Part shown: positions 1 through 64,000 of the stretch, in pieces | Position numbering within the stretch: position 1 is the first letter of the stretch | Layout: the number at the start of each line of letters is the position of its first letter | Origin: Patescibacteria group bacterium | GTDB taxonomy: Bacteria > Patescibacteriota > Patescibacteriia > Magasanikbacterales > GWA2-37-8 | Direction of reading: 5' to 3' | DNA: 64,000 nucleotides | NCBI GenBank assembly: GCA_041649475.1 | Contig: JBAZNA010000001.1 | Coordinates: 392,612-456,611 of the forward strand | Position numbers and translations under genes: made by a program | Notes under the pieces: generated by a model | What the model saw: the letters and a program-made list of their open reading frames with translations, nothing else | The model's database searches: none | What the model was told of the DNA's origin: nothing

Positions 1-2
1 TT

Positions 3-650
3 ATGGATTGCGGCGGACACAGCAAAAATATAGTGAGCGAGGACTCAAGGATTTTTTATCAGTGCTGGTTGAGGTATAATGGAGATTACGAGGTGACGCC
101 TTTGTATATTCCGGTTTCCTTGGATACGGTGCGTGACAACAATTGGCTGATGTCGCTAAAAAATTTATATTACCAGCAAAGACGCTGGGCTTGGGGGGCC
201 GAACATATTTCCTACTTGCTTTGGCAATATAGGACAAATAAAAATATCAGCTGGTGGAAGAAGGCCACGGTTTTATTTCATGAATGGGAAGGCAAGTGGA
301 GCTGGGCGGTGGTGGCCATTTTAATTACTTTAATCGGCAGATTGCCCTTGTGGGTGGCCGGTAACGAAGTCAGGCAAAGCGCGCTCTTTTTCAACGCTCC
401 GAACATTTTGGAAATTTTGATGACCTTGGCCATGTTGGGTTTATTTGTATCGGCGATATTAAGCATGTTAATTCTGCCGCGCCGGCCGGGCACTCATCCG
501 CGCTATCATTATTTGTTCATGCTTTTACAGTGGCTGCTCTTGCCGGTTTCCCTGATTCTTTTTTCAGCCATTCCCTGCATTGACGCGGTTACGCATTTAA
601 TGTTCGGCAAATATCTGGGTTTTAACGTTTCAGTCAAAAAAAGAATGTAA
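3..650 (+). CDS. C-terminal fragment of a processive family-2 glycosyltransferase (cellulose/chitin-synthase-like); the 5' end lies outside the window
   Basis: The ORF runs off the window start. It carries the QxxRW motif (YQQRRWAWG) followed by several predicted TM helices, typical of the C-terminal half of processive GT2 synthases. Confidence 0.5.
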   Translation: MDCGGHSKNIVSEDSRIFYQCWLRYNGDYEVTPLYIPVSLDTVRDNNWLMSLKNLYYQQRRWAWGAEHISYLLWQYRTNKNISWWKKATVLFHEWEGKWSWAVVAILITLIGRLPLWVAGNEVRQSALFFNAPNILEILMTLAMLGLFVSAILSMLILPRRPGTHPRYHYLFMLLQWLLLPVSLILFSAIPCIDAVTHLMFGKYLGFNVSVKKRM

Positions 651-739
651 CTAGAAATATAAACGCCTGCGGCTAGAAATTTCTGCAGGTTTCGCAAAAA
701 AGAAAATGCATTTTCTTTTTTGACTCAACCTTTGAAATT

Positions 740-2113
740 ATGAAAAAAATTGTAGTAGGGCTAGTTATAATAATACTCGCGCTTGGCGCCGCCACAGCCG
801 GTCTTTATTTTTGGTATAAATCCGGCGGTTTGGAAAAAACAATCATTAGAACCATGAGTGAACACGTCACTTCCAATAAATCGGAGGTGAATCTGATTCA
901 GGAAATTTTGGGTTATAACAATCCGCGCACTTATTTGCTGTTGTTTTTAAATAACACCGAACTGCGGCCCGGAGGCGGTTTTATCGGCGCTTACGCGGTG
1001 GTGCGAGTTGACAAAGGCATTCCGCAAATTTTAAAAGTTGAGGGCACGGAAATTTTAGATAATTACGCTCCCCAGGATAAATTGCCAATTCCGCCCGCCC
1101 CTTTGGCAAAATATTTATACATTAAGAAATGGGGGTTTAGAGACAGTAATTGGTCGCCGGATTTTGCCGAGTCATCTTTGAACTCCATGAATTTGTTTAA
1201 AATAGAAAATGGAACCGCCGCGGATTCCATTGATTCCGTGATTGGCTTTACCCCGACCGTTCTGGAAAACATTTTAAAAATCAGCGGGCCGATTACGGTT
1301 GACGGCGAAGAGTTTACACCGGAAAATTTTACCCAAAAATTGGAATATGAAGTTGAATATGGATACGCGCAAAAGGGTTTGGAATTTAATGATAGAAAAC
1401 AAATTTTAGCCAATTTGTCCCGTGTATTGTTGCAAAGATTGCGCACTGACGTGGTTCTGCACTGGGCTGATTATCTGAATTTGGCACAGCAAATGCTTAC
1501 CCAAAAGCAGATTGTGGCTTACTCGTCTTATCCGGAGGCCGAAAATGTTTTGCTCGCTAAAGATTGGGCCGGAGAAATCAAACAGGTGCCATCCGATTAT
1601 TTGATGTGGGTGGATGCCAATTTGGCCGCGCTTAAAACAGACAAAGCGATGGAGCGGACCTTGAGTTATTTGATAGCGCCATCACCGTCTTCCACGGACA
1701 AATTTATCGGCACCGTGAAAATGACCTACACCAACACCGGCCATTTTGATAAGTTTACGACCCGCTACCGCACTTACGCGCGCGTCTATTTGCCTCTGGG
1801 CAGTAAATTCATTTCCGTAGAGGGCAGTATGAGAAATGACCGCACCACCGATGTTGGGACAGTTGATCAGGGCATGGAAAACGGCAAGCAGTGGTTTGGT
1901 ACTTTCATAGCCATAGAACCGGGCCAGACCAAAGATTTGACTTGGCAGTTTGAGCTGGCGCCGAAGATTGTTTCACAAATCAATGCCAACACCTATCAGT
2001 TATTTGTGCAAAAGCAGATCGGCACCTTGGGACATAAATTGACTCTGCACCTGAATTTTGGTAAAACTGTATTTACCAAGGAGTCCGATTTAATCGTAGA
2101 TAGAGAATTCTAG
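740..2113 (+). CDS. Membrane-anchored hypothetical protein (DUF4012-like)
   Basis: A single N-terminal TM helix (VVGLVIIILALGAATAGLYFW) then a large soluble domain. The gene sits between GT2 and mreB, a context I recall for DUF4012 proteins, but this is from memory only. Confidence 0.4.
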   Translation: MKKIVVGLVIIILALGAATAGLYFWYKSGGLEKTIIRTMSEHVTSNKSEVNLIQEILGYNNPRTYLLLFLNNTELRPGGGFIGAYAVVRVDKGIPQILKVEGTEILDNYAPQDKLPIPPAPLAKYLYIKKWGFRDSNWSPDFAESSLNSMNLFKIENGTAADSIDSVIGFTPTVLENILKISGPITVDGEEFTPENFTQKLEYEVEYGYAQKGLEFNDRKQILANLSRVLLQRLRTDVVLHWADYLNLAQQMLTQKQIVAYSSYPEAENVLLAKDWAGEIKQVPSDYLMWVDANLAALKTDKAMERTLSYLIAPSPSSTDKFIGTVKMTYTNTGHFDKFTTRYRTYARVYLPLGSKFISVEGSMRNDRTTDVGTVDQGMENGKQWFGTFIAIEPGQTKDLTWQFELAPKIVSQINANTYQLFVQKQIGTLGHKLTLHLNFGKTVFTKESDLIVDREF

Positions 2114-2115
2114 TT

Positions 2116-3123
2116 ATGTTTATTAAAAAGTTAGGCATAGATTTAGGCACAACCAATGTTTTGGTTTATGTGCCAAAAAAGGGGATTGTGATAAACGAGC
2201 CCAGTGTTGTGGCTATCTCCAAAGCTGATGGAAAAATTTTGGCTGTCGGACTTGAGGCCAAAGATATGATCGGTCGTGCTCCGGATTCCATTCTGGCGGA
2301 GCGGCCTCTTAAAGACGGAGTGATTGCCAATTATCACACCACCGAAGCCATGCTCCGATATTTTATAAACAAGGCCTTGGGCGGAGTGCACTTGTTCCGA
2401 CCGGAGGTTATGGTGGCGGTGCCGGCCGGCATTACCTCTACTGAAAAACGCGCGGTAATTGACGCTACTATCGCGGCCGGCGCGCGCGCCGCTTATATTA
2501 TAAAAGAGCCGGTGGTGGCGGCCATTGGCGCCGACATACCAATTGGCGCGGCTTCGGGCCATATGATTATTGATGTTGGCGGCGGCACGTCCGAGATTGC
2601 CGTGATTTCTTTAGGCGGGATTGTTTCCTGGGGTTCGGCCCGTATTGGCGGCAGTAAGTTTGATATGGCTATTATTGAATATATACGCCACAAATATAAT
2701 CTGGCCATTGGCGAACGCACTGCCGAAGAAATTAAAATAAACATCGGTTCGGCCATGTTTATGGATAAGCCCCTCACTATGGATGTCAAAGGACGCGATA
2801 TGATTACCGGCTTGCCGAAAATTTTACAAGTTACTTCTGACGACACCACCGAGGCCTTAAAGCATGATTTGGAAAATTTAATAGATGCCATTAAAGAGGT
2901 TCTGCACAAGACCCCGCCCGAGCTGTCGGCGGACGTGATTGATAAAGGCATAATTTTAGCGGGCGGTTCGGCGCAACTGCGCAATCTTGATGAACTGGTG
3001 GCGCAATCAACCGGCGTGCCTACTTATGTGGCCGAAGAGCCGCTGTTGTGCGTGGCCAAAGGCACGGGTATTGCTTTGGATAATTTAGAAAGTTATAAAC
3101 GCAGTATTTTGGCGACGAAATAG
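2116..3123 (+). CDS. mreB: Rod-shape determining actin homolog MreB
   Basis: N-terminus GIDLGTTNVLVYV, phosphate-binding loops, DVGGGTSEIAVISLGGIV and a 335-aa length fit the MreB/Mbl family. Confidence 0.9.
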   Translation: MFIKKLGIDLGTTNVLVYVPKKGIVINEPSVVAISKADGKILAVGLEAKDMIGRAPDSILAERPLKDGVIANYHTTEAMLRYFINKALGGVHLFRPEVMVAVPAGITSTEKRAVIDATIAAGARAAYIIKEPVVAAIGADIPIGAASGHMIIDVGGGTSEIAVISLGGIVSWGSARIGGSKFDMAIIEYIRHKYNLAIGERTAEEIKINIGSAMFMDKPLTMDVKGRDMITGLPKILQVTSDDTTEALKHDLENLIDAIKEVLHKTPPELSADVIDKGIILAGGSAQLRNLDELVAQSTGVPTYVAEEPLLCVAKGTGIALDNLESYKRSILATK

Positions 3124-3124
3124 T

Positions 3125-4210
3125 ATGATCATTGGTATAGAAGCCGCGCATGCCAACAAACCGCAGAGAACCGGAGTGGAAAATTATTGCTGGCATGTGA
3201 TACAAGAACTTAAAAAACAAATACCCTCAACGGCGAGGGTGGTTTTGTATTCCAACACGCCTTTGCAAGGTGAGTTGGGTGTTTTGCCGCCGAACTGGGA
3301 GGCAAAAATTTTACGCTGGCCGCTAGAAAAACTTTGGAGTCAAATTCGGCTGTCTTGGGAGTTGTGGCGCAACCCGCCGGATGTTTTTTTTGCGCCCGGG
3401 CAATTGATTCCCTGGGTTTGTCCGGCGAAAATTGTGGCTACAATCCATGATAGCGCTTTTTTGGCGTTTCCTTCGGCCTATAATTTTTTAGGTAGAATTT
3501 ATTTAAAATGGATGAACCGTTTGATTGTTAAAAAAGCGGTGGTAATTTTGACGCCGTCGCAGTTTAGTAAAAACGAGTTAAAAAAATATTATAAAATTAA
3601 TGAAGAAAAAATAAAGGTGACGCCTCTGGGCTATGACAGTAATGTTTTTAAATCTTTGGGAATACCCAGAGAGCCGATGATAATGTCGCTGGGGCGTCTG
3701 GAAGAGAAAAAAAATACAATTGGCATTGTCAAAAGTTTTAATATTTTAAAAAAAACCCATCCGGATTTGAAATTAATACTGGTCGGCGCGCCCCGGGTCG
3801 GCTATGAAAAAATAAAACAGGAAATAGAGGCGTCGCCTTATAAATCAGATATAATTTTACCCGGTTGGATTAATGAACAGGAAATAGTCGGATTATTAAA
3901 CAAGGCCTCCGTGTTTTTGATTCCTTCTTTGTATGAAGGGTTCGGTCTGCCGGTTTTGGAAGCCATGGCCTGCGGTGCGCCGGTGGTGGCTTCAGCCGGA
4001 AATTCTTTGGCCGAAGTTGGGGGAGGCGCGGTTTTATATGCTGATCCGCAAAACATCAATGAAATTGCCGGGGCTGTGGATAAATTATTGGCAGATCATA
4101 ACTTGCGCGAAGAAAAAATAAAGGCCGGATTAGAAAGAGTTAAAAATTTTTCCTGGGAGAAAACCGGCGCCAACACCTGGGAAACCATCAGTAAAATTGT
4201 AAACGTCTGA
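3125..4210 (+). CDS. Glycosyltransferase family 1 (GT4-type)
   Basis: C-terminal EGFGLPVLEAMACGAPVVAS motif (the E-x7-E region of GT-B GT4 enzymes); 361 aa. Confidence 0.8.
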   Translation: MIIGIEAAHANKPQRTGVENYCWHVIQELKKQIPSTARVVLYSNTPLQGELGVLPPNWEAKILRWPLEKLWSQIRLSWELWRNPPDVFFAPGQLIPWVCPAKIVATIHDSAFLAFPSAYNFLGRIYLKWMNRLIVKKAVVILTPSQFSKNELKKYYKINEEKIKVTPLGYDSNVFKSLGIPREPMIMSLGRLEEKKNTIGIVKSFNILKKTHPDLKLILVGAPRVGYEKIKQEIEASPYKSDIILPGWINEQEIVGLLNKASVFLIPSLYEGFGLPVLEAMACGAPVVASAGNSLAEVGGGAVLYADPQNINEIAGAVDKLLADHNLREEKIKAGLERVKNFSWEKTGANTWETISKIVNV

Positions 4211-4213
4211 AAT

Positions 4214-5131
4214 ATGATTATCGGCCACAAAAAAATCCTGGATTATTTTGACAACGCGCTGGCCAACAAAAATTTGGCCCAGTCATATTGTTTTGTCGGC
4301 TATGACGAGGTCGGCAAAAGAACCGTGGCCAGAAATATTTGCGCGAAACTGTTAAGAGTGGATGAAGCAAAATTGGATTTATATCCGGATTTTTATTACG
4401 TCGCCCGCGAGGAAGACGAGAAAACCGGCAAACTGAAAAAAGACATATCCATCGCGCAGGCGCGCCAGATAAAAGACCGGGTGGGGCGCAAATCATGGCT
4501 AGGAGAGTATCAATCTGTTATAATAGATGAGGCCGAACTGCTTAATGAAGAATCCGGCAGCGCACTCTTAAAGATTTTGGAGGAAACAAAAGGACAGTGC
4601 GTGTTTTTTCTGCTGACAACCGACGACAACGCGCTCCTGCCAACCATCCGCTCCCGTTGTCAGATGTTTTATTTCCCTTTAATAGAAAAAGGAGAAATAG
4701 AAGCCGGTTTGAAGGAAATGGGTTTTGAACAAACCGCAGCCAGGGATTCGGCCAATTTGTCATGGGGCCGGCCGGGGAAAGCCATAAATTTGGCCCAAGA
4801 CGCGGTTCTGCGCAAAAGTTACGGCCAGGAAATTGAGCGGTGGAATACAATCATGAGCGTACCTTTTTATAAAAGGATGTCGGCGGTAAGCGATTTGTTC
4901 GGCGATAAAACCGACACCATCAGAAGCCGCGACAAGGTGCTCTCGGCCTTGGAAATTTGGATTATCCTCTGGCGAGAGGTGATGCTAAAAAATCTTTTTT
5001 TGCCGAATAATAATTTATCCGCCAAAGATGCCGCCCGCCTGATTGACGAATTTAAAAAAGCGCGGGTGCTGTTAAATCAAAATATAAATCCAAAATTAAT
5101 TATTGAACAAATTTTGTTAACATTTAGTTAA
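4214..5131 (+). CDS. holB: DNA polymerase III delta-prime subunit (clamp-loader AAA+)
   Basis: N-terminus HKKILDYFDNALANKNLAQSYCFVGYDEVGKRTVA is a degenerate Walker A as in HolB; a SRC-like motif TIRSRCQMF is present; 305 aa. Confidence 0.75.
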   Translation: MIIGHKKILDYFDNALANKNLAQSYCFVGYDEVGKRTVARNICAKLLRVDEAKLDLYPDFYYVAREEDEKTGKLKKDISIAQARQIKDRVGRKSWLGEYQSVIIDEAELLNEESGSALLKILEETKGQCVFFLLTTDDNALLPTIRSRCQMFYFPLIEKGEIEAGLKEMGFEQTAARDSANLSWGRPGKAINLAQDAVLRKSYGQEIERWNTIMSVPFYKRMSAVSDLFGDKTDTIRSRDKVLSALEIWIILWREVMLKNLFLPNNNLSAKDAARLIDEFKKARVLLNQNINPKLIIEQILLTFS

Positions 5132-5146
5132 AAATAAGTTAAAGAT

Positions 5147-6232
5147 ATGTCCAAAAATATATACATCCTATTGGTTCTAGCCGGTTCGTTGCTTTTGCTG
5201 GGCGCCAGCTGTATCCAAATAAACGGCAGCACGACCGGAGGCGGAGCCATGGGAATTTTCAGATCGGAAGACGGCGGAACGACGTGGGTGCAAAAGGCGG
5301 CTTTGCCGACCGCTAAGGGTGTACAAAGTATCGGCGGCGCCAAGGTCTATAGAATTTTTACGGATCCGAGCGACGCGAACGCTCTTTATATGGGCACCCG
5401 TGGCCAGGGTTTGTTTTACAGTTATGATAACGGCGATACCTGGACCGCGGTCTCCGCTATGGCCGGCAAATATATCTATGCTTTGGCCGTGGATCCGCGC
5501 GACAAGTGCACGATTTTTGTGAGTGATGGACCACATGTTTATAAAACCAATGATTGTTTGCGTACTTGGAGTTTGGCTTTTACCGAAGAGCGTCCGGATC
5601 AGCGGTTTACTTCTTTGATTGTTGATTATCAAAATTCCAGTATTGTTTATGGCGCAGAAATCGGCGGCGACATCCTGCGCAGTAAAGACGGCGGCTCAAG
5701 CTGGAGAATAGCCAAAAGATTTAATTTTGAAATTCGTTCTTTGGTTTTGGATCGGTTTACCGGCGGTCGTCTTTACGCGGCCGCGCTTACCAACGGTCTT
5801 TATAAGTCGGACGATGGCGGAGATAACTGGACGGACTTAAGCTCCGGGTTTAGCAGTTTTAGCGAAAGTAAAAATTTTTACAGAATGTATCCAAATCCCG
5901 CGCAAAAGGACAGTTTGTTTTGGGTTTCAAAGTATGGCATCCTGCGTTCTGATGACGCCGGCAAAACCTGGACTGATTTGAAACTGCTGACAGCGCCGGG
6001 CAGTGTGAATATTTACAGTTTGGCCGTAAATCCGAAGAATCAGTTGGAAATTTATTATACCGGCACGATTTTGAGCGACAGCAATGCCAATGTGCGATCC
6101 ACTCTGTATAAAACAACCGACGGCGGTAAAAATTGGGTGACTAAAAATTTGCCGACCAATACGATTCCGGTTGATATGTTGATTCAGCCGGCCAATGGCA
6201 AAATGCTCTTTGTCGGGTTTACTACTCCTTAA
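5147..6232 (+). CDS. BNR/Asp-box repeat beta-propeller protein (Ycf48/sialidase-like), probable lipoprotein
   Basis: Six S-x-D-x-G-x-T-W Asp-box repeats (SEDGGTTW, YDNGDTW, SKDGGSSW, SDDGGDNW, SDDAGKTW, TTDGGKNW). The N-terminal signal ends LLGASC, a possible lipobox. Confidence 0.7.
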   Translation: MSKNIYILLVLAGSLLLLGASCIQINGSTTGGGAMGIFRSEDGGTTWVQKAALPTAKGVQSIGGAKVYRIFTDPSDANALYMGTRGQGLFYSYDNGDTWTAVSAMAGKYIYALAVDPRDKCTIFVSDGPHVYKTNDCLRTWSLAFTEERPDQRFTSLIVDYQNSSIVYGAEIGGDILRSKDGGSSWRIAKRFNFEIRSLVLDRFTGGRLYAAALTNGLYKSDDGGDNWTDLSSGFSSFSESKNFYRMYPNPAQKDSLFWVSKYGILRSDDAGKTWTDLKLLTAPGSVNIYSLAVNPKNQLEIYYTGTILSDSNANVRSTLYKTTDGGKNWVTKNLPTNTIPVDMLIQPANGKMLFVGFTTP

Positions 6233-6242
6233 TCTAAAACTT

Positions 6243-6791
6243 ATGCAAATAAATGATTTTAAAGGGGACTTTGAGAAGGCGGTTGAATTTCTGAAAAATG
6301 ATATTTCCGGTCTGCGCACCGGCCGGGCGTCTTCGGCGATTGTTGAAGACGTCATGGTTGAGGCCTATGGCACCAAACAGACGCTCAAATCCGTGGCGTC
6401 CATAAACATTCCCGATTCCAAAACCGTAAACATTGACCCTTGGGACAAGGCGCTTTTGGCGGCAGTGGAAAAAGGCATCCGCGATTCCGGGCTGGGGTTA
6501 AATCCGGTCAATACCGGCAGTCAAATCAGGTTATTTTTACCGGAACTGACCACTGAACGCCGGCAGGAACTTATAAAAGTTTTACACCAAAAATTAGAAG
6601 CCGCCCGCATTTCCATACGTAAAAACAGGGAAGACGTGAAAGAAATGATTAAGGCCGCCGAAGACGGCGGTGAAATCGGCGAGGATGAAAAGTACCGCCT
6701 GCAGGAAGAGTTGGAAAAAATGGTGGGAGAATATAATGAAAAAGTTAAAGAAATTGGAGAAAAGAAAGAAGCGGAAATAAATGCGATATAA
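6243..6791 (+). CDS. frr: Ribosome recycling factor
   Basis: Full-length similarity to RRF (AVEFLKNDISGLRTGRASSAIVEDVMVEAYG...). I chose the in-frame ATG at 6243 (MQINDF) over the listed 6195 start, which would overlap the upstream gene. Confidence 0.9.
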   Translation: MQINDFKGDFEKAVEFLKNDISGLRTGRASSAIVEDVMVEAYGTKQTLKSVASINIPDSKTVNIDPWDKALLAAVEKGIRDSGLGLNPVNTGSQIRLFLPELTTERRQELIKVLHQKLEAARISIRKNREDVKEMIKAAEDGGEIGEDEKYRLQEELEKMVGEYNEKVKEIGEKKEAEINAI

Positions 6792-6806
6792 AGCGAAAAC
6801 CGAACA

Positions 6807-6836
6807 AACCCTCTTGACCAAAGAGGGTCTTAAATT
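6807..6836 (+). terminator. Rho-independent terminator-like hairpin after frr
   Basis: CCCTCTT-gacca-AAGAGGG stem-loop followed by a T/A-rich tract; a TATAAT-like -10 box for glyQS follows immediately. Confidence 0.4.
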
Positions 6837-6870
6837 TATAATGTATATACCTTCATAAAATATACCTACT

Positions 6871-8244
6871 ATGCCAAAAGACATGGAAAAAATTGTATCT
6901 CTAGCCAAGAGACGAGGTTTCGTGTTCCCGGGAAGCGAGATTTACGGCGGTTTGGCCAATAGCTGGGATTATGGCCCGGTTGGACACTTGCTAAAGCAAA
7001 ACATCAAAAAGGCCTGGTGGAAGTTTTTTGTACAGGAAAGAGAGGATATGGTGCCGCTTGACTCGGCCATTATTATGAACCCAAAGGCCTGGGAGGCCTC
7101 GGGTCATTTGCAGAATTTCAGCGATGAATTGGTGGAATGCAAAAAATGCCACCATCGTTTTAGGGCTGACCATTTGTTGGAGACAATTAGCGCCAAACCG
7201 GGTTATGATAAAGAAAAAATAAAAACCATATCAGAAGTGAAATGCCCTGATTGCGGGGGATCGCTCACTACTCCAAAAAGTTTTAATTTAATGTTTAAAA
7301 CATTTTTAGGCACCACCGAAGATAATTCTACCGTGGCCTATTTGCGTCCGGAAACCGCCGGCGGTATGTTTGTTAATTTTAAAAACATTCAATCAGTTAC
7401 CCGCCGCCGCTTGCCGTTTGGCATCGCCCAAATCGGCAAATGTTTCAGAAATGAAATCACTCCGGGCAATTTCATTTTTCGCACCCGCGAATTTGAAATC
7501 GGAGAATTTGAATATTTTATTAATCCCAAGGACTGGAAAAAAATATTTGAAATGTGGCTCAAAGAAATTGAACGCTGGTGGAAAGATGTGATGCAAATTA
7601 ATATGAAAAATTTGGTCTGGCATGAGATTCCGGACGGCGAAAGAGCCCATTACAGCAAACGCACGGTTGATATTGAATACAAATATCCGTTTGGCGTCAA
7701 AGAACTTCATGGCATTGCCTATCGCACTGATTTTGACTTATCCAGACATGAAGCTGTCAGCGGTCAGGATTTGCACTATACGGATCCGGAAACCAATGAA
7801 AGATTTTTACCCCATGTTATTGAGCCGACTTTTGGAATTGATCGGATGATGTTGGTTTGTTTGCTGGAAGCATACAATGAAGAAGAGGCCCCCACAGCCG
7901 AAAAAGGCGAGACAGAAAATCGCGTGGTCATGAAATTTCCCAAACATTTAGCGCCAATTCAGGTGGCAATTTTACCTCTTTCCAAAAAAGAAGAATTGTC
8001 AAAAATTGCCAAGCCCCTGGCTGACCAGCTGCGCAAGGATTTTATGATTGAATATGACGAGACCCAAAGTATTGGCAAGCGCTACCGCCGCCAGGACGAG
8101 ATCGGCACGCCTTATTGTGTCACTGTTGATTTTGAGTCCCTGGAAGACAAAAAAGTAACGGTGCGGGATCGCGACAGTATGAAGCAGGAAAGAATTAAGA
8201 TTGCCGAACTTAAAGATTATCTGGCGGAAAAATTCAAGGAATAA
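6871..8244 (+). CDS. glyQS: Glycyl-tRNA synthetase (dimeric class II, GlyQS-type)
   Basis: N-terminus IVSLAKRRGFVFPGSEIYGGLANSWDYGPVG and class II motifs; 457 aa. Confidence 0.9.
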   Translation: MPKDMEKIVSLAKRRGFVFPGSEIYGGLANSWDYGPVGHLLKQNIKKAWWKFFVQEREDMVPLDSAIIMNPKAWEASGHLQNFSDELVECKKCHHRFRADHLLETISAKPGYDKEKIKTISEVKCPDCGGSLTTPKSFNLMFKTFLGTTEDNSTVAYLRPETAGGMFVNFKNIQSVTRRRLPFGIAQIGKCFRNEITPGNFIFRTREFEIGEFEYFINPKDWKKIFEMWLKEIERWWKDVMQINMKNLVWHEIPDGERAHYSKRTVDIEYKYPFGVKELHGIAYRTDFDLSRHEAVSGQDLHYTDPETNERFLPHVIEPTFGIDRMMLVCLLEAYNEEEAPTAEKGETENRVVMKFPKHLAPIQVAILPLSKKEELSKIAKPLADQLRKDFMIEYDETQSIGKRYRRQDEIGTPYCVTVDFESLEDKKVTVRDRDSMKQERIKIAELKDYLAEKFKE

Positions 8245-8246
8245 TT

Positions 8247-9557
8247 ATGCACAAATTGTCAAAATTAAAAAATGGCATGAGCGTGATTACCATGCCTCTT
8301 GCCGGCACCAAAGCCGTCACGGTTTTGGCCATGTTTCCGGTTGGCTCCAGATATGAAGACAAAAAATTATCCGGCGCTTCGCATTTTGTGGAGCACATGA
8401 TGTTTAAAGGCACAACCAAACGGCCGGATTATCTGGAAATTTCCCGCGAGCTGGACGCGGCCGGAGCGGAATTTAACGCCTTCACCTATAAAGATTACAC
8501 CGGTTATTATATAAAAATTTCCAGCGCCAAATTGGACCTGGCCTTTGACCTTTTGGATGATATGGTATATCACTCGGTTTTTTCAGCCGAAGAAATTGAA
8601 AAAGAAAAGGGCGTGATTGTTGAAGAAATCAGAATGTATGAAGACAATCCGACTATGGCCGTTGATTTGCTGTTTGACAGGGTTATGTTTGGCAATCATC
8701 CATTGGGACGAGATATTGCCGGCACAGCTCAAAGCGTTCGCGCACTATCTAGAGCCGATTTATGGAATTATTATAAAAAACATTACGTACCCAAGAACAT
8801 GATTTTGGCGGTTGCCGGAAATTTTCAGCCGGCCGCGCTTAAAAAATATTTAAAATGTTTCGCCGATGAAAAAGCAACCGGCAGCAATGCTTTGGAATTT
8901 AAAAAATTTGCCTGGCCGGGCGCGGGCGGTACTGGCAGCGCCGGCGCTAAAATTCCATTGGCAAATAAAATTGAGCTTTCACAGAGAAAAGTAGATCAGG
9001 CGCACGTGATCTTAGGATTTCCCGGTTTAAAATATACTCATCCGGATCGTTATGCCGAGGCCGTGCTCTTAACTATTTTGGGCGGCGGCATGAGTTCAAG
9101 GTTATTTGTGGAGGTGCGCGAGAAGCGGGGGTTGGCCTACATGGTGCGCGCCGGTTCGGCATCATTTAAAGATGTGGGCGCGGTAGCGGTTCAGGCCGGT
9201 TTGGATCCGTCACGACTGCACGATGCCTTAAAGGTTATCAAATCAGAAATAATCAAAATTCAAAAGGACTTGGTTTCCGCCAAAGAACTCGCCGATGCCA
9301 AGACAAATATCGCCGGCAAACTTGATTTGGCTATGGAGGACTCAAGCGCCCAGAGCCAGTGGTTCGCGCGCCAGTTTTTGTTCGGCGACAAGATGGAAAC
9401 TTATGAAGAATTTATTAAGAATGTCAAAAAAGTAACAGCCGGCGAGGTGCGCCGCGTGGCTCAAAAAATTCTGGATTTAAAACAGATGAAAATGGCCATT
9501 GTCGGACCGGACGACAAAGCCAAAATCACTAAATTATTTGCCTATGTCTGTGAGTAA
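8247..9557 (+). CDS. Peptidase M16 family (pitrilysin/insulinase-like zinc protease)
   Basis: Inverted zinc-binding motif HxxEH (HFVEHMMFKGT) near the N-terminus; 436 aa. Confidence 0.8.
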   Translation: MHKLSKLKNGMSVITMPLAGTKAVTVLAMFPVGSRYEDKKLSGASHFVEHMMFKGTTKRPDYLEISRELDAAGAEFNAFTYKDYTGYYIKISSAKLDLAFDLLDDMVYHSVFSAEEIEKEKGVIVEEIRMYEDNPTMAVDLLFDRVMFGNHPLGRDIAGTAQSVRALSRADLWNYYKKHYVPKNMILAVAGNFQPAALKKYLKCFADEKATGSNALEFKKFAWPGAGGTGSAGAKIPLANKIELSQRKVDQAHVILGFPGLKYTHPDRYAEAVLLTILGGGMSSRLFVEVREKRGLAYMVRAGSASFKDVGAVAVQAGLDPSRLHDALKVIKSEIIKIQKDLVSAKELADAKTNIAGKLDLAMEDSSAQSQWFARQFLFGDKMETYEEFIKNVKKVTAGEVRRVAQKILDLKQMKMAIVGPDDKAKITKLFAYVCE

Positions 9558-10299
9558 ACCCGTATATTTATTTGCCAATTGGAAAATGTATTTGGATTTT
9601 GACGAGAGCAATATTTTGGCCAACGCCCTGGCCAATGAATCAAAAAATTTTCCTAAAAATGTAAAGATGGCGATTTTCCCAAGCGCCCTGGCTTTGTATC
9701 CGGTCGGGCAGGTGCTCGCAGATGTTGGTATCGGGCTCGGCGCGCAAAACACCTACTGGGTTGATAAGGGCGGTTACACCGGTGAAATTTCAGCACAGAT
9801 GTATAAAGACGCGGGTTGCTCTTATGCGCTCGCCGGACATTCGGAAAGAAGACATCAGTTTCATGAATCAAACCATGAGACCCGAGAAAAACTGGAAGCG
9901 ATTTTAGCGGCCGGTATGACAGCGGTGTTATGCGTTGGGGAAACCGCGGCTGAAAGAGAGAAAGGCCAAACCGATGAAGCGGTTGAGGTGCAACTTCGGG
10001 CGGCTTTTGATAACTTAACCTGGCCGGAGGGCAAAAATTTGTTTATTGCCTATGAGCCGGTCTGGGCAATAGGCACGGGCAAAAATTGTGACGCGAAAGA
10101 AGCGCAAAGAATGCACGCGCTGATTAAAAAATTAGTTTCCGGATTGGTTACGGGCGTTAATCCGATAATTTTATACGGCGGCAGTGTGCGGCCGGAAAAT
10201 GTCGACGAGTATTTGGGCCAGCCGGATATTGCCGGCGTCCTGGTCGGCGGCGCCTCCGCCAAACTTGACAGCTGGCTGGGGATTGTCAACAAAGTTTAA
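9544..10299 (+). CDS. tpiA: Triosephosphate isomerase
   Basis: Motifs FANWKMY, AYEPVWAIGTGK and YGGSVRPENV. I preferred the ATG at 9544 (MSVSKPVYLFANWK) to the upstream 9499 start; it overlaps the M16 gene by 14 nt. Confidence 0.9.
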   Translation: MSVSKPVYLFANWKMYLDFDESNILANALANESKNFPKNVKMAIFPSALALYPVGQVLADVGIGLGAQNTYWVDKGGYTGEISAQMYKDAGCSYALAGHSERRHQFHESNHETREKLEAILAAGMTAVLCVGETAAEREKGQTDEAVEVQLRAAFDNLTWPEGKNLFIAYEPVWAIGTGKNCDAKEAQRMHALIKKLVSGLVTGVNPIILYGGSVRPENVDEYLGQPDIAGVLVGGASAKLDSWLGIVNKV

Positions 10300-10312
10300 A
10301 CACGCGAAGTAT

Positions 10313-11236
10313 ATGTTTTATTTAATCCCATTGGGGGTTTTTCTTATCGGCCTGGGGGTGGTTGTGTTTGTTGTCTTTAAAAAATTCGCGCAGGTTTCCA
10401 ATCTTGATCTGACTAATTTTCAGGAAGAAAAAATATATAAAAAGAAAAGAGAAATCATCAACAGCCGCATTGCCAAAACCAGCGACGTTATTAAAACGCA
10501 GACCATCAGGGTGCTGTCGCCGATTAAAAAAATTTGGGGATTATCACAATTAAAGTTCAGAATTTACGTCGGCAAGATTGAACGTTTGTTGCACCACGAG
10601 CAGGTGCTCAAAACCAAAGCGGAAATAGCCACGCCGCAAGCCAGCGAGGAGCAGGAACAAAAATTAAATCAGTTGATTAATGACGGCGAACAGAATCTGC
10701 AATTGGGAAATTTTGATCAGGCCGAGAATTGTTTTATCACCGCCATTAAAATTAATCCCAAATCAGCGCCGGCTTACCGTGGGTTGGGGGATACCTATCT
10801 GGCCAAAAAATCTTTGGAAGAGGCCAGGCAAACCTACAAATTTTTATTACATCTGGAACCGGATGATGACAGCGTTTTGGTTAAGTTGGCGGAAGTGGCC
10901 GAGAGCCAGGGGGATATTGAAGAAGCGATCGGCTATTATCAGCAGGCGGTTTTGCTAAATGACGCCTTTTCACCGCGGTTTTATCACCTGGCCGAACTGC
11001 TCCTCAAGGTTGATCAGCCCAAGGTGGCCAAAGAGGCGGCGCTTCAAGCGGTGGAACTTGAACCGCAGAACCCGAAGTACCTTGACTTATTGATAGAAAT
11101 TGCTATAATATGCGGCGACAAGGACCTCGCGCTTAAGGCCTTTAATGATCTGCGTCTGGTGAACCCGGATAATCAAAAATTGGACAGCTTTAAGGAGAGG
11201 ATCTCTAAGATTACCGCCGCCTTAGCTCAGCGGTAG
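10313..11236 (+). CDS. TPR-repeat protein with N-terminal transmembrane anchor
   Basis: The start at MFYLIPLGVFLIGLGVVVFVVF precedes a TM helix. Several 34-aa TPR-like repeats follow (AENCFITAIKINPKSAPAYRGLGDTY, AIGYYQQAVLLNDAFSP, ...). The 3' end overlaps tRNA-Thr by about 21 nt. Confidence 0.65.
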   Translation: MFYLIPLGVFLIGLGVVVFVVFKKFAQVSNLDLTNFQEEKIYKKKREIINSRIAKTSDVIKTQTIRVLSPIKKIWGLSQLKFRIYVGKIERLLHHEQVLKTKAEIATPQASEEQEQKLNQLINDGEQNLQLGNFDQAENCFITAIKINPKSAPAYRGLGDTYLAKKSLEEARQTYKFLLHLEPDDDSVLVKLAEVAESQGDIEEAIGYYQQAVLLNDAFSPRFYHLAELLLKVDQPKVAKEAALQAVELEPQNPKYLDLLIEIAIICGDKDLALKAFNDLRLVNPDNQKLDSFKERISKITAALAQR

Positions 11237-11287
11237 AGCAACACTTTTGTAAAGTGAAGGTCCTGGGTTCGAATCCCTGAGGCGGCT
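11216..11287 (+). tRNA. tRNA-Thr(UGU)
   Basis: Manual cloverleaf: acceptor GCCGCCT/AGGCGGC, D-arm GCTC-AGCGGTA-GAGC, anticodon loop TTTGTAA (UGU), T-loop TTCGAAT; one mismatch in each of the anticodon and T stems. Confidence 0.8.
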
Positions 11288-11324
11288 CTTGGTTAGTTAT
11301 TAATTTAATTAAAAATGTAATAAT

Positions 11325-11608
11325 GGGTGGATTTCTGAGCGGTCAAAAGAGACAGACTGTAGTAAAATGCAGCTCTTAAGAGAAATCTTAAGATGAACTC
11401 TCTGGGATAACGGTGAAAGCTAAAACAAGTGTCATGCTAATACCGTGGGAACCCCGAAAAGGTCGGGGAGCGCCGTAGAGACTAGATACCAGAGTGCCTA
11501 AAATCTTAAAAAGATTATGGCAAAGATATAGTCCATGCCTTAAGGAAACTTAGGGGAAAGTGAAATCTGTTGGCTCTGCCTTCGTAGGTTCGAATCCTAC
11601 TCCACCCA
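11325..11608 (+). tRNA. tRNA-Tyr(GUA) interrupted by a ~202-nt intron in the anticodon loop
   Basis: The exons reassemble to GGGTGGATTTCTGAGCGGTCAAAAGAGACAGACTGT|AAATCTGTTGGCTCTGCCTTCGTAGGTTCGAATCCTACTCCACCCA. This is near-identical in architecture to E. coli tRNA-Tyr (anticodon loop CUGUAAA, long variable arm, T-arm GTAGG-TTCGAAT-CCTAC). Confidence 0.8.
11361..11562 (+). ncRNA. Probable group I (IC3-like) self-splicing intron inside tRNA-Tyr
   Basis: A U precedes the 5' splice site and a G ends the intron, the group I rule. Internal GTAGAGACTAGA ... GATATAGTCC are candidate P7 strands; from memory they resemble the Azoarcus tRNA-Ile intron core. GAAA-type loops are present. Length about 202 nt. 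Confidence 0.6.
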
Positions 11609-11690
11609 CTGATATTTGACAATTAGCTTACCTATATGGTGTTAGTTTGCTAAGAGTATATTTTTATGTTAGGATATTTGATGTAAAAAT

Positions 11691-12287
11691 ATGTTGCAAT
11701 TATCAAAAGATAAATTAGCAAAACTCTATTTAGGTAAAGGTCAATCGGCAAAAGAAATTGCTGATGCTTATAAATGTTCCATTAATAAGATTAGATACTG
11801 GATGGAAAAATATGGAATCAAATCAAGATCTATAGGCGAAGCAATTTATCAAAAGAATAATCCTAATGGGGATCCTTTTAAGGTTAAGTATCCGGGTACA
11901 ATAGAAGAAGCAATTTTGTTTGGTTTTGGTCTTGGTTTGTACTGGGGGGAAGGAACAAAAGCTGACAAAGGTTCAGTGAGGTTGGGGAATACCGATCGTG
12001 ATTTGATAAAAAAATTTATTGCGTTTCTGGTTACAGTATTTGGTATTAAAAAGAAAGATTTAAAATTTAGTTTGCAATTATTTAACGATATTGACGAGAC
12101 AGAGGCGGTAGAACATTGGTCAAATTATTTGAAAATTGGAAAAGAGCAATTTTATAAATGTACTATAACAAAGTCGGTGAGAAAAGGTACATATGGCAAG
12201 AAAAGCGAGTATGGAGTTCTAACAGTGTATTATCATAATACGAAAATGAGGAATGCCTTAGTGGCAATATTACAAAAAGAAAAATAG
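11691..12287 (+). CDS. AT-rich ORF with N-terminal HTH and a LAGLIDADG-like motif (candidate free-standing homing endonuclease)
   Basis: GFGLGLYWGEGTK resembles single-motif LAGLIDADG signatures (GL..GEG). The N-terminal segment AKEIADAYKCSINKIRYWMEKYGI looks like an HTH. The ORF lies between two intron-bearing tRNAs and is visibly more AT-rich than its neighbours. Confidence 0.4.
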   Translation: MLQLSKDKLAKLYLGKGQSAKEIADAYKCSINKIRYWMEKYGIKSRSIGEAIYQKNNPNGDPFKVKYPGTIEEAILFGFGLGLYWGEGTKADKGSVRLGNTDRDLIKKFIAFLVTVFGIKKKDLKFSLQLFNDIDETEAVEHWSNYLKIGKEQFYKCTITKSVRKGTYGKKSEYGVLTVYYHNTKMRNALVAILQKEK

Positions 12288-12292
12288 ATAAC

Positions 12293-12559
12293 GCCGTTGT
12301 AGCTCAGTTGGTAGAGCATTTCCATGGTGGTTCGCAAAAACCCCGCCCACTGGCAAGGAAACTTGTCGGTGAATCCCGAATAACGGTTAAAGGCCAGAAA
12401 TGGTTAAGACCGTGGCGAATAAAATCGCCCGAACGACTGACAAGGGGAGTTAAATCCCGACTAAGTCGGGACAAGCTCAAGATACAGTCTAGCCCTCTAA
12501 TAACAAAATAGAGGTGTAAGCGAAGGAAAAGGTCTCGGGTTCAAATCCCGACAACGGCT
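12293..12559 (+). tRNA. tRNA-Thr(GGU) interrupted by a ~194-nt intervening sequence after anticodon position 36
   Basis: Acceptor GCCGTTG/CAACGGC, D-arm GCTCAGTTGGTAGAGC (identical to E. coli thrT), anticodon stem TTTCC/GGAAA, T-arm TCGGG-TTCAAAT-CCCGA. With U-at-minus-1/G-at-end splice sites the mature loop is AUGGUAA, anticodon GGU. Confidence 0.6.
12329..12522 (+). ncRNA. Intervening sequence in tRNA-Thr(GGU), possible group I intron
   Basis: Bounded by the exon halves of a complete tRNA. Contains GAAA/GNRA-like loops and a CCCGACTAAGTCGGG hairpin. Core motifs are less clear than in the Tyr intron. Confidence 0.45.
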
Positions 12560-12605
12560 CGGATAAACATAAGGGCGCAAAGCCGCGCCGGAAAAATTTA
12601 ATAAT

Positions 12606-12761
12606 ATGTCGCAAGATAATCTTGTAAAAATGGAGTGCAAGGAGTGCAAACATACAAATTATTTTACCAGCAAAAACAAGAAGACCTTGAAGAACCGCTT
12701 GGAGTTGGAAAAGTTTTGTAAATTTTGCCGGAAACACACCGTGCACAAGGAAACAAAATAG
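12606..12761 (+). CDS. rpmG: Ribosomal protein L33 (51 aa; below the ORF-track length cutoff)
   Basis: Translation [51 protein letters not shown] has the two CxxC zinc-ribbon pairs and the length of L33. Confidence 0.85.
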
Positions 12762-12768
12762 ATAATTA

Positions 12769-12791
12769 TTCCTGCCGGCGCAGGAATTTTT
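12769..12791 (+). terminator. Rho-independent terminator after rpmG
   Basis: TTCCTGC-CGG-CGCAGGAA hairpin followed by TTTTTAT. Confidence 0.6.
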
Positions 12792-12793
12792 AT

Positions 12794-12864
12794 GGGGGCT
12801 TGGTGTAGTGGTAACATGCCTCTCTCCAAAAGAGGTGACGTGGGTCCGATTCCTACAGCCCCTG
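12794..12864 (+). tRNA. tRNA-Trp(CCA)
   Basis: Acceptor GGGGGCT/AGCCCCT, D-arm GTGT-AGTGGTA-ACAT, anticodon arm CCTCT-CTCCAAA-AGAGG (anticodon CCA), T-arm GTGGG-TCCGATT-CCTAC. Confidence 0.85.
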
Positions 12865-12916
12865 CAAAATTTTTACAGCTCTAGCCAAAATTTTTTGCCT
12901 GTTTTATAATACCCCC

Positions 12917-13879
12917 ATGCCAATAATTGAAACGAACAATCTGACCAAAAGATATGGTGAATTGGTGGCTGTGGATAACCTAAATTTACAGGTTGAAGAA
13001 GGGGAGATATTCGGGCTTTTAGGCCCAAACGGAGCCGGAAAAAGCACCACCTTACTAATGTTAACCACCTTAATCAAACCAACTTCGGGCACGGCCAGTG
13101 TCAATGCTTTTGATATTGTCAAAGAGTCCGGCAAGGTGCGAAAATCAATCGGCATTGTGTTTCAGGATCCGAGTTCCGATGACACCTTAACCGGCTACGA
13201 AAATCTGAAGCTGCATGGTATGCTTTATGGCATGCCCGCCGCCCACCGCGAAGAAAAAATAAAAGAGGTCTTGGAACTCGTTGATTTGACCGACAGAAAA
13301 GATGATACGGTAAAAAAATACTCCGGAGGTATGAGAAGGCGTTTGGAATTGGCGCGCGGGCTGATGCACCATCCGAAAGTTTTGTTTTTGGATGAACCGA
13401 CCCTTGGCCTTGATCCGCAATCACGCGAGCATCTCTGGCAATACATCCAAAAACTTGCCAAAGAAAAAGGCATGAGCGTGGTTATCACCACCCACTACAT
13501 GGAAGAAGCGGATTTACTGTGCAACCGATTGGCAATCATTGATCACGGCAAAATTGTGGCGCTGGACACTTCGGCAAATTTAAAATCAATTGTCGGCGGA
13601 GATAAAGTTTTGTTAAAAAGTCAAAACCCAAATTTGGACGCGCTCAAACAATTGGATTATGTAAAAAAGGTTGAACAAATAGACGGTCTGGTGTATTTAA
13701 CGGTTATAAATCCCAATGAACATCTGCCGCAGATTTTGCAGGTAGTAGGCAAGGTTGACTCGGTGGAAGTGCATTCGCCAACTCTAAATGACGTATTTCT
13801 GCACTATACTGGCCGGGAAATCAGAGAAGATTCAGCCGAGGGCGGCTGGGCGGAAAGGGTTATGCACTTAAAGAAATAA
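12917..13879 (+). CDS. ABC transporter ATP-binding protein (ABC-2/DrrA-like)
   Basis: Walker A GPNGAGKST, signature YSGGMRRRLELA, Walker B LFLDEPTLGLD, H-loop. Confidence 0.85.
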   Translation: MPIIETNNLTKRYGELVAVDNLNLQVEEGEIFGLLGPNGAGKSTTLLMLTTLIKPTSGTASVNAFDIVKESGKVRKSIGIVFQDPSSDDTLTGYENLKLHGMLYGMPAAHREEKIKEVLELVDLTDRKDDTVKKYSGGMRRRLELARGLMHHPKVLFLDEPTLGLDPQSREHLWQYIQKLAKEKGMSVVITTHYMEEADLLCNRLAIIDHGKIVALDTSANLKSIVGGDKVLLKSQNPNLDALKQLDYVKKVEQIDGLVYLTVINPNEHLPQILQVVGKVDSVEVHSPTLNDVFLHYTGREIREDSAEGGWAERVMHLKK

Positions 13880-13880
13880 T

Positions 13881-14651
13881 ATGAATGAATTAAGCGGCTT
13901 TTTAGCCATCTGGTACAGAGAATTTAAAGTATTTCTACGGGAAAAATCAAGAATTGTTTCGTCTTTGGTGACGCCGGTTCTTTGGCTACTCATTTTCGGC
14001 GGCGGGTTGGGATCAAGCGTTGCCGTTTCCGGCACCAGTTATCAGGTGTTTATTTTCCCCGGAATTTTGGCGCAGGCGGTTTTGTTTTCATCGATTTTTT
14101 TCGGTGTCTATATTGTCTGGGATAGAAAGATTGATTTTTTAAAAGAGGTCTTGGTGGCGCCGATTTCCCGCACTACAATATTTTTGGGCAAAGTTGTCGG
14201 CGGCGCGACTGACTCAATCATTCAATCAATCTTGTTATTAATTTTGGGCGTGATTTTTGGAGCCATAGGATTAATTCCGGGCTTGCATATAAATTTTACC
14301 GCCTTTATACTTTCTTTAGTAATTATACTTTTTACCACTGCGTCGTTTACCAGTTTGGGACTGATTATTGGTTCAATGATGGAAAGCCCGGAGGGCTTCC
14401 AATTTGTCATGAGCTTCCTGCTCTTGCCGGTTTTCCTTCTTTCCGGCGCTTTATTTCCAATTAATAACTTGCCGGTTTGGCTGGCGCCATTTACCTTCAT
14501 AAATCCGCTAACCTATGCGGTTGACGCGCTTAGGCATGTCATTTTAGGCGCTTCGCAATTTGGTCTGGCTTTTGACATGGGGATTTTAGTTTTGTTTATG
14601 GTTTTGGTGTTTGCCATCGGCACCTATGCCTTTGAAAAAATGAAAGTTTAA
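13881..14651 (+). CDS. ABC-2 type transporter permease
   Basis: Six predicted TM helices; 256 aa; translationally coupled to the preceding ATPase (2-nt gap). Confidence 0.75.
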   Translation: MNELSGFLAIWYREFKVFLREKSRIVSSLVTPVLWLLIFGGGLGSSVAVSGTSYQVFIFPGILAQAVLFSSIFFGVYIVWDRKIDFLKEVLVAPISRTTIFLGKVVGGATDSIIQSILLLILGVIFGAIGLIPGLHINFTAFILSLVIILFTTASFTSLGLIIGSMMESPEGFQFVMSFLLLPVFLLSGALFPINNLPVWLAPFTFINPLTYAVDALRHVILGASQFGLAFDMGILVLFMVLVFAIGTYAFEKMKV

Positions 14652-14655
14652 AAAT

Positions 14656-14886
14656 ATGACAACAAACATCGCACCGGAAAAATTTATCCGTGAATTATTA
14701 GACGAAGAAATGATTGAGGTTAATTTTATTAATTTATATATGTCGCTCTTGGATTTGCGTGTGGAGCAGTGTATTGACGCAAAAAAACAAAAAGAATTTA
14801 GAAAGGGTATGGAAATACTTCATTCGGATTCGCAGGAGCATAGGCGTATAATTGAAAATATAATCAGACATTATGAAAAAAAATAA
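14656..14886 (+). CDS. Small helical hypothetical protein (76 aa)
   Basis: ORF-only call. Paralogous to the next ORF: both end in an E..H..I..NII.HY-like motif. Confidence 0.35.
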   Translation: MTTNIAPEKFIRELLDEEMIEVNFINLYMSLLDLRVEQCIDAKKQKEFRKGMEILHSDSQEHRRIIENIIRHYEKK

Positions 14887-15115
14887 AGCCACACAGCTAC
14901 TAAAATGTTTGTTGGACAAAAAATCCCTTTTGTTTAATCTTAAACAAGGTCTGGAAATGGAATACCAGGCCAGGGATATTTGTAAAGACCTGTTAAAATA
15001 TTTGAAAAAACCGGATGAAAGAAAAAAAGTCGCGGCTATAGTGGAAGATGAAAAAGAACACATAGCCATTACAAAAAATTTGATAAAAATCGTCCAGAAG
15101 CACTATATTAAATAA
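14873..15115 (+). CDS. Small helical hypothetical protein (80 aa), paralog of the preceding ORF
   Basis: ORF-only call; overlaps the preceding ORF by 14 nt. Confidence 0.35.
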   Translation: MKKNKATQLLKCLLDKKSLLFNLKQGLEMEYQARDICKDLLKYLKKPDERKKVAAIVEDEKEHIAITKNLIKIVQKHYIK

Positions 15116-15118
15116 GTT

Positions 15119-15664
15119 ATGGATCTCACCCTCATTCTCGGCCCGATGAAAAGCGGGAAATCATTTGATCTTATCAGCTATTTTGCGCCGCTAAAATATA
15201 CCGACATCCCGCACGGCTTGTTTCAGTCAGCCAGAAATTTGCGGGATGAGCATATTTGTTCAAGAAACGGCGTAGTCATTGAAGCCAAAAAAGTTCAGAG
15301 TTTAGCGGAAATTTTGGATTCTGATTTAAAAGTAGTCGGCATTGACGAATTGCACATGTTTCAGCCGGAAGATGCGGGGGTCATTGATAAGTTATTGCGC
15401 AAAGGGGTCAAGGTGGTTGCTTCCGGGCTGGACACCGATTATAGAGGCAAAATGTTTGATATTATCAGGGCATTTTTGGAACTGGGGCCAAGAGAAGTGA
15501 AATACAAACGAGCGGTCTGTGAAATTTGCAAACAACCAATAGCCACTTATTCCCAGGTTCTAAATAAAGGCGTGCCCATAACCGAAGGCATGCCCTCGGT
15601 GCTTCCAGACGACGGCACGTTTACTTATGTGCCGGTGTGCCGGAATTGTTTCGTCCAAACATAA
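15119..15664 (+). CDS. tdk: Thymidine kinase
   Basis: P-loop ILGPMKSGKS and a C-terminal zinc ribbon (CEICKQP...CRNCF) typical of type II thymidine kinase; 181 aa. Confidence 0.85.
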   Translation: MDLTLILGPMKSGKSFDLISYFAPLKYTDIPHGLFQSARNLRDEHICSRNGVVIEAKKVQSLAEILDSDLKVVGIDELHMFQPEDAGVIDKLLRKGVKVVASGLDTDYRGKMFDIIRAFLELGPREVKYKRAVCEICKQPIATYSQVLNKGVPITEGMPSVLPDDGTFTYVPVCRNCFVQT

Positions 15665-15716
15665 TAAAAAACTTCTAAAGTTATCCACACAAAATCTTAA
15701 AGAAGTGGTGATTTTG

Positions 15717-15725
15717 TGGTATAAT
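15717..15725 (+). promoter_or_regulatory. Extended -10 promoter-like motif TGGTATAAT
   Basis: TGTGGTATAAT lies 38 nt upstream of the 15763 ATG. The same 9-mer recurs upstream of the giant gene, corA and pilM. Confidence 0.35.
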
Positions 15726-15762
15726 AAAAGCAAATTTAAAGTAGAGGGGTTAAAAATACCCT

Positions 15763-18039
15763 ATGATAAAGGGAGGAAAATTATTAGTAACACTACTACT
15801 GGTGGTGGGGACCGCTATTTTTGTTGTATCTCAAGCCAAAGCTTCCATAACCGACGGCACCATTGACCCCAACCATAAATATGCCTGGAGTTCAAAAATT
15901 GGCTGGATAAATTTTGGCGCCACCAACGGAAATGTTCGCATAACAGACACAGCCATCACCGGCTATGCCTGGAGCCAGGAATACGGTTGGATAAATTTGA
16001 GCCCGACCATGAGCGGGGTAAAAAACACTTCCGAAGGAGTTTTGTCCGGCTACGCCTGGGGTGAAAATATCGGCTGGATAAATTTTGCGGGCATAACAAT
16101 TAACAGTACCGGAGTTTTTCAAGGCCAGGCCATTGGCGGAGATAATTCCGGAACAATAAATTTTTCTTGCGCGAACTGTTCGGTTGAAACCGATTGGATA
16201 CCGGCCAGCGCGCGTCCAAATCCAAACCCGCCGGGCGGCACCCCTTTGCCTCCGGGCTCGGGAAATCCACCCACTTCGCCGTTTTCAATAACCATAAATA
16301 ACGGCAGTCCTTTAACCAATTCCACTACCGTACAAATTATCTTAAAGGGTGGAAATGATTCCAGCTATGTTTTTCTTTCCGATGATCCAGGGTTTATAAA
16401 CAACACCTATCGTTTGATTTTTATACCCGGCCAGACATCCACCGGTACGCCGTTTGTACTCTCAAACGACAATCCGGGTTTAAAAAATATTTACGCGAAA
16501 TTTTGTACGCAGTGGGGCCAGTGCAGTGAACTGATTTCAAACTCAATTGTTTTTGCGCCGACGCCAATTGTTCCGCCGGGTCAACAACCGCCACCAACCC
16601 AGCCGCCGGGTCAACAACATCCGCCCGCCGGCACAACCAGCACCACGCCCGCCGGCCAGATTTTTCAAGAATTGGGAAATTTGTTAAGTTCAATTCTTTC
16701 TGATGTTTTTAGTCCAAAAATGCCGGTTTTCAAGGTGCCGACCATTTCTTTGTCTAAGGTCTACAGCCAACTCAAACTCTGGGTGCCGTATTTGTTCAGG
16801 ACGCCGTCAATTATCCAGCCGAAAATTCCGATTGAGCGTTTTGTGGCTAAGATTACGCCAATTTCCATGAGAGGCGTGTGGGATTATCTTGACCCCAGAC
16901 CAATTCACGAATTTGTGTTTGCGCCTTTGCCAAAAGAATTTTTGGCGCTGGAAGCCAAGTTTCCGGCTGTGGAAAAAACATTTAACGATGTCGGCATCAA
17001 ACGCATGAAGGATGTGGAAAAATTAAAAACTGTGCAGATGTATCTGCCCAGTTTGACCCAGGCAGTAATGCCGGCGGCCAGCGGTACGATGTTGGCAGTT
17101 GACATAATGAACCAGATGAAAGGGGTGCCCTTAAGCGAACTGCCGACATATCTGAAAGAAAAAATTCCTTCGGATATAATTTTCGCGCGCACCGGCGGTC
17201 AATTGGTTGATTTTAAAGTGGCATTGTCTTTAAATAAATCCGGTAACCCGGAACAAAAAATTTCAACGATTTCCAACAAGCCACTGCACTTAACGATCAG
17301 ACCGGACAAGCCGGTAAAAAGCGTAGTGGGCTATTTGATGTTTAGATCAGCCAAGGCGCAAGCCAGAACGGAAATGAATTTGAAAGATTTAGTGGCTTCG
17401 GCATTTTTTGCGGAGCCGGTTTTCGCCAGCACGCAAGATGTGCCGGTGCCCACCGAAGAGAAATTGGTTTTAATGCAGTTTGATTATCTGCCGGATAAAT
17501 CCGACCCGGGCCTTTTTACTGCCGATATAATTTCTCCAATACCGGCCGGCGAATATGAAATCGTCACGGTCATGAACTATCAGGACCCGTCTTTTGGCTC
17601 AAAAATGGTGCGTTTGATTACCGTGGTTGATCCGGAGGGCTATGTTTTTGAGAAAATAGGGGATAAGGAGTTGCGCATTCCGGGCGCGATTGCCACTTTG
17701 TTTTTTTACAATCCGGACACGAAAAATTACCAGCAGTGGCCGGCAAAAGATTTCCAACAGGAAAATCCGCAGGTTACGGGTTTGGCCGGCACTTACTCAT
17801 ACCTCGTTCCGGGCGGGATGTATTATTTAACGGTTTCAGCTCCGGGTTACGAGCCGTATTCAGGCAAACCGTTTTCGGTTGAGAGCGGCTCCGGCGTGCA
17901 CTTAAATGTTGAACTCAAGACCAAATATTGGTGGTTAAAAAATATTGATTGGAAGACCGCGCTTCTGGTAGCCGTGGCCTTGCTGTTGGCATACAATTTT
18001 TACAAAGACAAAAAAAATAAAAATAAACAAACTAATTAA
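15763..18039 (+). CDS. Secreted, C-terminally membrane-anchored repeat protein (GYAW...GWINF repeats, Pro/Gln-rich linker)
   Basis: N-terminal signal peptide (LLVVGTAIFVVSQAKA). At least four repeats of the form [Y/S]AWS....IGWINF. Linker PPGQQPPPTQPPGQQHPPAG. C-terminal TM helix ALLVAVALLLAYNFY followed by a Lys-rich tail. Confidence 0.6.
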   Translation: MIKGGKLLVTLLLVVGTAIFVVSQAKASITDGTIDPNHKYAWSSKIGWINFGATNGNVRITDTAITGYAWSQEYGWINLSPTMSGVKNTSEGVLSGYAWGENIGWINFAGITINSTGVFQGQAIGGDNSGTINFSCANCSVETDWIPASARPNPNPPGGTPLPPGSGNPPTSPFSITINNGSPLTNSTTVQIILKGGNDSSYVFLSDDPGFINNTYRLIFIPGQTSTGTPFVLSNDNPGLKNIYAKFCTQWGQCSELISNSIVFAPTPIVPPGQQPPPTQPPGQQHPPAGTTSTTPAGQIFQELGNLLSSILSDVFSPKMPVFKVPTISLSKVYSQLKLWVPYLFRTPSIIQPKIPIERFVAKITPISMRGVWDYLDPRPIHEFVFAPLPKEFLALEAKFPAVEKTFNDVGIKRMKDVEKLKTVQMYLPSLTQAVMPAASGTMLAVDIMNQMKGVPLSELPTYLKEKIPSDIIFARTGGQLVDFKVALSLNKSGNPEQKISTISNKPLHLTIRPDKPVKSVVGYLMFRSAKAQARTEMNLKDLVASAFFAEPVFASTQDVPVPTEEKLVLMQFDYLPDKSDPGLFTADIISPIPAGEYEIVTVMNYQDPSFGSKMVRLITVVDPEGYVFEKIGDKELRIPGAIATLFFYNPDTKNYQQWPAKDFQQENPQVTGLAGTYSYLVPGGMYYLTVSAPGYEPYSGKPFSVESGSGVHLNVELKTKYWWLKNIDWKTALLVAVALLLAYNFYKDKKNKNKQTN

Positions 18040-18045
18040 TATCGT

Positions 18046-18408
18046 ATGAAGTCAAAAATATTTTGGGGGCTGATCATCTTAATTCTACTCGCGAGTAATG
18101 TGTTCTTGGGACTAATGTATTACAACGCGTCCAAAGAGCTTGAAGGCAGCCGGGACACGGTGGCGACACAACGCTACAATGGCCAGGTGCTGAATTTTTT
18201 GAAGATGTTTATCAAGCAGGTGATCAAATCCAAGACAGAGATTGATTTTGATACCCGCTTACAACTTGAAAATTCAGTACGTGGCCTTAATGACCCGGAG
18301 ATTCTGGCGCAATGGCAGAAGTTCGTTAATAGCACTACTCAAGATGAAGCGCAGGCAAATGTTAAAGATTTGCTTGAGTTGTTGGTTGGTAAAATCTATC
18401 TCAAATAA
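18046..18408 (+). CDS. Small membrane-anchored hypothetical protein (120 aa)
   Basis: N-terminal TM helix IFWGLIILILLASNVFLGLMYY; ORF-only call. Confidence 0.4.
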   Translation: MKSKIFWGLIILILLASNVFLGLMYYNASKELEGSRDTVATQRYNGQVLNFLKMFIKQVIKSKTEIDFDTRLQLENSVRGLNDPEILAQWQKFVNSTTQDEAQANVKDLLELLVGKIYLK

Positions 18409-18452
18409 CTGTGGATAAGTCCCCCCAAAATATCCAAAAGTTAGCGAAAATA

Positions 18453-18461
18453 TGGTATAAT
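18453..18461 (+). promoter_or_regulatory. Extended -10 promoter-like motif TGGTATAAT upstream of the giant ORF
   Basis: TATGGTATAATAAT lies 14 nt before the 18475 ATG, with a -35-like TTAGCG 16 nt upstream. Confidence 0.35.
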
Positions 18462-18474
18462 AATCAAAGAGAGA

Positions 18475-21400
18475 ATGCTTGTCACTATGGACAACGGAGA
18501 GAGGTATAAAAAATTCTCCAAAATATTAACTGGTGCTTCTTTAATAGTGGGCATATTTATGGCCCTCTATTATTTTGTTTATCCAGTTTTAGCCAATCCG
18601 CCGGGCAGTCCGTACGCGCCGGGCGCAACGCTTGATCCGGGTTGTTCTCCCGGAGATCCGAATTGCACGGTTTATCCACCGCTTACCACCACCCTTACCA
18701 CCTCCACCGCCATAACAATGGGCACGAGCACCTTGAATTTTGGCACCAGCACACTGTTTATAGACGCATACAACACCAGAGTCGGCATTGGCACTGCAAA
18801 CCCGACCTATACCTTGCATGTGGTGGGAAATACAAATTTGGGGGGAGATGTCACCACTACTGGCAATTTATATATTGCCGGAGTTACGAATTTTGGACAG
18901 ACCGTCATTACCAATCTTAATGTCACTTCTGTCACTTCCACCAATCTGTACATTTCAGGCCTGGCTAGTTTTAACACTATTGCCTCGGGCACCTGGGCCG
19001 GCAGTATTATTGCCAATACCCATGGCGGCACCGGACAAAATAGTTCGGGCTGGACAGGGTTTGCCTATGTAAACAATGGCACGTGGACAACTTCTACGAT
19101 AACAACCGGCACCGTTTCCGGTTTGCCTACTTTCAATGCCGGTACTGCAGGATGGATTCCGTATTATGCCGGTGCGACTTCAACACTGACTCCGACCTCG
19201 GCGATTTTTATCGCGGCAGATGGAAAAGTGGGGATAAATTCCACCAGTCCTATAGCGCAGTTCGCCATTAATCAGATGGCAGGCTCTGCCACTGACGCCG
19301 CTTTATTTGATGTTTCTTCTTCTACCGGGGGTAGTATGCTTCATGTTTCGGCGAATGGAAATGTTGGGGTTGGAACGGTGAGTCCGGCGGCAAATTTGTC
19401 AGTTATTTCAAATTTACGTATTTTCCGTCCTGGTTATGAAACAACAGCTTACGCGGAGTTTATAAGAAATCCTACCGGAGGTTTCATTTATTCAAGTAAT
19501 GCTTTATATGTCGGCGGGACAAATACTAAAACTTCGCTTGGCGGTGGTTCAATCGGAGGAATTGTCCAGGGTATATTTAATTCCGCGTCCAACCAGACAG
19601 CGGTGGATATACCAATCACGTTTTCTCCCGGAAGCGGCACGCCTACAGACATCGCTTTAAATATTAATCCGATTATCAATTGGGGTGGAACTCCGGGCGC
19701 GGGTTCGTATGAGGCGCTAAAGATAGCCGTTACAGAAACTTCGCTTCCCACCGGAAATAATTATTTGATAAGAGCTAGCGCGGGTGCGGCCGGAACAACG
19801 GATAGATTTGTAGTGACAAATAATGGTTATGTGGGGATTGGGACATCTTCTCCTGTTGGAGCATTATCTCTCGCCTCTGGTCAGGTGTTTGTTCCGGATG
19901 GAGCGGCAGCTACTCCATCATATTCTTTTGTTGGTGAACAAAATACTGGTTTTTATCGCCCCACGTCCGGATTATTAACGGTAGCTGTAAGGAATGCCCA
20001 GATAGCTGCCTTTAATGGTCAGGCGGGGACGAATTATGGTTTAGTGCTTGGAGGGACAAAATCTCTACAATGGAATGTTGATGATAATCCTGCAACTGGT
20101 TATAATGTTGACACGGCTTTGGCAAGAAGCGCGGTTGGAATGCTTGAAATAAATAATAGTAATTCAGGACAGTATAGAGATTTAATCCTAAGAAATTTGT
20201 TTGCTACAAGTAGTGTTGGCATCAACAGTTCATCTCCTATCGCCAAATTAGGAGTACAAGGTTCTGTAACCAATGGTAGTTTGCCCCTTTTAGACATCGC
20301 CTCTTCCACCGGGACCAGCTTGCTTCGTGTAACATCGGGCGGGAATGTGGGGGTTGGAACGGCGAGTCCTGGGTATAAAATGGATGTTAATTTGGGTTTG
20401 TTTGCCAGTAATGATACGTTTGGATATAACATTTATGGAAATGCAGGAAATGCTGTCGGTTATGCGGGTTATAACTTGCAATTAGATAATACAACAGGAA
20501 ATACTTCCGGTTATGTGAGATTAGCAAGAACACCTAGTACCGCTTACCTAGGGCTGGAAATCGGTTCACAATCACGTGATGGTATAAGGTTTTTAACAAA
20601 TACAATTACACCTGTTGAGGTAATGCGTATAACAAGTGCTGGCAACGTCGGTATCAACACCACCTCTCCCGCTTGGAAATTATCAGTAGCCGGTGATATC
20701 AACACCACCGGCACTTACAGGATAAATGACACACAAATTGCTTTAACTAACTTGGGTGACACTTCGCTTCCTGCACCCGTTGCCAATGACTGTCTAACTT
20801 ATAACGGTTCTTTCTGGGTGGCTGGCGCGTGCACTTCGCTTTCTGCCGGGCAGAGCGTGGACTATTATATTAATGATCAACTGTCGGCTGTTTCCACAAC
20901 TCTTCATTTATTAGAAAGAGCACCAATCACAGCAACCGAAGTGAGTGATGTTGTCAGTGTTCCGGCTGGAACTACGACTACGATTGATGCCTATATTTCG
21001 TCTTCTACGATAGGCGCGACGCAGGTGGATGCCGGAGCTTGGACATTTTCCGTCTTTGCGTCGTCAACCGGAGGAGCGGGACAGCAGACCATTGTGATAG
21101 AGGTCTATACTATTTCTGTTACAGGCACTACTCAATTGTTGTTTAGTGTCAGGACCGCGGATATTACCCAGACCACCCCCACCTTGATTGATGTTGAAAC
21201 AGTCCAGCCGGCTTTTCAGCTTGCTTCTTCAACCGACAGATTGTATGTGATTTTTAAAGGTTCTAACACTGGGGGGACAGCCCGAAATATTGGTTATACC
21301 GAAAATGGCACATCCAGATATACTCATTTTCATACGCCATTATTAACCAGACATAATAATTTAGCAGGAATTCAGGGCGGTTCCACAGCTGATCAGTATT

Positions 21401-24400
21401 ATCATCTCACCGCTGCCGAATACGCGGGCACTGGTTCGGGTATTTTTGTAAAACAAACTTCTCCGACTTTTTTGACTAATATTTCAATTGGCGGTGGCAC
21501 CGCTACCACAACTATCTATGGCAGCGCAACTTCTACCTTTCCGTATGGCGCGACGTTTGCGACTACAGGAGGAAGTGTGGGGATTGGAACATCAACCCCA
21601 ACTATGCCTCTGCATGTTTATTCTTCTACGGCAGGAGTTTGGGGAAACCCCACTAATTTAGCAATTTTGGAGCAAGCTAGTGCTGATGCCAACCCTTTCC
21701 TCGTCTTAAGAAGAACCAACACTGCTTATAATGACAGTGCGGGCGGCGGAATAACCGTACAAGAAGGAAGACCTGATGGCAGTACACTTGCAACTTTGGG
21801 TCAATTAAGGTTTGCTCAAGACGACAACTTTGCCGCAACTCCAAAGACCTCATTTATTTTGAATCTGAACAATGGTAGCGCTTTAACTGAAGTTTTGAGA
21901 GTTAAAGGAAATGGAAGTATTGGGATAAATTCTACTTCTCCTATCGCCAAATTAGGAATACAAGGTTCTGTGACTAACGGCAGTTTGCCGCTTCTAGACA
22001 TCGCCTCTTCCACTGGTTCTAGTTTGCTTCGGGTTTTGGCGAATGGGAATGTAGCTTTGTCTTTGGGGTCATACCTTTGTTTTGATGGAAGCGGCTGTTC
22101 GGCGGGCATAAATTATACCGGAGGAGGAGCTATGCAGTTTAATGGCTCTAACATGATATTCTATAGTAGTAATATTGATGTTCAGGGTAATGCAATTTAT
22201 AACAGTGGTTCTGGAAACGGCGGAGGCATTTATATAAACGATAATGTCGGTATCGGCACCTCCACTCCCGACGCTCGCCTCACGGTTTTGTCCGCCACCA
22301 TCGCTACCTCCTCTAACGCCCTCACAGTTTACAACGCCAGTTCAACAAAACTTTTTAAAATCGCGGACAGTGGAGATGTTTCTTTTGCCAACGACGGCCT
22401 GTATTATGAGGCGTCAAGTTCGGTTTTATACGCAAACAGCATTGAAACCGGCGCGATGAATTTTGATGAAGATGCCGGACAAGTGACATGGGTGAATCTT
22501 CCAATCACCACCACCACAGCCGGGTTGGTTGAAAGTTATAGCGCGCAGGTGGGTGATAATAATATATTAACAGTATACGGTGTAACAGATGGCGCCGGTG
22601 GAGTTTCACAATTACGCGTTGGCATAAATACCAGCACTCCATTATCTGATTTGGATGTATTTGGCAGTATGGTTTTATCCGGCTCAAACAGATATCTAAA
22701 CTTCGGCAATACCACCGGCACCACCGGTTATGGTATTTATGATAATGGGGGAGTCATGCAATTTAAAAATTCAAGTGGCGCGTGGACAAATATTTCCACT
22801 TCAACTGTTGCCTATGGCACAGCCGGGTATATTCCATATTATGCGACAACCGGTAATGCACTTACCGCCACTTCGGCTGTGTTTATCAAAACAGATGGAA
22901 AAGTGGGGATTGGGACGACTTCTCCCAGTGCGAAGTTACAGATTACTCCAAATGCTAATACTACCGTTGGATTGATTGTGCAGGGAGACAATAATCAAAC
23001 TGCAGATATTCAGCAATGGCAAACCAGTACTGGTACACTCCTGGCGTCAATCATAGGTTCCGGATCTTATCAGGGCGGCTGGCTTTTTTATGGGCTAAAT
23101 AATTATATAGATGCTTCTAATTACTCTAGGTTAAGGATATCACCTAATGGTAATGAATACCGTTTAATTACTGAATCTGCGGGGAGTGGTACCGCGAGAG
23201 ATTTAAGTTTGGTAGCAGACACAGGAAGGGCTCTATACTTTGGTGCTAATGGGACAGCTTATCAAGCATACCTAAACGCTCTTGGTAATTTTATTGTTAA
23301 TGGCGGAAAACTCGGTGTTAGTACCAGTACCCCAATCGCAAAATTAGGAGTGCAAGGTCTAGCCACTGAAGGCAGCTTGCCATTGTTAGACATCGCCTCT
23401 TCCACTGGCTCCAGTTTACTGCGAGTAACATCAGGAGGAAATGTGGGGATTGGGACGGCGAGTCCGGATACGACATTACACGTAAATGGAAATATAACAT
23501 TAGGAACAGGATCAAGTTCAAACGATCATCTTATATTTAACTACATTTCAGGGTTGGGAGAAGATTACGCAAGAATTAGGTTGGGAGCTAGTGGATACGA
23601 GCGTGTGAAATTAAGTCTTGGCATTGATCCTTTGGCTACCGGGCGTGGTCTTTTCAAAATAAGTACGGGTGATGGGGGGTCAGCTCCCACTGAAAGATTT
23701 AGAATAACCCCGAGTGGCTATATTGGTATAAATAGTTCTACACCAATGGCTCAGCTCGCCGTTCAGGGGTATGCTACTTCCACTCCTCTTTTAGACATCG
23801 CCTCTTCCACTGGCTCCAGTTTACTGCGAGTAACATCAGGAGGAAATGTGGGGATTGGAACGGAGAGTCCTTATGCACCCCTTCAAGTGGGAGCAGGCAT
23901 ACCATTGTATTCCACCGGACAACTTGATGTGTGGCAAGCAAGTAAGCCGGTCACTAGTATTGGTAATGTGAATATTTATTCAAATGATTCTGCGACAATA
24001 AACACTGGTGGGAGTATTGGTTTTGGTGGAGCCAATGGGAGTAACACGTATGTCTTTGGAAAAGTAGCCGGGCGTTTAGAAAATGCATCAGGTTATGCTG
24101 GCTATCTTCAATTTTCAACAACTCTTGCTAGTTCTGAAATTTCGGAAAAAATGAGGATAACAAGTGCTGGTAACGTCGGCATCGGCACCACCAGCCCTTA
24201 CGCCCGACTAAGCATAACGAGCGCCGGTATAACCAGTTCCACCCTCGCTTTTGCAGTTGACAATGCCAGTTCCACTCAACTGATGAGGATAGATGACGCC
24301 GGCAACATTTCTATGGGCGGGGATGGTTTTTATTACGACGCTTCAACCACTGTTTCGCATCTAAACGCCGAGTTTGGCAGTATGAGTTTTGACGAGGATG

Positions 24401-27033
24401 CGGGCATTGTCTCGTGGATAAATTTGCCGTTCGTTTCCACCACCATACCGCAAGGCACAATAATGTCTTATTCAGCGCAAATTAACAATACAGATATTTT
24501 AACAATTTATGGCGAGACCAACGGCTCGGGCGGTTTGCAGAATCCGCGGGTGGGTGTTGGCACCACCACGCCAAATGCAAAGCTTACTATTTATAGTGAT
24601 ACTATAGCCACTTCCTCTAATGCTCTCACCGTTTATAACACTTCCTCCACGCGGTTGTTAAAAGTTGCCGACAGTGGAGATATTAGTTTTGGAAATGCCG
24701 ATGGTTTGTATTATGAGGCCTCAAGTTCGGTTACATATGTAAACAGTTTGCAAACCGGCCCGCAGAGTTTTGACGAGGACGCGGGCATAGTTTCATGGAT
24801 CAATTTACCGATTACCACTACCACGGCCGGAATAGTGAACAGCTACAGCGCTCAAATTGCCAGTAATGATATTTTGACAATTTACGGTGAGACCGATGGA
24901 AGCGGAGGTATATTAAATACAAAAGTCGGTATCAACAGCAACACTCCGATGGCAACTTTGGCAGTGCAGGGTTACGCCAGCAGTTTGCCAATTTTTGACG
25001 TGGCTTCTTCAAGCGGTGCCAGCTTCTTGAGGGTCCTAGCGAATGGAAAAGTGGGGATTGGGACAACGACACCGAGGAATCCATTGGATGTGCGTGCAGT
25101 CGGGGGAACTGAAGAAGTTTTGAGAATTGGTGGTGGAAGTACGAACGATACTTATGGTTTCGGCGTGGGAGGTGGGTCACACGCGGCTGGAGGATATTTT
25201 GGCTTGTGGCATTTTAGCGCTACTACCAATGATTGGGATACAAACGTATTTTTAGTAACTCCAACAGGTGATTTTTATCCACAGCACAATATACAAATTG
25301 CTCCTCCCAGTGGATATACAAATGGAAACAATTTGGGATTATTTCCACAAACAGACGCCACACTAGAAAATGCCGTCTTGAAGTTATACGGTGCAAATGC
25401 ATTGCAGTTTGATGTGCGACCGTACACAGGTACTTGGGGAACGCAAGTTACTGCTATGTATATAAATGGTGTTGGCAACGTTGGCATCGCTACCACCACA
25501 CCTTTAGCTAGACTTACTATTGCCGGCGCTACCATCGCCACTTCCTCCAATGCTCTCACTGTCTATAACGCTTCAACCACCCGTTTATTTAAAGTTGCCG
25601 ATTCCGGTGACATCTCCATGGGTTCTGCGGACGGCTTCTACTATGAGGCATCCACCAGTATTTCATATGTCAATTCTCTACAAACCGGTGGCTTAAATTT
25701 TGATGATAATGCCGGTCTGGTAAGCTGGGTGGATATGACCATTGATAACAATGCTACCACTGGCACACCGGAAGGATACACTGCCTCGCTCAACGGCAAT
25801 CCGATGATACTTGTCTATGGCGACAGCGTCGGTGACGGCACAGTCACCAATATGACTGTCTCCATTGGCACCAGCACCACCAGCACTTACAAGCTATATA
25901 TAGACGCGGGTGGAAGCGCCAATGCTGGTTTAGGTGTCAACGGTTATATCAAATCATCCGGGTTTATCGCCGGCACCACCACTTTGGACTTGGCCGAAAC
26001 CTACCCGCTTGATCCGAATTGTTCGGCTCTTGGAAATTGTCCGGCAGTGGGCGATGTGGTTTGCGCGAACGAGAAAAATGTTAATATACAAATTCCGGAT
26101 CCGTCCAACCCATCTTCAACCATTGATACCGTAAACACTTTGTTTGTCATAGAAAAATGTTCAGCCACTTCAACCGACAACGCGATTGGTGTGGTTTCCG
26201 CCAATCCGGGCTTTGTCCTCGGTGGCTATGACTTGAACGATACTTTGAAATCCAAAAATCCGGGTTTGTATCCGTCAACTTATCAGCCGGTGGCCTTGTC
26301 CGGACGCGTGCCGGTTAATGTTTCACTGGAAAACGGTCCGATTAAAGCAGGGGACTTGCTTACTTCATCTGTCCAGCCGGGCGTGGCTGTGAAAGCGGTT
26401 GAACCGGGTCGTGTGATCGGTGTGGCTTTGGAATCTGCCAGCGCCACCAGCTCTGTGCCGACAATAAAAATGTTTGTCAACCCGCATTGGTCAGTTGGAT
26501 CGCTCACCGAAGAACAGATCAGTAACGAATTGCCTGACTTCAGTGTACAAGGAATATTAGACAGCTTCACTGTGGCTGTGGAAAATAGTTTACGGAAATT
26601 GGGAATGCTGTTAAAGAATGGCGTAGCCACAGTCAAACAATTATTTGCCGATAAAGTGCAGACCAATCAACTGTGCGTTGGCGCTACTTGCGTAAACGAA
26701 CAGCAATTGCAGGATTTATTAAACAAAACAAATACCCAGCCGGCCGCACCCGTGATTGAGACCCCGACAACAACTGAACCACCAGCTAGTACAACAACCC
26801 CTGTCGTTGAGACCCCGACAACAACCCCGCCAGTCACCGAACCTGTCGCGCCGGTCGTTGAGACCCCTCCGACTACAGAACCGGCTCCGCCAACAGAAGT
26901 AACTCCGCCACCGACCGAAGTAACTCCGCCACCAGCGGAACCAGCTCCAGTTGTGGTTGAACCCGCTCCAGCACCAGAACCTGCTCCTACTCCAGCCCCG
27001 GCCCCAGCTGATACCGGAACAGTAACTCCATAG
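18475..27033 (+). CDS. Giant (2852 aa) repetitive Thr/Gly/Ser-rich surface protein with N-terminal TM anchor and Pro/Thr/Glu-rich C-terminal tail
   Basis: A single uninterrupted ORF. N-terminal TM helix (ILTGASLIVGIFMALYYFVY). Dozens of GNVG[IV]GT.SP-type motifs. About five copies of a ...SSSPIAKLGVQGSVTNGSLPLLDIASSTGSSLLRVTSGGNVGIGT... module and about four copies of an ~100-aa ATIATSSNALTVYNASST...FDEDAGIVSWINLPITTTTAG... module. C-terminal Cys-containing domain, then a PTTTEPP.../APAPEPAPTPAP low-complexity tail. Confidence 0.7.
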   Translation: MLVTMDNGERYKKFSKILTGASLIVGIFMALYYFVYPVLANPPGSPYAPGATLDPGCSPGDPNCTVYPPLTTTLTTSTAITMGTSTLNFGTSTLFIDAYNTRVGIGTANPTYTLHVVGNTNLGGDVTTTGNLYIAGVTNFGQTVITNLNVTSVTSTNLYISGLASFNTIASGTWAGSIIANTHGGTGQNSSGWTGFAYVNNGTWTTSTITTGTVSGLPTFNAGTAGWIPYYAGATSTLTPTSAIFIAADGKVGINSTSPIAQFAINQMAGSATDAALFDVSSSTGGSMLHVSANGNVGVGTVSPAANLSVISNLRIFRPGYETTAYAEFIRNPTGGFIYSSNALYVGGTNTKTSLGGGSIGGIVQGIFNSASNQTAVDIPITFSPGSGTPTDIALNINPIINWGGTPGAGSYEALKIAVTETSLPTGNNYLIRASAGAAGTTDRFVVTNNGYVGIGTSSPVGALSLASGQVFVPDGAAATPSYSFVGEQNTGFYRPTSGLLTVAVRNAQIAAFNGQAGTNYGLVLGGTKSLQWNVDDNPATGYNVDTALARSAVGMLEINNSNSGQYRDLILRNLFATSSVGINSSSPIAKLGVQGSVTNGSLPLLDIASSTGTSLLRVTSGGNVGVGTASPGYKMDVNLGLFASNDTFGYNIYGNAGNAVGYAGYNLQLDNTTGNTSGYVRLARTPSTAYLGLEIGSQSRDGIRFLTNTITPVEVMRITSAGNVGINTTSPAWKLSVAGDINTTGTYRINDTQIALTNLGDTSLPAPVANDCLTYNGSFWVAGACTSLSAGQSVDYYINDQLSAVSTTLHLLERAPITATEVSDVVSVPAGTTTTIDAYISSSTIGATQVDAGAWTFSVFASSTGGAGQQTIVIEVYTISVTGTTQLLFSVRTADITQTTPTLIDVETVQPAFQLASSTDRLYVIFKGSNTGGTARNIGYTENGTSRYTHFHTPLLTRHNNLAGIQGGSTADQYYHLTAAEYAGTGSGIFVKQTSPTFLTNISIGGGTATTTIYGSATSTFPYGATFATTGGSVGIGTSTPTMPLHVYSSTAGVWGNPTNLAILEQASADANPFLVLRRTNTAYNDSAGGGITVQEGRPDGSTLATLGQLRFAQDDNFAATPKTSFILNLNNGSALTEVLRVKGNGSIGINSTSPIAKLGIQGSVTNGSLPLLDIASSTGSSLLRVLANGNVALSLGSYLCFDGSGCSAGINYTGGGAMQFNGSNMIFYSSNIDVQGNAIYNSGSGNGGGIYINDNVGIGTSTPDARLTVLSATIATSSNALTVYNASSTKLFKIADSGDVSFANDGLYYEASSSVLYANSIETGAMNFDEDAGQVTWVNLPITTTTAGLVESYSAQVGDNNILTVYGVTDGAGGVSQLRVGINTSTPLSDLDVFGSMVLSGSNRYLNFGNTTGTTGYGIYDNGGVMQFKNSSGAWTNISTSTVAYGTAGYIPYYATTGNALTATSAVFIKTDGKVGIGTTSPSAKLQITPNANTTVGLIVQGDNNQTADIQQWQTSTGTLLASIIGSGSYQGGWLFYGLNNYIDASNYSRLRISPNGNEYRLITESAGSGTARDLSLVADTGRALYFGANGTAYQAYLNALGNFIVNGGKLGVSTSTPIAKLGVQGLATEGSLPLLDIASSTGSSLLRVTSGGNVGIGTASPDTTLHVNGNITLGTGSSSNDHLIFNYISGLGEDYARIRLGASGYERVKLSLGIDPLATGRGLFKISTGDGGSAPTERFRITPSGYIGINSSTPMAQLAVQGYATSTPLLDIASSTGSSLLRVTSGGNVGIGTESPYAPLQVGAGIPLYSTGQLDVWQASKPVTSIGNVNIYSNDSATINTGGSIGFGGANGSNTYVFGKVAGRLENASGYAGYLQFSTTLASSEISEKMRITSAGNVGIGTTSPYARLSITSAGITSSTLAFAVDNASSTQLMRIDDAGNISMGGDGFYYDASTTVSHLNAEFGSMSFDEDAGIVSWINLPFVSTTIPQGTIMSYSAQINNTDILTIYGETNGSGGLQNPRVGVGTTTPNAKLTIYSDTIATSSNALTVYNTSSTRLLKVADSGDISFGNADGLYYEASSSVTYVNSLQTGPQSFDEDAGIVSWINLPITTTTAGIVNSYSAQIASNDILTIYGETDGSGGILNTKVGINSNTPMATLAVQGYASSLPIFDVASSSGASFLRVLANGKVGIGTTTPRNPLDVRAVGGTEEVLRIGGGSTNDTYGFGVGGGSHAAGGYFGLWHFSATTNDWDTNVFLVTPTGDFYPQHNIQIAPPSGYTNGNNLGLFPQTDATLENAVLKLYGANALQFDVRPYTGTWGTQVTAMYINGVGNVGIATTTPLARLTIAGATIATSSNALTVYNASTTRLFKVADSGDISMGSADGFYYEASTSISYVNSLQTGGLNFDDNAGLVSWVDMTIDNNATTGTPEGYTASLNGNPMILVYGDSVGDGTVTNMTVSIGTSTTSTYKLYIDAGGSANAGLGVNGYIKSSGFIAGTTTLDLAETYPLDPNCSALGNCPAVGDVVCANEKNVNIQIPDPSNPSSTIDTVNTLFVIEKCSATSTDNAIGVVSANPGFVLGGYDLNDTLKSKNPGLYPSTYQPVALSGRVPVNVSLENGPIKAGDLLTSSVQPGVAVKAVEPGRVIGVALESASATSSVPTIKMFVNPHWSVGSLTEEQISNELPDFSVQGILDSFTVAVENSLRKLGMLLKNGVATVKQLFADKVQTNQLCVGATCVNEQQLQDLLNKTNTQPAAPVIETPTTTEPPASTTTPVVETPTTTPPVTEPVAPVVETPPTTEPAPPTEVTPPPTEVTPPPAEPAPVVVEPAPAPEPAPTPAPAPADTGTVTP

Positions 27034-27034
27034 C

Positions 27035-29065
27035 ATGAAAAAATTATTCACAATTATTTCAATTTTTACCTTCATTCTAGCGATAGGCATAATTTTTGTG
27101 GTACTCAAGCCCGCCTCTGCCACAGTTCTCAACACACCTACCGTTAATTCCACCCTATCCAACGGCCTTGTCGGCTGGTGGACAATGGATGGAAAAGATT
27201 CCGATGCTGCAGCTTTTTTTGACAAAAGTGGAAGTGGAAATGTAGGAGTAAAAAACGGCGGAGTGGGAAGCGTTTCCGGTCAAATTGGGCAGGCGGCAGG
27301 TAGTTTTAATGGATCAAATTATCTTAATGCCGGTAATTCCTCCACTCTTAATCCTTCAATTATTACCATCACGGCGTGGATAAAAATAAAAACCATCGCC
27401 GCTAATAATAATACTATTTTAGTAAGAGGAGGCGCCGATTATTCGTTTGAAACAAATAATATCGGTGGTGGAAATGAAACATTGGCATTCTATCTCAACG
27501 GTTATAATGCTTTTCGTGGAAATACCGGTCTCACCAGAAATAAATGGAATTTTGTGGCCGTTTCTTATGATCCAAATTTGGCCAGTCAGAATATAAAGTT
27601 TTATCTTAATGGTGTTCCGGATGGAACCTCTGTAACCAGCAGTCCCATGGTTTCTACTGCCAATTATATTACTATTGGCGCCCGCGGTGGCGGTGCCGCT
27701 AATTTTAATTTGGATGACGTCCGTGTCTACAACCGCGCCCTATCCGCTTCCGAAATCCAGCAATTATATACACAAGGCGGTGGAAAGATAAATACAGCTG
27801 ATTTGGTTAATGCCCAGCTTCGCAACGGGCTGGTTGGTTGGTGGACAATGGATGGAAAGGATGGTTCAACCGACAAAAGCGGACACAATCTTAATGGAAC
27901 GAATACGGCGATAACAAAAGTGGCGGGCAAAATCGGCCAGGCGTATAAGTTTGATGGAACGACTTCTGCCGTAACTTTGCCGAGTTTTACCAATACCGCT
28001 GTAATCTCACGAACCGCTTGGATTAAAACAACCAGCACCGCTCAACAGGGCGTGTTAGACAATTATTCTAATGGCGCTGGAATATATTTTGGGTTAACCT
28101 CCGGAGTGGTATTTGTTTATCAAAATAGTGGGAACCCAACGGGAACAAGTGGAACTAGAACAGTCACTGATGGTAAATGGCATCATATCGCCTTTACTAA
28201 TGATGGGACAGTATCTTCATTTTATTTAGACGGGATCTTTGATAGATCTACACCGCAAACATTAACAGCGCAGGCAAGCGTTGGCAGTATTGGATATGGC
28301 AGCGGTGCCGGCGGTTTTGCCGGCTCATTAGATGATATTAGAGAATATAACCGTGTTTTGTCCGCCACCGAAATTCAAGAACTATACAAACAAGGCGGGG
28401 GAAAGATAAACAAAACAGATTTGATCACAGCGCAACTGCGCAACGGGCTTGTTGGTTATTGGACCATGGATGGGAAAGATATTGACGCCGGTTCGGTTTT
28501 TGATAAAAGCGGGTTAGGAAATATTGGCACCAGAACTGGTGGCACAAAACTTGTTTCAGGTAAAATTGGGCAGGCGATGAACTTTAATGCTTCTGATACG
28601 GGGGTCAGTGTTGCCGGGTCATCAATAACGGGAACAAACGTCAGTCGCTTTGCCTGGATTAAAATTAAAAATACGGACCCTGCTACTTGTGGCGGAGGCC
28701 GTTGTGAAATTATAGGTGGAGTAGGATCGCCGTACAGTTTGCTTGAGTGGGATGGAAGTTTGTCGGTTTATGGGTATGGGTTTGACACGCCTGCGTGGGT
28801 GAGTGTTGCAACCACCCTGGTCGCCAACAGATGGTATCATGTTGGTTTTACTTATGACGGAACTCGTTTACGGATTTTCAAAAATGGCGTGGATATTGGC
28901 GGTAATAATAATGCCCCCGGAGCTATGGCGGCGATGGGATCTTTGTCTGTCGGTTATCTAAGTGGTGTTGGCAGATATTTTAATGGTTCTATTGATGATG
29001 TGCGCGCTTACAGTCGCGCCCTGTCCGCCACCGAAGTAATGCAGTTATATAAAATGGGAAAATAA
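27035..29065 (+). CDS. Secreted triple LamG/ConA-like (Laminin_G_3-type) domain protein, paralog 1 of 6
   Basis: Signal peptide. Three ~220-aa units each start GLVGWWTMDGKD...DKSG.GN.G....G.......GKIGQA..F[DN]G and end LDDVRVYNRALSA.EIQQLY. Start codon is 2 nt after the giant ORF's stop. Confidence 0.75.
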   Translation: MKKLFTIISIFTFILAIGIIFVVLKPASATVLNTPTVNSTLSNGLVGWWTMDGKDSDAAAFFDKSGSGNVGVKNGGVGSVSGQIGQAAGSFNGSNYLNAGNSSTLNPSIITITAWIKIKTIAANNNTILVRGGADYSFETNNIGGGNETLAFYLNGYNAFRGNTGLTRNKWNFVAVSYDPNLASQNIKFYLNGVPDGTSVTSSPMVSTANYITIGARGGGAANFNLDDVRVYNRALSASEIQQLYTQGGGKINTADLVNAQLRNGLVGWWTMDGKDGSTDKSGHNLNGTNTAITKVAGKIGQAYKFDGTTSAVTLPSFTNTAVISRTAWIKTTSTAQQGVLDNYSNGAGIYFGLTSGVVFVYQNSGNPTGTSGTRTVTDGKWHHIAFTNDGTVSSFYLDGIFDRSTPQTLTAQASVGSIGYGSGAGGFAGSLDDIREYNRVLSATEIQELYKQGGGKINKTDLITAQLRNGLVGYWTMDGKDIDAGSVFDKSGLGNIGTRTGGTKLVSGKIGQAMNFNASDTGVSVAGSSITGTNVSRFAWIKIKNTDPATCGGGRCEIIGGVGSPYSLLEWDGSLSVYGYGFDTPAWVSVATTLVANRWYHVGFTYDGTRLRIFKNGVDIGGNNNAPGAMAAMGSLSVGYLSGVGRYFNGSIDDVRAYSRALSATEVMQLYKMGK

Positions 29066-29078
29066 TTAGCCGAACAGC

Positions 29079-31088
29079 ATGAAAAAAATAAGTTTTACAA
29101 TTTTGGGTTTATCCTTTCTCGCCGTTGGCCTATTGTTTTCGCACAGCGTTTTTTCCGCGACCGTGAACACATCGGGGAGTGTTTCTTTGCCCAATCTAAA
29201 TAAGGGTTTGGTGGGGTGGTGGACGTTTGATGGTAAAGATTTTCTTGATCCGACACATATAAAAGATACTTCCACAAATGGAAATATTGGCACCGTATCT
29301 AGTGGAATTAGAAAATTAACCGGGAAATTAGGGCAAGCGTTAAGTGGAAGTGGGACATCCGCCTGGGTTAATACCGGAAATGCGGCCTCCTTACAGGTTG
29401 ATACGGGAACCTTATCACTTTGGTTAAAGGGCAGTAGTTTAAATGATGATGGACAACATAATCTTATTCAGAAAGCTAACGCTTATGGCATTTTTATGTT
29501 GGGTGGATTGTTGGAAACATATAGCTGGGGAGGTAGTGCAGGATTTAGAAATACTAATATTAATATAAGAGATAATAAGTGGCACCATATTGTAATGTCA
29601 TTTCAAAGCGGAGTTACAAACGGAACGATATTTTATGTTGATGGTGTGCAGAGGTATTTAACAACTATTACAATTTCGGACCAGCTCGGCAGTTTTGATA
29701 TTGGAGGTGCAAATTTGCTTGGTTCTCTTGATGACGTCCGCGTCTACAGTCGTGTCTTGTCTGTTTCCGAAGTCCAACAACTATACAAACAAGGCGGGGG
29801 GGTGATAGTAAATAAACCTGAAACCGCCAAACCAAATTTAAATTCGGGATTGGTGGGGTGGTGGACTTTTGATGGAAAGGAAACAACCGCTGTAACCACA
29901 ACGGATAAAAGTAGAAATGGGATTGATGGAACGAGAATATCGGTTACTTCTGTTGCTGGCAAAATTGGCCAGGCGATGAAGTTTAACGGGACGACATCAA
30001 AAATAACTTTACCATCTTTTACGACTGGCGCCACACTTACACTGGCAGGGTGGTTTAAAACAACCAGCAATGACCAGCAATCAATTGTTAATAATTATTG
30101 GGACTCGAGGGGTTTGTATTTTGGCACAGTTGGCGGGAAGATGTTTTCTTACTCAACTTATAATAGTCCAGAAGCTTTTCAGGGTAATGCAATTATCAAA
30201 GACAATAAATGGCACCTTGGTGTTTATACGCTTAATGGGACTAAGGGTAGGTTTTATGTAGATGGAATTCTGGATAAAGAGATAGATCAAACAAGAACAA
30301 CGTTTACCTTGGCAGGGGCAATTGGTTTTGGTATGGGTTCACCGGATTATTTTAACGGTCTTATTGACGACGTTCGTGTCTACAACCGCGCTTTGTCCGC
30401 GCAGGAAGTCCAACAATTATACAAACAGGGCGGAGGCATCATAACCAGCAAATCCGAAACTACCAAGCCGAATTTGAATTCCGGTTTGGTTGGGCATTGG
30501 ACCTTTGACGGAAAAGATTGGGCTTCGCCCACGGTTGTATTGGACAAGAGTGTGAATAAAAATAATGGAACTCTAAACGGAGGGGTGACCAGAGTGAGTG
30601 GCAAATTTGGGCAGGCGATGAAGCTTAATGGAACAAATGGATTTATAACTTCAGCAACGACGGGATTTCCGACTTCCAGTGCCGCCATTTCTTTCTGGGC
30701 TAAAGTTGTTAATCCGGCTTCAAATACATCAATTATATATTCCGGTCCTCTTTTTAATATTCACTTTCCCGGGTGGGGAGGTATTTATTGGGACTTTGGT
30801 TCCACTGCTAGTGGAGGCAGGCTTTCTATTGCTTGGGATGCAAGCTGGACTAATAAATGGGCTTTTTGGACGTTTACTTCGCAAGACGGTGTCGGGCAAA
30901 AAATTTTTAGAAATGGAATAGTTATTGCGAGCGACAACGATACCGCCACTTCTTCATACGGCGCGACATTTTGGATAGGCGACCTGCCGGGCTATGATTC
31001 TTGGGATGGAACTCTGGATGATCTTCGCATCTACAACCGCGCCCTGTCCACTGCTGAAGTAACGCAGTTGTATAAAATGGGAAAATAA
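29079..31088 (+). CDS. Secreted triple LamG/ConA-like domain protein, paralog 2 of 6
   Basis: Signal peptide ending VFS/AT; same three-unit architecture and the same LDDVRVY.R.LS..EVQQLYKQGGG junction motifs. Confidence 0.75.
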   Translation: MKKISFTILGLSFLAVGLLFSHSVFSATVNTSGSVSLPNLNKGLVGWWTFDGKDFLDPTHIKDTSTNGNIGTVSSGIRKLTGKLGQALSGSGTSAWVNTGNAASLQVDTGTLSLWLKGSSLNDDGQHNLIQKANAYGIFMLGGLLETYSWGGSAGFRNTNINIRDNKWHHIVMSFQSGVTNGTIFYVDGVQRYLTTITISDQLGSFDIGGANLLGSLDDVRVYSRVLSVSEVQQLYKQGGGVIVNKPETAKPNLNSGLVGWWTFDGKETTAVTTTDKSRNGIDGTRISVTSVAGKIGQAMKFNGTTSKITLPSFTTGATLTLAGWFKTTSNDQQSIVNNYWDSRGLYFGTVGGKMFSYSTYNSPEAFQGNAIIKDNKWHLGVYTLNGTKGRFYVDGILDKEIDQTRTTFTLAGAIGFGMGSPDYFNGLIDDVRVYNRALSAQEVQQLYKQGGGIITSKSETTKPNLNSGLVGHWTFDGKDWASPTVVLDKSVNKNNGTLNGGVTRVSGKFGQAMKLNGTNGFITSATTGFPTSSAAISFWAKVVNPASNTSIIYSGPLFNIHFPGWGGIYWDFGSTASGGRLSIAWDASWTNKWAFWTFTSQDGVGQKIFRNGIVIASDNDTATSSYGATFWIGDLPGYDSWDGTLDDLRIYNRALSTAEVTQLYKMGK

Positions 31089-31089
31089 T

Positions 31090-33201
31090 ATGAAACGCGT
31101 TTTGTTCACAGTTCCTTTCTTACTGATAATACTCGCCGCGGGCTTGTTTTTGCGTTCCCGTTTTGCAAATGCCATGGTTGTCAATCAAAGCGTTAACAAT
31201 AGCAACTTAACTTTTGGTTTGGTGGGCTGGTGGACAATGGATGGAGCGGATACCAATGCCACACAGGCCTTGGATAAAAGCGGAAATGGAAATACCGGCG
31301 CTAGAAATGGCGGGACTAAACTTGTTTCGGGCAAAATTGGGCAGGCGATGAAGTTTGATGGGAGTAGCGGGAATATTGCTACAACTCCAGGTGTTACTGC
31401 CTTGACTTCTACATCTACTTTTACAATGTCGGTTTGGGTTTATTGGAATGATACCACCGCAAACGCACCCGCGACGGAATGTCCTTTTTATAATGGAGGC
31501 AGTTATGGTTTTTGTATAAATACTGGAGGTAATAAAATGGGTATTTATTATAATAATATTAACGCGACTGTTATAGTCGCGAGTGTATTACCAAAAAAAA
31601 CCTGGAGACATTATGTGATGACAAGGGCTAATGGGGTAAGTTCTTTGTATGAAAATGGAGTATTTAAGGACTCTCAAAATACCGATGTCCCCCAAGATGT
31701 GAATACGTTTTATGCCACGCATGTTGGAGAATTGTGGGCTGGTCCTACCTTTCCTTTTAACGGTTCAGTTGACGATGCCCGCATTTACTCCCGCGCCCTG
31801 TCCGCCACAGAGGTCCAGCAATTATACAAACTCGGCGGCGGAAAGATAAATCAAACTCCGACAATAAATTTAAGCAACGGCCTGGTGGGCTGGTGGACAA
31901 TGGATGGAGCGGATACAAACGCCACACAGGCGTTGGACAAATCAGGGTATAATAACACGGGGACAAGAACGACAGTTACACCAGTGGTAGGGGAAATAGG
32001 TCAGGCAATGAGTTTTAATGGGACGAGCGGATATGTTAATGTTCCAGTAAGTCAAGGATCTGTTTTGGATATAGCCACTAGTACATATTCGGTTTGGATT
32101 TATCCAACTGTGAGTGGTGTTGGAGCACAAAGTGGGCTTAGAGGTATAATCACTCGTGATTCTGGGAGTATGCCAATGGCGTGGAGATATGCCAATGATA
32201 ATATCATATTTAGCTTTAACGATACGATTATTATTACGGTCGCAGGTCCGGCTTTGAATAAATGGACCCTGGCTACTGTAACATACGATGGTACGAACGT
32301 GAGAATGTATTATAACGGCGTTCTTGTTGCTGGCCCCACCGCTTCTTCGCCGCCGGCTGTTTCAAGCGATCCTTTAAAAATTGGATTGGACTACACTGGT
32401 CAGTATAGTAGATATTTTAGTGGGAAAATGGATGACGTTCGCATCTACAGCCGCGCCCTGTCTGTCGCCGAAGTAAAAGCCCTGTATCAAATGTCACTTC
32501 CCGCAAAATCCAATTCCTCCAATGCGGGCAAAGGCGGATCTTTAACGGATTCCAGTTTGGTGGGCTGGTGGACTTTTGATGGCGCCTATACAAATACCAC
32601 ACAGGCCCTGGACAAAAGTAGAAATAGTAATACCGGTACCAGAACTGGTGGAACAAAACTTGTTTCAGGCAAACTCGGTCAGGCGATGAAGTTTGATGGG
32701 AGCAGTGCATACGTTGGAATGGCGGCTTCTGCGGGAAATAATTCAAGTGCCATAGGTCATACGTATGCCGTCTGGGTTTACAGAACAAAAGATTATAGCA
32801 GCGGACTCGGATGGGTTATAGAGAATGGCGGGACATGGGGGGAAGCGGGTGGCTCTAATTTGACGATCAGCGGAAACAGAATTTGTTATTATTATAACAA
32901 TGCTAATGTTTCGGTTTTAAGCAATAGTACCGTTTCAGCCAATGCCTGGCACCATATCGTGGTTTCGTATAATGCAAATACCAATAAAGCTACGTTTTAT
33001 TTGGATGGAAGAGCAGATGGAACCAGTGCAGCCCTGGGAAGCTGGGATGCTTCAACAAATTTAGTTAGAATCGGAAATTGGATTTCAGGAGGGGGTGGGC
33101 ATAATGAATACTATTTTGAAGGTTCCATTGACGACGCCCGCATCTATTCCCGCGCCCTCTCGGCCGCCGAAGTAATGCAGTTATATAAAATGGGAAAGTA
33201 A
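31090..33201 (+). CDS. Secreted triple LamG/ConA-like domain protein, paralog 3 of 6
   Basis: Signal peptide; three LamG-like units; start codon 2 nt after the previous stop. Confidence 0.75.
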   Translation: MKRVLFTVPFLLIILAAGLFLRSRFANAMVVNQSVNNSNLTFGLVGWWTMDGADTNATQALDKSGNGNTGARNGGTKLVSGKIGQAMKFDGSSGNIATTPGVTALTSTSTFTMSVWVYWNDTTANAPATECPFYNGGSYGFCINTGGNKMGIYYNNINATVIVASVLPKKTWRHYVMTRANGVSSLYENGVFKDSQNTDVPQDVNTFYATHVGELWAGPTFPFNGSVDDARIYSRALSATEVQQLYKLGGGKINQTPTINLSNGLVGWWTMDGADTNATQALDKSGYNNTGTRTTVTPVVGEIGQAMSFNGTSGYVNVPVSQGSVLDIATSTYSVWIYPTVSGVGAQSGLRGIITRDSGSMPMAWRYANDNIIFSFNDTIIITVAGPALNKWTLATVTYDGTNVRMYYNGVLVAGPTASSPPAVSSDPLKIGLDYTGQYSRYFSGKMDDVRIYSRALSVAEVKALYQMSLPAKSNSSNAGKGGSLTDSSLVGWWTFDGAYTNTTQALDKSRNSNTGTRTGGTKLVSGKLGQAMKFDGSSAYVGMAASAGNNSSAIGHTYAVWVYRTKDYSSGLGWVIENGGTWGEAGGSNLTISGNRICYYYNNANVSVLSNSTVSANAWHHIVVSYNANTNKATFYLDGRADGTSAALGSWDASTNLVRIGNWISGGGGHNEYYFEGSIDDARIYSRALSAAEVMQLYKMGK

Positions 33202-33204
33202 AAT

Positions 33205-35304
33205 ATGAAACGATTTTTATTCACAATTTCCATAATAATATTCCTATGGCTGGTAGCGCCGGCAAGCGCCGCCACTATCTCCACATCTAACACCAGCGCC
33301 CCGAATTTAAAAACAGGTCTCGTTGGCTGGTGGACGTTTGATGGGGTATCAGTCACCAGCACCGGCGTTCTTGATAAAAGCGGACAAAATAATAATGGCG
33401 GTAGAATGGGTGGGACTTCCGTGGCTACCGGAAAGGTTGGACAGGGAATTAAACTAAATGGAACTACCGGCTACATTTCGGGCGCCAATTCAACAGATAT
33501 CGCGTCTACACCGGTGACTGTTTCTGTGTGGGTAAAATTTTTAACCATTGCTCCTGGTAATAATTATCCAAGAATAATTGATGTGCAGGATAGTAATTAT
33601 TCAGTCCAAATAGTTTGGGACTATGGAACGGGTGGCAGTGGTCAATTTGTAACCAAGCATAGTGAGTGGCAAGCCGCAGGTGACGGTACACAGTGGGGTG
33701 TAACACCGGTTCTAAATAAATGGTATCATCTTGTGGCAGTTTGGGATGCGTCTGCAAACTCAACCAAATTTTATGTTAATGGTATTGAACAGTCAGGTTC
33801 GGCAAATAGTAATATTGGTGAGGGAGCATCAAGAAACAAATATTTTTTTGGAGTCAGAGGCGACCTTTTAGCAAGTCCAAATACTTTTGGTAACGAGGTG
33901 CTTGACGACGTTCGTATTTACAGTCGTACTCTGTCCGCTACCGAAGTTCAGGCATTATATAAACAAGGCGGAGGAGTGATAAGCAAAACCGATTTAATCA
34001 CGGCACAACTGCGAAACGGATTGGGAGGTTTGTGGACTTTTGACGGAAAAGATACAACCTCGGTAACGACCACCGATAAAAGCGGAAATGGGAATGACGG
34101 AACAAGAAGTGGTTTAACAAAAGTGATAATCGGCAAAATTGGACAGGGGATGAATTTTGATGCGGTTCATGGAAGCGGTCAGATAACCATAACATCGTCT
34201 CCGTCTGTCCATCCAACAGGGAGCTTTACCCTATCAGCTTGGGTTAATCGTGCCAATGCACAAAATGCGGAAATTATTCAAAAAGGTACTGGGGCTTTTA
34301 GCGGAGCAGCGGCGGGTACCGACTTTGAATTCGGTTTTGTTTCTCTTTTATATTTTCAATTTCACGGCAGTGACGGTTCAGCCAACAGTTTGGCTGTTTC
34401 TGCGCCAATATTGAATCAATGGCAGTTACTTACAGCGGTTTTTGATTCAGGAAGAACAATGAAAATTTATATCAATGGAGTAGAAAAAGCCACCAAAGAT
34501 GTCACGGTCACGAGCACTGAAGATTCCACCGGTAATTTACATATTGGCGGGTTTGTTTATTTTTTTCATGGTTCTATAGACGACGCCCGCATCTACAACC
34601 GCGCTCTTTCGGCCACGGAAATTCAACAATTATATACACAAGGTGGAGGTAAAATCAGCAAGACCGATTTAATCACAGCGCAACTGCGAAACGGATTGGT
34701 TGGCCATTGGACTTTTGATGGAACGTCAGTCACCACCACGGGCGTTATTGATAAGAGCGGACAAAATAACAACGGGGTCAGGGTGGGCGGGACAAAAGTG
34801 GCAACCGGTAAAATCGGGCAGGCGATGAAGTTTGATGGGGCGGACGGAAGAATATATTCTTCCTGCACCGGTTTTTCTAATACAGCGATCAGTATTGCTT
34901 TTTGGGCCAAACAATTGGCCGCGCCTTCTAATTATTCTCTGGTGGTTGGTGACCAAGGCGGCCTGGGCGCTGTTTTTGTCTTTCCATCCGATGGTAGGTT
35001 TTTCGGTCAGCTTTCCTTGACTTCTGCCGGAAACGTTTATTCAGGGTATGTTGCCCCAGGAACAGGTTGGAATCACTGGGTGTTTACTTGGAAAAGTGGC
35101 GATAAATTAAAACTTTATAAAAACGGTGTTTTAGCCAGCCAGAGCGGAGACGCATATACTGATACGATTCAAAATTTTATAGGAATTTATATTGGTTATT
35201 ACAGTGGTGTAAATTATTTTAACGGTTATATAGACGACGCCCGTGTCTACTCCCGCGCCCTGTCCGCGGCCGAAATCCAGCAGTTATATAGGATGGGGAA
35301 ATAA
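33205..35304 (+). CDS. Secreted triple LamG/ConA-like domain protein, paralog 4 of 6
   Basis: Signal peptide ending APASA/AT; three LamG-like units. Confidence 0.75.
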   Translation: MKRFLFTISIIIFLWLVAPASAATISTSNTSAPNLKTGLVGWWTFDGVSVTSTGVLDKSGQNNNGGRMGGTSVATGKVGQGIKLNGTTGYISGANSTDIASTPVTVSVWVKFLTIAPGNNYPRIIDVQDSNYSVQIVWDYGTGGSGQFVTKHSEWQAAGDGTQWGVTPVLNKWYHLVAVWDASANSTKFYVNGIEQSGSANSNIGEGASRNKYFFGVRGDLLASPNTFGNEVLDDVRIYSRTLSATEVQALYKQGGGVISKTDLITAQLRNGLGGLWTFDGKDTTSVTTTDKSGNGNDGTRSGLTKVIIGKIGQGMNFDAVHGSGQITITSSPSVHPTGSFTLSAWVNRANAQNAEIIQKGTGAFSGAAAGTDFEFGFVSLLYFQFHGSDGSANSLAVSAPILNQWQLLTAVFDSGRTMKIYINGVEKATKDVTVTSTEDSTGNLHIGGFVYFFHGSIDDARIYNRALSATEIQQLYTQGGGKISKTDLITAQLRNGLVGHWTFDGTSVTTTGVIDKSGQNNNGVRVGGTKVATGKIGQAMKFDGADGRIYSSCTGFSNTAISIAFWAKQLAAPSNYSLVVGDQGGLGAVFVFPSDGRFFGQLSLTSAGNVYSGYVAPGTGWNHWVFTWKSGDKLKLYKNGVLASQSGDAYTDTIQNFIGIYIGYYSGVNYFNGYIDDARVYSRALSAAEIQQLYRMGK

Positions 35305-35319
35305 ATCCATATAGATTTT

Positions 35320-37362
35320 ATGAAGCGCATTTCGTTCGCAATTGCCGCAATAATATTCCTATGGCTGATGGCACCAGCAAACGCTATTGTTGTCAATTCT
35401 TCTCCGGCCAAAAGTTTGACAAATGGTTTGGTGGGCTGGTGGACGTTTGATGGGATGGATACGACGGCAAGCACTGCTAATGCTAAAAATGGGTTAGGAA
35501 ATAACGGAACAAGGATGGGAACGACGTCGCTAGTGAGGGGCAAGATTGGCCAGGCAATAAAACTTGATGGGTTAAGCGGACAAATAAACGCCGGTTCGGC
35601 TAGCGGTTTTGGAAGTACAGAAAGTCATACTTTTTCTGCTTGGATAAATGCCAAAGCTCTTGGTGCTGATGCTGATTGGCCGTGTATCATTAGCAGAGAC
35701 AACACTGGTGTAGGTACAGACCTGCTTATTTACAATCAGAAAATCTCTTTTTTATATAACGGAGGAGCGGCGGCAGTTTTTGGCAATTCACCTCTTTCTT
35801 TAAATAAATGGTATTTTATTTCTGTAGTTTATGATGCCTCCACCAATAAAGCTACTTTTTATGTAAATGGTTTACTAGATGTAACTTCAAATGCTCTTGG
35901 TTCATGGAATTCCGGTTCGGCCCCATTATATATTGGTTCATATCAGGGAAGTACTCATTTTTTTAATGGTTCTATTGATGATGCGCGCATCTATAGCCGA
36001 GCCCTGTCCGCTACCGAAATTCAGCAACTATACAAACAAGGCGGGGGAGTGATAAACAAAACTGATTTAATTAAAGCGCAACTGCGCACCGGACTCGTAG
36101 GCCAGTGGACCTTTGACGGATTGTCAGTCACCAGTACCGGCGTTCTTGATCAAAGCGGACTAGGAAATAACGGTGGCAGGCAAGGCGGAACTTCTCTGGT
36201 GAGAGGCAAAATCGGCCAGGCGATGAAGTTTGATGGAACAAATGACTTTATTGACGTAGGGCATAGTAATACAAGTTTGGATTTAGAAGACAGATTAACT
36301 CTTTCTACATGGGTTAAGTTTAATGTTTTAACCGGAACTTTTGAAGAAATGATTGTTAAATCCGGGGGTTATTATTGGATAGGTATCACTCAAGATGGTG
36401 CAGACTACAAACCGTATTTCCTTATCTATAATGGTACTAATCGAACTGTCACAGGAGTGACTTCCATTAAGACAGGGGTCTGGTACCATATTGTTGGTAC
36501 TTGGGATAAAAATGAAGGAACCATGAGGTTATATCTCAATGGGATTTTTGAAAATTCATTACCTAATATCACCACTTCTATTTTTGCGCAGACAGCCAAT
36601 GTTTATTTGGGCGGAGATGTCACTGTAAGAATCAATGGACTTATTGACGACGCCCGTATCTACAACCGCGCCCTGTCCGCGACAGAAATCCAGGAACTTT
36701 ATAAAATGGGCGGGGGGGTGATAAACAAAACTGATTTGATTAAGGCACAGCTCCGCACCGGGCTCGTCGGCCAGTGGACCTTTGACGGATTATCAGTCAC
36801 CAGTACCGGCGTTCTTGATCAAAGCGGACAAAATAACAATGGTGGCAGGCAAGGTGGAACTTCTCTGATGAGAGGAAAAATCGGGCAGGCGATGAAGTTT
36901 GATGGCGTGGATGGCAAAGTTTCGGCGACAGGTTATGAGACCACGATATTTACAATCAGCGCGTGGGTAAAAACTAATGATGCTAGAGACGACAAACATT
37001 TTGTCGAGTTTACCGACAGTTCTGGCTACAGACACGGGATAGGACTGTACCCGGCAGGCAGACCGGTTATGACTTACGGCGTGGCAAAATGGAAAAACAG
37101 CACCGGTTCCTTAATAAACGATTCAAAATGGCATCATTTTGTCGGCACTTACGACGGAATTAGCGCAAAAATATATATTGATGGCATTTCCCAAGGCCTC
37201 TCTGGCGAAAATTCATGTGGCGCATCAGCAGCAAGTGTCCTAGTGATTGGAAGAGCCGTGGATAACGGTTCCCAAGTTAATTCTTTAATTGACGACGCTC
37301 GTGTCTACTCCCGCGCCCTGTCCGCGCAGGAGGTTTACCAATTGTATAAAATGGGAAAATAG
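35320..37362 (+). CDS. Secreted triple LamG/ConA-like domain protein, paralog 5 of 6
   Basis: Signal peptide ending APANA/IV; three LamG-like units. The starts of units 2 and 3 are near-identical at the nucleotide level (about 36046-36240 vs 36706-36900). Confidence 0.75.
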   Translation: MKRISFAIAAIIFLWLMAPANAIVVNSSPAKSLTNGLVGWWTFDGMDTTASTANAKNGLGNNGTRMGTTSLVRGKIGQAIKLDGLSGQINAGSASGFGSTESHTFSAWINAKALGADADWPCIISRDNTGVGTDLLIYNQKISFLYNGGAAAVFGNSPLSLNKWYFISVVYDASTNKATFYVNGLLDVTSNALGSWNSGSAPLYIGSYQGSTHFFNGSIDDARIYSRALSATEIQQLYKQGGGVINKTDLIKAQLRTGLVGQWTFDGLSVTSTGVLDQSGLGNNGGRQGGTSLVRGKIGQAMKFDGTNDFIDVGHSNTSLDLEDRLTLSTWVKFNVLTGTFEEMIVKSGGYYWIGITQDGADYKPYFLIYNGTNRTVTGVTSIKTGVWYHIVGTWDKNEGTMRLYLNGIFENSLPNITTSIFAQTANVYLGGDVTVRINGLIDDARIYNRALSATEIQELYKMGGGVINKTDLIKAQLRTGLVGQWTFDGLSVTSTGVLDQSGQNNNGGRQGGTSLMRGKIGQAMKFDGVDGKVSATGYETTIFTISAWVKTNDARDDKHFVEFTDSSGYRHGIGLYPAGRPVMTYGVAKWKNSTGSLINDSKWHHFVGTYDGISAKIYIDGISQGLSGENSCGASAASVLVIGRAVDNGSQVNSLIDDARVYSRALSAQEVYQLYKMGK

Positions 37363-37375
37363 GAGCTACGCCCAT

Positions 37376-39601
37376 ATGAAAATAGTTATGTATAAATTCC
37401 GTTTTACAATTTTGTCTGTATTGGTCGCTCTTGTCTGGGTATTTTTGCCGCTCAAAACTTCTGCCCTCGTTATTTCTAAAACTCCGGCCAACAGTTTGCA
37501 AACCGGCCTGGTGGGCTGGTGGACTTTTGATGGAAAGGATTGGGCGTCTTCCCTGATTACTAAGGATAAAAGTGTGTTTAATAATAACGGAACTTTGATC
37601 GGAGGAGTGGCAAAAGTGAATGGAAAAATCGGGCAGGCCATTAATTTTACAGGTACTGGCACAGATTACATGTCTTTAGGTGCAACCACACCATCATCAT
37701 TGCAAAATTTGCCATTAGGAGATTTTACTGCTTGTGCGTGGGTGTATCCCAAATCACAAGGAAAAAACAATCTGGGAACCATATTTGATAATTATATTAC
37801 TCCAAATGGCGGATGGGCTTTGTTGTTGGTTCCTAATTATGCTCTTCAACTATCAATTGATTATCAGGGTGGTACCGGAAATGTTTATGCCCATAGTTTG
37901 GATAATGCTATAACACCAAGGGTGTGGCAACATCTTTGTATGGTTTTTAATATAAGCACTAAACGTGGACGGTTATTTAAAAATGGCATACAACTATCAT
38001 TGAATGGTGACGTTGCCGGTGGAACCAGCTATGCGAACGACGCGACCCATGAGTTCCGCATCGGTAATCAATCAAATACAACAGACCGTACCTTTGACGG
38101 GAAAATGGATGATGTCCGCATCTACTCTCGCGCCCTGTCCACAACGGAAATCCAAGAACTATATAAACAAGGCGGGGGAGTGATAAACAAAACCGATTTG
38201 ATTAAAGCGCAACTTCGCACTGGGTTGGTTGGCCAATTGACTTTTGATGGTAAGGATTTTTCTGATGCAACTCATGCCATTGATAAGAGTGGAAGAGGCA
38301 ATACAGGCACGCTGAATGGCACTTTGAGGAAAGTTAATGGAAAAATTGGACAAGCGTTAAGTTTTCCCGGACTGGCCACGGCCAATATTACAATGGCCGA
38401 TTCTGCAATCCTTAATCCCGGAAGTGGTGATTACACTGTAAGTACGTGGTTTAAATATTACGGAATAGTTGATACTGCTCACCCTGCTTTTATTTATAAT
38501 GATTACGGTAGTAATACAAATAATTTAGTGAATTTGTCAATTGAGTATCCCAGTAATCAACTTAGAGCAACTTATAGAGACGGAAGCGGAAACGACATTC
38601 TTGTTCTCGGTGTTGGTCCAACAGTAAATGACAGCAAGTGGCATCATGTTGTCTGGACAAAAAATAACAAAACCGGTTATCTGTATCTTGATGGAGTGTT
38701 TATAACATCCGACACTGACAGTTTAGTTGGGACAATTACCACCAACGACGCCAACCCGCCGATGGTCGGTCGCTACTCGCAAGATGCTAATAATATAGGG
38801 ATGTTTTGGGGTTTGATGGATGACTTTCGCATCTACTCCCGTGCTCTGTCCGCCTCTGAAGTTCAAGAACTATACAAACAAGGCGGAGGAAAGATAAACA
38901 AAACCGACTTGGTTAAGGCGCAACTGCGCACTGGGTTGGTTGGCCACTGGACTTTTGATGGAAAAGATTGGGCTTCAAATATTTTAACTTTGGATAAAAG
39001 CGGGTCCAATAATAACGGCATTTTGAATGGGGGAGTTACAAAAGTTAATGGCAAAATCGGACAGGCGGTGAAGTTTGATGGGAGTACCGGATATATAAAT
39101 GGTGGTGCTACCGGAATAATTGCAAACAATAACTACACTTATGCGACCTGGGTTAAATTTAAAACTCTTCCGGCGGACGGTACTTACTATACGGTAATTG
39201 GCGTAACCGAAGGTGATCAAAATTTTTTAATGGCAAATAATTATAATGTCACCTGGCATTACACCGGATTTGGCTGTGGCAGTTACTACAACGCCAGCTT
39301 CGGCGACCAAGCCGGGTATAATGGAGTACTGCCGAGCATTAACAAATGGTATCATGTTGCGTGCGTTAGAAATACAGCCACCAATAAAATAAGTTTATAT
39401 ATCAATGGCGTGCTTTCTAGTTCTACTACTCTTTCCAGCCCAACCGCGTATTATGGCGCCACGCAAGCAGTTTATATTGGTCGCAGAATAGCCGGGCCGG
39501 GGTATGAGGGGTACTTTAATGGTTGGTTTGATGATGCCCGCATCTACAACCGCGCCCTGTCCGCTACCGAGGTTTATGAGTTATATAGGATGGGGAAATA
39601 A
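37376..39601 (+). CDS. Secreted triple LamG/ConA-like domain protein, paralog 6 of 6
   Basis: I chose the ATG at 37376 (MKIVMYKFRFTILSVLVALVW) over the listed 37289 start. An AGGAG sequence sits 10 nt upstream. Three LamG-like units. Confidence 0.7.
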   Translation: MKIVMYKFRFTILSVLVALVWVFLPLKTSALVISKTPANSLQTGLVGWWTFDGKDWASSLITKDKSVFNNNGTLIGGVAKVNGKIGQAINFTGTGTDYMSLGATTPSSLQNLPLGDFTACAWVYPKSQGKNNLGTIFDNYITPNGGWALLLVPNYALQLSIDYQGGTGNVYAHSLDNAITPRVWQHLCMVFNISTKRGRLFKNGIQLSLNGDVAGGTSYANDATHEFRIGNQSNTTDRTFDGKMDDVRIYSRALSTTEIQELYKQGGGVINKTDLIKAQLRTGLVGQLTFDGKDFSDATHAIDKSGRGNTGTLNGTLRKVNGKIGQALSFPGLATANITMADSAILNPGSGDYTVSTWFKYYGIVDTAHPAFIYNDYGSNTNNLVNLSIEYPSNQLRATYRDGSGNDILVLGVGPTVNDSKWHHVVWTKNNKTGYLYLDGVFITSDTDSLVGTITTNDANPPMVGRYSQDANNIGMFWGLMDDFRIYSRALSASEVQELYKQGGGKINKTDLVKAQLRTGLVGHWTFDGKDWASNILTLDKSGSNNNGILNGGVTKVNGKIGQAVKFDGSTGYINGGATGIIANNNYTYATWVKFKTLPADGTYYTVIGVTEGDQNFLMANNYNVTWHYTGFGCGSYYNASFGDQAGYNGVLPSINKWYHVACVRNTATNKISLYINGVLSSSTTLSSPTAYYGATQAVYIGRRIAGPGYEGYFNGWFDDARIYNRALSATEVYELYRMGK

Positions 39602-39623
39602 GTTGAATTAAATTATCTTGAAG

Positions 39624-39662
39624 TAGCCAAGTTACATCGCTTGGCTATTTTATTTTTCTTTT
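39624..39662 (+). terminator. Strong rho-independent terminator closing the giant-protein/LamG gene block
   Basis: TAGCCAAG-ttacatcg-CTTGGCTA hairpin followed by TTTATTTTTCTTTT. Confidence 0.65.
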
Positions 39663-39743
39663 ATCCAAATTTTAGTTTTTCTTTACCTAAATTTTATCTG
39701 GGGTATGTTAAAGTATTTTTGTTATTTTTAATCATTTAGTAAT

Positions 39744-40010
39744 ATGTCTAAAGTATCATATTGTGATGTGTGTCATAGAAAACAAAATGCGGAAGCGGAT
39801 GAGAATAAGTGGTTATCACTAACCATGTTTTGTTATGGAGCTGATTTAAAGGAATTTGGCATAAGGTCTGTTCAGAGATTAGAGTTTTGTCCGCGCTGTA
39901 TCGTCAAAATAGTTCCCAAAATAGTTAAAATTTTAAAAACCATCCATGGCCCAGAATCTTCAAATTTTTCAGGCAAAAACAAAAGGAGTACCCGGAACAA
40001 ATTACGCTGA
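39744..40010 (+). CDS. Small Cys4 zinc-ribbon hypothetical protein (AT-rich islet)
   Basis: CDVC...CPRC pairs. The ORF overlaps the next one; the true 3' end is uncertain. Confidence 0.3.
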   Translation: MSKVSYCDVCHRKQNAEADENKWLSLTMFCYGADLKEFGIRSVQRLEFCPRCIVKIVPKIVKILKTIHGPESSNFSGKNKRSTRNKLR

Positions 40011-40377
40011 AGTTTATAAGAAGTCTTTTTCTGTTTATCAAGAGATATGTAGGAGGACTAAAAGGCGACCTTACGTAAGGTCGGCCTATTTTAATAAAGA
40101 GAAGATATTTTTAGGACTTTTCTGGGGTCATTTGCACAGCAAACTAAATTACCGTGACAAAACACGACGAGTTAAGTTATTTCCATGTGCCATAGAACTA
40201 ATAGAAAGGGGACAATGCCATCCAATTCTGACTAAACAAAGTCTAGAGCAACCGAACACGATATTATATCGTTTTGTTGGCAAAACTCCAGATGGAAAAT
40301 TATTTTTTGTTCAAATCAAAAAAGATATGCACTCTAATCAGAAATGGCTAATTTCTGCGTTTCCGTGTGAGAATTAA
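39946..40377 (+). CDS. Hypothetical protein; the C-terminal ~70 aa weakly recall a DUF4258/RelE-like fold
   Basis: ORF-only call. The C-terminus CAIELIERGQ...KLFFVQIKKD...KWLISAFP loosely matches my memory of DUF4258. Very tentative; the start is ambiguous. Confidence 0.25.
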   Translation: MAQNLQIFQAKTKGVPGTNYAEVYKKSFSVYQEICRRTKRRPYVRSAYFNKEKIFLGLFWGHLHSKLNYRDKTRRVKLFPCAIELIERGQCHPILTKQSLEQPNTILYRFVGKTPDGKLFFVQIKKDMHSNQKWLISAFPCEN

Positions 40378-40767
40378 GCAAATAAAAAAGACCTTCCGCC
40401 AATTTGTGCCGTAACGCGTATAGCACGGCCGAAAGTCCTTTTTCTAGAATTATTATAATATATCTTGAAAATATGTCAAGAGGATCATTGGGGATATCTT
40501 ATAATTTTGAAACTAATTTATTTTATTTTTTCTTTATCCAAGTTTCATGTGAGATATGATATGGTAGTTTACAATTATGAAAATTATTAGTGCCTGATAT
40601 GTATCATTATTCTTCTTTGTTGAGGGCATTTAATGAAGATGTGGCTTTTCTAAATAATTTAAATAAAAAATTGGCTAAAACAAAAGAGGGGCATTACCCT
40701 TCGGACGAAACCTTAGGTGTGTCCCCTCATCGTGATTCTGAATGAATAATAATACATTGAGTTCTAT

Positions 40768-41196
40768 TTGTCAAGAGGTTTAATTCTATATTTTATGTCC
40801 GAGTATTCAATGGTCCCAAGTGAAAGAATAGTTAGCAAAATTTATATTATCCGCAATCGTAAGGTGATGCTGGATCGTGATCTGGCGGAGCTTTATGGAG
40901 TAAAAACCATGGTTTTGAATCAGGCGGTAAAAAGAAATATCAAGCGTTTTCCGCCGGATTTTATGTTTCAGCTCACTAAAGAAGAGATGGAAAATTGGAA
41001 GTCACAATTTGTGACTTCCAATTTAGACGAATCTTTAAGATCACAAATTGTGATCTTAAAGAGACGAGGCAAACATTCAAAATATCTACCTTATGTTTTC
41101 ACCGAACAAGGCGTGGCCATGCTTTCCAGTGTTTTAAATAGTGATAGAGCCGTAGAAGTCAACATCCAAATAAAAGCGTGGAGAAATCGGGTTTAA
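40768..41196 (+). CDS. ORF6N-domain (KilA-N/antirepressor-like DNA-binding) protein
   Basis: [46 protein letters not shown]...[25 protein letters not shown] matches the ORF6N domain common in phage and mobile-element genes. The true start may be an internal Met. Confidence 0.55.
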
Positions 41197-41282
41197 AGCC
41201 AAATAATTTAGTTTTGGTTTGATAGACACACCCTCTATTTTGTGTTATTATATTTCTTGTTAGATAATAACCCAAATTAAGT

Positions 41283-41735
41283 ATGTCTCCAATTGTGATC
41301 CAGAGGAAAAATCCCAAGCGGTTTATCTGGGCTGTGGTTATTTTACTAGTAGTCGGAGTCATCTTTGCCTGGGTTTATTACAGATATGACTTGGCCGCCA
41401 GAGGCGCGGCTAATTACGCCAATCCGGTTTTAGATCAACAAAAGCAGAACGCGCAAAAAGAATTGCAGGACACCATCGCCAAAGTCGGCAAACACATAGT
41501 TTTGCCAACCGGAGAAACCCCGGCCTTGGCCATAGTCAATGATGCGGCCAAACTGGCTCAAACTCAGCCGTTTTACAAAGACGCGCAAAACGGCGATAAG
41601 GTTTTGGTATATTTTCAGGCCAAAAAGGCATTTATCTATGACCCAAACCGGGATATTGTCGTCAATGTCGGGCCGGTGATTACCCAAAAAGATAATAAAA
41701 CTGAAGTTAAAACAGGGACATCAACTCCATTATGA
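41283..41735 (+). CDS. Membrane-anchored hypothetical protein (150 aa)
   Basis: N-terminal TM helix FIWAVVILLVVGVIFAWVYY; overlaps the downstream glycosyltransferase start by 4 nt (operon). Confidence 0.45.
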   Translation: MSPIVIQRKNPKRFIWAVVILLVVGVIFAWVYYRYDLAARGAANYANPVLDQQKQNAQKELQDTIAKVGKHIVLPTGETPALAIVNDAAKLAQTQPFYKDAQNGDKVLVYFQAKKAFIYDPNRDIVVNVGPVITQKDNKTEVKTGTSTPL

Positions 41736-42874
41736 AAATAGCCATGATCGGCCAAAAGGGGATTCCCTTTGATAAAGACGGAGGCGGAATTGAAAGGCAT
41801 GTGGAGGAACTTTCGGTGCGTCTGGCCGCAGCCGGGCATTCTGTTTCCGCATATATCCGGCCGAGATTTTTAAAACAGGAAATCAAAGAATATAAAGGCG
41901 TCAAATTGATTCCACTCCCGTCCATTCCGACCAAAAATTTTGACACCATCACTTATACCCTGTTCGCCAGCATCCATGTTTTGTTTCAAAAAGTTGATGT
42001 GATTCATTATCACGGCGTGGGCCCATCCACTTTGGCTTGGATACCAAGATTGTTCAAGCCCAAAGCCAGGGTGATAGTCACCTTCCACAGCATTGACCGC
42101 TTTCATAAAAAATGGGGGTGGTTTGCGCGCTTGTATTTGGGCTGGGGCGAGTGGACCGCCTGTCACTATCCGCATAAAACCATCGTGGTTTCGCATTCCC
42201 TCCACGAATATTGTTTGGATAGATTTAAAAAAGAAACGGTTTATATCCCGAACGGTGTCAGCGTTTCCAAAGTAAACACCAATGAAAAAATCCAAAAATT
42301 CGGTTTGGGCTATGAAGATTATATTCTAACAGTCGCGCGGTTGGTCAAACATAAAGGCATACATTATTTAATTGAGGCCTATAAAAAAATAGAACAGCAT
42401 TTCGGCACTGACGCGAATAATTGGCCGGGCGGGCAGATTAAAAAATTGGTCATTGTGGGCGCCCCCAGTTTTACCCAGGATTATTTCCAGTATTTGAAAA
42501 AGCTGTCCGCCGGCAATCCCAATATTATTTTTGTCGGCTTTCAAACTGGTGTCACTCTGGCCCAGTTATACGCCAATGCCTACTTATACGTTCATCCTTC
42601 AGAGGCCGAAGGTCTGTCCGTGTCCATTTTGGAAGCCATGAGCCATGGCCGTTGTGTTTTAACCAGCAATATCCCCGAGAATTTGGAGATTATTGATCAT
42701 GGCGGATATTCATTTGAATCAAAAAACATTGATGATTTGTATGAAAAATTGGCTTATTTGCTGGATTTTGATGAAGCAGTGAAGCGCCGTGGCGAGCATG
42801 GACTTGAGTTTATCAGGGAAAATTTTGACTGGGATGACATAACCAAAGAGGTACAGAATGTGTACTCTTGCTAA
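41732..42874 (+). CDS. Glycosyltransferase family 1 (GT4-type)
   Basis: C-terminal EGLSVSILEAMSHGRCVLTSNIPE motif; 380 aa. Confidence 0.8.
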   Translation: MKIAMIGQKGIPFDKDGGGIERHVEELSVRLAAAGHSVSAYIRPRFLKQEIKEYKGVKLIPLPSIPTKNFDTITYTLFASIHVLFQKVDVIHYHGVGPSTLAWIPRLFKPKARVIVTFHSIDRFHKKWGWFARLYLGWGEWTACHYPHKTIVVSHSLHEYCLDRFKKETVYIPNGVSVSKVNTNEKIQKFGLGYEDYILTVARLVKHKGIHYLIEAYKKIEQHFGTDANNWPGGQIKKLVIVGAPSFTQDYFQYLKKLSAGNPNIIFVGFQTGVTLAQLYANAYLYVHPSEAEGLSVSILEAMSHGRCVLTSNIPENLEIIDHGGYSFESKNIDDLYEKLAYLLDFDEAVKRRGEHGLEFIRENFDWDDITKEVQNVYSC

Positions 42875-42904
42875 TGGCATACTTTTGTGATAAAATCATA
42901 GGGT

Positions 42905-45667
42905 ATGTCATTTTTGTCTAAAATTTTTGGCGATCCGAACGCGGCGGTTATCAAAGAAATCCAGCCGATTGTTGAAAAGATAAATTCTTTGGAAGCGGAG
43001 GTTTCCAAGTTGAGTTTGGATGGGCTGAAGGCCAAAACCGATGAATTTAAGGCCCGTTTGGTCAAAGGCGAGACCCTGGACGATATTTTACCGGAGGCGT
43101 TTGCCGTTGTCCGGGAAACTTCAAAGCGTTTGACCGGCATGCGCCATTTTGACGTGCAGTTAATTGGCGGCATTGTTTTGCATCGCGGCCAGATTTCGGA
43201 AATGGCCACCGGTGAAGGAAAAACTTTGGTGGCCACTTTGCCAGTGTATTTGAATGCCTTAACCGGTAAGGGCGTGCATCTGGTGACTGTCAACGATTAT
43301 TTGGCCAAACGCGACGCGGTTTGGATGGGACAGATTTATGACGCGCTTGGGCTTTCCGTGGGCATAATTCAACAGCAATTGATTTCATATAAATACAGTT
43401 CCACGCCGATTCATAGCGCCGAAGCTTTGGCCGAGGGCAGTGCGGCTGATAAAGAGCGGGATAAAAAAGGCGCTTTTAAAGTTGAATCAGAATATTTACA
43501 GCCCTGTTCGCGCCAGGAAGCATACCGGTGCGACATTACTTATGGCACCAATAATGAATTTGGTTTTGATTATTTGCGCGACAACATGGTGCAGAATTTA
43601 AGCGAAATGTCGCAGAGACCGTTTTATTATGCCATCGTTGATGAAGTTGACTCCATTTTAATAGATGAAGCGCGCACGCCGCTTATTATTTCCGCGCCGG
43701 CCGAAGAAGCGGCTGATATGTATTACAAATTCGCGGGCTTGGTGCGCCGTTTGACCTTGGATGAGGACTATAACGTTGATGAAAAAATGCGGTCTGCCAC
43801 TTTGACCGAAGCCGGTTTGGCCAAAATGGAAAAATGGCTGGGCATTCCAAACATTTACGCCGAAGGCGGCATGAGCATGGTCCATCATTTGGAGCAGGCC
43901 CTGCGCGCCCATGCTTTGTTTGTGCGCGACCGCGATTACATCGTTGAAAACGGCGAAGTGATTATCGTTGATGAATTTACCGGCCGCAAAATGCCCGGAC
44001 GTAGATATAGCGAGGGCTTGCATCAGGCCATTGAAGCGCAGGAAAATGTGAGGATCCAGAATGAGAGCCAGACCATGGCCACGATTACTTTTCAAAATTA
44101 TTTCCGCTTGTACGAGAAATTGTCCGGTATGACCGGCACGGCCGTGACCGAAGCCGAAGAATTCGGCAAGATTTATAAACTGGAAGTGGTGGTTATTCCG
44201 CAAAACAAACCCAGTCGCCGATTAAATAATCCGGATAGAATATACAGAACCGCGGATGCGAAATATAAAGCGATTGCCATGAAAGTGAAAGAATTGCAGG
44301 CCAAGGGCCAGCCGGTTTTAATCGGTACGGTTTCGGTTGATAAAAATGAGGAATTGAGTTTGTATCTGGAGAGAGAGGGGATTACACATGAAATTTTAAA
44401 CGCCAAAAACCATGAACGTGAAGGAGAAATTATCGCCCAGGCCGGCAAACCGGGTCGGGTAACTTTAGCCACGAACATGGCCGGCCGCGGCGTTGATATT
44501 ATTTTAGGCGGCAACCCTCCGGATGCCGGTGATGCCGAGAAGGTGAAAGCTGCCGGCGGTTTGTTTGTTTTGGGCACCGAGCGCCATGAGAGCCGGCGTA
44601 TTGACAACCAGTTGCGCGGACGCGCCGGACGCCAAGGGGACCCGGGCGAGTCGCAATTTTTCTTATGCACCGAAGATGATCTGATGAGAATTTTTGCCGG
44701 CGATCGCATAAAATCGGTGATGACCACTTTGAAAGTGCCGGAGGATATGCCGATTGAACAGGGGATGATCACCCGTATTATTGAATCCGCCCAGAAAAAA
44801 GTTGAGGGTCTGCATTTTGACACCCGCAAACATTTATTGGAATATGACGACGTTTTAAACCGCCACCGCGAGGTGATCTACGGCAAGCGCCGCGAGATCT
44901 TGCAAGTTTTTGATACTGAAAAATCCGGCACAATGGCTGCAGGCATGAAAACCTTGCAGGATTTGATTCTGGAAATGGTTGAACAGGAAATTGAACAGGT
45001 GGTTTCTTTCCACACCAATACTGAAGACAGGAAAGATTGGAATATAAAAGAAATTATTGAAACCGCTTCCACGATTTTTGCGCTTTCCGGTGAAGAGCAA
45101 AATAAAATTGAGGAGTTGTCCGGCGCGCGCGGAGAAGCCAAGCTTGATGATGTGCAAACCCGCACCAATATAATTGAATACCTTACCGATTTAGCCAAGC
45201 AAAAATATGAAACCCAACTGATCAAAGCCGTGCCTGACAAACAGATGCTTTATGAAATTGAAAAGCAGGTTTTGCTTCGCGGAATTGATAATTTGTGGGT
45301 GGAGCATTTGGTGGCGGTTGATTATCTGCGCACCGGCATCGGCCTGCGCGGTTACGGCCAGCACGATCCGCTGGTGGAATACAAAAAAGAGACCTTCCAC
45401 ATGTTTAATGAGCTTCTGAATTTAATCCAGAAAGAAGTTGTTTATTTGATTTACAAAGTTAATTTTGGCATCCAGATGGCGCCGTCGGTGATGAACAGGC
45501 GCAATAATTTGATTTTGAGCGGTGCCGAAACCGAATCTGTGCCCGTGGCCGCCGGAAAAATGAAAGATGACGCAGGCAAGGTTATTGGTCGAAATGATCC
45601 GTGTCCGTGTGGCAAAAAAAATTCTGACGGAAAACCGATAAAATATAAGCACTGCCACGGAGCATAG
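42905..45667 (+). CDS. secA: Preprotein translocase ATPase SecA
   Basis: N-terminus DPNAAVIKEIQPIVEKIN, DEAD-like motor motifs, and a C-terminal zinc-binding tail CPCGKK...KHCHG; 920 aa. Confidence 0.95.
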   Translation: MSFLSKIFGDPNAAVIKEIQPIVEKINSLEAEVSKLSLDGLKAKTDEFKARLVKGETLDDILPEAFAVVRETSKRLTGMRHFDVQLIGGIVLHRGQISEMATGEGKTLVATLPVYLNALTGKGVHLVTVNDYLAKRDAVWMGQIYDALGLSVGIIQQQLISYKYSSTPIHSAEALAEGSAADKERDKKGAFKVESEYLQPCSRQEAYRCDITYGTNNEFGFDYLRDNMVQNLSEMSQRPFYYAIVDEVDSILIDEARTPLIISAPAEEAADMYYKFAGLVRRLTLDEDYNVDEKMRSATLTEAGLAKMEKWLGIPNIYAEGGMSMVHHLEQALRAHALFVRDRDYIVENGEVIIVDEFTGRKMPGRRYSEGLHQAIEAQENVRIQNESQTMATITFQNYFRLYEKLSGMTGTAVTEAEEFGKIYKLEVVVIPQNKPSRRLNNPDRIYRTADAKYKAIAMKVKELQAKGQPVLIGTVSVDKNEELSLYLEREGITHEILNAKNHEREGEIIAQAGKPGRVTLATNMAGRGVDIILGGNPPDAGDAEKVKAAGGLFVLGTERHESRRIDNQLRGRAGRQGDPGESQFFLCTEDDLMRIFAGDRIKSVMTTLKVPEDMPIEQGMITRIIESAQKKVEGLHFDTRKHLLEYDDVLNRHREVIYGKRREILQVFDTEKSGTMAAGMKTLQDLILEMVEQEIEQVVSFHTNTEDRKDWNIKEIIETASTIFALSGEEQNKIEELSGARGEAKLDDVQTRTNIIEYLTDLAKQKYETQLIKAVPDKQMLYEIEKQVLLRGIDNLWVEHLVAVDYLRTGIGLRGYGQHDPLVEYKKETFHMFNELLNLIQKEVVYLIYKVNFGIQMAPSVMNRRNNLILSGAETESVPVAAGKMKDDAGKVIGRNDPCPCGKKNSDGKPIKYKHCHGA

Positions 45668-45869
45668 TTGTTAGCGTGTTTAAAACAAAAAGGCCTCCCT
45701 TGCGGGAGCCTTGGGATCTGATTACGGCTATCGGTGCTGCAACTAGAATTGCCATTCATTTACAAATATATCATAATAAATATTTTTGTCAAGGTGGTTG
45801 GTAAAATAATTATCAAAAAATAATCAAATTCAGATAAAAATCAAACCAAAACTCGCCTTTGGGGCGAGT

Positions 45870-45938
45870 TGGTGCCAATAGTTGACCGGAGGGGGGATCG
45901 AACCCCAAAAGCTGATTAGCAGGTCAGCTTGTGGCACC
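45870..45938 (-). other. Non-canonical tRNA-like element (acceptor-like stem plus T-arm-like hairpin) with a downstream terminator
   Basis: The minus-strand RNA GGTGCCA...TTGGGGTTCGATCCCCCC...TGGCACCA has a perfect 7-bp acceptor-like pairing with discriminator A and a GGGG-TTCGATC-CCCC T-arm-like hairpin, but lacks a canonical D-arm and anticodon arm. It is followed on the minus strand by an ACTCGCC-ccaaa-GGCGAGT hairpin plus a T-run. Confidence 0.3.
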
Positions 45939-46007
45939 AGCCACACTCCGCCCCCGCAACCGGCGAAAATATTTTAACAAGAGGTAGGTGAAATAAAATT
46001 AAAAAAT

Positions 46008-46274
46008 ATGTCCACAATAAATAAAAAAATTTGGCCGGAATATTTTGACGCAGTGGCTTCAGGTAAAAAGAAATTTGAGCTTCGTCTTAATGATTTTGAT
46101 GTCAATGAAGGAGATACACTAATTTTGGAAGAATGGAATCCTGAAACAAAAGAATATACCGGTAGAAAAATTGAGAAAAAAGTAACCTATGTTGGAAAAT
46201 TCAAAATAGATAAATTATTTTGGCCGGAAGAAGAAATAAAAGAGAAGGGGATACAAATTATTTCATTAGAATAA
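46008..46274 (+). CDS. Small ASCH/DUF3850-like protein (88 aa)
   Basis: KKKFELRLNDFDVNEGDTLILEEWNPETKEYTGRKIEKKVTYV resembles DUF3850/ASCH beta-barrel proteins (from memory). Confidence 0.45.
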   Translation: MSTINKKIWPEYFDAVASGKKKFELRLNDFDVNEGDTLILEEWNPETKEYTGRKIEKKVTYVGKFKIDKLFWPEEEIKEKGIQIISLE

Positions 46275-46475
46275 ACCAAAGCCCGCCTTTTGAGCGAGCA
46301 ATTGATTTGGGACCAGCTTGGGGAACTTACCCCCTCCATCCACCAGCATTAATGCTCTTGTCAACACAGCACTAACACGTAAATGATTGTAGCATACACC
46401 TGGTAAAGAAAATTTAAAGAAAAAATCAAATCCAGATGAATTTTATATAAAATTTAACCAAAAAACCTAACGTTT

Positions 46476-46778
46476 ATGAAATACAACAAACTCGTCCGGG
46501 ACAAAATCCCCGAATACATCAAAAGCAAAGGGGGAGTGCCTGTTACCCACATTGCCAACAACGAAGAATACTGGACAAAATTGAAAGAAAAACTGATAGA
46601 GGAAACAAGTGAATTTTTAACTTCAGAGACCCCGGGGGAATTGGCTGACATTTACGAGGTTTTGGATGCCATCCGCGAATTTAAGGATTTTAAAAAAGAA
46701 GATGTTCTGGAATTACAAAAACGCAAACATACAGAAAAGGGCGGTTTTAAGGAAAAAATCATCCTTGACGAATCATAG
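46476..46778 (+). CDS. MazG-like nucleoside triphosphate pyrophosphohydrolase (HisE/PRA-PH-like all-alpha NTP-PPase)
   Basis: Start KLVRDKIPE; acidic EE..E...ELADIYEVLDAI; C-terminus KRKHTEKGGFKEKIIL, typical of small MazG/HisE-like NTP pyrophosphatases. Confidence 0.6.
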   Translation: MKYNKLVRDKIPEYIKSKGGVPVTHIANNEEYWTKLKEKLIEETSEFLTSETPGELADIYEVLDAIREFKDFKKEDVLELQKRKHTEKGGFKEKIILDES

Positions 46779-46824
46779 AATATAATGTAAAATCGGCGTG
46801 AACTCTTAATCAATTTTTTGATCT

Positions 46825-48567
46825 ATGGCCGTAAAAAATCAACCAAAAAAGCAGGTTTCCAAAACCAGTTTAAGGTGGCGCGTTTTCGGTATTTTTATTC
46901 TGGTAGTTGTTTGTTTGTTAATTGTTTTGCCAACCTATGCCAATAAAGGGCTAAATTGGATAAATAAAAACGCCAATTTGGGTTTGCCCACTCTGTCGGA
47001 AAAGGGCTTTAATCTTGGTTTGGATCTGCAGGGCGGCGCGCATCTGATTTATCAGGCCGACACTTCAATTTTACCGGCCGGACAAGACAAAACCGCAGCC
47101 GTGGAAGGCGTCAGGGATGTGATTGAAAGGCGCGTGCGCGGCGGACTGGGCGTGTCCGAACCACTGGTGCAAACCACCAAAGTCGGCAATGATTTTAGAA
47201 TTATAGTTGATTTGCCGGGCGTCACCGATGTCAATCAGGCCATAAAAATGATCGGTGAAACTCCGATTTTGGAATTTAAAGAACAAAGCAATGAGCCACA
47301 AAGAAAACTAACCGTGGCCGAGCAAAAACAACTGACTGACTATAATGCTGCGGCGCAAAAAAAGGCCCAGCAAGCGCTTAACGATTTAAATAAGGGCTTG
47401 AGTTTTACTGATGCGGTGACCAAGTATTCCGAAGACGTCACTACCACGCTTGAAAGAGGCGGTGAGGGTTTAATAAGTTCCCAAACTTTACCCGAACTAT
47501 ACACCTGGGCCGATACGCATAAAAACGGAGAAATAAGCAAAACAATCATCAAGACCGCTGACGGGCTAAATATTGTAAAATTAATTTCCCCAACCACGAC
47601 CATAGAGAATGGCACTTCTACAAAAGTATTTGATATTGCCAGAGTATTTATTAGAACAAAAACTGAATCTGACATTGTTCCGCCGTCTGACCAATGGAAA
47701 GGCACTGGCTTGTCCGGAAAACAATTGAGCAAAGCGGCGGTGGTGCAAGACCCCAACACCAGCCAGGTTCAGGTGAGTTTACAGTTTAACAGCGAGGGAA
47801 CCAAATTGTTTGCCGACATCACCAAAAAAAATGTCGGTAAGCCGGTGGCGATATTTTTAGACGGAGAGCCGATCAGCACTCCGGTAGTAAACGAGCCGAT
47901 TTTAAATGGCAATGCCGTGATTTCCGGAAATTTTACTTTGCAAGACGCTAAATTATTGGCCCAAAGGTTAAACTCCGGCGCTCTGCCCGTGCCGGTTCAA
48001 CTTATCAGTCAGGAAACAGTTGACGCGACCCTGGGTGTGAGTTCTTTGAATAAAAGTTTTTACGCGGGCATTATCGGCTTGATTGCGGTTTTGATGTTTA
48101 TGGTAATTTATTACCGTTTCCCTGGGGTGTTGGCCGCGCTGGCTCTTGGCGTCTATGCTCTTTTGAGTTTAGCTATTTTCAAACTCATCGGGGTTACTTT
48201 GACGCTTTCCGGTATTGCCGGTTTTATCTTGTCCATAGGCATGGCCGTAGATGCGAATGTGCTGATTTTTGAACGTCTTAAAGAAGAACTCCGGATGGGT
48301 AAAAGTTTAAGGCCGGCAATGGAGGAGGCGTTCATTAGAGCTTGGCCGTCAATTCGTGATAGTAACATAACTACATTGTTGAGTTGCGTATTTTTGATAT
48401 GGATGGGTACGGGTTTTGTTCAGGGGTTCGCGGTGGTACTGGCGATCGGTATTTTAGCAAGTATGTTTTCAGCCATAACCGTTACGCGCACGTTAATGAG
48501 ATTTGTCGCGCCCTGGTTTAAAGAAGAAGGAAACAGATTATTTTTGGGTTATAAAAAATCTATATGA
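46825..48567 (+). CDS. secD: Protein-export membrane protein SecD
   Basis: N-terminal TM, large periplasmic domain, C-terminal 6-TM bundle with GIAGFILSIGMAVDANVLIFERLKEE. Confidence 0.9.
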   Translation: MAVKNQPKKQVSKTSLRWRVFGIFILVVVCLLIVLPTYANKGLNWINKNANLGLPTLSEKGFNLGLDLQGGAHLIYQADTSILPAGQDKTAAVEGVRDVIERRVRGGLGVSEPLVQTTKVGNDFRIIVDLPGVTDVNQAIKMIGETPILEFKEQSNEPQRKLTVAEQKQLTDYNAAAQKKAQQALNDLNKGLSFTDAVTKYSEDVTTTLERGGEGLISSQTLPELYTWADTHKNGEISKTIIKTADGLNIVKLISPTTTIENGTSTKVFDIARVFIRTKTESDIVPPSDQWKGTGLSGKQLSKAAVVQDPNTSQVQVSLQFNSEGTKLFADITKKNVGKPVAIFLDGEPISTPVVNEPILNGNAVISGNFTLQDAKLLAQRLNSGALPVPVQLISQETVDATLGVSSLNKSFYAGIIGLIAVLMFMVIYYRFPGVLAALALGVYALLSLAIFKLIGVTLTLSGIAGFILSIGMAVDANVLIFERLKEELRMGKSLRPAMEEAFIRAWPSIRDSNITTLLSCVFLIWMGTGFVQGFAVVLAIGILASMFSAITVTRTLMRFVAPWFKEEGNRLFLGYKKSI

Positions 48568-49478
48568 TTCCATTTATAAAATATTCCAAAATTTGGCTGG
48601 CGATTAGCGGCCTAGTCGCTCTGGTTTGTATTGTATTTTTATTCATGTGGCAATTGAAGCTGGGAATTGATTTTACCGGCGGGTCACTGATGCAGGTTTC
48701 TTTCAGTCAAAATACGCCGCCAATGGAAGATTTGCAGAAAAGTTTGGAAGCAATGGGGTTGCATAATTCCGTCATTCAAACCGTAGGGGACAAGGGTGTG
48801 TTGTTTAGAACGAATTTTTTAAGCGAAGATGAACATCAGAATGTTTTGAAGACCTTGAGAACCGAATATCAAAAAGAGGGGAATACGCTTACTGAAGTCA
48901 GCTTTGAAACCATCGGTTCTTCGGTTAGCCAACAGTTGAGATCAAGAGCGGTTTGGGCTATTATCTTTGTTAATATCGGTATAATCCTTTACGTGGCTTA
49001 CGCCTTTAGAAAGGTGTCTCGACCCGTCGCCAGTTGGAAATACGGCTTGTTGGCCATCGTGGCTCTGCTCCATGATGTTTTGCTCGTTATGGGCGTCTTC
49101 GCTCTCCTGGGTCATTTACAGGGTGTTGAAATAGATGTGGCTTTTGTGGTCGCTATTCTTACGGTTTTGGGGTATTCCGTAAATGACACTATAGTCGTTT
49201 ACGACAGAATCAGAGAAAATTTAATTCGCAAGAGTTCCGCGGATTTTGCCGAAACCGTTAATACCGGTTTGAATGAAACCCTGATGAGGTCTATAAACAC
49301 AACTCTAAAGACAATGTTGCCTTTATTTGCTTTGTATTTCTTGGGCGGTTCCACTTTACATAACTTTACCCTTGCCTTACTCATCGGCATTGCCAGCGGG
49401 GCCTATTCTTCAATCTTTATTGCCAGTCCGCTTCTGGTCATAGTTCATAAGTGGCAATTACGCAGACAAGTCGCCTAA
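48564..49478 (+). CDS. secF: Protein-export membrane protein SecF
   Basis: GIDFTGG motif, 6 TM helices, VNDTIVVYDRIRENL; start overlaps the secD stop (coupled). Confidence 0.9.
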   Translation: MIPFIKYSKIWLAISGLVALVCIVFLFMWQLKLGIDFTGGSLMQVSFSQNTPPMEDLQKSLEAMGLHNSVIQTVGDKGVLFRTNFLSEDEHQNVLKTLRTEYQKEGNTLTEVSFETIGSSVSQQLRSRAVWAIIFVNIGIILYVAYAFRKVSRPVASWKYGLLAIVALLHDVLLVMGVFALLGHLQGVEIDVAFVVAILTVLGYSVNDTIVVYDRIRENLIRKSSADFAETVNTGLNETLMRSINTTLKTMLPLFALYFLGGSTLHNFTLALLIGIASGAYSSIFIASPLLVIVHKWQLRRQVA

Positions 49479-49532
49479 AATGTGCTATACTAGTCATTAG
49501 TTCCGCCGATTGGCGGATAGAATTTTAAGCAT

Positions 49533-49694
49533 ATGTCTGATAGCGCCATGCGTCATCTCGTTTGTATAATTGCAAGCGTGATTTGCTTATTGGCCTACTA
49601 TGCCGGCTGGTTATCCGGCCAATTTGGCTGGTGGTGGACGGCTTTCGCTATTCTTATAGTTTACGGCGGCGTATACAGAATTTTAAACAAGTAA
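49533..49694 (+). CDS. Possible small membrane protein (53 aa; below ORF-track cutoff)
   Basis: ATG at 49533. The product MSDSAMRHLVCIIASVICLLAYYAGWLSGQFGWWWTAFAILIVYGGVYRILNK would form two hydrophobic helices. It fills the secF-to-next-gene gap and is preceded by a CCGCC-gatt-GGCGG hairpin. ORF-only call. Confidence 0.25.
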   Translation: MSDSAMRHLVCIIASVICLLAYYAGWLSGQFGWWWTAFAILIVYGGVYRILNK

Positions 49695-49695
49695 T

Positions 49696-51093
49696 ATGCC
49701 GATTTTAGAATTGCCGTTTGGAATCAGCGTTGATTTCTCATTTTGGTCTGAAGTTTTAAATTGGCCCACGCCTCTACTAATCCGGGCGGTTTTTGCGATT
49801 GTGGGCTGGGCGATTTTGATTTTGGTTTTCTTTTACATGGGTTCGGAATTGTGGCTGGATCTTAAGCAAAGTAAATTTAGTAAGAATTGGAAATGGATTT
49901 TGTTGGCCATTGATATCCCGCCCGAACAAATCCAGAGTCCAAAGGCCGTGGAGCAGATTTTTGCCCAGCTTTCCGGAGCTTTGCTGGTGCCGAATTTCGG
50001 TGAAAAATACTGGCAGGGAGTCAAACAAAAATGGTTTAGTTTTGAAATTATCAGCATTGAGGGGTACACGCAATTTTTAATTTATACGGAATCGCAATTT
50101 CGGGATTTGGTTGAGGCCGCCATTTACGCGCAATACACCACCGCTGAAATTACGGAAGTTGAAGATTATATCAGCAATGTGTCCAGTAAATTTCCCAACG
50201 ATACAGACGATGTTTTGGGCGTTGAATTTGGATTGGTAAGCCCCGATTCGTACCCAATCCGCACTTATCAGGATTTTGAGCACAGCGTAACCCTAGACGC
50301 CACCTTTAACGATCCGATGGCTGCCATTTTGGAAACATTTTCCCGAATCGGAGCCGGAGAATATTTCTGGACGCAGATTATTATTCAGCCCAGCCCGAAC
50401 AATTGGAAAGAGACCGGCATAAAATTAATCAAAGATATTATCGCTCAAAAATCAGGCGCTAAAGGACCGTCGGTCTTATCGCAAGTGGCGGCGCTTCCGG
50501 TCGGCGTTGTGGCCGAATTTGCAAAATCAATTACCAGCAGTCCCGATGCCAAACCGGTTATCAAAAAAGAACCGCCGACTCCGAAGATTTCCGACTTGAC
50601 CCCGGGTATAAAAGATACGGTGGCCGCCATTGAAGAAAAAATTGCCAAGATCGGTTTTTTTACAAAAATCAGAGCGCTATACGCGGCGCGCAAAGAGGTG
50701 TTTAATCCCAGCAAATGTTTGGAAGGATTTATCGGCGGTTTAAATCAATTTCATATCCAGGGCCGCAACGGTTTTGTACCCAAAAAGTTCACCTCGGCGC
50801 ATTATGCCTTTAAACATTACCGCACCGCCGAAGAAAAAAGAAAATTTGTGGCCGCTTATAAAAAACGCAAACTTAAGGTTGGCAGAAAACCGTATATTTT
50901 AAACATTGAAGAACTGGCCACCATCTGGCACTTCCCATTGCCTCTGGTGAAGACGCCGTCACTGCAGAAGAGTTCAATTAAGAGATCTGAACCGCCGATT
51001 AATTTACCGGTTGAGTCCTTTGCAACGCCTTTAAAACACAAGACAGAAGAAACTAAAGACGAGCTTCCGCCCGAAGAGCCAATGTACGGATAA
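49696..51093 (+). CDS. Membrane protein homologous to the N-terminal (non-ATPase) half of the 839-aa VirD4/HerA-like ATPase at 56348-58867
   Basis: Two N-terminal TM helices. The region FEIISIEGYTQFLIYTESQFRDLVEAAIYAQYTTAEITEVEDY aligns by eye with ELVVKDSKISYYVAVPDKIKGFVEQQIHAQYPHAEITEEPDY of the minus-strand ATPase. No P-loop is present. Confidence 0.5.
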   Translation: MPILELPFGISVDFSFWSEVLNWPTPLLIRAVFAIVGWAILILVFFYMGSELWLDLKQSKFSKNWKWILLAIDIPPEQIQSPKAVEQIFAQLSGALLVPNFGEKYWQGVKQKWFSFEIISIEGYTQFLIYTESQFRDLVEAAIYAQYTTAEITEVEDYISNVSSKFPNDTDDVLGVEFGLVSPDSYPIRTYQDFEHSVTLDATFNDPMAAILETFSRIGAGEYFWTQIIIQPSPNNWKETGIKLIKDIIAQKSGAKGPSVLSQVAALPVGVVAEFAKSITSSPDAKPVIKKEPPTPKISDLTPGIKDTVAAIEEKIAKIGFFTKIRALYAARKEVFNPSKCLEGFIGGLNQFHIQGRNGFVPKKFTSAHYAFKHYRTAEEKRKFVAAYKKRKLKVGRKPYILNIEELATIWHFPLPLVKTPSLQKSSIKRSEPPINLPVESFATPLKHKTEETKDELPPEEPMYG

Positions 51094-51568
51094 CAAGCTC
51101 CATGCCGCCAACCAAGACCCCAGTATAGAACAGATCGCCGGCCAAACTGTTTCTGAAGAAGGGGAGAGCCATATAAAAGCATTGGAAAAGTCCGTTGAGG
51201 TTGTGCGCGTACATTGTGCCGAATATCCAGACCGCCAGATTGGTGAAGATAAAGAATATAACACTGCCGAGCAAAGTTCCGCCCAGTATGGTGCGGAATT
51301 TTTTGTTTTTGCTGACCCAAATGCCGATTAAGGCGGAAACTATAAAGCAAGCATAAACCGTGGCCATTGTTGGCAGGTTGTAGAAACCGATAAAAATGTC
51401 GCTGATGAACATACCAACGAGCGGCACAACTAGCGCCCATTTTTTGGGCAGATAAATTCCGGCAAACAAAGCAATGGCCGCGATGGGGGTAAAATTGGCC
51501 GGATGCGGGATTAAACGGGCGGCTATGGCCAGAATTATTAATATATAGATTGGTATGTATTTTTTCAT
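51053..51568 (-). CDS. Polytopic membrane protein (ECF-transporter S-component-like)
   Basis: About five TM helices; small size; start chosen at MKKYIPIY. Adjacent to the DUF4430-like gene. The family assignment is tentative. Confidence 0.4.
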   Translation of the reverse strand: MKKYIPIYILIILAIAARLIPHPANFTPIAAIALFAGIYLPKKWALVVPLVGMFISDIFIGFYNLPTMATVYACFIVSALIGIWVSKNKKFRTILGGTLLGSVIFFIFTNLAVWIFGTMYAHNLNGLFQCFYMALPFFRNSLAGDLFYTGVLVGGMELVIRTLALRAEARL

Positions 51569-51569
51569 G

Positions 51570-51995
51570 TTAAAAAGTTGATTTTTCATATTTCCAAGTG
51601 ATGGTGTCTCCTTGTTTCAGCTTATATTGCGAGATGCCGACTTGAGCACTCTCTCCGTTTATGTAGTATATCCAATAGGTTTGGGTTTTGTCATCTCCGG
51701 CCACATTCATGATTTGTTGCACCAAAAGTCCCATGCTTGGGTAATCCTTTGTTTGCAGGTCAATGCCGTTGTCCGCGGCCACTTTGGTGATTAGATCAGC
51801 GGCCGTGCTGCCCTCCGGCATGGTGCTGGGGTAAGAGTAGGTTTTGCCGTTTAATTCAATGGTGGTGGTAACGGTTAAGTTTTGCACCTGGTTTACAGCT
51901 GGATTTACGGTTGGGTTGGCAGTACGATTTGTGGCCAAGTAATACGCGCCGCCGGCTAATATGACCAGAACCAATAACCAAAGGATTTTTTTCAT
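51570..51995 (-). CDS. Secreted DUF4430-like protein (candidate extracytoplasmic vitamin/cofactor-binding protein)
   Basis: Signal peptide/TM. The C-terminal WIYYINGE...QYKLKQGDTITWKY motif resembles DUF4430 (from memory). Confidence 0.4.
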   Translation of the reverse strand: MKKILWLLVLVILAGGAYYLATNRTANPTVNPAVNQVQNLTVTTTIELNGKTYSYPSTMPEGSTAADLITKVAADNGIDLQTKDYPSMGLLVQQIMNVAGDDKTQTYWIYYINGESAQVGISQYKLKQGDTITWKYEKSTF

Positions 51996-52104
51996 AAAAT
52001 ATTAAGATAAGTTAATGAAAATAGTATACCAGCCCGGCCGGGTTCAGTCAACTTGAGTTTTTGGTTTGAAAAAGGTATTCTATGCTGGTATGTGGTTTGA
52101 TAAT

Positions 52105-53019
52105 ATGCCGATTATTGCCTTGGCGCCAATGGCTGATTTAACTGACAGCCCGTTTTGCCGTATCTGCCGAGAGGTGGCTGGAACGGATTTTGTAATTTTT
52201 AGGGAGATGGTGAGCACTGAAGCGATTGTACGGGGTAATGCCAAGACCTTGAAAATGTGCGAGTTTGAAAAAATTGAGAGACCGATTGTTTTACAACTGT
52301 TTGGGTCGGATGCGGATGTGGTGCGAAAGGCGGCGCGGATTGTGGTTGATAAATTTAAGCCGGATGGAATTGATATAAACATGGGCTGTCCGGTGCCAAA
52401 GATTGTCGGCAAGTCCGACTCCGGCGCGGCTTTGATGAAAGATCACGATCGGGCCGTGCGAATTGTGGGGGCGCTTAAAAGCGAAAATTTGGGTGTGCCT
52501 ATTTCTGTAAAAACCCGGCTGGGCTGGAGCAAAGATGATGAAATTTTGGAGTTTGCGCCGCGCCTCGCGGCGGCCGGTGCGGATTTGATTTCCATCCATG
52601 GCCGGACTAAAGCGCAAGGGTATTCCGGTTTTGCCAACTGGAGTATGATCGGCCAGGTCAAAAAATTAATTTCCATTCCGGTTATTGCCAATGGCGATAT
52701 TACTTGCTGGGAAGATATTGATAAGTGTTTGAAAATCACCGGCGCTGATGGCGTGATGATCGGCCGTGCCGCCATCGGCAACCCCTGGATATTTAAAAAT
52801 TTAAAACCAACTTCAGAAGAGTTGGTTGCCACGGTTTTGCGCCACGCGCGTTTACATATTGAACGCTACGGCGCCAAGAGCATGGTCACTTTTCGCAAAC
52901 ATTTGGCTTGGTATTTTAAGGGCACCAGGGGCACAAAAGATTTAAGAAGTCGGTTGGTATTGATAAAATCAATTTCCGAATTGGAAGAAATACTTAATTT
53001 AAATTTTCCGCGCAAATAA
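52105..53019 (+). CDS. dus: tRNA-dihydrouridine synthase
   Basis: Start MPIIALAPMADLTDSPFCRICRE, then DINMGCPVPK and KTRLGW motifs of the Dus family; start chosen at 52105. Confidence 0.85.
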   Translation: MPIIALAPMADLTDSPFCRICREVAGTDFVIFREMVSTEAIVRGNAKTLKMCEFEKIERPIVLQLFGSDADVVRKAARIVVDKFKPDGIDINMGCPVPKIVGKSDSGAALMKDHDRAVRIVGALKSENLGVPISVKTRLGWSKDDEILEFAPRLAAAGADLISIHGRTKAQGYSGFANWSMIGQVKKLISIPVIANGDITCWEDIDKCLKITGADGVMIGRAAIGNPWIFKNLKPTSEELVATVLRHARLHIERYGAKSMVTFRKHLAWYFKGTRGTKDLRSRLVLIKSISELEEILNLNFPRK

Positions 53020-53836
53020 CCGTGTTGAGCAAGAGTTTTGCCACTGTAATCGGTCCGATGCCGCCGGGAGTTGGGGTGATGAAACTGGCTTTTCGGGAAA
53101 CGTTTTTATAATCAACGTCTCCATACATTTTGCCGTCAATATAGACAATGCCGGTGTCAATTATAATGGCATCTTTTTTTATCATGCCCGCGGTCAGCAA
53201 ATTTTTTTTGCCAACGGCCGTGATAATAACATCTGCCTGTAAGCATTTGGCTTTAATGTTTTGGGTGTGTTTGTTGCAGGTGGTGATACTGGCTTTTTCA
53301 TTGGCCAGCATAATCGCCAGGGGTTTGCCCACCAAGGCGCCCATGCCGATTATAGTGATATTTTTACCCTCCAACTTGGCGCCAATCTCCTTTAAAACGT
53401 GTATAACGGCCCAGGGAGTGGGGGGTTCAATGCGATTGGTGTTCATGACCAGTTTGCCGATATTGGCGTCTGTCAGGCAATCTACGTCAATTGCCGGATT
53501 TATGGAGTTTAATACCCTTGAATTGTATAATCTCTCCGGCAGAGGCAATTGGATGATTAGTCCGGCCAAATTTTTTTGTTGCTGGATTTTTTCTAAAGAT
53601 TTTATCAAGTTTGATTCCTTTACAGTGGTTGGAAATTCATATAGCTCAAATTTTATACCCACTCTTTCGGCGGCTTCTTGTTTTCTTCTGATATAAGTGC
53701 GAGAAGGTTTATGATCGCCGACTAAAACCACGGCCAGCTTGGGAGTGATGCCTTTTTGTTTTAAAATTTGCACCCGGCGCGCAACCTGTTTTTCAATTTT
53801 CGCGGCAATTGATTTGCCGTCTATTATTGTGGCCAT
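52994..53836 (-). CDS. folD: Bifunctional methylenetetrahydrofolate dehydrogenase/cyclohydrolase
   Basis: ATIIDGKSIA...; GKNITIIGMGALVGKPLA; PTPGGIGPITVAKLL. Confidence 0.9.
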   Translation of the reverse strand: MATIIDGKSIAAKIEKQVARRVQILKQKGITPKLAVVLVGDHKPSRTYIRRKQEAAERVGIKFELYEFPTTVKESNLIKSLEKIQQQKNLAGLIIQLPLPERLYNSRVLNSINPAIDVDCLTDANIGKLVMNTNRIEPPTPWAVIHVLKEIGAKLEGKNITIIGMGALVGKPLAIMLANEKASITTCNKHTQNIKAKCLQADVIITAVGKKNLLTAGMIKKDAIIIDTGIVYIDGKMYGDVDYKNVSRKASFITPTPGGIGPITVAKLLLNTVICAENLN

Positions 53837-53844
53837 AAAAATTG

Positions 53845-53915
53845 TTCCGAGGCTTGGATTCGAACCAAGATAAGCAGATTCAGAGTCTGCTGGCCTGCCG
53901 TTAGCCGACCTCGGA
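53845..53915 (-). tRNA. tRNA-Gln(CUG)
   Basis: Minus-strand cloverleaf: acceptor TCCGAGG/CCTCGGA, D-arm GGCT-AACGGCA-GGCC, anticodon arm GCAGA-CTCTGAA-TCTGC, T-arm CTTGG-TTCGAAT-CCAAG; 71 nt. Confidence 0.8.
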
Positions 53916-53918
53916 GTT

Positions 53919-54758
53919 TTATTGTGTTACTGCTGTTCCGGCCGGAAAGCTATTTAACCAATTTTTATCAACAGTTTGCACCAAGCTCCATTTCCAACCG
54001 CGAGTTTTGAAAACGGACGGCGCAGTGATGTATTGCCGTGTGTTGTTACTGATCAAATAAATCCGGTTGCTGCCTTTGGCTTTAGCCAGAATTCTTTGAC
54101 TGGTAAAAATCACTGTTGGTGGCCCATCTGTGCGCTTGGTAGTGTGGTTATAATCATGCAAAGCGCCTAAAACTATATCATATTTATAACGTAAGTCAAG
54201 ACCTTGTCTTAAATCGCCAACATCATTGACTATGAATTCGTTGGTGTTGTTATCATAGCCGACAATCACAAAGGTGTGATAATATGAACCACCGACCAAG
54301 AAATCAATTCTGGGGTTTAAACCCTTGCCATATATCAAAGCTATTACTGGTCGGCCGGTATTAAGTTCGTCTTTAATTTGGTCTAAGGTCGGATTTTGCA
54401 CAATTGTAGCCGCTGAACTGGTGGAGTATTGGTTCATCAATTGCGCAATTTGTTTGGCGTTTTCATTGGCATTGCCGCCAAAGATTTTATTGGCGATACC
54501 AAAGTACCTGTTCATCAAATTCTTGGCTTGGGTAGTCGGTAGTTTTGTAGTTGTGTTGCCGGCGTAAAACTGTTCAATCATGACAATTGATGCCTCTTCA
54601 CAGGCATTTTTCCAGTTGCCAACCATCAAACCATCGGGCGCTTCGGAAGTGAAGGGGACATTTAAATTTACGGTTTGCGGTTCAGTTTGAGCATTAGCTG
54701 CGAACTCGGGCGCCAATAAGGCAACAAGAAGTAATAAAGTTAAGATATTTTTTTTCAT
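53919..54758 (-). CDS. Secreted papain-like (C39-like) cysteine peptidase domain protein
   Basis: Signal peptide MKKNILTLLLLVALLAPEFAANA. A candidate catalytic Cys lies in GNWKNACEEASIVM, with a downstream His in YYHTFVIVGYD, as in C39-like peptidases. Start chosen at the internal Met. Confidence 0.45.
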   Translation of the reverse strand: MKKNILTLLLLVALLAPEFAANAQTEPQTVNLNVPFTSEAPDGLMVGNWKNACEEASIVMIEQFYAGNTTTKLPTTQAKNLMNRYFGIANKIFGGNANENAKQIAQLMNQYSTSSAATIVQNPTLDQIKDELNTGRPVIALIYGKGLNPRIDFLVGGSYYHTFVIVGYDNNTNEFIVNDVGDLRQGLDLRYKYDIVLGALHDYNHTTKRTDGPPTVIFTSQRILAKAKGSNRIYLISNNTRQYITAPSVFKTRGWKWSLVQTVDKNWLNSFPAGTAVTQ

Positions 54759-54843
54759 ATTATTAAACTTTTTATTAAACTTTAAAACAACAAAATCAGG
54801 GTTACTTTTGTACTCTAGCATTTATAAGTGAAGTGTCAACGGT

Positions 54844-56346
54844 TCAGACAACAACTTCACCGCCGAAGTCCGCGGCTAAAGTATTTAATTCCTGGTTCTC
54901 TTCTGCAGTTTGACCGGGAGCCACTTCACAACAAAGCAGGATCTTTTCGCCAAAGGCGTTGGCTAAAAAGCCCTCAATAATTTTTTTGGCTTTGTGTTCG
55001 TCCAACTTATCTTTATGAAAAGAGTAGGGAACTGATATGTGCAGTCCGGCGTCGTCAATTGATTCCAAGTTGCACATTTTTAAAATAAAAGTCAGGGCGT
55101 GATTTTCTTTGGAAATTTCTTCAACTATTTCATTCCATTTATCTTTGATTTGATCAATGGTTGTATTGGTTGGTTGAGCGGGTTTTTTTGCCGGTGTTGG
55201 CGTTTGAATTGGCGACTCTTCCGTTTTTGGTTCGGTCGTCTCGGTCGTTTTTGGTTCGGTCGCAGAAAAATTTACTATGAACAATTCCAAAGGTAATTGG
55301 GGCATGGGCGAGGATTTAATTTCACGCCGTCTGATTATCAAAGATTCCAGCATTTGAATCAATCGCGTGGACTCAATTTTGCTTGCCAGTTTTTTAATAA
55401 TTTTTAAATTGGCTTCACTGTAATCGGTGGCCAGATTTTTTTCCTGATGATTGGCTTGCATAATCATAATCACGCGCAAAACCTCAATGGTGTCATAACA
55501 AAATTGTTCCAGATTAACGCCGTCTGACACCAATTCATCCACTAGTGTGATGGCTTTATCTGTTTCTTGACTAATGGTGTGTTCAATAAATTGAATAACG
55601 GTTTGCACGTTGGAAGTCGGCAGAATCATCTCGGCGTCTTCAGGACCAATATTTTTTAAATTTAAACTCAAGATTTGCCCGAGCAAACTTTCGGCGTCGC
55701 GCATACAGCCGTCGCTTTTATTAATCACGCGTTCCAAAACCTTTTTATCGATTTTGACTTTTTCTTCTTTGGAAATGCGTTCTAACCGCTCCAGCATCTG
55801 GTCGTAACCGACTTTTTTGAAATTAAAACGCTGACAGCGGGAAATAATCGTGGCCGGTAGTTTGTGCGGTTCGGTAGTGGCCAGAATAAAAATCACGTGG
55901 GCTGGTGGTTCTTCCAGGGTCTTGAGCAGCGCGTTAAAAGCACTAGTTGAGAGCATGTGCACTTCGTCTATGATAAAGACCTTGTATTTGGACTTGGTCG
56001 GTTTGAATTGCGCGTTGTCTATGATATTTTCGCGCACGTTGTCCACGCCGGTATTGCTGGCCGCGTCAATTTCAATGACGTCAATATTGTGGCCGGCGGT
56101 TATCTCCACGCAGGAAGAGCATTCTTTGCACGGTTCAAAGTCCTTTTCCTTTCTATTTTCGCAATTTATGGATTTGGCAAACAGACGGGCCAAAGTGGTT
56201 TTGCCGATGCCGCGCGGTCCGGAAAACAAATAAGCATGGGCGATTTTGCCCGTGGCGATTTCATTGGTGATGGTCTTTATTATATGATCCTGACCGGTAA
56301 CATCAGAAAAACTTTGCGGCCGGTATTTTCTGTAGATTGTAGACAT
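54844..56346 (-). CDS. dnaX: DNA polymerase III subunit gamma/tau
   Basis: YRPQSFSDVTGQDH, GPRGIGKTT, a Cys4 zinc module (CENRKEKDFEPCKECSSC), and the SRC motif ISRCQRF. Confidence 0.9.
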   Translation of the reverse strand: MSTIYRKYRPQSFSDVTGQDHIIKTITNEIATGKIAHAYLFSGPRGIGKTTLARLFAKSINCENRKEKDFEPCKECSSCVEITAGHNIDVIEIDAASNTGVDNVRENIIDNAQFKPTKSKYKVFIIDEVHMLSTSAFNALLKTLEEPPAHVIFILATTEPHKLPATIISRCQRFNFKKVGYDQMLERLERISKEEKVKIDKKVLERVINKSDGCMRDAESLLGQILSLNLKNIGPEDAEMILPTSNVQTVIQFIEHTISQETDKAITLVDELVSDGVNLEQFCYDTIEVLRVIMIMQANHQEKNLATDYSEANLKIIKKLASKIESTRLIQMLESLIIRRREIKSSPMPQLPLELFIVNFSATEPKTTETTEPKTEESPIQTPTPAKKPAQPTNTTIDQIKDKWNEIVEEISKENHALTFILKMCNLESIDDAGLHISVPYSFHKDKLDEHKAKKIIEGFLANAFGEKILLCCEVAPGQTAEENQELNTLAADFGGEVVV

Positions 56347-56347
56347 A

Positions 56348-58867
56348 TTAAAGTGAGGTTTCGGTTACTTCGCTGTCTCCGGCTCCTATCGCCGACAGTT
56401 GGGCGCGTTCCATTATTTCCGCTTCAACGATTTCCCGCGGTCGGCCGTATTTCAGCCGTGATAATTCTTTGATGGCCGCGGCCAATTCCTTGTTGCCCGG
56501 CTTGGGCGGGTAGGTGAACATATTAAACGGCTTGGCGGCGGTGTTGTCAATAAGCAGTTTCACGTAAGCCGTGTATTGTTCAACATTGATCAAGTCATAA
56601 GCATTAAACACCGGTGCGAATTCTTTTTGCAATATTTCCGCGTCTTCAACGCCAATGCGGAAACTGACAATCGTGCCGGCATTGCCCAAGACCGCGTCGC
56701 GCACCGACGTTTTGCCTTTGTTGTCTTCAAGTTGCTTCATGTATTGGTGGGCGATGATAAGCTCCAAACGATATTTGCGGGCTTCGGATAAAATGGTGGC
56801 GATTGAATCGGTGATAAAGTTTTGAAATTCATCAATGTATAAATAAAAATCATTGCGTTCTTCTTCGGGAAGCGAGGCGCGCTCAAGGGCGGCCATCTGC
56901 AGTTTGGAAACAATAATCAAACCCAAAAGGTTTGAGTTTATCTCGCCGACCAAGCCCTTGGCCAAATTTACCAGCAGTATTTTTTTCTGATTCATTATTT
57001 CGCTGAAACTAAAACCGGAATGCGATTGGCCGATGATGTTTCTGATCATTGCGTTTTCCACGAAGCGGCCGACTTTGGAAATGAGATACCCAAGCATTTC
57101 TGATTTATGAAAATCAGAGGTCTTGGCCATTTCTTTGTCCCAGAAAGCCAAAACCATCGGATCGGTTAATTTTTTCTTCCATTCTTTAACGAATTCGTCG
57201 TCGGTAAACATGCGCGGAATCTCGGCAATCGTGCCCGGATTTTCCATGTCAGACATCAGGGTGAGCATGACGTTTCGCATGTTGTGCTCAAACATCGGGC
57301 CGATCATTGAAGGGTCGGTGACCAACTTATAGAAAATGGAAATCATTTCCTGGGTGGCAAAATCCTTTTGCCCTTCGGACTTTACCTCCAACATATTCAA
57401 GCCGATTGGCCTTTCCGTGTCAGAAGGATTGAAATATATGACATCGTCGGCTCTTTCTTTGGGCACGTGCTGTAAAACATATTCCACAAAATCGCCATGC
57501 GGATCAATGACACAGATGCCTTCTCCGTTTTGTACATCCTGAATGGCCATGTTTTGAATGAAGACCGATTTGCCGCCGCCGGATTTACCGATGGTGTATA
57601 AGTGCCGGCGCCGGTCAGCTGTTTTCATTTTAACAATTGTTTCTTCGCCTCGGTAAACCGCTCGGCCCAAAACAATGCCTTCTTTGGGCATGTTGACCGG
57701 TGGCGGCGCTTTACGCGCCCCCAGCCAGTTGATGTTTGGCGTTTCCGTGTTATGCAGAGGCATGTGCCAAAAACTGGCCATCTCTTCGGTATTGATAACC
57801 ATGTGTCTGTCTTCGCGCATTGACCGGTAAATTGAATCCCTGATCAGGGTGTTTGGTTTTTTGGGAATAGCCGCGCCCAAAGTATTTCCGTAGCGGTAAA
57901 TATTATATTGGCTGAAGGAATTGATGATGTTTTCCAAATTCAGAGTGGCCTTTTCTTTGCTGTCTGCCGAGCTGACCAGACGAATGGTGATTTCCAATCC
58001 GCCTTTGCTAAGTTTTTCTTCCATGTTTTTTACCATCTCTTCTTCCATTTGGGTTAGCTGATAAGGCGCGTCCTGATGTTGCTTGCTCGGATCCTTGCTT
58101 TTTGTAAAAAGTAATTTTTTCCAGCCGCTCCAAGCGCGCGCCAAAGCGCCGCGGCGCATCACGTATTCAAATTTTTCTCCCTTTTTAATGTCGCGGATCA
58201 TGTGCACGCCCTGCCGGCGCCACTTTGGTCCGGCCGGTCTAACTACATATTGAACCAAGGCGCCTTCTTCCTCCGCTATTTTGCTAAGCGGATTGAGCAG
58301 GGCCGCCAAAGGATCACTGTCGGCTTTTTTATATGACTTTAAAGGAAAGGCCGAACGATGTTTGAGCCACAAGTACGCGCCGACAATATGGCTTTGTGGT
58401 TTGAAAATATTATAGTCCGGTTCTTCGGTGATTTCGGCGTGCGGGTATTGAGCATGGATTTGTTGCTCCACAAACCCCTTTATTTTGTCCGGCACAGCCA
58501 CATAGTAGGAAATTTTACTGTCCTTGACGACCAATTCAAAAGATACATGGTCATTTCTGCCTCTTAACCAGGCCAAAAGTCCGCTTTCCCGGTGCAAACC
58601 GGCGATGGCGGAAAAAAGGCCTTCAGTGGTGGCGATTTCTTCGCGGGTTTGGTTGATATTTTCTTCAACATTGGCCGACTCCGGTTTTTCACCCTTTTTT
58701 TCTTTCGGGACTTTTATGAGCAGTATGGTTTTGTGGAAGGCCTTGCCCTCACGACCACGTACCGTTAGCATCGCTTTTAAGATATACAACAGAGCAATAA
58801 AAAATATTACTAGAAGGATAGGGGAGAGTAGTAATAGCAATTGAGTATTTATATTTATTATAAACAT
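56348..58867 (-). CDS. Membrane-anchored FtsK/HerA/VirD4-superfamily P-loop ATPase (type IV secretion/DNA-translocation-like)
   Basis: N-terminal TM. The N-domain is paralogous to ORF 49696-51093. Walker A IGKSGGGKS, Walker B-like YLYIDEFQNF, and SEARKYRLELIIAHQ typical of HerA/VirD4-type ATPases; 839 aa. Confidence 0.6.
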   Translation of the reverse strand: MFIININTQLLLLLSPILLVIFFIALLYILKAMLTVRGREGKAFHKTILLIKVPKEKKGEKPESANVEENINQTREEIATTEGLFSAIAGLHRESGLLAWLRGRNDHVSFELVVKDSKISYYVAVPDKIKGFVEQQIHAQYPHAEITEEPDYNIFKPQSHIVGAYLWLKHRSAFPLKSYKKADSDPLAALLNPLSKIAEEEGALVQYVVRPAGPKWRRQGVHMIRDIKKGEKFEYVMRRGALARAWSGWKKLLFTKSKDPSKQHQDAPYQLTQMEEEMVKNMEEKLSKGGLEITIRLVSSADSKEKATLNLENIINSFSQYNIYRYGNTLGAAIPKKPNTLIRDSIYRSMREDRHMVINTEEMASFWHMPLHNTETPNINWLGARKAPPPVNMPKEGIVLGRAVYRGEETIVKMKTADRRRHLYTIGKSGGGKSVFIQNMAIQDVQNGEGICVIDPHGDFVEYVLQHVPKERADDVIYFNPSDTERPIGLNMLEVKSEGQKDFATQEMISIFYKLVTDPSMIGPMFEHNMRNVMLTLMSDMENPGTIAEIPRMFTDDEFVKEWKKKLTDPMVLAFWDKEMAKTSDFHKSEMLGYLISKVGRFVENAMIRNIIGQSHSGFSFSEIMNQKKILLVNLAKGLVGEINSNLLGLIIVSKLQMAALERASLPEEERNDFYLYIDEFQNFITDSIATILSEARKYRLELIIAHQYMKQLEDNKGKTSVRDAVLGNAGTIVSFRIGVEDAEILQKEFAPVFNAYDLINVEQYTAYVKLLIDNTAAKPFNMFTYPPKPGNKELAAAIKELSRLKYGRPREIVEAEIMERAQLSAIGAGDSEVTETSL

Positions 58868-58885
58868 AGTAACTAGATATCGGTG

Positions 58886-58937
58886 AGTAAGGAATCTTTT
58901 TTCGCCAAGCTTCGCTAGTGCTCAAAAAGTTTCCTTA
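58886..58937. repeat. Hairpin (GTAAGGAA/TTCCTTAC stem) carrying copy 1 of a ~22-nt conserved loop motif CGCCAAGCT(a)TCGCTAGTGCTC
   Basis: Perfect 8-bp stem. The loop matches the reverse complement of the loop of the 59544-59602 hairpin apart from a 1-nt indel. Confidence 0.4.
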
Positions 58938-58952
58938 CCCACCAATAAGTTG

Positions 58953-59453
58953 TTATATCTTATTTTTTAAGGCAATAATCCTGTCCGTTTTTATTTTTGC
59001 CTCCTGTTCCAAAAAGAATCTATTAATACCCGGTAACATTTTTAGCCACTCTAAAATTAATCTAAAGATTTTTTTTGCCTGAACATGAGCTGATTTAAGC
59101 AGTTCTCTAATTTTACCGGCTGTCTGTTCGCCTTTTAGCTTAAATTCCTGCTGGGCAACCGGGGATAAGCGTGAAAATGAGTCCTTTAAACCCTCTTCCA
59201 GTATTTTTTCCACCTTAACAGCCATTTCATCGCGCAGCAAAGGGACAAAGGTCTTGTGGATTTTAGGAAACGTTGCCGGTTTGGCAATTGTTTTTTCCGA
59301 CTCTCTTGGTGTTTGTTCCGGTGCCGACGTTTCCTGTTCGTTTTGTCCTTCTGTTTCTAGTGCTTCTTCGGTTGGAGCAGCTTGGTTTTCGGTTGGCTTA
59401 ATTTCTGGTGTAATCTCTGTGGACGGCATCTCTTCGGCTTGGTTATCTGTCAT
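58953..59453 (-). CDS. Hypothetical protein (acidic/Pro-rich N-terminus, helical C-terminus)
   Basis: ORF-only call; start chosen at MTDNQAEE. Flanked by the two inverted motif copies. Confidence 0.35.
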   Translation of the reverse strand: MTDNQAEEMPSTEITPEIKPTENQAAPTEEALETEGQNEQETSAPEQTPRESEKTIAKPATFPKIHKTFVPLLRDEMAVKVEKILEEGLKDSFSRLSPVAQQEFKLKGEQTAGKIRELLKSAHVQAKKIFRLILEWLKMLPGINRFFLEQEAKIKTDRIIALKNKI

Positions 59454-59521
59454 AGTTTTTGTATATTTTAGACGAGAATAGTATACCATATTTTAAAGGT
59501 TTCGGAAAATGTGGTATAATG

Positions 59522-59530
59522 TTTCTATAA
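59522..59530 (+). promoter_or_regulatory. Extended -10 promoter-like motif TGGTATAAT upstream of corA
   Basis: AAATGTGGTATAATG lies 79 nt upstream of the corA ATG; the leader hairpin lies between it and the start codon. Confidence 0.35.
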
Positions 59531-59543
59531 AGTAGGTTGGTAA

Positions 59544-59602
59544 GCAATTTTGAGCACTAGCGATAGCTTGGCGAAAAATTGCTTACCAACCTAATTCTCT
59601 AA
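59544..59602 (+). promoter_or_regulatory. 18-bp perfect-stem hairpin in the corA leader carrying copy 2 (inverted) of the conserved 22-nt motif
   Basis: AGGTTGGTAAGCAATTTT / AAAATTGCTTACCAACCT arms around the loop GAGCACTAGCGATAGCTTGGCG. It ends 6 nt before the corA ATG, so it could occlude the ribosome-binding region. Confidence 0.45.
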
Positions 59603-59608
59603 AAAATT

Positions 59609-60535
59609 ATGAAACACCTCTACGAAATTCAACACGATGGTTTACTTTGGGTAAATATAACTAAACCGGAAGAAAAAGTTTTACGAATAGCGCAAAAGCG
59701 TTTTAAATTTGACGATCAGGATATTTTAGAAAGTTTGCCGCCATTCCAGCGCCCGAAAATCGTAAAAAAACCGGAATATTACTTTATGGTTCTGCATTTT
59801 CCGGTTTTTGACCGCGTCAGCAAACGGCTTAGTTTTACCGAAGTTGACTTCTTTTTAAGCGCCAACCATCTCATCACCGTGCATGAAAGCAAATTGCCGG
59901 TAATTGATAAATTTTTTACTGATTGCCAAAAAAATCTGGCTACGCGCGGTCAGTTTTTCAAGGGCACGGCCGTGAATTTATTATTTGAACTGTTAAGCCG
60001 TCTTTTAGATGCCATTTTTCCGATTTTACTTCACGTCAATGATGATATCAACTCGGTGGATAAGAAATTATTCGCGCGTATGCCTGACCGGGCCATGGCT
60101 GAAGAGATTTTGCGCCTGAAAACCAACATTGTTACTTTTAGGCGCACTATGCAAGGCCACCGCACGGTTTTGGAGCGGCTGATAATGTACAGCGGCCGCG
60201 AATTGGATCTGGTGTCGTGTCAAGGGTATATAAATTCGTTGCGCGAGTTTACCAATGAAATCTGGCACATGCTGGACAGCCAGCAGGAAAGTATCAATGC
60301 CCTGCACGAAGCCAATGAGTCGCTGGTTGGTTTGCGCATGAATGAAACCATGAGAACTTTGACGATAATTTCGGTAATCACTTTCCCGTTAACTCTGCTG
60401 GCCACTTTGTTTGGTGTAAAAGCAAAAGGTACCCCGTTTATTGATGATCAGTGGGGTTTTTGGATGATTTTTGGCCTCATCGCCCTTGGCGCTTTGTTGT
60501 TGATTTTGATTTTTAGGAGAAAGAGATGGCTTTAG
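59609..60535 (+). CDS. corA: CorA-family divalent cation (Mg2+/Co2+) transporter
   Basis: Typical N-terminal cytoplasmic domain ([27 protein letters not shown]) and two C-terminal TM helices. The loop between the helices is FGVKAKG rather than the canonical YGMNF; 308 aa. Confidence 0.7.
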
Positions 60536-61910
60536 TTCCATCTTTTGTATCTTCAACTTTATAACCCATTTCTTCCAGTTTTTTTCTTATCTGGTCGCTT
60601 TCGGCCCAGTTTTTTTGTTTACGCGCCTCGTCGCGGGCGTGCAGAAGTTTTTTTACTTCATCGGACAGTTCAGCGGCTGGGGTGTCTTTGAATTCTGCTA
60701 AATTTAATCCAAAAATTTCGTCAAATTTAAATAACTGTTCCTTGGAAATTCTTCGGTCGCGCACCGCCTGCCAGACCAGGGCCAGCGCGGCCGGCACATC
60801 CAGGTCATTATTAATTTTTTCCAAAAATTGTTGGGACAAAGTTTTATCTTCATCTTTTTCAGGTAACTGCGCCAGTGATCGGTATAAATGATCCAAACCG
60901 TTTTGCGCTCCTTCCAGTGCCTCCCAAGTAAAATTCAATTGTTTCCGATAATGAGTTTGTAATAAGAAATAGCGATAAGCAAGAGGGGAGAATCCCTTTT
61001 CTTTCAAAACCCCCATAGTGATAAAGTTTTCGCCAGATTTAGCCATTTTTTCACTTCCGGTGATCAAAAACTCCCCATGCATCCAGTAATTTGCCAGGGG
61101 TTTGCCGTTAGCCGCTTCGCTTTGGGCGATTTCATTGGTGTGGTGAACAGAAACATGATCAATGCCGCCGCAGTGAATATCAAACGGCTGGCCCAAATAT
61201 TTTTCCGACATTGCCGAGCATTCTATGTGCCAACCGGGGAAACCGACACCCCACGGGCTTGGCCATTCCATTTGGCGTTGTTGTCCGGCTGGAGAAAATT
61301 TCCACAACGCGAAGTCGGTGAGATGTTTCTTTTCTCCCATTTCCACTCTGGCGCCGGCTTGCAGTTTCTGGTTTTGCAAATTAGCCAGTTTGCCGTAGTC
61401 CTTTAATTTTGAAGTGTCAAAATAGATGCCGTCCGAGGTTTTGTAGGTATATTTCTTTTTTTCCAGTTTTTTGATCAGTTTAATTTGTTCCTTTATATGA
61501 TCTGTTGCTTTTGGCATTTCGTCCGGCGGTAAAATATTTAAGTCCTTTAAATCATTAATAAAAGCGTTGGTATAAAATTTGGCGATCTCCCAGGCGGTTT
61601 TGCCTTCACGCTTGGCGCCTTTTTCCATTTTATCTTCGCCTTCATCAGCATCGCTGGTCAGATGGCCGACATCAGTAATATTCATCACGTGTTTAACCTT
61701 CAAACCGTTATATTCCAAAACCCTTTTTAAAATATCTTCAAAAACAAAAGACCGCAAATTGCCAATATGCGCGTAGTTATAGACCGTGGGTCCGCAGGCA
61801 TACATTCCGACTTTGCCCTTTTTGATCGGCTTAAATTCTTCTGTTTTTCGGGTGAGGGTATTAAAAAGTTTGAGAGACATATGAATATAGTTTACCTCAT
61901 TTATCCCCAC
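60513..61910 (-). CDS. cysS: Cysteinyl-tRNA synthetase
   Basis: HIGH-type motif [13 protein letters not shown]-type motif KMAKSGENF, and zinc-binding Cys residues; 465 aa. Convergent with corA and overlapping it by 23 nt. Confidence 0.9.
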
Positions 61911-61946
61911 TTATCAACACAGGCACTGTCCTTGCTTTTGTTTTTC

Positions 61947-61955
61947 TGGTATAAT
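61947..61955 (+). promoter_or_regulatory. Extended -10 promoter-like motif TGGTATAAT upstream of pilM
   Basis: TTCTGGTATAATTTAG lies 22 nt before the pilM ATG. Confidence 0.3.
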
Positions 61956-61976
61956 TTAGTTGACATTAATTAATCT

Positions 61977-63128
61977 ATGCCATTTTTTAAGCCAAAGTCC
62001 TATCTGGGAATTGACATCGGCGCGGGTGGGGTCAAACTGGTGGAGTTGCGCCATGAGAAAAATCGGCCTGTTTTATTTACTTACGGGCTTACCTCTGACC
62101 GGCAAGATGTGCATAAGTTAGTTGTAAAAAACGACCTCACCGTTAAAGATTTATTAAAAAAAGATACTGTCCAAGCGTCTCCAGCGCCAATTGCAAGCGA
62201 AGATCAAAATAAATTGAGCGACCAGCAGGTGCAGAAATACGCCAATTTAATCAGAACGGTGTGCAAAACCGCCAAAACAACGTCAAAGACGGCCGTGGTC
62301 AGCTTGCCGGTTTCTTCGGTTTTCCACGCTATTGTAACTTTGCCGGTTGTTAAAAAAGAAGAACTTGACCATTTAGTGAAAGCCGAGGTAAAAAAGCTGT
62401 TGCCTATGCCGCTTGAAGAAATGGCTCTGGATTATCAGGTGGTGCAGACGGTCGAGGGCGACAGGGCCCAGAAAATACTCGTTAATGCCGTGCCGCACAA
62501 TTTGATTGCATTTTATTCAAAAATATTTCAAAAAGCCGGTTTAACACTAGATGCGCTTGAACCGGAGTCAACGGCCTTAACCAGATGTTTGGTTGGTAAA
62601 GATCAGGGGGTCTCCATGATTATTGACATCGGCGCCGAGAGAACCAATTTTTGTATTATTGATAATGGCACCCCGGTAACACACCAAAGCATTGAATCGG
62701 GCGGCAACAAGGCGGATAAAATTTTACAGAACATATTGGGCGTTCCCCATGAGCAGGTTGAGCAAGTTAAATATGATTTGTTTGAGAACCTGGCCCTGCC
62801 AAACAACAAAATAATTTCCGAACAGAAGTTTTTGGATATTTTTATGCCGGTTATTGATCCGATTGTTAAAGAAATTGAAGTCAGTTTGGAAATCTTTTTA
62901 AGACAGAGCGGAAATGAAGGCAAACGGCCGGAAAAAATTATTTTAACCGGCGGTATGGGATTTGTTCCGTATTTTTCCAAGTACATTTCCGATAAATTCA
63001 AGGTTAAATCATATTTGGGCGATCCTTGGGCAAGAATTGTTTATCAGGAGGGACTTAAACCGATTTTAAGCCAAATTGGGCCAAGAATGTCAGTGGCCAT
63101 CGGTCTGGCTCTAAAAAACTTAGTATAA
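61977..63128 (+). CDS. pilM: Type IV pilus assembly ATPase-like protein PilM (actin/FtsA fold)
   Basis: N-terminus KSYLGIDIGAGGVKLVEL and a second actin-like motif IIDIGAERTNFCII; 383 aa. Confidence 0.8.
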   Translation: MPFFKPKSYLGIDIGAGGVKLVELRHEKNRPVLFTYGLTSDRQDVHKLVVKNDLTVKDLLKKDTVQASPAPIASEDQNKLSDQQVQKYANLIRTVCKTAKTTSKTAVVSLPVSSVFHAIVTLPVVKKEELDHLVKAEVKKLLPMPLEEMALDYQVVQTVEGDRAQKILVNAVPHNLIAFYSKIFQKAGLTLDALEPESTALTRCLVGKDQGVSMIIDIGAERTNFCIIDNGTPVTHQSIESGGNKADKILQNILGVPHEQVEQVKYDLFENLALPNNKIISEQKFLDIFMPVIDPIVKEIEVSLEIFLRQSGNEGKRPEKIILTGGMGFVPYFSKYISDKFKVKSYLGDPWARIVYQEGLKPILSQIGPRMSVAIGLALKNLV

Positions 63129-63136
63129 AATATTAT

Positions 63137-63529
63137 ATGGCAAAAAAAGAAACCGCCAACCAAACACACGTTTTAATAGTGGAGGATGATAATTTTTTGG
63201 CTGAAATCTATCAGAAGAAATTTGAGATGGAGGGCTTTAAAGTGAGCGTGGCCGGTAACGGTGAGCTGGGCCTCTCCGATGCCAAAAAGAAAAAGCCGGA
63301 TATTATTCTTTTAGACATTCTTCTGCCCAAGCTTGACGGCTTCGCGGTTTTGGAAGCGCTTAAAAAAGATGCGTCAATGAAAAATATACCCATAATTTTA
63401 CTCACCAATCTTGGCCAAAAAGATGATGTTGAGCGCGGTTTGAAGGAAGGCGCGAATGATTACCTGATCAAGACCCATTTCAAGCCGTCGGAGGTTGTGG
63501 ATAAAGTCCGGAAAGTATTAAGACAATAA
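63137..63529 (+). CDS. CheY-like response regulator receiver domain protein
   Basis: [15 protein letters not shown], phospho-acceptor Asp in ILLDILLP, and the conserved Thr/Lys ([16 protein letters not shown]); 130 aa with no output domain. Confidence 0.8.
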
Positions 63530-63602
63530 TCTAAAAAAGTGGTATACTATTGTAATTAAGCATTTAAAGTATGTTATCTACAATTGGAAAGGGGGTGAGA
63601 AT

Positions 63603-64000
63603 ATGAATAAGAAAGGTTTTACTTTGATTGAATTGTTGGTGGTTATCGCCATCATTGGTTTACTCTCCACCTTAGCCGTCGTGGCTTTGGGTAACGCCAG
63701 AGTTAAAGCTCGCGATGCCAAACGTCTGTCGGATTTGAAACAACTGCAAACTGCATTAGAGCTTTATTATACTGATAATAATATGTATCCGGCCGGATCA
63801 AGCGTAGCGTTGGGAGATTCCAACCATGCTTGTTTGAACTCTGCTGCTGGTTTCACAACCACAGGTTGTACAAATCCATACATGGGTCAAGTACCAACCG
63901 ATCCACAGACAGGCAACTATACCTACTCCGGTTCAACCAGCACGTATACAGTGTCAGCCAGTTTAGAAGGCACTATGAATGGTTTAACTGGCGCTATCAC
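63603..64000 (+). CDS. Type IV pilin/pseudopilin (prepilin); the 3' end lies outside the window
   Basis: Translation [60 protein letters not shown]... has the classic G/FTLIE prepilin peptidase site and hydrophobic helix. The ORF runs off the window end. Confidence 0.75.

Follow-up and report, generated by a model that had tools for sequence, protein, structure and literature searches.

A small group I intron splits a Patescibacteria (Magasanikbacteria-like) tRNA-Tyr(GUA) gene between anticodon positions 35 and 36

The DNA analyzed here is a 64-kb stretch, referred to in the following as the window, in which genes for tRNA-Thr(UGU), tRNA-Tyr(GUA) and tRNA-Thr(GGU) lie close together, with an unannotated ORF between the last two (Table 1). 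The aaRS flanking the tRNA-Tyr gene is 80–84% identical to proteins of Magasanikbacteria MAGs, and the host belongs to the Patescibacteria (CPR) and is Magasanikbacteria-like. The tRNA-Tyr gene was not called by ARAGORN in its default mode. Run in intron mode, the program reported tRNA-Tyr(gta) i(37,202) at 11325–11609, confirming the exact placement in an earlier note on this DNA of a 202-nt insertion at positions 11361–11562, between anticodon positions 35 and 36.

Table 1. Features of the split tRNA-Tyr(GUA) gene, its predicted intron fold and the neighboring genes, by window position.
Feature	Positions	Strand	Description	Support or remarks
tRNA-Thr(UGU)	11216–11288	+	36 nt upstream of tRNA-Tyr
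tRNA-Tyr(GUA) exon 1	11325–11360	+	36 nt, ends ...GACUGU; acceptor 5' strand, D arm, anticodon stem 5' strand, C32 U33 G34 U35	ARAGORN intron mode and spliced sequence
P1	11357–11372	+	Exon CUGU 11357–11360 / internal guide GCAG 11369–11372	4 pairs invariant, 68/68
Group I intron	11361–11562	+	202 nt, AGUAAAAUGCAG...GGGGAAAGUG, ORF-less	Anticodon positions 35/36
P2 hairpin	11374–11393	+	11374–11381 / 11386–11393, GAAA loop 11382–11385	Both-side changes in 8/8 pairs
P3 5' strand	11400–11405	+	Partner 11489–11494	Compensatory changes in 5/6 pairs; 100% of cells paired
P4	11410–11415 / 11441–11446	+	Encloses P5	Double changes in 2 pairs
P5	11419–11420 / 11436–11437	+		G-C to C-G swap in 14 sequences
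P6	11447–11448 / 11473–11474	+		Pairs invariant
P6a	11452–11456 / 11464–11468	+		Compensatory changes in 5/5 pairs
P7	11480–11484 / 11529–11533	+	GACUA / UAGUC; guanosine-binding helix, pseudoknot with P3	Fits RF00028 conserved core
P3 3' strand	11489–11494	+	CCAGAG	P8 abuts directly; no room for P7.1/P7.2
P8 hairpin	11495–11522	+	11495–11498 / 11519–11522	Compensatory changes in 3/4 pairs
J8/7 and P7 3' strand	11525–11534	+	GAUAUAGUCC
P9 hairpin	11538–11555	+	11538–11544 / 11549–11555, GAAA loop 11545–11548	Compensatory changes in 6/7 pairs
tRNA-Tyr(GUA) exon 2	11563–11608	+	46 nt, starts AAAUCUG; A36 A37 A38, anticodon stem 3' strand, long variable arm, T arm, acceptor 3' strand, A73	ARAGORN
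198-aa ORF	11691–12287	+	N-terminal HTH and single putative LAGLIDADG-fold domain	Unannotated, free-standing
Split tRNA-Thr(GGU)	12293–12559	+	Exon 1 12293–12328; exon 2 12523–12559
tRNA-Thr(GGU) intron	12329–12522	+	194 nt, after U36, G at end

With the insertion removed, the exons join as a canonical tRNA-Tyr(GUA), and ARAGORN read the spliced sequence as an 83-nt tRNA-Tyr(GUA) with a long variable arm. It shows the features of a bacterial tRNA-Tyr: a cloverleaf fold, GUA in a CUGUAAA loop, a class II long variable arm and A73; the discriminator A lies at 11608, and CCA is not encoded in the gene. The loop and the variable arm thus stand as the earlier note had read them from the two exon halves. 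Its description of these as "almost base-for-base like E. coli tyrU" was overstated, as identity to E. coli tRNA-Tyr genes is just 76–78%. By blastn, the spliced exons had matches in all 5426 E. coli genomes searched, at a median of 3 places per genome, and the listed best matches all lay on annotated tRNA-Tyr genes. Identity to the tRNA-Tyr exons of relatives was 72–94%. ARAGORN found no second tRNA-Tyr within the 64-kb window in either default or intron mode.

The 202-nt insert is a group I intron. A search of the whole window with the Rfam model RF00028, which like ARAGORN in intron mode had been proposed as a check in the earlier note, gave a match at 11350–11555 that scored 55.1 bits, above the gathering score of 50 (E = 3e-11), and spanned the full length of the model (positions 1–253). 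The 5' splice site follows U35, with U11360·G11369 as the P1 wobble, and the intron ends on the + strand in a terminal guanosine (omega-G), G11562; both ends agree with the group I rule of a preceding U and a final G to which the note had appealed. Both P7-like strings quoted there occur in the insert: GTAGAGACTAGA starts at 11475 and GATATAGTCC at 11525. The predicted fold has the helices P1–P9 listed in Table 1, and P10 amounts to 1–2 bp at best. A GCUAAA...CAUGC motif in P5 is receptor-like, a label given by inspection, and in P8 the motif CCUAAA (11497–11502)...UAUGG (11516–11520) may likewise serve as a receptor.

Homologous introns were collected by a pattern scan of GTDB species genomes, which returned 93 loci; 67 of these gave tRNA-Tyr(GUA) once the segment following CTGT and ending in G before AAATC was removed. 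These are 67 further genes with a tRNA-Tyr 35/36 intron, at least 56 of them with Patescibacteria/CPR titles. The search pattern contained TAGAGACTA, GATATAGTCC and the 3' boundary G/AAATC, whereas the 5' region lay outside it. The invariance of the core motifs, of P7 and of the omega-G among the homologues is circular because these were in the pattern: the G at the intron end was imposed, so its conservation is not independent evidence, and P7, although invariant, carries no covariation information. The covariation evidence stands on P2, P3, P4, P5, P6a, P8 and P9.

In the alignment of 68 sequences, 96.1% of the cells in the proposed P1–P9 pairs were paired, compared to 35–45% when the partners were slid by 1–3 columns. 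Both-side (compensatory) changes occurred in 30 of the 49 pairs, with 477 compensatory cells observed vs. 62–113 in the slid controls, and none of 500 shuffles reached the observed pairing values. The P1 U·G wobble and the exon-end CUGU, in the region outside the search pattern, were invariant in 68/68 homologues. The retention of pairing through compensatory changes across these sequences shows that the ribozyme fold is under selection. All of the relatives that share the aaRS-M16-TIM-TPR-tRNAThr-tRNATyr synteny have the intron, which fits vertical inheritance in that clade.

The earlier note did not count position 35/36 of tRNA-Tyr among the classic intron sites. This is outdated: group I introns at 35/36 in Patescibacteria tRNAs have been reported by Nakagawa, Amikura, Omae and Suzuki (mSystems 2026, PMC13011429; preprint 10.1101/2025.07.03.662931), who describe a tRNA-Tyr(GUA) 35/36 intron in Doudnabacteria GCA_016699995.1 and self-splicing in vitro for Asn and Asp 35/36 introns. 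The Doudnabacteria intron shares with ours the tRNA, the site, the phylum, the CUGU/GCAG P1 and the lack of an ORF; it is 192 rather than 202 nt long and comes from a different class-level lineage, as our host is Magasanikbacteria-like. Their survey covered complete genomes only and lists this single tRNA-Tyr case among 95 Patescibacteria genomes, compared with at least 67 species in the present GTDB scan, and its splicing assays were done on Asn and Asp introns. The window intron is about 72% identical to the Doudnabacteria tRNA-Tyr intron over 182 aligned positions and 53–66% identical to the published Asn and Asp 35/36 introns. By its site, its G34-U35 tRNA and its sequence homology, it is a member of the Patescibacteria 35/36 tRNA intron lineage, whose guide sequence matches CUGU. 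With 35/36 introns published in 2025–2026, the window tRNA-Tyr is a new example and not a new phenomenon.

By inspection, the architecture fits the "IC3-type" label of the earlier note: P2 and P9 end in GAAA loops, P8 and P5 contain receptor-like motifs, and P7.1/P7.2 are absent. The group I intron in the pre-tRNA-Ile(CAU) of Azoarcus sp. BH72, reportedly described by Reinhold-Hurek and Shub in 1992, belongs to subgroup IC3. That intron resembles ours in its length of about 200 nt, its position behind a U of the anticodon loop, the core string GUAGAGACUAGA common to both, the GAAA-capped P2 and P9, the receptor-like P8 and P5 motifs, and the lack of P5abc and of P7.1/P7.2. It differs in its site, 36/37 in tRNA-Ile vs. 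35/36 in tRNA-Tyr, and comes from another phylum. The self-splicing group I introns of cyanobacterial and plastid tRNA-Leu(UAA) (34/35), tRNA-fMet and tRNA-Arg likewise follow a U of the anticodon loop and are mostly ORF-less, but occupy different tRNAs and positions. All four classical tRNA intron types are IC3 per GISSD, as quoted in Williams 2020. For Patescibacteria tRNA introns, however, an IC3 assignment like that of Azoarcus is disputed by the subgroup covariance models of PMC13011429, which placed none of them in IC and 25 of the 28 at 35/36 in IA.

The tRNA-Thr(GGU) gene is also split, and was not called by default tools. In intron mode, ARAGORN called the locus Arg(gcg) i(35,194), with a 2-nt shift; spliced at 36/37, the sequence was identified as tRNA-Thr(ggt). 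RF00028 gave no match in this intron even at E ≤ 10. Introns at 36/37 of tRNA-Thr(GGU) are described in PMC13011429 as "divergent group I introns", and this one is their counterpart.

The ORF lies 83 nt past the tRNA-Tyr gene and 5 nt before tRNA-Thr(GGU). It contains the motif GLGLYWGEG at residues 80–88, of which G86-E87-G88 is invariant in 41 homologues. The Pfam family LAGLIDADG_3 scored 17.4 bits on the window ORF, below its cut-off of 22.5, and 8 of the 41 members matched it at E ≤ 0.1; neither Foldseek nor an HMM search against sequences from the PDB gave a significant LAGLIDADG match for the ORF. The family is large, with more than 1100 plus 489 homologues, and the listed matches, where named, are called "hypothetical" or "helix-turn-helix". 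By tblastn, homologues of the window ORF adjoin 34 of the 67 split tRNA-Tyr genes. The window ORF itself was considered as a partner of the tRNA-Tyr intron and rejected, because its subfamily abuts tRNA-Thr(GGU). In 80 metagenome loci that were picked solely for protein similarity, the tRNA-Thr(GGU) beside the window-type ORF was split in 43 and intact in 26, and the tRNA-Tyr upstream of the ORF was usually intact. The ORFs found upstream of tRNA-Tyr form a separate subfamily (27% identity, hhalign E 1.4e-32), referred to here as Tyr-type. Such an ORF occurs at no fewer than 36 of the 67 split tRNA-Tyr loci. It lay directly upstream of a split tRNA-Tyr in all 10 loci for which protein identity was the sole selection criterion, and upstream of none of the 25 intact tRNA-Tyr genes examined. 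The window has no Tyr-type ORF, the gap between tRNA-Thr(UGU) and tRNA-Tyr being just 36 nt.

The splice sites could also be drawn 2 nt further upstream, an option that the earlier note did not raise. Removing 11359–11560 instead, which would place the intron at 33/34, leaves a class II tRNA with anticodon UGA, and this shifted boundary also fits the rule of a preceding U and a final G. ARAGORN names the alternatively spliced sequence tRNA-Ser(tga), and of the 67 homologous loci roughly 25 likewise came out as Ser(tga) i(35,n). A like 2-nt ambiguity for Asn/Thr and Asp/Ala, with the same kind of ARAGORN mis-calls, is described for Patescibacteria 35/36 introns in PMC13011429. The tRNA-Ser boundary, however, loses the group I-type wobble, since U11358 would face A11371 in a Watson-Crick pair, and the arrangement is invariant in 68/68 sequences. 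With the boundary shifted, the intron would end in G in just 41 of the 68 homologues, and the exon body gave best E. coli matches among tRNA-Tyr genes, as listed above. The identity base at the discriminator position is A73 in bacterial tRNA-Tyr and G73 in bacterial tRNA-Ser, and the split gene has the A. On these four grounds, the tRNA-Ser(UGA) reading was rejected as highly improbable.

It would be just as surprising if the intron had decayed and no longer spliced, which would make the gene a pseudogene. An Rfam score just 5 bits over the threshold, and the failure of ARAGORN in default mode and of standard annotation to find the split tRNA-Tyr, might be taken as signs of decay, but the core helices are all intact in the window intron, and the homologues in 67 other species have retained pairing via compensatory changes, which requires selection on the RNA fold. 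The exons, moreover, are canonical in fold, and the gene is the only one for tRNA-Tyr in the window. A different question is whether splicing needs a protein helper, in which case the ORF at 11691–12287, or a Tyr-type paralogue elsewhere, would be a maturase, with or without endonuclease activity. In fungal mitochondria, the maturases of group I introns include LAGLIDADG proteins, and ORFs with a putative LAGLIDADG fold adjoin split tRNA genes in the window and in many relatives. Such a requirement is nevertheless unlikely: related 35/36 introns self-splice free of protein in vitro in the experiments reported in PMC13011429, the tRNA-Tyr intron stands without an adjoining Tyr-type ORF in the window and in 31 of the 67 related loci, and the window's ORF type also adjoins the 26 intact tRNA-Thr(GGU) genes.

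The locus is thus best explained as a functional tRNA-Tyr(GUA) gene whose U35 and A36 are separated by a small ORF-less group I ribozyme, which on the sequence evidence is very probably correct. The gene would be transcribed as a precursor, probably jointly with the neighboring tRNA genes. The intron would then fold into its P1–P9 core, with the guide GCAG pairing with exon C32–U35 and the U35·G pair marking the 5' splice site. Group I splicing proceeds by two established transesterification steps. In the first, an external guanosine bound in P7 would attack after U35; G11562 would then occupy the guanosine-binding site, and U35 would use its free 3'-OH to attack after G11562. Ligation of GACUGU to AAAUCUG would restore the CUGUAAA anticodon loop. 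We infer that the tRNA-Tyr intron RNA self-splices in this way without help from a protein.

The occurrence of Tyr-type ORFs beside split, but not intact, tRNA-Tyr genes suggests that free-standing homing endonucleases mobilize these tRNA introns. We propose, tentatively and at somewhat less than even weight, that the tRNA-Tyr intron and a free-standing, single-motif HTH-LAGLIDADG candidate endonuclease constitute a composite mobile element widespread in CPR. In such an element, endonuclease genes would have entered the Thr(UGU)-Tyr-Thr(GGU) cluster at sites directly 5' of its tRNA genes. The enzyme might cut the palindromic anticodon-arm DNA of intron-less alleles, the intron would split the target site in the donor and so shield it from its own endonuclease, and repair of the cut allele could copy the intron into it, either alone or together with the endonuclease gene. 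The window tRNA-Tyr would represent a late stage, with the intron retained and the endonuclease gene lost, and the window tRNA-Thr(GGU) an earlier one, with an endonuclease-like ORF and a divergent intron.

There is precedent for this arrangement in collaborative homing, in which a free-standing endonuclease acts with an ORF-less intron (reviewed in PMC3984707). Examples are F-CphI with the psbA intron of cyanophage S-PM2 (Zeng, Bonocora, Shub 2009) and T4 mobE/I-TevIII. The likeness lies in the strict co-occurrence of Tyr-type ORF and intron in related genomes. Unlike the S-PM2 and T4 systems, the host here is a cellular bacterium, the interrupted gene encodes a tRNA, and the protein has a putative LAGLIDADG fold. 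The window also differs from collaborative homing in that it has no Tyr-type ORF, and the ORF that it does carry is of the tRNA-Thr(GGU)-associated subfamily, which is found by intact genes as well. The published inference is that Patescibacteria tRNA introns are of low mobility, as they are without intron-encoded endonucleases; the composite element, if real, contradicts it.

The tRNA-Tyr intron itself matters chiefly for annotation. Since default tRNA finders miss or mis-call the split genes (as Ser(UGA), or, for the neighbor, Arg(GCG)), genomes can appear to be without tRNA-Tyr or tRNA-Thr(GGU). Our survey widens the single published Patescibacteria tRNA-Tyr case to at least 67 species in many CPR classes, and the 68-sequence alignment, with its strong covariation, could serve as the seed of an improved model. 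Of greater interest is the neighborhood, where a large unannotated protein family adjoins split tRNA genes. Should its members prove to be active homing endonucleases, CPR tRNA group I introns would be mobile by trans homing, which would explain why these introns are so abundant in such very small genomes.

The tRNA-Tyr gene at 11325–11608 was not reported in the window by ARAGORN at default settings or by the Rfam tRNA model. The earlier note, which read the gene as interrupted by a group I intron between anticodon positions 35 and 36, had proposed an intron-mode ARAGORN run and a search with Rfam RF00028. The former called tRNA-Tyr(gta) i(37,202) at 11325–11609, and the sequence spliced in silico was recognized by ARAGORN as a canonical class II tRNA-Tyr(GUA). 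The full-length RF00028 model matched 11350–11555 with 55.1 bits, above the gathering score of 50 (E = 3e-11, whole window searched), and the two core strings cited in the note were present at 11475 and 11525. The spliced exons had matches in all 5426 E. coli genomes, with a median of three sites in each, and all best matches listed fell on annotated tRNA-Tyr genes. The identity to these genes was 76–78%, and the description of the exons as almost base-for-base like E. coli tyrU was overstated. The split tRNA-Tyr is confirmed, far beyond chance, and the insertion is a real group I intron at position 35/36 of tRNA-Tyr(GUA).

Features of the split tRNA region and its surroundings in the window
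Feature	Position	Remarks
Promoter-like site	11082–11109	TTGACT-16-TATAAT with upstream TG; near-consensus; ~107 nt before tRNA-Thr(UGU)
tRNA-Thr(UGU)	11216–11288	36 nt before tRNA-Tyr
tRNA-Tyr exon 1	11325–11360	Ends GACUGU
tRNA-Tyr intron	11361–11562	202 nt; starts AGUAAAAUGCAG, finishes GGGGAAAGUG
tRNA-Tyr exon 2	11563–11608	Starts AAAUCUG; last base is discriminator A
Window ORF (+)	11691–12287	198 aa; between the two split tRNAs; N-terminal HTH and GLGLYWGEG
tRNA-Thr(GGU), split	12293–12559	In-silico splicing gives tRNA-Thr(GGU)
tRNA-Thr(GGU) exon 1	12293–12328	Ends CCAUGGU
tRNA-Thr(GGU) intron	12329–12522	194 nt; after U36; last base G
tRNA-Thr(GGU) exon 2	12523–12559	
rpmG (L33)	12606–12761	51 aa; between split tRNA-Thr(GGU) and tRNA-Trp; under the 70-aa minimum of the ORF listing
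Terminator-like hairpin and T-run	12768–12787	3' of rpmG
ORF (+)	18475–27033	2852 aa

A single scan of 185,579 GTDB species genomes for the core motifs plus G|AAATC yielded 93 loci (numbered with the prefix L), 67 of which gave tRNA-Tyr(GUA) in ARAGORN once the segment CTGT|...G|AAATC was excised. Their introns were 182–237 nt long. The count of 67 is a minimum, since only loci with exact core motifs could match. By record title, the split tRNA-Tyr loci were assigned to Saccharibacteria (12), Magasanikbacteria, Moranbacteria and "Patescibacteria group" (9 each), Peri-/Peregrinibacteria (5), Doudnabacteria (4), other CPR (Patescibacteria) names (8) and proteobacterial names (11). The window genes upstream encode a class II aaRS, an M16 peptidase, triosephosphate isomerase (TIM) and a TPR protein, an order syntenic with several Candidatus Magasanikbacteria MAGs, in which the aaRS was 80–84% identical. 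The downstream ORF is listed at NCBI under "Patescibacteria group bacterium", and an identical copy of a protein encoded nearby is found on a 633,560-bp contig of ENA assembly ERZ27247363. The synteny and the NCBI listing point to a Magasanikbacteria-like member of the CPR as the source of the window. Among the records titled "TPA_asm: uncultured Gammaproteobacteria/Bdellovibrionales", five loci (L009, L046, L078, L083 and L090) had the same aaRS-M16-TIM-TPR-tRNA synteny, and four of them (L009, L078, L090 and the partly covered L046) matched the window aaRS at 80–87%. At least 5 of the 11 share the Magasanikbacteria synteny, so that their proteobacterial titles are probably wrong. Besides tRNA-Tyr, the same pattern picked up group I introns in other tRNAs of Acidobacteriota (Pyrinomonadaceae/Blastocatellia; L006, L022, L026, L032, L037, L051, L062, L064, L074, L087 and L088), and introns of tRNA-Arg(UCU) in MAGs of Chromatiales, Parasphingorhabdus and Saprospiraceae. 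Some of the Acidobacteriota genes were called "SeC(tca)" or "Stop(tta)" i(39-40) by ARAGORN; these are probably boundary mis-calls, and the genes are perhaps tRNA-Leu(UAA).

The splice boundaries could also be set 2 nt upstream: an intron taken as 11359–11560 is likewise preceded by a U and ends in G, and with it removed ARAGORN calls the product tRNA-Ser(UGA). Of the 67 split tRNA-Tyr loci (L003–L095), the program in intron mode named about 25 tRNA-Ser(tga) i(35,n) and took a few for Asp, His or Ser(gga); about 8 were missed. This mis-naming is due to the 2-nt ambiguity, and automated annotation will count too few tRNA-Tyr genes in CPR genomes. The serine reading was rejected in view of the pairing at the 5' splice site, where the guide GCAG (11369–11372) pairs with CUGU (11357–11360) and U11360 forms the U·G wobble in P1 that is the defining mark of group I 5' splice sites; the serine splice-site U11358 would be in a U–A pair. 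This layout was invariant in all 68 sequences (the window plus 67 homologues), in a region outside the search pattern, and the shifted intron ended in G in only 41 of them. The exon body also matches E. coli tRNA-Tyr genes, and its discriminator base, A, is the one typical of bacterial tRNA-Tyr; tRNA-Ser has G73.

The 68 introns were aligned, and helices P1–P9, including the P3/P7 pseudoknot, were drawn from the window sequence. Standard pairs filled 96.1% of 3328 cells, compared with 35–45% when partners were slid by 1–3 columns, and compensatory cells numbered 477 versus 62–113 in the slid controls. Both sides had changed in 30 of 49 pairs, and none of 500 column shuffles attained any observed measure. 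Signal was found in P2 (8/8 pairs), P3 (5/6), P6a (5/5), P8 (3/4) and P9 (6/7); P1, P6 and P7 were invariant in the alignment, P7 being preset by the search pattern. These counts strongly support selective maintenance of the ribozyme fold and speak against a dead remnant.

In group I splicing, an external guanosine attacks the 5' splice site, and the terminal guanosine of the intron (omega-G) positions the 3' splice site for ligation. Attack would here occur after U35; omega-G11562 would then place the 3' splice site, and exon ligation would restore the CUGUAAA loop. We infer that the window RNA self-splices, and the intron is almost certainly excised to supply the cell's tRNA-Tyr. The guide GCAG complements CUGU, common to all G34-U35 tRNAs, and the published Asn and Asp introns pair likewise (PMC13011429). 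This shared pairing could explain, in a simple way, a single intron lineage in several tRNAs.

Classical bacterial tRNA introns lie in Leu(UAA) at 34/35, fMet at 33/34, and Ile(CAU) and Arg(CCU) at 36/37, and the Williams 2020 preprint extended the tRNA intron settings to 21. Site 35/36 is Patescibacteria-enriched (Nakagawa et al., preprint July 2025, 10.1101/2025.07.03.662931; mSystems January 2026, PMC13011429), and Table 1 of that study already lists a tRNA-Tyr(GUA) 35/36 intron in Doudnabacteria GCA_016699995.1, so that the remark that tRNA-Tyr 35/36 is not a classic site is out of date. The Doudnabacteria intron was 72% identical to the window intron over 182 positions, and the Asn and Asp introns of that study were 53–66% identical. 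With the site listed and the sequences homologous, the window intron belongs to an already published kind. It is laid out as a small group I ribozyme, with P1 and its U·G wobble, P2, P3–P8, P4–P6, P7 (GACUA/UAGUC) and P9. GAAA caps P2 (11382–11385) and P9 (11545–11548), CCUAAA...UAUGG in P8 and GCUAAA...CAUGC in P5 resemble the 11-nucleotide tetraloop receptor, and P7.1/P7.2 are absent, since P3' passes straight into P8. By inspection, this compact layout is Azoarcus-like, in keeping with the IC3-type label in the earlier note; it is at odds with the published subgroup covariance models, which assigned 25 of the 28 introns at 35/36 to IA and none of the tRNA introns from Patescibacteria to IC (PMC13011429).

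The ~500 bases between the end of the window ORF and tRNA-Trp (12794) hold further genes, among them a split tRNA-Thr(GGU) that default ARAGORN and Rfam did not report and that ARAGORN in intron mode mis-named Arg(gcg), with a 2-nt shift. Its intron gave no RF00028 signal in Rfam even at E ≤ 10 and corresponds to the "divergent group I introns" of Patescibacteria tRNA-Thr(GGU) at 36/37 (PMC13011429, Table 1). Judged by consensus matches, the promoter-like and terminator-like sites could bound a single transcription unit that runs from tRNA-Thr(UGU) to rpmG and takes in both split tRNAs and the window ORF.

The window ORF had no Pfam match above threshold; its GLGLYWGEG motif matched LAGLIDADG_3 at E 0.0055, below the Pfam threshold, and G86-E87-G88 was invariant in a 41-sequence family alignment. 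Comparison scores were 8.1 for a homing-endonuclease-associated intein, 6.5 and 5.7 for WhiA, 6.2 for I-DmoI, 5.8 for I-Tsp061I, 5.7 for I-CeuI, 5.5 for I-Vdi141I, 5.0 for I-CreI and 4.7 for I-MsoI. Foldseek and PDB sequence searches did not recover the LAGLIDADG fold. We regard the product as a free-standing, single-motif LAGLIDADG-fold protein and a putative nuclease.

The window ORF was ruled out as partner of the tRNA-Tyr intron by 80 metagenome loci, picked by protein similarity to the ORF alone, in which its subfamily stops 0–30 nt, occasionally up to ~150 nt, before tRNA-Thr(GGU). Split copies of this tRNA were present in 43 loci and intact ones in 26, and the upstream tRNA-Tyr, where present, was intact in 31. 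A paralogous subfamily, the Tyr-type ORF, shares the YxGEGxK motif with the window ORF subfamily at 27% identity (hhalign probability 99.9%, E 1.4e-32). It has 489 homologues, with examples at L083:3697–4305 and ~45 other loci (e.g., L176–L194). In at least 36 of the 67 GTDB loci, the Tyr-type ORF preceded the split tRNA-Tyr by 5–65 nt. It was also upstream of a split tRNA-Tyr in 10/10 loci taken from a list of homologues by exact protein identity, blind to introns. It preceded none of 25 intact tRNA-Tyr genes with enough flank (Fisher p = 3.5e-7, from phylogenetically non-independent samples). No copy was found in the 64-kb window by tblastn, where the Thr(UGU)–Tyr gap is only 36 nt.

Nakagawa et al. 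sought only intron-encoded endonucleases and concluded that mobility was limited (PMC13011429), and we found no description of free-standing LAGLIDADG genes beside CPR tRNA genes in the literature searched. At the DNA level, the anticodon arm forms a natural pseudo-palindrome whose centre adjoins the insertion site, which would suit a homodimeric LAGLIDADG enzyme. Two things outside the gene described in the earlier note were unexpected: the split tRNA-Thr(GGU), and a LAGLIDADG-fold gene family that lacks annotation and is tied to split tRNA genes. The co-occurrence of the Tyr-type ORF and the intron resembles a homing cycle, and the pattern is like the collaborative, or trans, homing described in phages, where introns of psbA and nrdB are paired with endonucleases encoded by free-standing genes.

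Follow-up and report, generated by a model that had tools for sequence, protein, structure and literature searches.

A tRNA-Thr(GGU) gene of Patescibacteria with a very probable compact group I intron behind U36, next to a candidate homing endonuclease gene

Introns in the tRNA genes of Patescibacteria were recently surveyed by Nakagawa et al. (2026, mSystems; PMC13011429), who reported 'divergent group I introns' between positions 36 and 37 of tRNA-Thr(GGU) in 3 of 95 complete genomes. These Thr introns were missed by the Rfam model RF00028 and found by the model of tFind (Williams 2020, bioRxiv 10.1101/2020.01.27.920355), while ARAGORN reported Arg(GCG) with an intron at 34/35 for two of the three (PMC13011429). 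In the tree of the survey they group with IA-classified introns and not with IC introns; the introns of the survey range from 184 to 894 nt, splicing was tested for the Asn and Asp introns only, and endonuclease genes were sought only inside the introns, with limited mobility being inferred (PMC13011429). The tFind paper does not deal specifically with the Thr intron or with endonucleases (10.1101/2020.01.27.920355). A second type of system that is of relevance here is collaborative (or trans) homing, as described for F-CphI with cyanophage psbA and for T4 mobE with the nrdB intron (PMC6083498, PMC2790892; reviewed in PMC3984707).

The locus described here lies in a stretch of 64,000 nucleotides (hereafter the window) and it seems, with a probability of roughly 0.9, that positions 12293-12559 are a tRNA-Thr(GGU) gene with a compact group I intron of 194 nt inserted between U36 and A37. 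In its host tRNA, anticodon, insertion site (36/37), size class, phylum and the tool failures that it causes, this intron is like the Thr introns of Nakagawa et al., and it is a further member of the family described in 2026. It differs from the small bacterial group I introns of Azoarcus tRNA-Ile(CAU) and cyanobacterial tRNA-Leu(UAA) in host tRNA and position, and in being too divergent for RF00028. Compared to the 3 of 95 genomes of the survey, the family is represented here by at least ~80 species representatives and 48 metagenome loci linked to a neighbouring gene (ORF198, see below), with a structure that is supported by covariation. The additions over the 2026 paper are thus the breadth of the family, the covariation of the fold, a rule for the 3' splice site based on P9.0 and an exact empty site. 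As for F-CphI and mobE, an ORF-less intron of the group I type sits beside, and not around, a candidate endonuclease gene; both the intron and ORF198 are missing from close relatives, and their co-occurrence is far above the background rate, which can be likened to these two systems. However, F-CphI and mobE concern phage protein-coding genes and nucleases that were assayed, whereas here the target would be a cellular tRNA gene and the nuclease is a candidate, known from its sequence; furthermore, unlike in those systems, the ORF198 family also adjoins intron-less tRNA genes. The parts of the tRNA gene are as follows.

12293-12328, + strand: 5' exon of tRNA-Thr(GGU), tRNA positions 1-36, with the anticodon (G34 G35 U36) as its 3' end
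12329-12522, + strand: very probable group I intron, 194 nt, at 36/37, missing from otherwise identical genes in relatives
12523-12559, + strand: 3' exon of tRNA-Thr(GGU), positions 37-73 (A37 A38 up to the discriminator U73)

In the window sequence, the two exons together hold an acceptor stem (GCCGTTG/CAACGGC), the discriminator (T12559), a D-arm (GCTC-AGTTGGTA-GAGC), an anticodon stem that is divided by the insert (TTTCC at 12319-12323 and GGAAA at 12525-12529) and a T-arm (TCGGG-TTCAAAT-CCCGA), while CCA is not encoded at the 3' end. When position 12328 is joined to 12523 (predicted spliced junction ...TCCATGGT|AAGGAAA...), a canonical cloverleaf with the loop AUGGUAA results, which ARAGORN calls as tRNA-Thr(ggt). 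The joined exons are identical at 74 of 74 positions to the uninterrupted tRNA-Thr(GGU) genes of two syntenic loci (L206 and L208). The bases flanking each of the two junctions differ (T|G for the 5' one, G|A for the 3' one), so that the junction cannot be slid; together with the empty sites this means that the insert is exactly 12329-12522 and that the anticodon is GGU. The original prediction, which had placed a 194-nt insert after position 36 among otherwise complete tRNA parts and had proposed an alignment to related tRNA-Thr(GGU) genes as a check of the anticodon, is therefore confirmed by these empty sites.

The spliced tRNA aligns without gaps to other intron-less Patescibacteria genes and to E. 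coli thrT (the annotated K-12 gene), and this alignment verified that its D-arm is the same as that of thrT, as had been claimed. A BLAST search of the spliced tRNA against E. coli genomes returned just three plasmid tRNA-Thr genes, at 77%. The pairs G1-C72 and C2-G71, which serve as identity elements for E. coli ThrRS, are present, and the tRNA-Thr(UGU) gene 1 kb upstream has the GCCG start and U73 in common with the tRNA-Thr(GGU) gene. In searches of the window with plain ARAGORN and the Rfam tRNA model the tRNA-Thr(GGU) gene was not reported. The unspliced stretch has an MFE z-score of -6.25, with none of 200 shuffles folding as well.

For the structure of the intron, a helix layout was proposed from the MFE helices of the window and from conserved strings, assigned by hand, after which pairs were counted on an alignment of 55 diverse members of the Thr-intron family (<80% identical pairwise). 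The resulting order is P1, P2, P3, P4, P5, P6, P7, P3', P8, P7', P9.0 and P9, distributed over the gene as listed here.

12326-12347, + strand: P1 hairpin, GGU|GG (12326-12330) with CCGCC (12343-12347)
12348-12371, + strand: P2 hairpin, 10 bp with a GAAA loop, 9 of 10 pairs compensatory
12375-12377, + strand: 5' strand of P3 (CCC), paired with GGG at 12444-12446, forming a pseudoknot with P7
12383-12413, + strand: P4 (12383-12388/12408-12413) and P5 (12392-12396/12401-12405, GAAA loop)
12414-12429, + strand: P6 hairpin, 95.6% paired, 4 of 5 pairs compensatory
12435-12439, + strand: 5' strand of P7 (GACUG), paired with CAGUC at 12485-12489, invariant in 55 of 55
12444-12446, + strand: 3' strand of P3 (GGG), paired with 12375-12377
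12447-12478, + strand: P8, outer part 12447-12451/12474-12478 and distal hairpin 12455-12461/12465-12471
12479-12489, + strand: J8/7 (AAGAUA) followed by CAGUC, the 3' strand of P7; together the conserved core motif of group I, AAGAUACAGUC
12492-12521, + strand: P9.0 (G12492-C12521 and C12493-G12520), which encloses P9 (12494-12499/12509-12514)
12522, + strand: terminal G (omega-G), with the 3' splice site directly after it

Over the 55 members, 92.7% of the paired cells hold a pair, versus 31-44% when the partners are slid by 1-3 columns, and compensatory changes occur in 42 of the 59 pairs; none of 500 shuffles matches any of these measures. RNAalifold, run independently, returned the same nested helices (P1, P2, P4-P9 and the anticodon stem). 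U12328, the base before the 5' splice site, is paired with G12345, and the U.G, G-C and G-C pairs are invariant in 55 of 55 members, while both intron-side pairs of P1 covary among the 55 homologues. On the exon side, P1 consists of the anticodon itself, with G34, G35 and U36 as a strand lying opposite the strand G12345, C12346 and C12347. P3 has a length of only 3 bp, but is 98.8% paired and changes from CCC/GGG to CUC/GAG, CCU/AGG and UCC/GGA among relatives. P4 is 100% paired and nearly invariant, J4/5 and J5/4 are A-rich, and P5 has compensatory changes in 4 of 5 pairs; as P4 and P7 are essentially invariant in this alignment, they give no covariation signal either way.

P7 (GACUG/CAGUC) resembles GACUA/UAGUC, the Rfam consensus in the alignment of the tRNA-Tyr intron described below, and its G12435-C12489 pair aligns with the conserved P7 G-C pair of that consensus; presumably, this is the guanosine-binding pair. 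In P8, all five outer pairs show compensatory changes, while the distal part, to which the CCCGACTAAGTCGGG hairpin (12456-12470) corresponds, varies in length among the 55 members. The GTCTAG motif (12486-12491) corresponds to the P7 3' strand together with J7/9. J8/7 (AAGAUA) is invariant and similar to the Rfam consensus AAGAUAUAGUC. In general, CGAACGACUGACAAGGG and AAGAUACAGUC, the strings of the core, have counterparts in the Rfam consensus. In P9.0, the two pairs show 17 and 14 double changes at 98.2% pairing, and all six pairs of P9 are compensatory. It is this covariation of P9.0 that identifies G12522 as the last base of the intron, the terminal G.

The insert thus shows a U.G pair at the 5' splice site, a terminal G with P9.0, and the group I core order P3-P4-P5-P6-P7-P3'-P8-P7' with the P3/P7 pseudoknot. 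A search with RF00028, which had been proposed along with the original prediction, gave no group I match in 12200-12650 even at E<=10 (just a truncated tRNA call and noise), and at the gathering score the Thr intron went undetected in 18 of 18 relatives. Since RF00028 is silent, the group I assignment rests on the hand-assigned helices and on a covariance model that was built from the 55-member alignment. This model scores the window intron at 199 bits and matches the RF00028-positive intron in the neighbouring tRNA-Tyr gene over its full length with 26.5 bits (E ~1.3e-7, with E-values being roughly calibrated). What is observed are exact boundaries, a conserved and covarying structure, and a relationship to a group I intron that Rfam detects; catalysis by the Thr intron, in the sense of self-splicing in vitro and in vivo, is inferred from the whole and is very probable.

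Splicing would then proceed along the standard group I pathway. In the precursor, the anticodon (G34-G35-U36) would pair with the internal guide GCC (12345-12347), with U36 opposite G12345, to form P1, while the P3-P9 and P4-P6 domains would form the catalytic core around P7. Free guanosine would attack after U12328, after which P9.0 would bring the terminal G12522 into the same guanosine site, and ligation of the exons would give ...CCAUGGU-AAGGAAA... with the normal anticodon loop AUGGUAA.

The tRNA-Tyr(GUA) gene, located 0.7 kb upstream, contains an intron of its own (11361-11562), which is detected by RF00028 with 55.1 bits. The two introns have the tRNA cluster, the architecture and the core motifs (GACU... 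and AAGAUAYAGUC) in common; in fact, the 64 kb contain AGATAYAGTC at just two places, one per intron, versus 0.02 occurrences expected, and most members of the Thr-intron family have it as well. They differ in insertion site (35/36 for Tyr, 36/37 for Thr), have a global identity of ~61%, and only the Tyr intron is found by Rfam. One related locus (L123) has the Thr intron together with an uninterrupted Tyr gene, which means that the two are separate insertions. Accordingly, the Tyr intron and the Thr intron represent distinct insertions of what, judging by sequence, is one ribozyme class, and not a local duplication; the original prediction of a second, distinct element is borne out by the intron-less orthologues, the covariation and the family covariance model, and the same three agree with its anticodon GGU and with the convention of a U before the 5' splice site and a G at the intron end.

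To see how widely the Thr intron occurs, one genome per species was scanned with a pattern made up of a Thr-type D-arm, NTGGT and a following non-A base. Homologous inserts of 176-266 nt interrupt at least ~80 loci at this tRNA position, and in the ~80 listed the insert invariably follows U36 and ends in G before A37 A38. Among the matches listed, nearly all carriers are Patescibacteria (Saccharibacteria, Kaiser-, Wolfe-, Moran-, Magasanik-, Uhr-, Azam- and Peregrinibacteria and others), the genome record of the cultured Bacteroidota Niastella populi holds a family member (L057), and the closest intron to that of the window is in L077, at 75% identity. A second insert family that starts with TTTCGGTCC was set aside as non-Thr, being called by ARAGORN as tRNA-Phe(GAA) with an intron at 33/34.

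The nearest relatives were collected as 21 loci anchored on the L33 gene (12606-12761), with L33 being 75-92% identical and the genomes carrying the labels Magasanikbacteria and Buchananbacteria. Most of these loci have the order TIM - TPR protein - tRNAs - rpmG - tRNA-Trp in common. None of the 21 contains the Thr intron, the Tyr intron or ORF198, and their tRNA-Tyr and tRNA-Thr(GGU) genes are uninterrupted. Because the nearest relatives hold an identical gene that lacks the intron, the Thr intron was evidently gained in the lineage of the window, from a family that is spread over many Patescibacteria lineages. Altogether, four states of the locus are found, i.e. empty (L204-L211), with the ORF and the Thr intron next to an intact Tyr gene (L123 and L174), with both introns and no ORF between Tyr and Thr (L077), and with all three elements (the window). 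This mosaic fits elements that would be mobile independently of each other.

The gene that adjoins the tRNA in the window is the following.

11691-12287, + strand: ORF198, HTH and LAGLIDADG-like domain, stops 5 nt before tRNA-Thr(GGU)

ORF198 combines an HTH at its N-terminus with a second domain, in which the motif GLGLYWGEG(T/N)K is invariant (GLGLYWGEGTK in the window copy). It matches Pfam LAGLIDADG_3 below threshold (E 0.0055), and its AF2 model is confident (pLDDT 85.6); with this model, a fold search of the PDB gave nothing significant, and a search of BFVD gave weak matches, several of which are named LAGLIDADG or endonuclease. Matches to PHROG 'HNH endonuclease' were rejected as a guide, being confined to the N-terminal HTH and thereby silent on the catalytic domain. 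The region of ORF198 is AT-rich, with a GC content of 0.31-0.34 versus ~0.45 in the flanks. The original prediction had correctly given the E. coli order as thrU-tyrU-glyT-thrT, but its suggestion that the ORF sits in the place of glyT does not hold: relatives have Thr(UGU)-Tyr-Thr(GGU)-rpmG with neither glyT nor the ORF, and a Tyr-Thr(GGU) spacer of a few to ~70 nt in the nearest ones, which makes ORF198 an inserted AT-rich gene and not a replacement of glyT.

Among the intron-bearing loci with enough upstream sequence, ~24 of 72 have an ORF198 homologue that ends just upstream on the same strand, and frameshifted or partial homologues occur at L018, L051, L008 and L053. A metagenome scan returned at least 550 relatives of ORF198. 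In the best 80 of these, tRNA-Thr(GGU) follows directly after the ORF wherever the flank suffices; 48 of the 80 loci have the intron, 21 lack it and 11 were left unassigned. In 52 of 69 loci (from the same best 80) the stop codon of the ORF is the U8-A9-G10 of the tRNA itself. Distant paralogues lie in a similar manner directly against tRNA genes for Thr(UGU), Trp, Val and Pro that have no intron, and at L077 a paralogue abuts the intron-bearing tRNA-Tyr. Thus, at the level of sequence, ORF198 shows the traits of a selfish insertion, i.e. presence or absence among relatives, a fixed junction at the tRNA 5' end, an odd composition and decayed copies, and its family is tied to the 5' ends of tRNAs rather than strictly to introns.

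In samples that are not phylogenetically independent, the Thr intron accompanies the ORF in 48 of 69 loci and is far rarer both among the nearest relatives (0 of ~9 distinct lineages) and in complete genomes (3 of 95; PMC13011429). Anticodon stems, compared as possible marks of resistant target sites, differ between the intron-bearing and the intron-less ORF-linked genes, with ACUCC/GGAGU in 32 of the 48 intron-bearing ones, a difference that is confounded with lineage. The co-occurrence in 48 of 69 loci and the absence from the nearest relatives suggest that ORF198 is a candidate free-standing homing endonuclease. Tentatively, and at somewhat less than even odds, the family may represent undescribed LAGLIDADG-like endonucleases that home to the 5' edges of tRNA genes, with the Thr(GGU) branch mobilising the intron by co-conversion. 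Homing of ORF198 would in that case co-convert the ORF-less intron 36 bp downstream (collaborative or trans homing), and nucleases of this type would often borrow the U8-A9-G10 of the tRNA as their stop codon. The link between ORF198 and the Thr intron appears to be new.

Three other explanations of the locus were weighed. When run in its intron-aware mode (-i) on the unspliced window, ARAGORN reads the gene as Arg(gcg) i(35,194), i.e. as a tRNA-Arg(GCG) with an intron at 34/35 (12327-12520), for which G12520 could also serve as the terminal G. In this respect the splice sites and the anticodon did come out differently with one program, 2 nt away, as the original prediction had allowed for, yet its GGU stands and the Arg call has next to no probability of being right. 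The intron-less orthologues read ...CCATGGTAAGGAAA..., identical at 74 of 74 positions to the 12328|12523 join, and the same 2-nt shift turns orthologues into Arg(GCG), His(GUG), Leu(GAG) or Pro(GGG) depending on the species, since the two positions that precede the terminal G are variable and, as P9.0, covary with 12492-12493, which marks them as intron and not anticodon bases. Over the orthologues, the calls of ARAGORN itself range from Arg, His, Leu and Pro to Thr. Moreover, it would place the 5' splice site after a G instead of after the invariant U paired with G, and the same Arg(GCG) artefact has been described before (PMC13011429). The call is hence a 2-nt boundary artefact that is refuted by the empty-site alleles.

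It could also be that the gene is a dead tRNA pseudogene, the insert of which is never removed, while another Thr tRNA supplies the function. The tRNA-Thr(UGU) 1 kb upstream could in principle read more codons, and the view is limited to 64 kb of the genome, elsewhere in which a second intact Thr(GGU) gene is possible. However, the exons are 100% identical to functional-looking genes in relatives, the syntenic position holds a Thr(GGU) gene in the sampled relatives, and the insert keeps a ribozyme-like fold under purifying selection (42 of 59 pairs compensatory, over 55 species), which makes a dead gene very unlikely. Quite improbable, too, is that the intron is group I-like without autonomous catalysis and depends on ORF198 as a maturase of the LAGLIDADG type rather than a nuclease. 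Such a role would agree with the very short P3, the small core, the lack of detection by Rfam and the position of a LAGLIDADG-like ORF 5 nt upstream of the tRNA, and LAGLIDADG maturases exist for other group I introns. On the other hand, about two thirds of the intron-bearing loci (48 of 72) have no adjoining ORF of the ORF198 type, 21 of the 69 ORF-linked Thr(GGU) genes (best 80 of at least 550 relatives) have no intron, and paralogues also border Thr(UGU), Trp, Val and Pro genes without an intron, a distribution that is not expected of a dedicated maturase. A tRNA-Thr(GGU) gene with an autonomous group I intron therefore remains the preferred reading.

For the annotation of Patescibacteria, the consequence is that standard tools miss this essential-looking tRNA-Thr(GGU) or, according to which bases occupy two variable positions of the intron, mislabel it as Arg, His, Leu or Pro, and such miscalls distort tRNA complements and completeness estimates. 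The alignment of P1-P9 and P9.0 gives a firm rule for the splice sites, and the cultured Niastella populi (L057) could be an experimental handle for the family. The Thr intron itself adds little beyond the 2026 description, and it is the adjacent ORF198 that deserves follow-up. If ORF198 does home to tRNA 5' edges, the stretch Thr(UGU)-Tyr-Thr(GGU)-rpmG would act as a hotspot with independent gain and loss of the Thr intron, the ORF and the Tyr intron, and tRNA introns of Patescibacteria would ride on neighbouring nuclease genes, contrary to the conclusion of the 2026 survey that they are immobile because they encode no endonucleases. The tight linkage of the intron to a mobile nuclease-like ORF may thus point to a route by which ORF-less tRNA introns spread among reduced genomes.

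ORF198, the candidate free-standing nuclease gene that precedes tRNA-Thr(GGU) by 5 nt, belongs to a family of HTH and 'LYWGEG' proteins with at least 550 relatives in metagenomes.

Window 11691-12287, plus strand: ORF198 (homologues at comparison loci L002, L024, L100, L112, L123-L202 and others).

Among the best 80 of these relatives, at the loci with enough flank, tRNA-Thr(GGU) lies directly 3' of the family member. The tRNA's own U8-A9-G10 'TAG' forms the stop codon of the overlapping ORF at 52 of 69 loci, and the Thr(GGU) intron is present in 48 of the 69 tRNA-Thr(GGU) genes adjoining ORF198-family ORFs.

Distant paralogues (25-33% identity; L056, L110, L027, L066 and L077) adjoin tRNA genes for Thr(UGU), Trp(CCA), Val(GAC) and Pro(UGG) in the same register, and at L077 the paralogue stops 6 nt 5' of an intron-bearing tRNA-Tyr. 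Because these paralogues abut different tRNA genes in the same register, the sequences suggest that ORF198 and its distant paralogues form a nuclease-like family that diversified over tRNA targets.

The tRNA-Tyr gene upstream in the window is itself interrupted.

Window 11325-11609: tRNA-Tyr, with its intron at 11361-11562.

By reference to the uninterrupted tRNA-Tyr of the syntenic relatives L204 and L205, this intron interrupts the anticodon after U35 (CUGU|...G|AAAUCUG), i.e. it is inserted at 35/36, a position singled out as an unusual intron site (Nakagawa et al. 2026, PMC13011429). The match to the Rfam group I intron model RF00028 (11350-11555) is shifted from these true boundaries.

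Small ORFs also occur in the same tRNA-rpmG cluster, where close relatives carry GIY-YIG ORFs of 79-86 aa beside rpmG.

L208 2303-2563: GIY-YIG ORF.
L216 2306-2551: GIY-YIG ORF.
L224 1737-1976: GIY-YIG ORF.

The GIY-YIG ORF is present in L216 and absent from the otherwise similar L215, and it is another candidate free-standing nuclease gene in the same hotspot. In the window, the 5' end of a further tRNA gene is overlapped by an ORF: the open frame of the upstream TPR protein (10184-11236) extends ~20 nt into tRNA-Thr(UGU) (11216-11288), which may only be a product of mechanical ORF calling.

The one-genome-per-species search for Thr-type D-arms also returned a second intron family, starting with TTTCGGTCC and ending in ...GGAA before AATCC (among the matches listed, L001, L014, L031, L035, L039, L066, L068 and L080). 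For L031, L066 and L068 the ARAGORN call is tRNA-Phe(GAA), interrupted by an intron at 33/34. Another Patescibacteria genome (L050) carries an RF00028-positive group I intron (1907-2126, 60.1 bits), with a Thr(GGU) intron ~2.5 kb downstream.

Hosts of the second family, among the matches listed, are Patescibacteria and MAGs labelled Bdellovibrionales or Gammaproteobacteria. Several small-genome contigs with Patescibacteria-type introns and ORFs are likewise recorded as 'uncultured Gammaproteobacteria' or 'Bdellovibrionales' (e.g. L073, L095 and L100, among the matches listed); they are probably Patescibacteria MAGs that were given the wrong taxonomic label. The Thr(GGU) intron family also has a copy of 181-182 nt in the genome record of Niastella populi, a Bacteroidota species in culture (L057; NZ_LWBP01000002.1, ~5180-5450, minus strand), which points to spread of the family beyond Patescibacteria, or else to a contaminating contig. 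Niastella populi is a possible experimental system for the Thr(GGU) intron family.

Follow-up and report, generated by a model that had tools for sequence, protein, structure and literature searches.

A Patescibacteria locus combining a giant fibre-like protein, with a predicted self-cleaving chaperone domain, and six tandem triple-LamG proteins

We analysed a 64,000-nucleotide window of contig JBAZNA010000001.1 (assembly GCA_041649475.1) and read a seven-gene block within it, at a probability of roughly 0.55, as a co-expressed chromosomal cell-surface recognition or adhesion locus of the Patescibacteria (CPR) that would have undergone a lineage-specific lectin expansion. The bacterium that carries it is tiny and probably symbiotic. 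According to this reading, the first gene would encode a fibre held in the membrane through its N-terminus, with a body of phage-tail-fibre-like modules. After Sec export, its C-terminal intramolecular chaperone (IMC) domain would start the formation of trimers and then be released by self-cleavage at L2504|D2505, baring the distal tip of the fibre. Genes 2-7 would supply six Sec-secreted proteins, each with three LamG (ConA-like) beta-sandwich units that may bind glycans or molecules on the surface of a host or partner cell. The locus is not a one-off but a local expansion of a layout found widely in Patescibacteria; newly documented here are the six-copy layout, its close coupling with a gene for an IMC fibre, and the difference of one copy against six among syntenic genomes.

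Results

The original prediction described seven co-directional genes on the + strand between 18475 and 39662, and all of its coordinates were reproduced. Its claim of tight spacing also holds, with stop-to-start gaps of 1, 13, 1, 3, 15 and 13 nt, and the operon-like packing goes with a single promoter-like site before the seven genes and a single strong terminator after them. The promoter-like site is an extended -10 element, TGGTATAAT (18453..18461, + strand), which lies 13 nt 5' of the giant's ATG and is likely to be the start of the transcription unit of the block. This 9-mer has four copies on the + strand of the window (15717, 18453, 59512 and 61947), all of them intergenic and just 5' of a gene, and none within 18475-39662; TGNTATAAT gave 9 matches against 3.0 expected. 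The intrinsic terminator (39619..39662, + strand) consists of a 14-bp stem at 39619-39652 with a 6-nt loop, and of a U-run that extends to about 39662. Its RNA fold reaches -17.9 kcal/mol (z = -7.1; 0 of 200 shuffles as stable), and no other + strand terminator of like strength was found inside the block. Most likely, the seven genes would form one transcript running from the TGGTATAAT site (18453) as far as the terminator (39619-39662).

The first gene (18475..27033, + strand) encodes a giant protein of 2852 aa with an N-terminal signal-anchor, tail-fibre-like repeat modules, a C-terminal IMC domain and a Pro/Thr tail. As had been proposed, the protein is rich in Thr, Gly and Ser (12.5%, 12.2% and 10.2%) and has an N-terminal segment suited to anchoring. 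This is the only hydrophobic segment in the translation, ILTGASLIVGIFMALYYFVYPVL (18523..18591, + strand; aa ~17-39), which we take as a putative signal-anchor or long signal peptide; the N-terminal region is also kept in the orthologues at loci L001 and L004. The giant has no match in Pfam or NCBIfam. Its fibre-like nature is backed by matches to PHROG tail-fibre families (phrog_9942, 3.3e-34; phrog_18345, 5e-31) and by a gp12-type profile match at the C-terminus, and a module of ~130-150 aa occurs four times (aa 1245-1397, 1900-2040, 2013-2166 and 2336-2468) at 41-66% identity. The earlier description as a repetitive fibre thus stands for the body of the protein and falls short for its end, where a phi29-gp12-type domain goes beyond the repeats.

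This C-terminal domain is a homologue of the self-cleaving intramolecular chaperone found in phi29 gp12, an identity that is new here. Its core (25987..26490, + strand) extends from D2505-L-A-E-T-Y-P to FVNPHW, and the A1 profile matches the pre-neck appendage protein of phi29 (6qz9/3suc/3gqh) at E 1.1e-8. S691|D692-F-A-E-Y, the cleavage motif of gp12, aligns with L2504|D-L-A-E-T-Y of the giant, and the D, A, E and Y of the D-x-A-E-x-Y motif are invariant across A2. The last residue of mature gp12 is 691 (PMC6542822), and by analogy we predict L2504|D2505 as the autocleavage site of the giant. PF11962 or PF13884 is carried by relatives. The assignment is weakened in two respects. The giant falls below every Pfam IMC model: it has no match to PF11962 even at E<=10, and its L001 orthologue scores 19.1 bits, below the cut-off of 25. 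In addition, AF2 modelled the C-terminus, as a monomer, with only moderate confidence (pLDDT 70); the best Foldseek match of this model in the PDB is 3suc, yet a weak one (E 2e-3, TM 0.32).

Past the IMC core lies a conserved segment (…ILDSFTVAVENSLRKLG…LCVGATCVNEQQLQDLL; 26491..26739, + strand) that is shared with the L001 and L002 giants and with P0121-P0128. AF2 models it as helices and short strands at low to moderate pLDDT, and it is predicted to belong to the released C-terminal fragment. The translation ends in a low-complexity tail of ~97 aa rich in Pro, Thr, Glu and Val (26740..27030, + strand). The giant's C-terminus is 56% identical over 477 aa to that of the L001 giant (labelled Magasanikbacteria) and 32% identical to that of the L002 giant (Patescibacteria; E 2e-34). 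The wider IMC domain family comprises 20,517 clusters at E<=1e-10; of the 150 top-scoring matches, which reach up to 6,814 aa, the great majority have the domain at the C-terminus. The 80 IMC loci retrieved from the genome collection carry mostly labels of Patescibacteria lineages, the others being mainly generic.

The next six genes, all on the + strand, encode proteins of one design, a signal peptide followed by three LamG units: G1 (27035..29065; 676 aa; E 6.9e-64), G2 (29079..31088; 669 aa; E 2.6e-56), G3 (31090..33201; 703 aa; E 2.7e-65), G4 (33205..35304; 699 aa; E 1.3e-66), G5 (35320..37362; 680 aa; E 9.2e-77) and G6 (37376..39601; 741 aa; E 2.3e-70). The LamG/ConA-like identity that had been proposed for the units is confirmed by three matches to PF13385 (Laminin_G_3; cut-off 27.6 bits) in six of six paralogs, with E-values, quoted per whole protein, from 2.6e-56 to 9.2e-77. 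The start and end hallmarks given for the units likewise recur, a pattern search placing both boundaries in 18 of 18 units (in G1, the units span aa 44-245, 265-451 and 471-672). The claimed signal peptides are visible in all six sequences, with AxA-type sites; the mechanical ORF of G6 begins at TTG 37289, and the ATG at 37376 yields the MK... signal peptide common to the other five. The structure check suggested for one paralog returned a LamG fold as well: the AF2 model of G5 (pLDDT 86.4) has three beta-sandwiches, and Foldseek matches it to neurexin LNS and laminin LG1-3 at E ~1e-15. No recognisable anchor or fibre-docking domain was found in the six LamG proteins. More than 1,400 multi-LamG homologues were retrieved, either ~700 aa (3 units) or ~1,150 aa (5 units) in length, and P0001 is a 'LamG domain-containing protein' in the NCBI annotation.

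The paralogs have diverged strongly. Their identity is mostly 33-41% within the genome and mostly 29-39% between genomes, and in a neighbour-joining tree without support values they cluster loosely by genome. Between the window and L001, SecA is 77% identical and LamG at most 36%; between L001 and L004, the values are 92.5% and 74%. These comparisons suggest that the LamG genes evolve much faster than neighbouring genes, and the six appear to derive from the lineage-specific expansion of one gene, followed by rapid divergence. The conservation score of the units is ~0.6 at the edges and 0.30 in the core, the 18 units show no orthology by position, and the unit boundaries bear DNA repeats of 150-270 nt with 84-86% identity. 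With conserved edges and a hypervariable core of ~120 aa in each unit, the six genes offer 18 different putative ligand-binding modules.

The synteny comparison shows that copy number does vary across related genomes. L001 and L004 come from related MAGs and share the gene order TK, p758, p120, giant, LamG, SecA, with one LamG gene each against six in the window; the closest syntenic relative found carries the label Magasanikbacteria. Six tandem copies is the highest count of the 3-unit LamG form among the loci examined. A giant followed by LamG recurs at L002, L017, L022, L040, L084, L092, L094, L101, L111, L114 and L148, across several lineage labels and differing genomic contexts, and wherever the two occur together, strand and order never vary, the giant coming first. 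The pairing is found at only ~7-13% of loci. LamG adjoins about 5 of 63-70 IMC giants in species-representative genomes, and an IMC giant is present at 6 of 80 LamG loci, most of which have none within view. Within the 80 IMC loci, 19 of the 21 LamG ORFs detected sit directly 3' of the giant. The 3' neighbours of IMC giants are heterogeneous (Beta-lactamase2, 5; LamG, 4; DUF2341, 4; TPR, 4; fn3, 4). Of the functional coupling originally suggested between fibre and LamG proteins, a directional and enriched pairing remains; it is nevertheless facultative (~7% of giants, 6 of 80 LamG loci).

Discussion

Among the closest known counterparts of the giant is the phi29 tailspike gp12 (Peptidase_G2, PF11962; 3suc, 3gqh, 6qz9), which shares its C-terminal family (profile E 1e-8), the alignment of S691|DFAEY with TTL|DLAETY, and a terminal position of the domain in an elongated fibre or spike protein. 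However, the giant is cellular and chromosomally inherited, is 3-4 times longer, and has an N-terminal membrane segment in place of a virion-attachment domain. Its body is made of tail-fibre-like repeats instead of the pectate-lyase-like beta-helix of gp12, past the IMC come a further conserved segment and a Pro/Thr tail, it scores below the Pfam threshold, and its cleavage and ATP dependence are putative, being drawn by analogy. Phage tail fibres with a Peptidase_S74 (endosialidase-type) IMC are also comparable; PF13884 is present in some relatives of the C-terminal domain, and the giant matches PHROG tail-fibre families. Phage fibre/adhesin or chaperone gene pairs, such as T4 gp37/gp38, consist of a trimeric fibre gene followed by receptor-binding-related genes. 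The block resembles them in that a fibre gene is followed at once by small or medium receptor-binding-related genes; here, in contrast, there is no phage context, and the 3' genes encode Sec-secreted triple-LamG proteins as putative fibre partners.

For the LamG proteins, the G5 model finds its best matches in structure among laminin alpha LG1-3 and neurexin LNS2-6, whose serial LamG beta-sandwiches bind extracellular ligands, a role that is putative for G5. Identity is 10-14% and global TM 0.17-0.26, in unrelated organisms and contexts, which indicates that the domain fold alone is common to them, not the arrangement. LamG folds are known also from enzymes and non-adhesive proteins, and this weakens an adhesin role. 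TafC of the haloarchaeal Tat-fimbriae (NCBIfam NF052521; PMC11821415) has a LamG-type domain in common with the paralogs (E 9e-37 over the domain). We rejected the paralogs as TafC members, as they reach 127 bits against a cut-off of 410; they are bacterial, have Sec and not Tat signals, and contain three units. The six paralogs belong exactly to the class of CPR/DPANN 'LamG domain-containing proteins' described in general terms as attachment factors (PMC11310336), from which the locus differs in its six tandem copies, its coupling to an IMC fibre and the one-to-six copy difference.

LamG/concanavalin-type and giant surface proteins are presumed attachment factors of CPR (PMC11310336, PMC8080830), which supports the adhesion reading. 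With this role already in the literature, more than 1,400 multi-LamG homologues, and tandem LamG arrays at no fewer than 14 of 80 metagenome loci as well as at L084-L086, the architecture is less unusual than first thought. The block was nonetheless not found to be a system that has already been named, as the original prediction held, and we found no literature on a six-copy array joined to an IMC fibre with a one-to-six copy difference between syntenic genomes. Our reading is weakened by the facultative pairing, by the heterogeneous 3' neighbours of the giant and by LamG proteins that lack a recognisable anchor or docking domain. Fibre and LamG proteins could plausibly be physical partners; that the LamG proteins dock onto the fibre, and do not act beside it, is a tentative idea that we consider rather doubtful.

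A possible, less favoured explanation is that the array is independent of the giant, both being surface-protein genes in a variable, insertion-prone stretch between TK and SecA, with LamG proteins that work on their own, for instance as lectins that are secreted or associated with the wall, or by binding nutrients or polymers. It would account for the IMC giants that mostly have other neighbours, the LamG loci, most of which lack an IMC giant, the L013 and L072 giants, which have SecA directly 3' with no LamG between, and the 5-LamG protein of L087, which adjoins ParAB and not its nearby giant. Arrays elsewhere are interspersed with genes classed as mobile, toxin-antitoxin or defence-type (Fic, DUF559, NYN, AAA_14/DUF4143, AbiEii, Y1 transposase), and an ORF6N/KilA-N-type gene (40768-41196) and a low-GC stretch lie 3' of the array in the window. 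However, independence sits poorly with the fixed order and strand, with gaps usually of 1-16 nt in the window, L001, L002 and L004, with the position of nearly all LamG ORFs at IMC loci directly 3' of the giant, and with the recurrence of the pairing over several lineage labels and contexts; the 6 of 80 is far above the chance of an IMC upstream neighbour, taking a baseline that was estimated, not computed. Instead of attaching, the paralogs could form a variable surface coat that mainly serves to evade phages or host defences through antigenic or receptor masking, with copies possibly expressed alternately. Extremely divergent cores between little-changed edges, boundary repeats that could support recombination or unit shuffling, 18 units without positional orthology, and related arrays amid defence and toxin-antitoxin genes all fit such a coat. 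Yet the block has no visible invertible promoter, reverse transcriptase/DGR component or phase-variable simple repeat, there is a single promoter-like site for seven genes, no reverse transcriptase occurs among the window proteins scanned, and the features of a coat are also compatible with adhesion; we regard this reading as improbable.

We consider it very improbable that the block is a prophage or tailocin-like remnant, with the giant as a genuine tail fibre and the LamG proteins as parts of the virion that bind receptors or decorate it. In favour of it, the IMC is a device of the phage type, the ORF6N/KilA-N-type gene is nearby, the giant matches PHROG tail fibres, G5 matches LamG-containing 'virion structural protein' families (e.g. 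phrog_8510, 1.5e-40), and genes for LamG or concanavalin-type proteins are reported from CPR phages (PMC11310336). Against this, no gene for a capsid, portal, terminase, tail tube, baseplate or integrase occurs in the window, and housekeeping genes make up the flanks; L001 and L004 have the locus in synteny, between TK and SecA; and the giant's N-terminal membrane segment and the Sec signal peptides of the LamG proteins would be needless for virion proteins. A search of 2.9 million viral contigs gave no confirmed match to the IMC pattern and just two weak matches to G5.

Upstream of the locus, the p758 and p120 genes (15763..18408, + strand) have their own TGGTATAAT at 15717, and both genes also lie ahead of the giant in L001 and L004. 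In p758 there are a signal peptide, GWINF repeats, a weak CarboxypepD_reg-like domain and, at the C-terminus, a TM segment with a tail rich in Lys; the small p120 protein has its TM segment at the N-terminus. This conserved pair may be associated with the giant, its membership in the system being uncertain, and in L058 (labelled Paceibacterota) it adjoins a different IMC protein.

Organization of the gene block

The giant ORF of 2852 aa occupies 18475-27033 on the + strand. Six further ORFs of 669-741 aa come after it in the same orientation, with stop-to-start gaps of 1, 13, 1, 3, 15 and 13 nt along the block; the ORF map thereby reproduced exactly the coordinates of the original prediction. 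For the sixth LamG gene, the mechanical ORF begins at a TTG at 37289, and translation from the ATG at 37376 produces an MK…hydrophobic…AxA signal peptide like those of the other five. An extended -10 element, TGGTATAAT, lies at 18453-18461 (+), 13 nt upstream of the giant's ATG. This 9-mer has four + strand copies in the 64-kb window, each just upstream of a gene, and none within 18475-39662. At the other end, a terminator hairpin with a 14-bp stem is found at 39619-39652 (+; fold -17.9 kcal/mol, z = -7.1 against shuffles), with a U-run behind it, and no second + strand terminator of comparable kind was found inside the block. By its sequence features, the block thus shows the hallmarks of an operon, namely co-directional genes, minimal gaps, one promoter-like site and one terminator. 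The pattern of gaps, promoter-like site and terminator therefore fits a single transcription unit of ~21 kb, as the original prediction had suggested from the appearance of the block, in which all seven genes would be co-expressed.

The giant protein and its homology to phi29 gp12

Pfam and NCBIfam scans of the whole giant returned zero matches. The protein did match tail-fibre families of PHROGs (phrog_9942, E 3.3e-34; phrog_18345, E 5e-31), and self-BLAST with 200-aa windows revealed repeated modules in its body, including a module of ~130-150 aa present four times, in agreement with the repetitive, fibre-like nature first ascribed to this gene. Its sole hydrophobic segment is N-terminal (aa ~17-39). 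We propose that the giant would be exported and held by its N-terminus, projecting from the cell.

The C-terminal ~350 aa are kept in other Patescibacteria giants with otherwise different bodies. This region shares 56% identity with the 1639-aa giant of L001, a locus from another genome, and 32% (E 2e-34) with the 4335-aa giant of L002, a locus whose LamG protein, P0061, is annotated as Candidatus Paceibacterota. A profile built from a broad alignment of the region (A1) matched the phi29 pre-neck appendage protein gp12 (6qz9, E 1.1e-8; 3gqh, 6.8e-6; 3suc, 9.9e-6). The motif alignment places gp12 …TW-S691|D692-F-A-E-Y-F on …TTT-L2504|D2505-L-A-E-T-Y-P of the giant, and none of the nine relatives aligned departs from the D, A, E and Y of this motif. 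In the virion, the mature gp12 chain terminates at residue 691 (PMC6542822). We conclude from this sequence homology that the giant has a gp12-type intramolecular-chaperone (IMC) domain. By analogy with gp12, it would form a trimeric fibre that trimerises from the C-terminal chaperone and then matures by self-cleavage at the putative site L2504|D2505.

The assignment does not extend to a Pfam family by name. PF11962 (Peptidase_G2 IMC; cut-off 25 bits) gave no match on the window domain even at E<=10, reached 19.1 bits (E 9e-4) on the L001 orthologue and 24.5 bits on the relative P0134, and some relatives attain PF11962 or PF13884 (Peptidase_S74). Because the window protein falls below the Pfam threshold, Pfam's own rule does not file the giant as a PF11962 member. 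The monomer AF2 model of the C-terminal region has a pLDDT of only 70; its top PDB match was 3suc, the pre-mature gp12 (E 2e-3, TMq 0.32), 3gqh followed at E 2e-2, and phage decoration proteins scored similarly.

At E<=1e-3 the IMC profile collected 26,909 cluster representatives (clusters defined at 50% identity), a number that falls to 20,517 at E<=1e-10 and to 4,326 at E<=1e-30. Of the 150 best matches, the great majority carry the domain at the C-terminus, and the proteins reach 6,814 aa. A scan of species-representative genomes with the alignment trimmed to the IMC core (A2) yielded at least 387 matching loci, of which 80 were retrieved; these carry almost exclusively Patescibacteria-lineage labels, or generic or evidently automated ones. 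The IMC pattern had no confirmed match in 2.9 million viral contigs. This family of IMC-capped fibres lies mostly outside Pfam: two of three giant C-terminal domains scanned had no IMC-family match and the third was sub-threshold, and most matches of one search of the family carry no precomputed Pfam domain.

The six LamG paralogs

Each of the six paralogs at 27035-39601 (+) contains three matches to PF13385 (Laminin_G_3), with E-values of 2.6e-56 to 9.2e-77 and scores of 190-257 bits against a Pfam gathering threshold of 27.6. The AF2 model of paralog 5, based on a 61-sequence alignment, has a mean pLDDT of 86.4 and consists of an N-terminal helix corresponding to the signal peptide, followed by three all-beta domains that close with a short helix each; it shows the curved two-sheet beta-sandwich (jelly-roll) fold of the PF13385 superfamily. 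Its best Foldseek matches in the PDB were neurexin-1alpha LNS2-6 and laminin LG1-3 (E ~1e-15), and further matches included a trans-sialidase lectin domain and clostridial neurotoxin Hc (BoNT/TeNT HcN), with E-values of 1e-15 to 1e-10 overall. The HMM and fold matches together therefore make the assignment of the units to LamG/ConA-like domains solid. The LamG identity initially proposed for them was thus borne out by the HMM check on all six paralogs and by the structure check (AF2/Foldseek) on paralog 5.

Apart from the signal peptide and the LamG units that all six share, the paralogs carry neither a further domain nor an anchor or sorting signal. The C-terminal end of the family is conserved as …LYxMGK. 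Membership of the TafC fimbrial family (NF052521) was considered and rejected, as the score was 127 bits against an NCBIfam cut-off of 410 and the match was confined to the LamG part of that model. Paralog 5 is 100% identical to an NCBI protein from a 'Patescibacteria group bacterium' MAG. The wider multi-LamG family comprises more than 1,400 homologues and occurs in forms of three units (~700 aa) and five units (~1,150 aa).

Sequence diversity among the paralogs is considerable, with identities of 33-41% when they are aligned with relatives and 35-44% when the six are aligned alone. The 18 LamG units are 28-49% identical to one another, and no positional orthology was recovered among them; since their tree is star-like at this level of identity, the order of duplication is not reconstructible. 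The mean majority frequency is ~0.6 at the unit edges (first 50 and last 35 residues) and 0.30 across the central ~120 residues. Conserved edges thus enclose a hypervariable core, which is indirect evidence for putative carbohydrate or protein binding at the variable rim of the fold. At the DNA level, only the edges are recognisable as repeats, and some boundary segments within and between paralogs 5 and 6, being 84-86% identical, could support recombination. We infer that the six proteins would be secreted and that their units, each with a specificity of its own, would recognise glycans or molecules on the surface of partner cells.

Pairing of giants with LamG genes

Among the 80 IMC loci, L004, L005, L017, L022 and L040 have a LamG gene directly downstream of the giant and on the same strand, about 7% of the loci with room to see a neighbour, and 19 of the 21 LamG ORFs present anywhere in these 80 loci lie directly downstream of a giant. 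Approached from the LamG side, 6 of 80 metagenome loci (L092, L094, L101, L111, L114 and L148) have an IMC ORF immediately ahead of the LamG gene and in the same orientation, and no IMC ORF occurs at any other position in those 80 loci. The giant-then-LamG order is also found in L001, L002 and L084. Order and strand are consistent from both sides, and the pairing is therefore directional. It recurs under the lineage labels Magasanikbacteria, Paceibacterota, Levybacteria and Daviesbacteria and is far more frequent than expected of a chance neighbour, the chance baseline being our own uncomputed estimate. The pairing is also clearly facultative. The Pfam domains of 63 immediate downstream neighbours are heterogeneous (Beta-lactamase2 in 5; Laminin_G_3, DUF2341, TPR and fn3 in 4 each); DUF2341 is another domain that we take to belong to the ConA-like clan.

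Copy number, arrays and divergence

The number of LamG genes at the syntenic locus is six in the window versus one each in L001 and L004, so the synteny check that had been suggested did reveal copy-number variation between related genomes. Elsewhere, L092 and L094 each have a pair of LamG genes, and in L084 a fragmented IMC giant is followed by at least three to four. The L084 giant and one of the L084 LamG genes are split into fragments, through either frameshifts or assembly errors.

LamG genes also frequently form tandem co-directional arrays in which no giant is visible. Such arrays comprise at least three genes in L085, seven LamG-containing genes in L086, three genes each in L102 and L150, and three tandem genes of ~1,720 aa with six units each in L110 (3192-19586). 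The total of 18 units in L110 equals that of the window, packaged as 3 x 6 versus 6 x 3. Tandem LamG genes in L084-L086 are interspersed with Bro-N, DUF559, Fic/RhuM, NYN, AAA_14/DUF4143, AbiEii/DUF6922 and Y1-transposase genes, which suggests variable regions rich in mobile elements or defence genes as the setting of these arrays. The window has an ORF6N gene and a low-GC stretch behind its array.

Paralogs cluster loosely by genome in a neighbour-joining tree calculated without support values, and LamG identities are mostly 33-41% within a genome and mostly 29-39% between genomes. This loose grouping favours lineage-specific expansion followed by fast divergence. Between L001 and L004, identity is 92.5% for SecA, 82% for the giant and 74% for LamG; between the window and L001, the corresponding values are 77%, 41% and at most 36%. 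LamG genes thus evolve much faster than their neighbours. The comparison uses amino-acid identities only because L001 and L004 are too distant from the window for meaningful dS, and L003, a second assembly of the window's own genome (100% identical over 21,968 nt), is uninformative on polymorphism. No reverse transcriptase, as a component of diversity-generating retroelements (DGR), was present among the window proteins scanned, and no invertible or simple-repeat (phase-variation) switch was noticed in the block.

Discussion

Our analysis places a phage-type chaperone domain in a cellular setting. The genes flanking the block are housekeeping genes (thymidine kinase, an ABC transporter, SecA, SecDF, MreB, a DUF4012 protein, tRNA synthetases, clamp-loader subunits and PilM), and its flanks contain no phage structural genes. 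The order thymidine kinase, secreted/tail-anchored protein of 657-758 aa, ~120-aa membrane protein, giant, LamG, SecA and SecDF is shared with two related MAGs, L001 (GCA_016182085.1, labelled Candidatus Magasanikbacteria) and L004, which carries the generic label 'uncultured Gammaproteobacteria'. The context of the locus is thereby shown to be chromosomal and vertically conserved. A virion tail fibre was considered for the giant and rejected in view of the housekeeping flanks, the synteny in L001 and L004, the N-terminal membrane segment and the lack of confirmed matches in viral contigs, and a prophage or tailocin was rejected on the gene context and the viral-contig scans.

For the cellular fibre, a bolder and rather unlikely reading, to which we assign a probability of roughly 0.2, is that the giant corresponds to a phage receptor-binding fibre but is encoded by the cell and anchored in its membrane, and that its tip, exposed once the gp12-like chaperone has cut itself off, would dock one of the six triple-LamG adhesins, which would be interchangeable. 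In this view, the locus would be a 'receptor-binding-protein cassette' of the cell and would determine the host cells open to attachment by the episymbiont, and the one-to-six expansion would widen the host range. The IMC-capped fibre family of >20,000 clusters would then represent a major unnamed class of surface organelle, here mainly from Patescibacteria. Docking itself is a tentative element of this proposal: that the LamG proteins sit on the fibre, as opposed to acting independently of it, seems possible to us but doubtful.

To our knowledge, how the ultrasmall cells of CPR/Patescibacteria find and hold their hosts is largely unknown beyond a few cultured Saccharibacteria. Type IV pili have been implicated in the host attachment of cultured Saccharibacteria. 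CPR proteins of the LamG/concanavalin type (PMC11310336) and giant membrane proteins (PMC8080830) have been presumed, in generic terms, to be attachment factors. Full-text literature searches found no account of IMC-capped cellular fibres in Patescibacteria, of a recurrent pairing of IMC fibres with multi-LamG proteins, or of a one-to-six LamG expansion at a syntenic locus. The original prediction that no named system matches this architecture was not refuted, as no description of the layout was found in these searches. The architecture is common in the phylum, and its general role had already been assumed. The locus is a locally expanded instance of a layout that is widespread in Patescibacteria and so far undescribed in detail, not a categorically new system.

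These results provide concrete candidates for host attachment, in the form of a fibre with a single predicted cleavage site, L2504|D2505, and, as a second set suited to ligand screening, 18 related lectin-like modules with variable cores. The contrast between one and six copies in syntenic genomes constitutes a natural experiment on specificity. Moreover, a phage-type chaperone that is putatively self-cleaving, caps tens of thousands of cellular giants and lies outside Pfam at threshold offers an annotation handle for 'hypothetical' giant genes. Host recognition in CPR bacteria becomes experimentally approachable through this natural variation in copy number, together with the predicted gp12-type maturation device that a huge family of giant cellular proteins carries.

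Further features of the neighbourhood

The two genes preceding the giant form a conserved pair, located at 15763-18408 in the window, 2621-5012 in L001, 3424-5874 in L004 and 13245-15771 in L058. The first protein of the pair (657-758 aa) carries a signal peptide and 'GWINF' repeats in its N-terminal part; it also contains a weak CarboxypepD_reg-like domain, and a TM segment with a tail rich in Lys lies at its C-terminus. The second protein (~120 aa) has an N-terminal TM segment. As the pair adjoins a different IMC protein in L058 (labelled Paceibacterota), it may belong to the fibre system. SecA is the next conserved gene behind the array in the window (42905-45667), L001 and L004, and it lies directly downstream of an IMC giant, with no LamG gene between, in the Patescibacteria loci L013 (1-6153) and L072 (1-4005); from these positions, the giant-SecA neighbourhood seems conserved. 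In both the window (46825-48567) and L001 (16191-17948), a PpiC-type peptidyl-prolyl isomerase (Rotamase) domain is inserted into SecD.

Within 40440-40780, two near-perfect sigma-70 consensus promoter-like sites are found on the minus strand at 40479-40452 (TTGACA-16-TATAAT, 12/12) and 40774-40746 (11/12), in the low-GC (38%) stretch that separates the array from the ORF6N gene, and no minus-strand ORF of at least 45 aa lies behind them. Upstream of the block, a group I intron match (RF00028 in Rfam, 55.1 bits, above the gathering score) spans 11350-11555, ~60 nt downstream of tRNA-Thr(TGT) (11216-11288), and apparently interrupts no annotated tRNA or rRNA. It is followed by a 198-aa ORF (11691-12287), which has only weak transposase-HTH matches, and by tRNA-Trp (12794-12865). 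Towards the other end, an 839-aa protein resembling TrwB/TraG-type coupling proteins of type IV secretion is encoded at 56348-58867 (-). A PilM gene and then a response-regulator gene lie at the window edge (61977-63128, +), which is consistent with the earlier remark that the organism bears pili.
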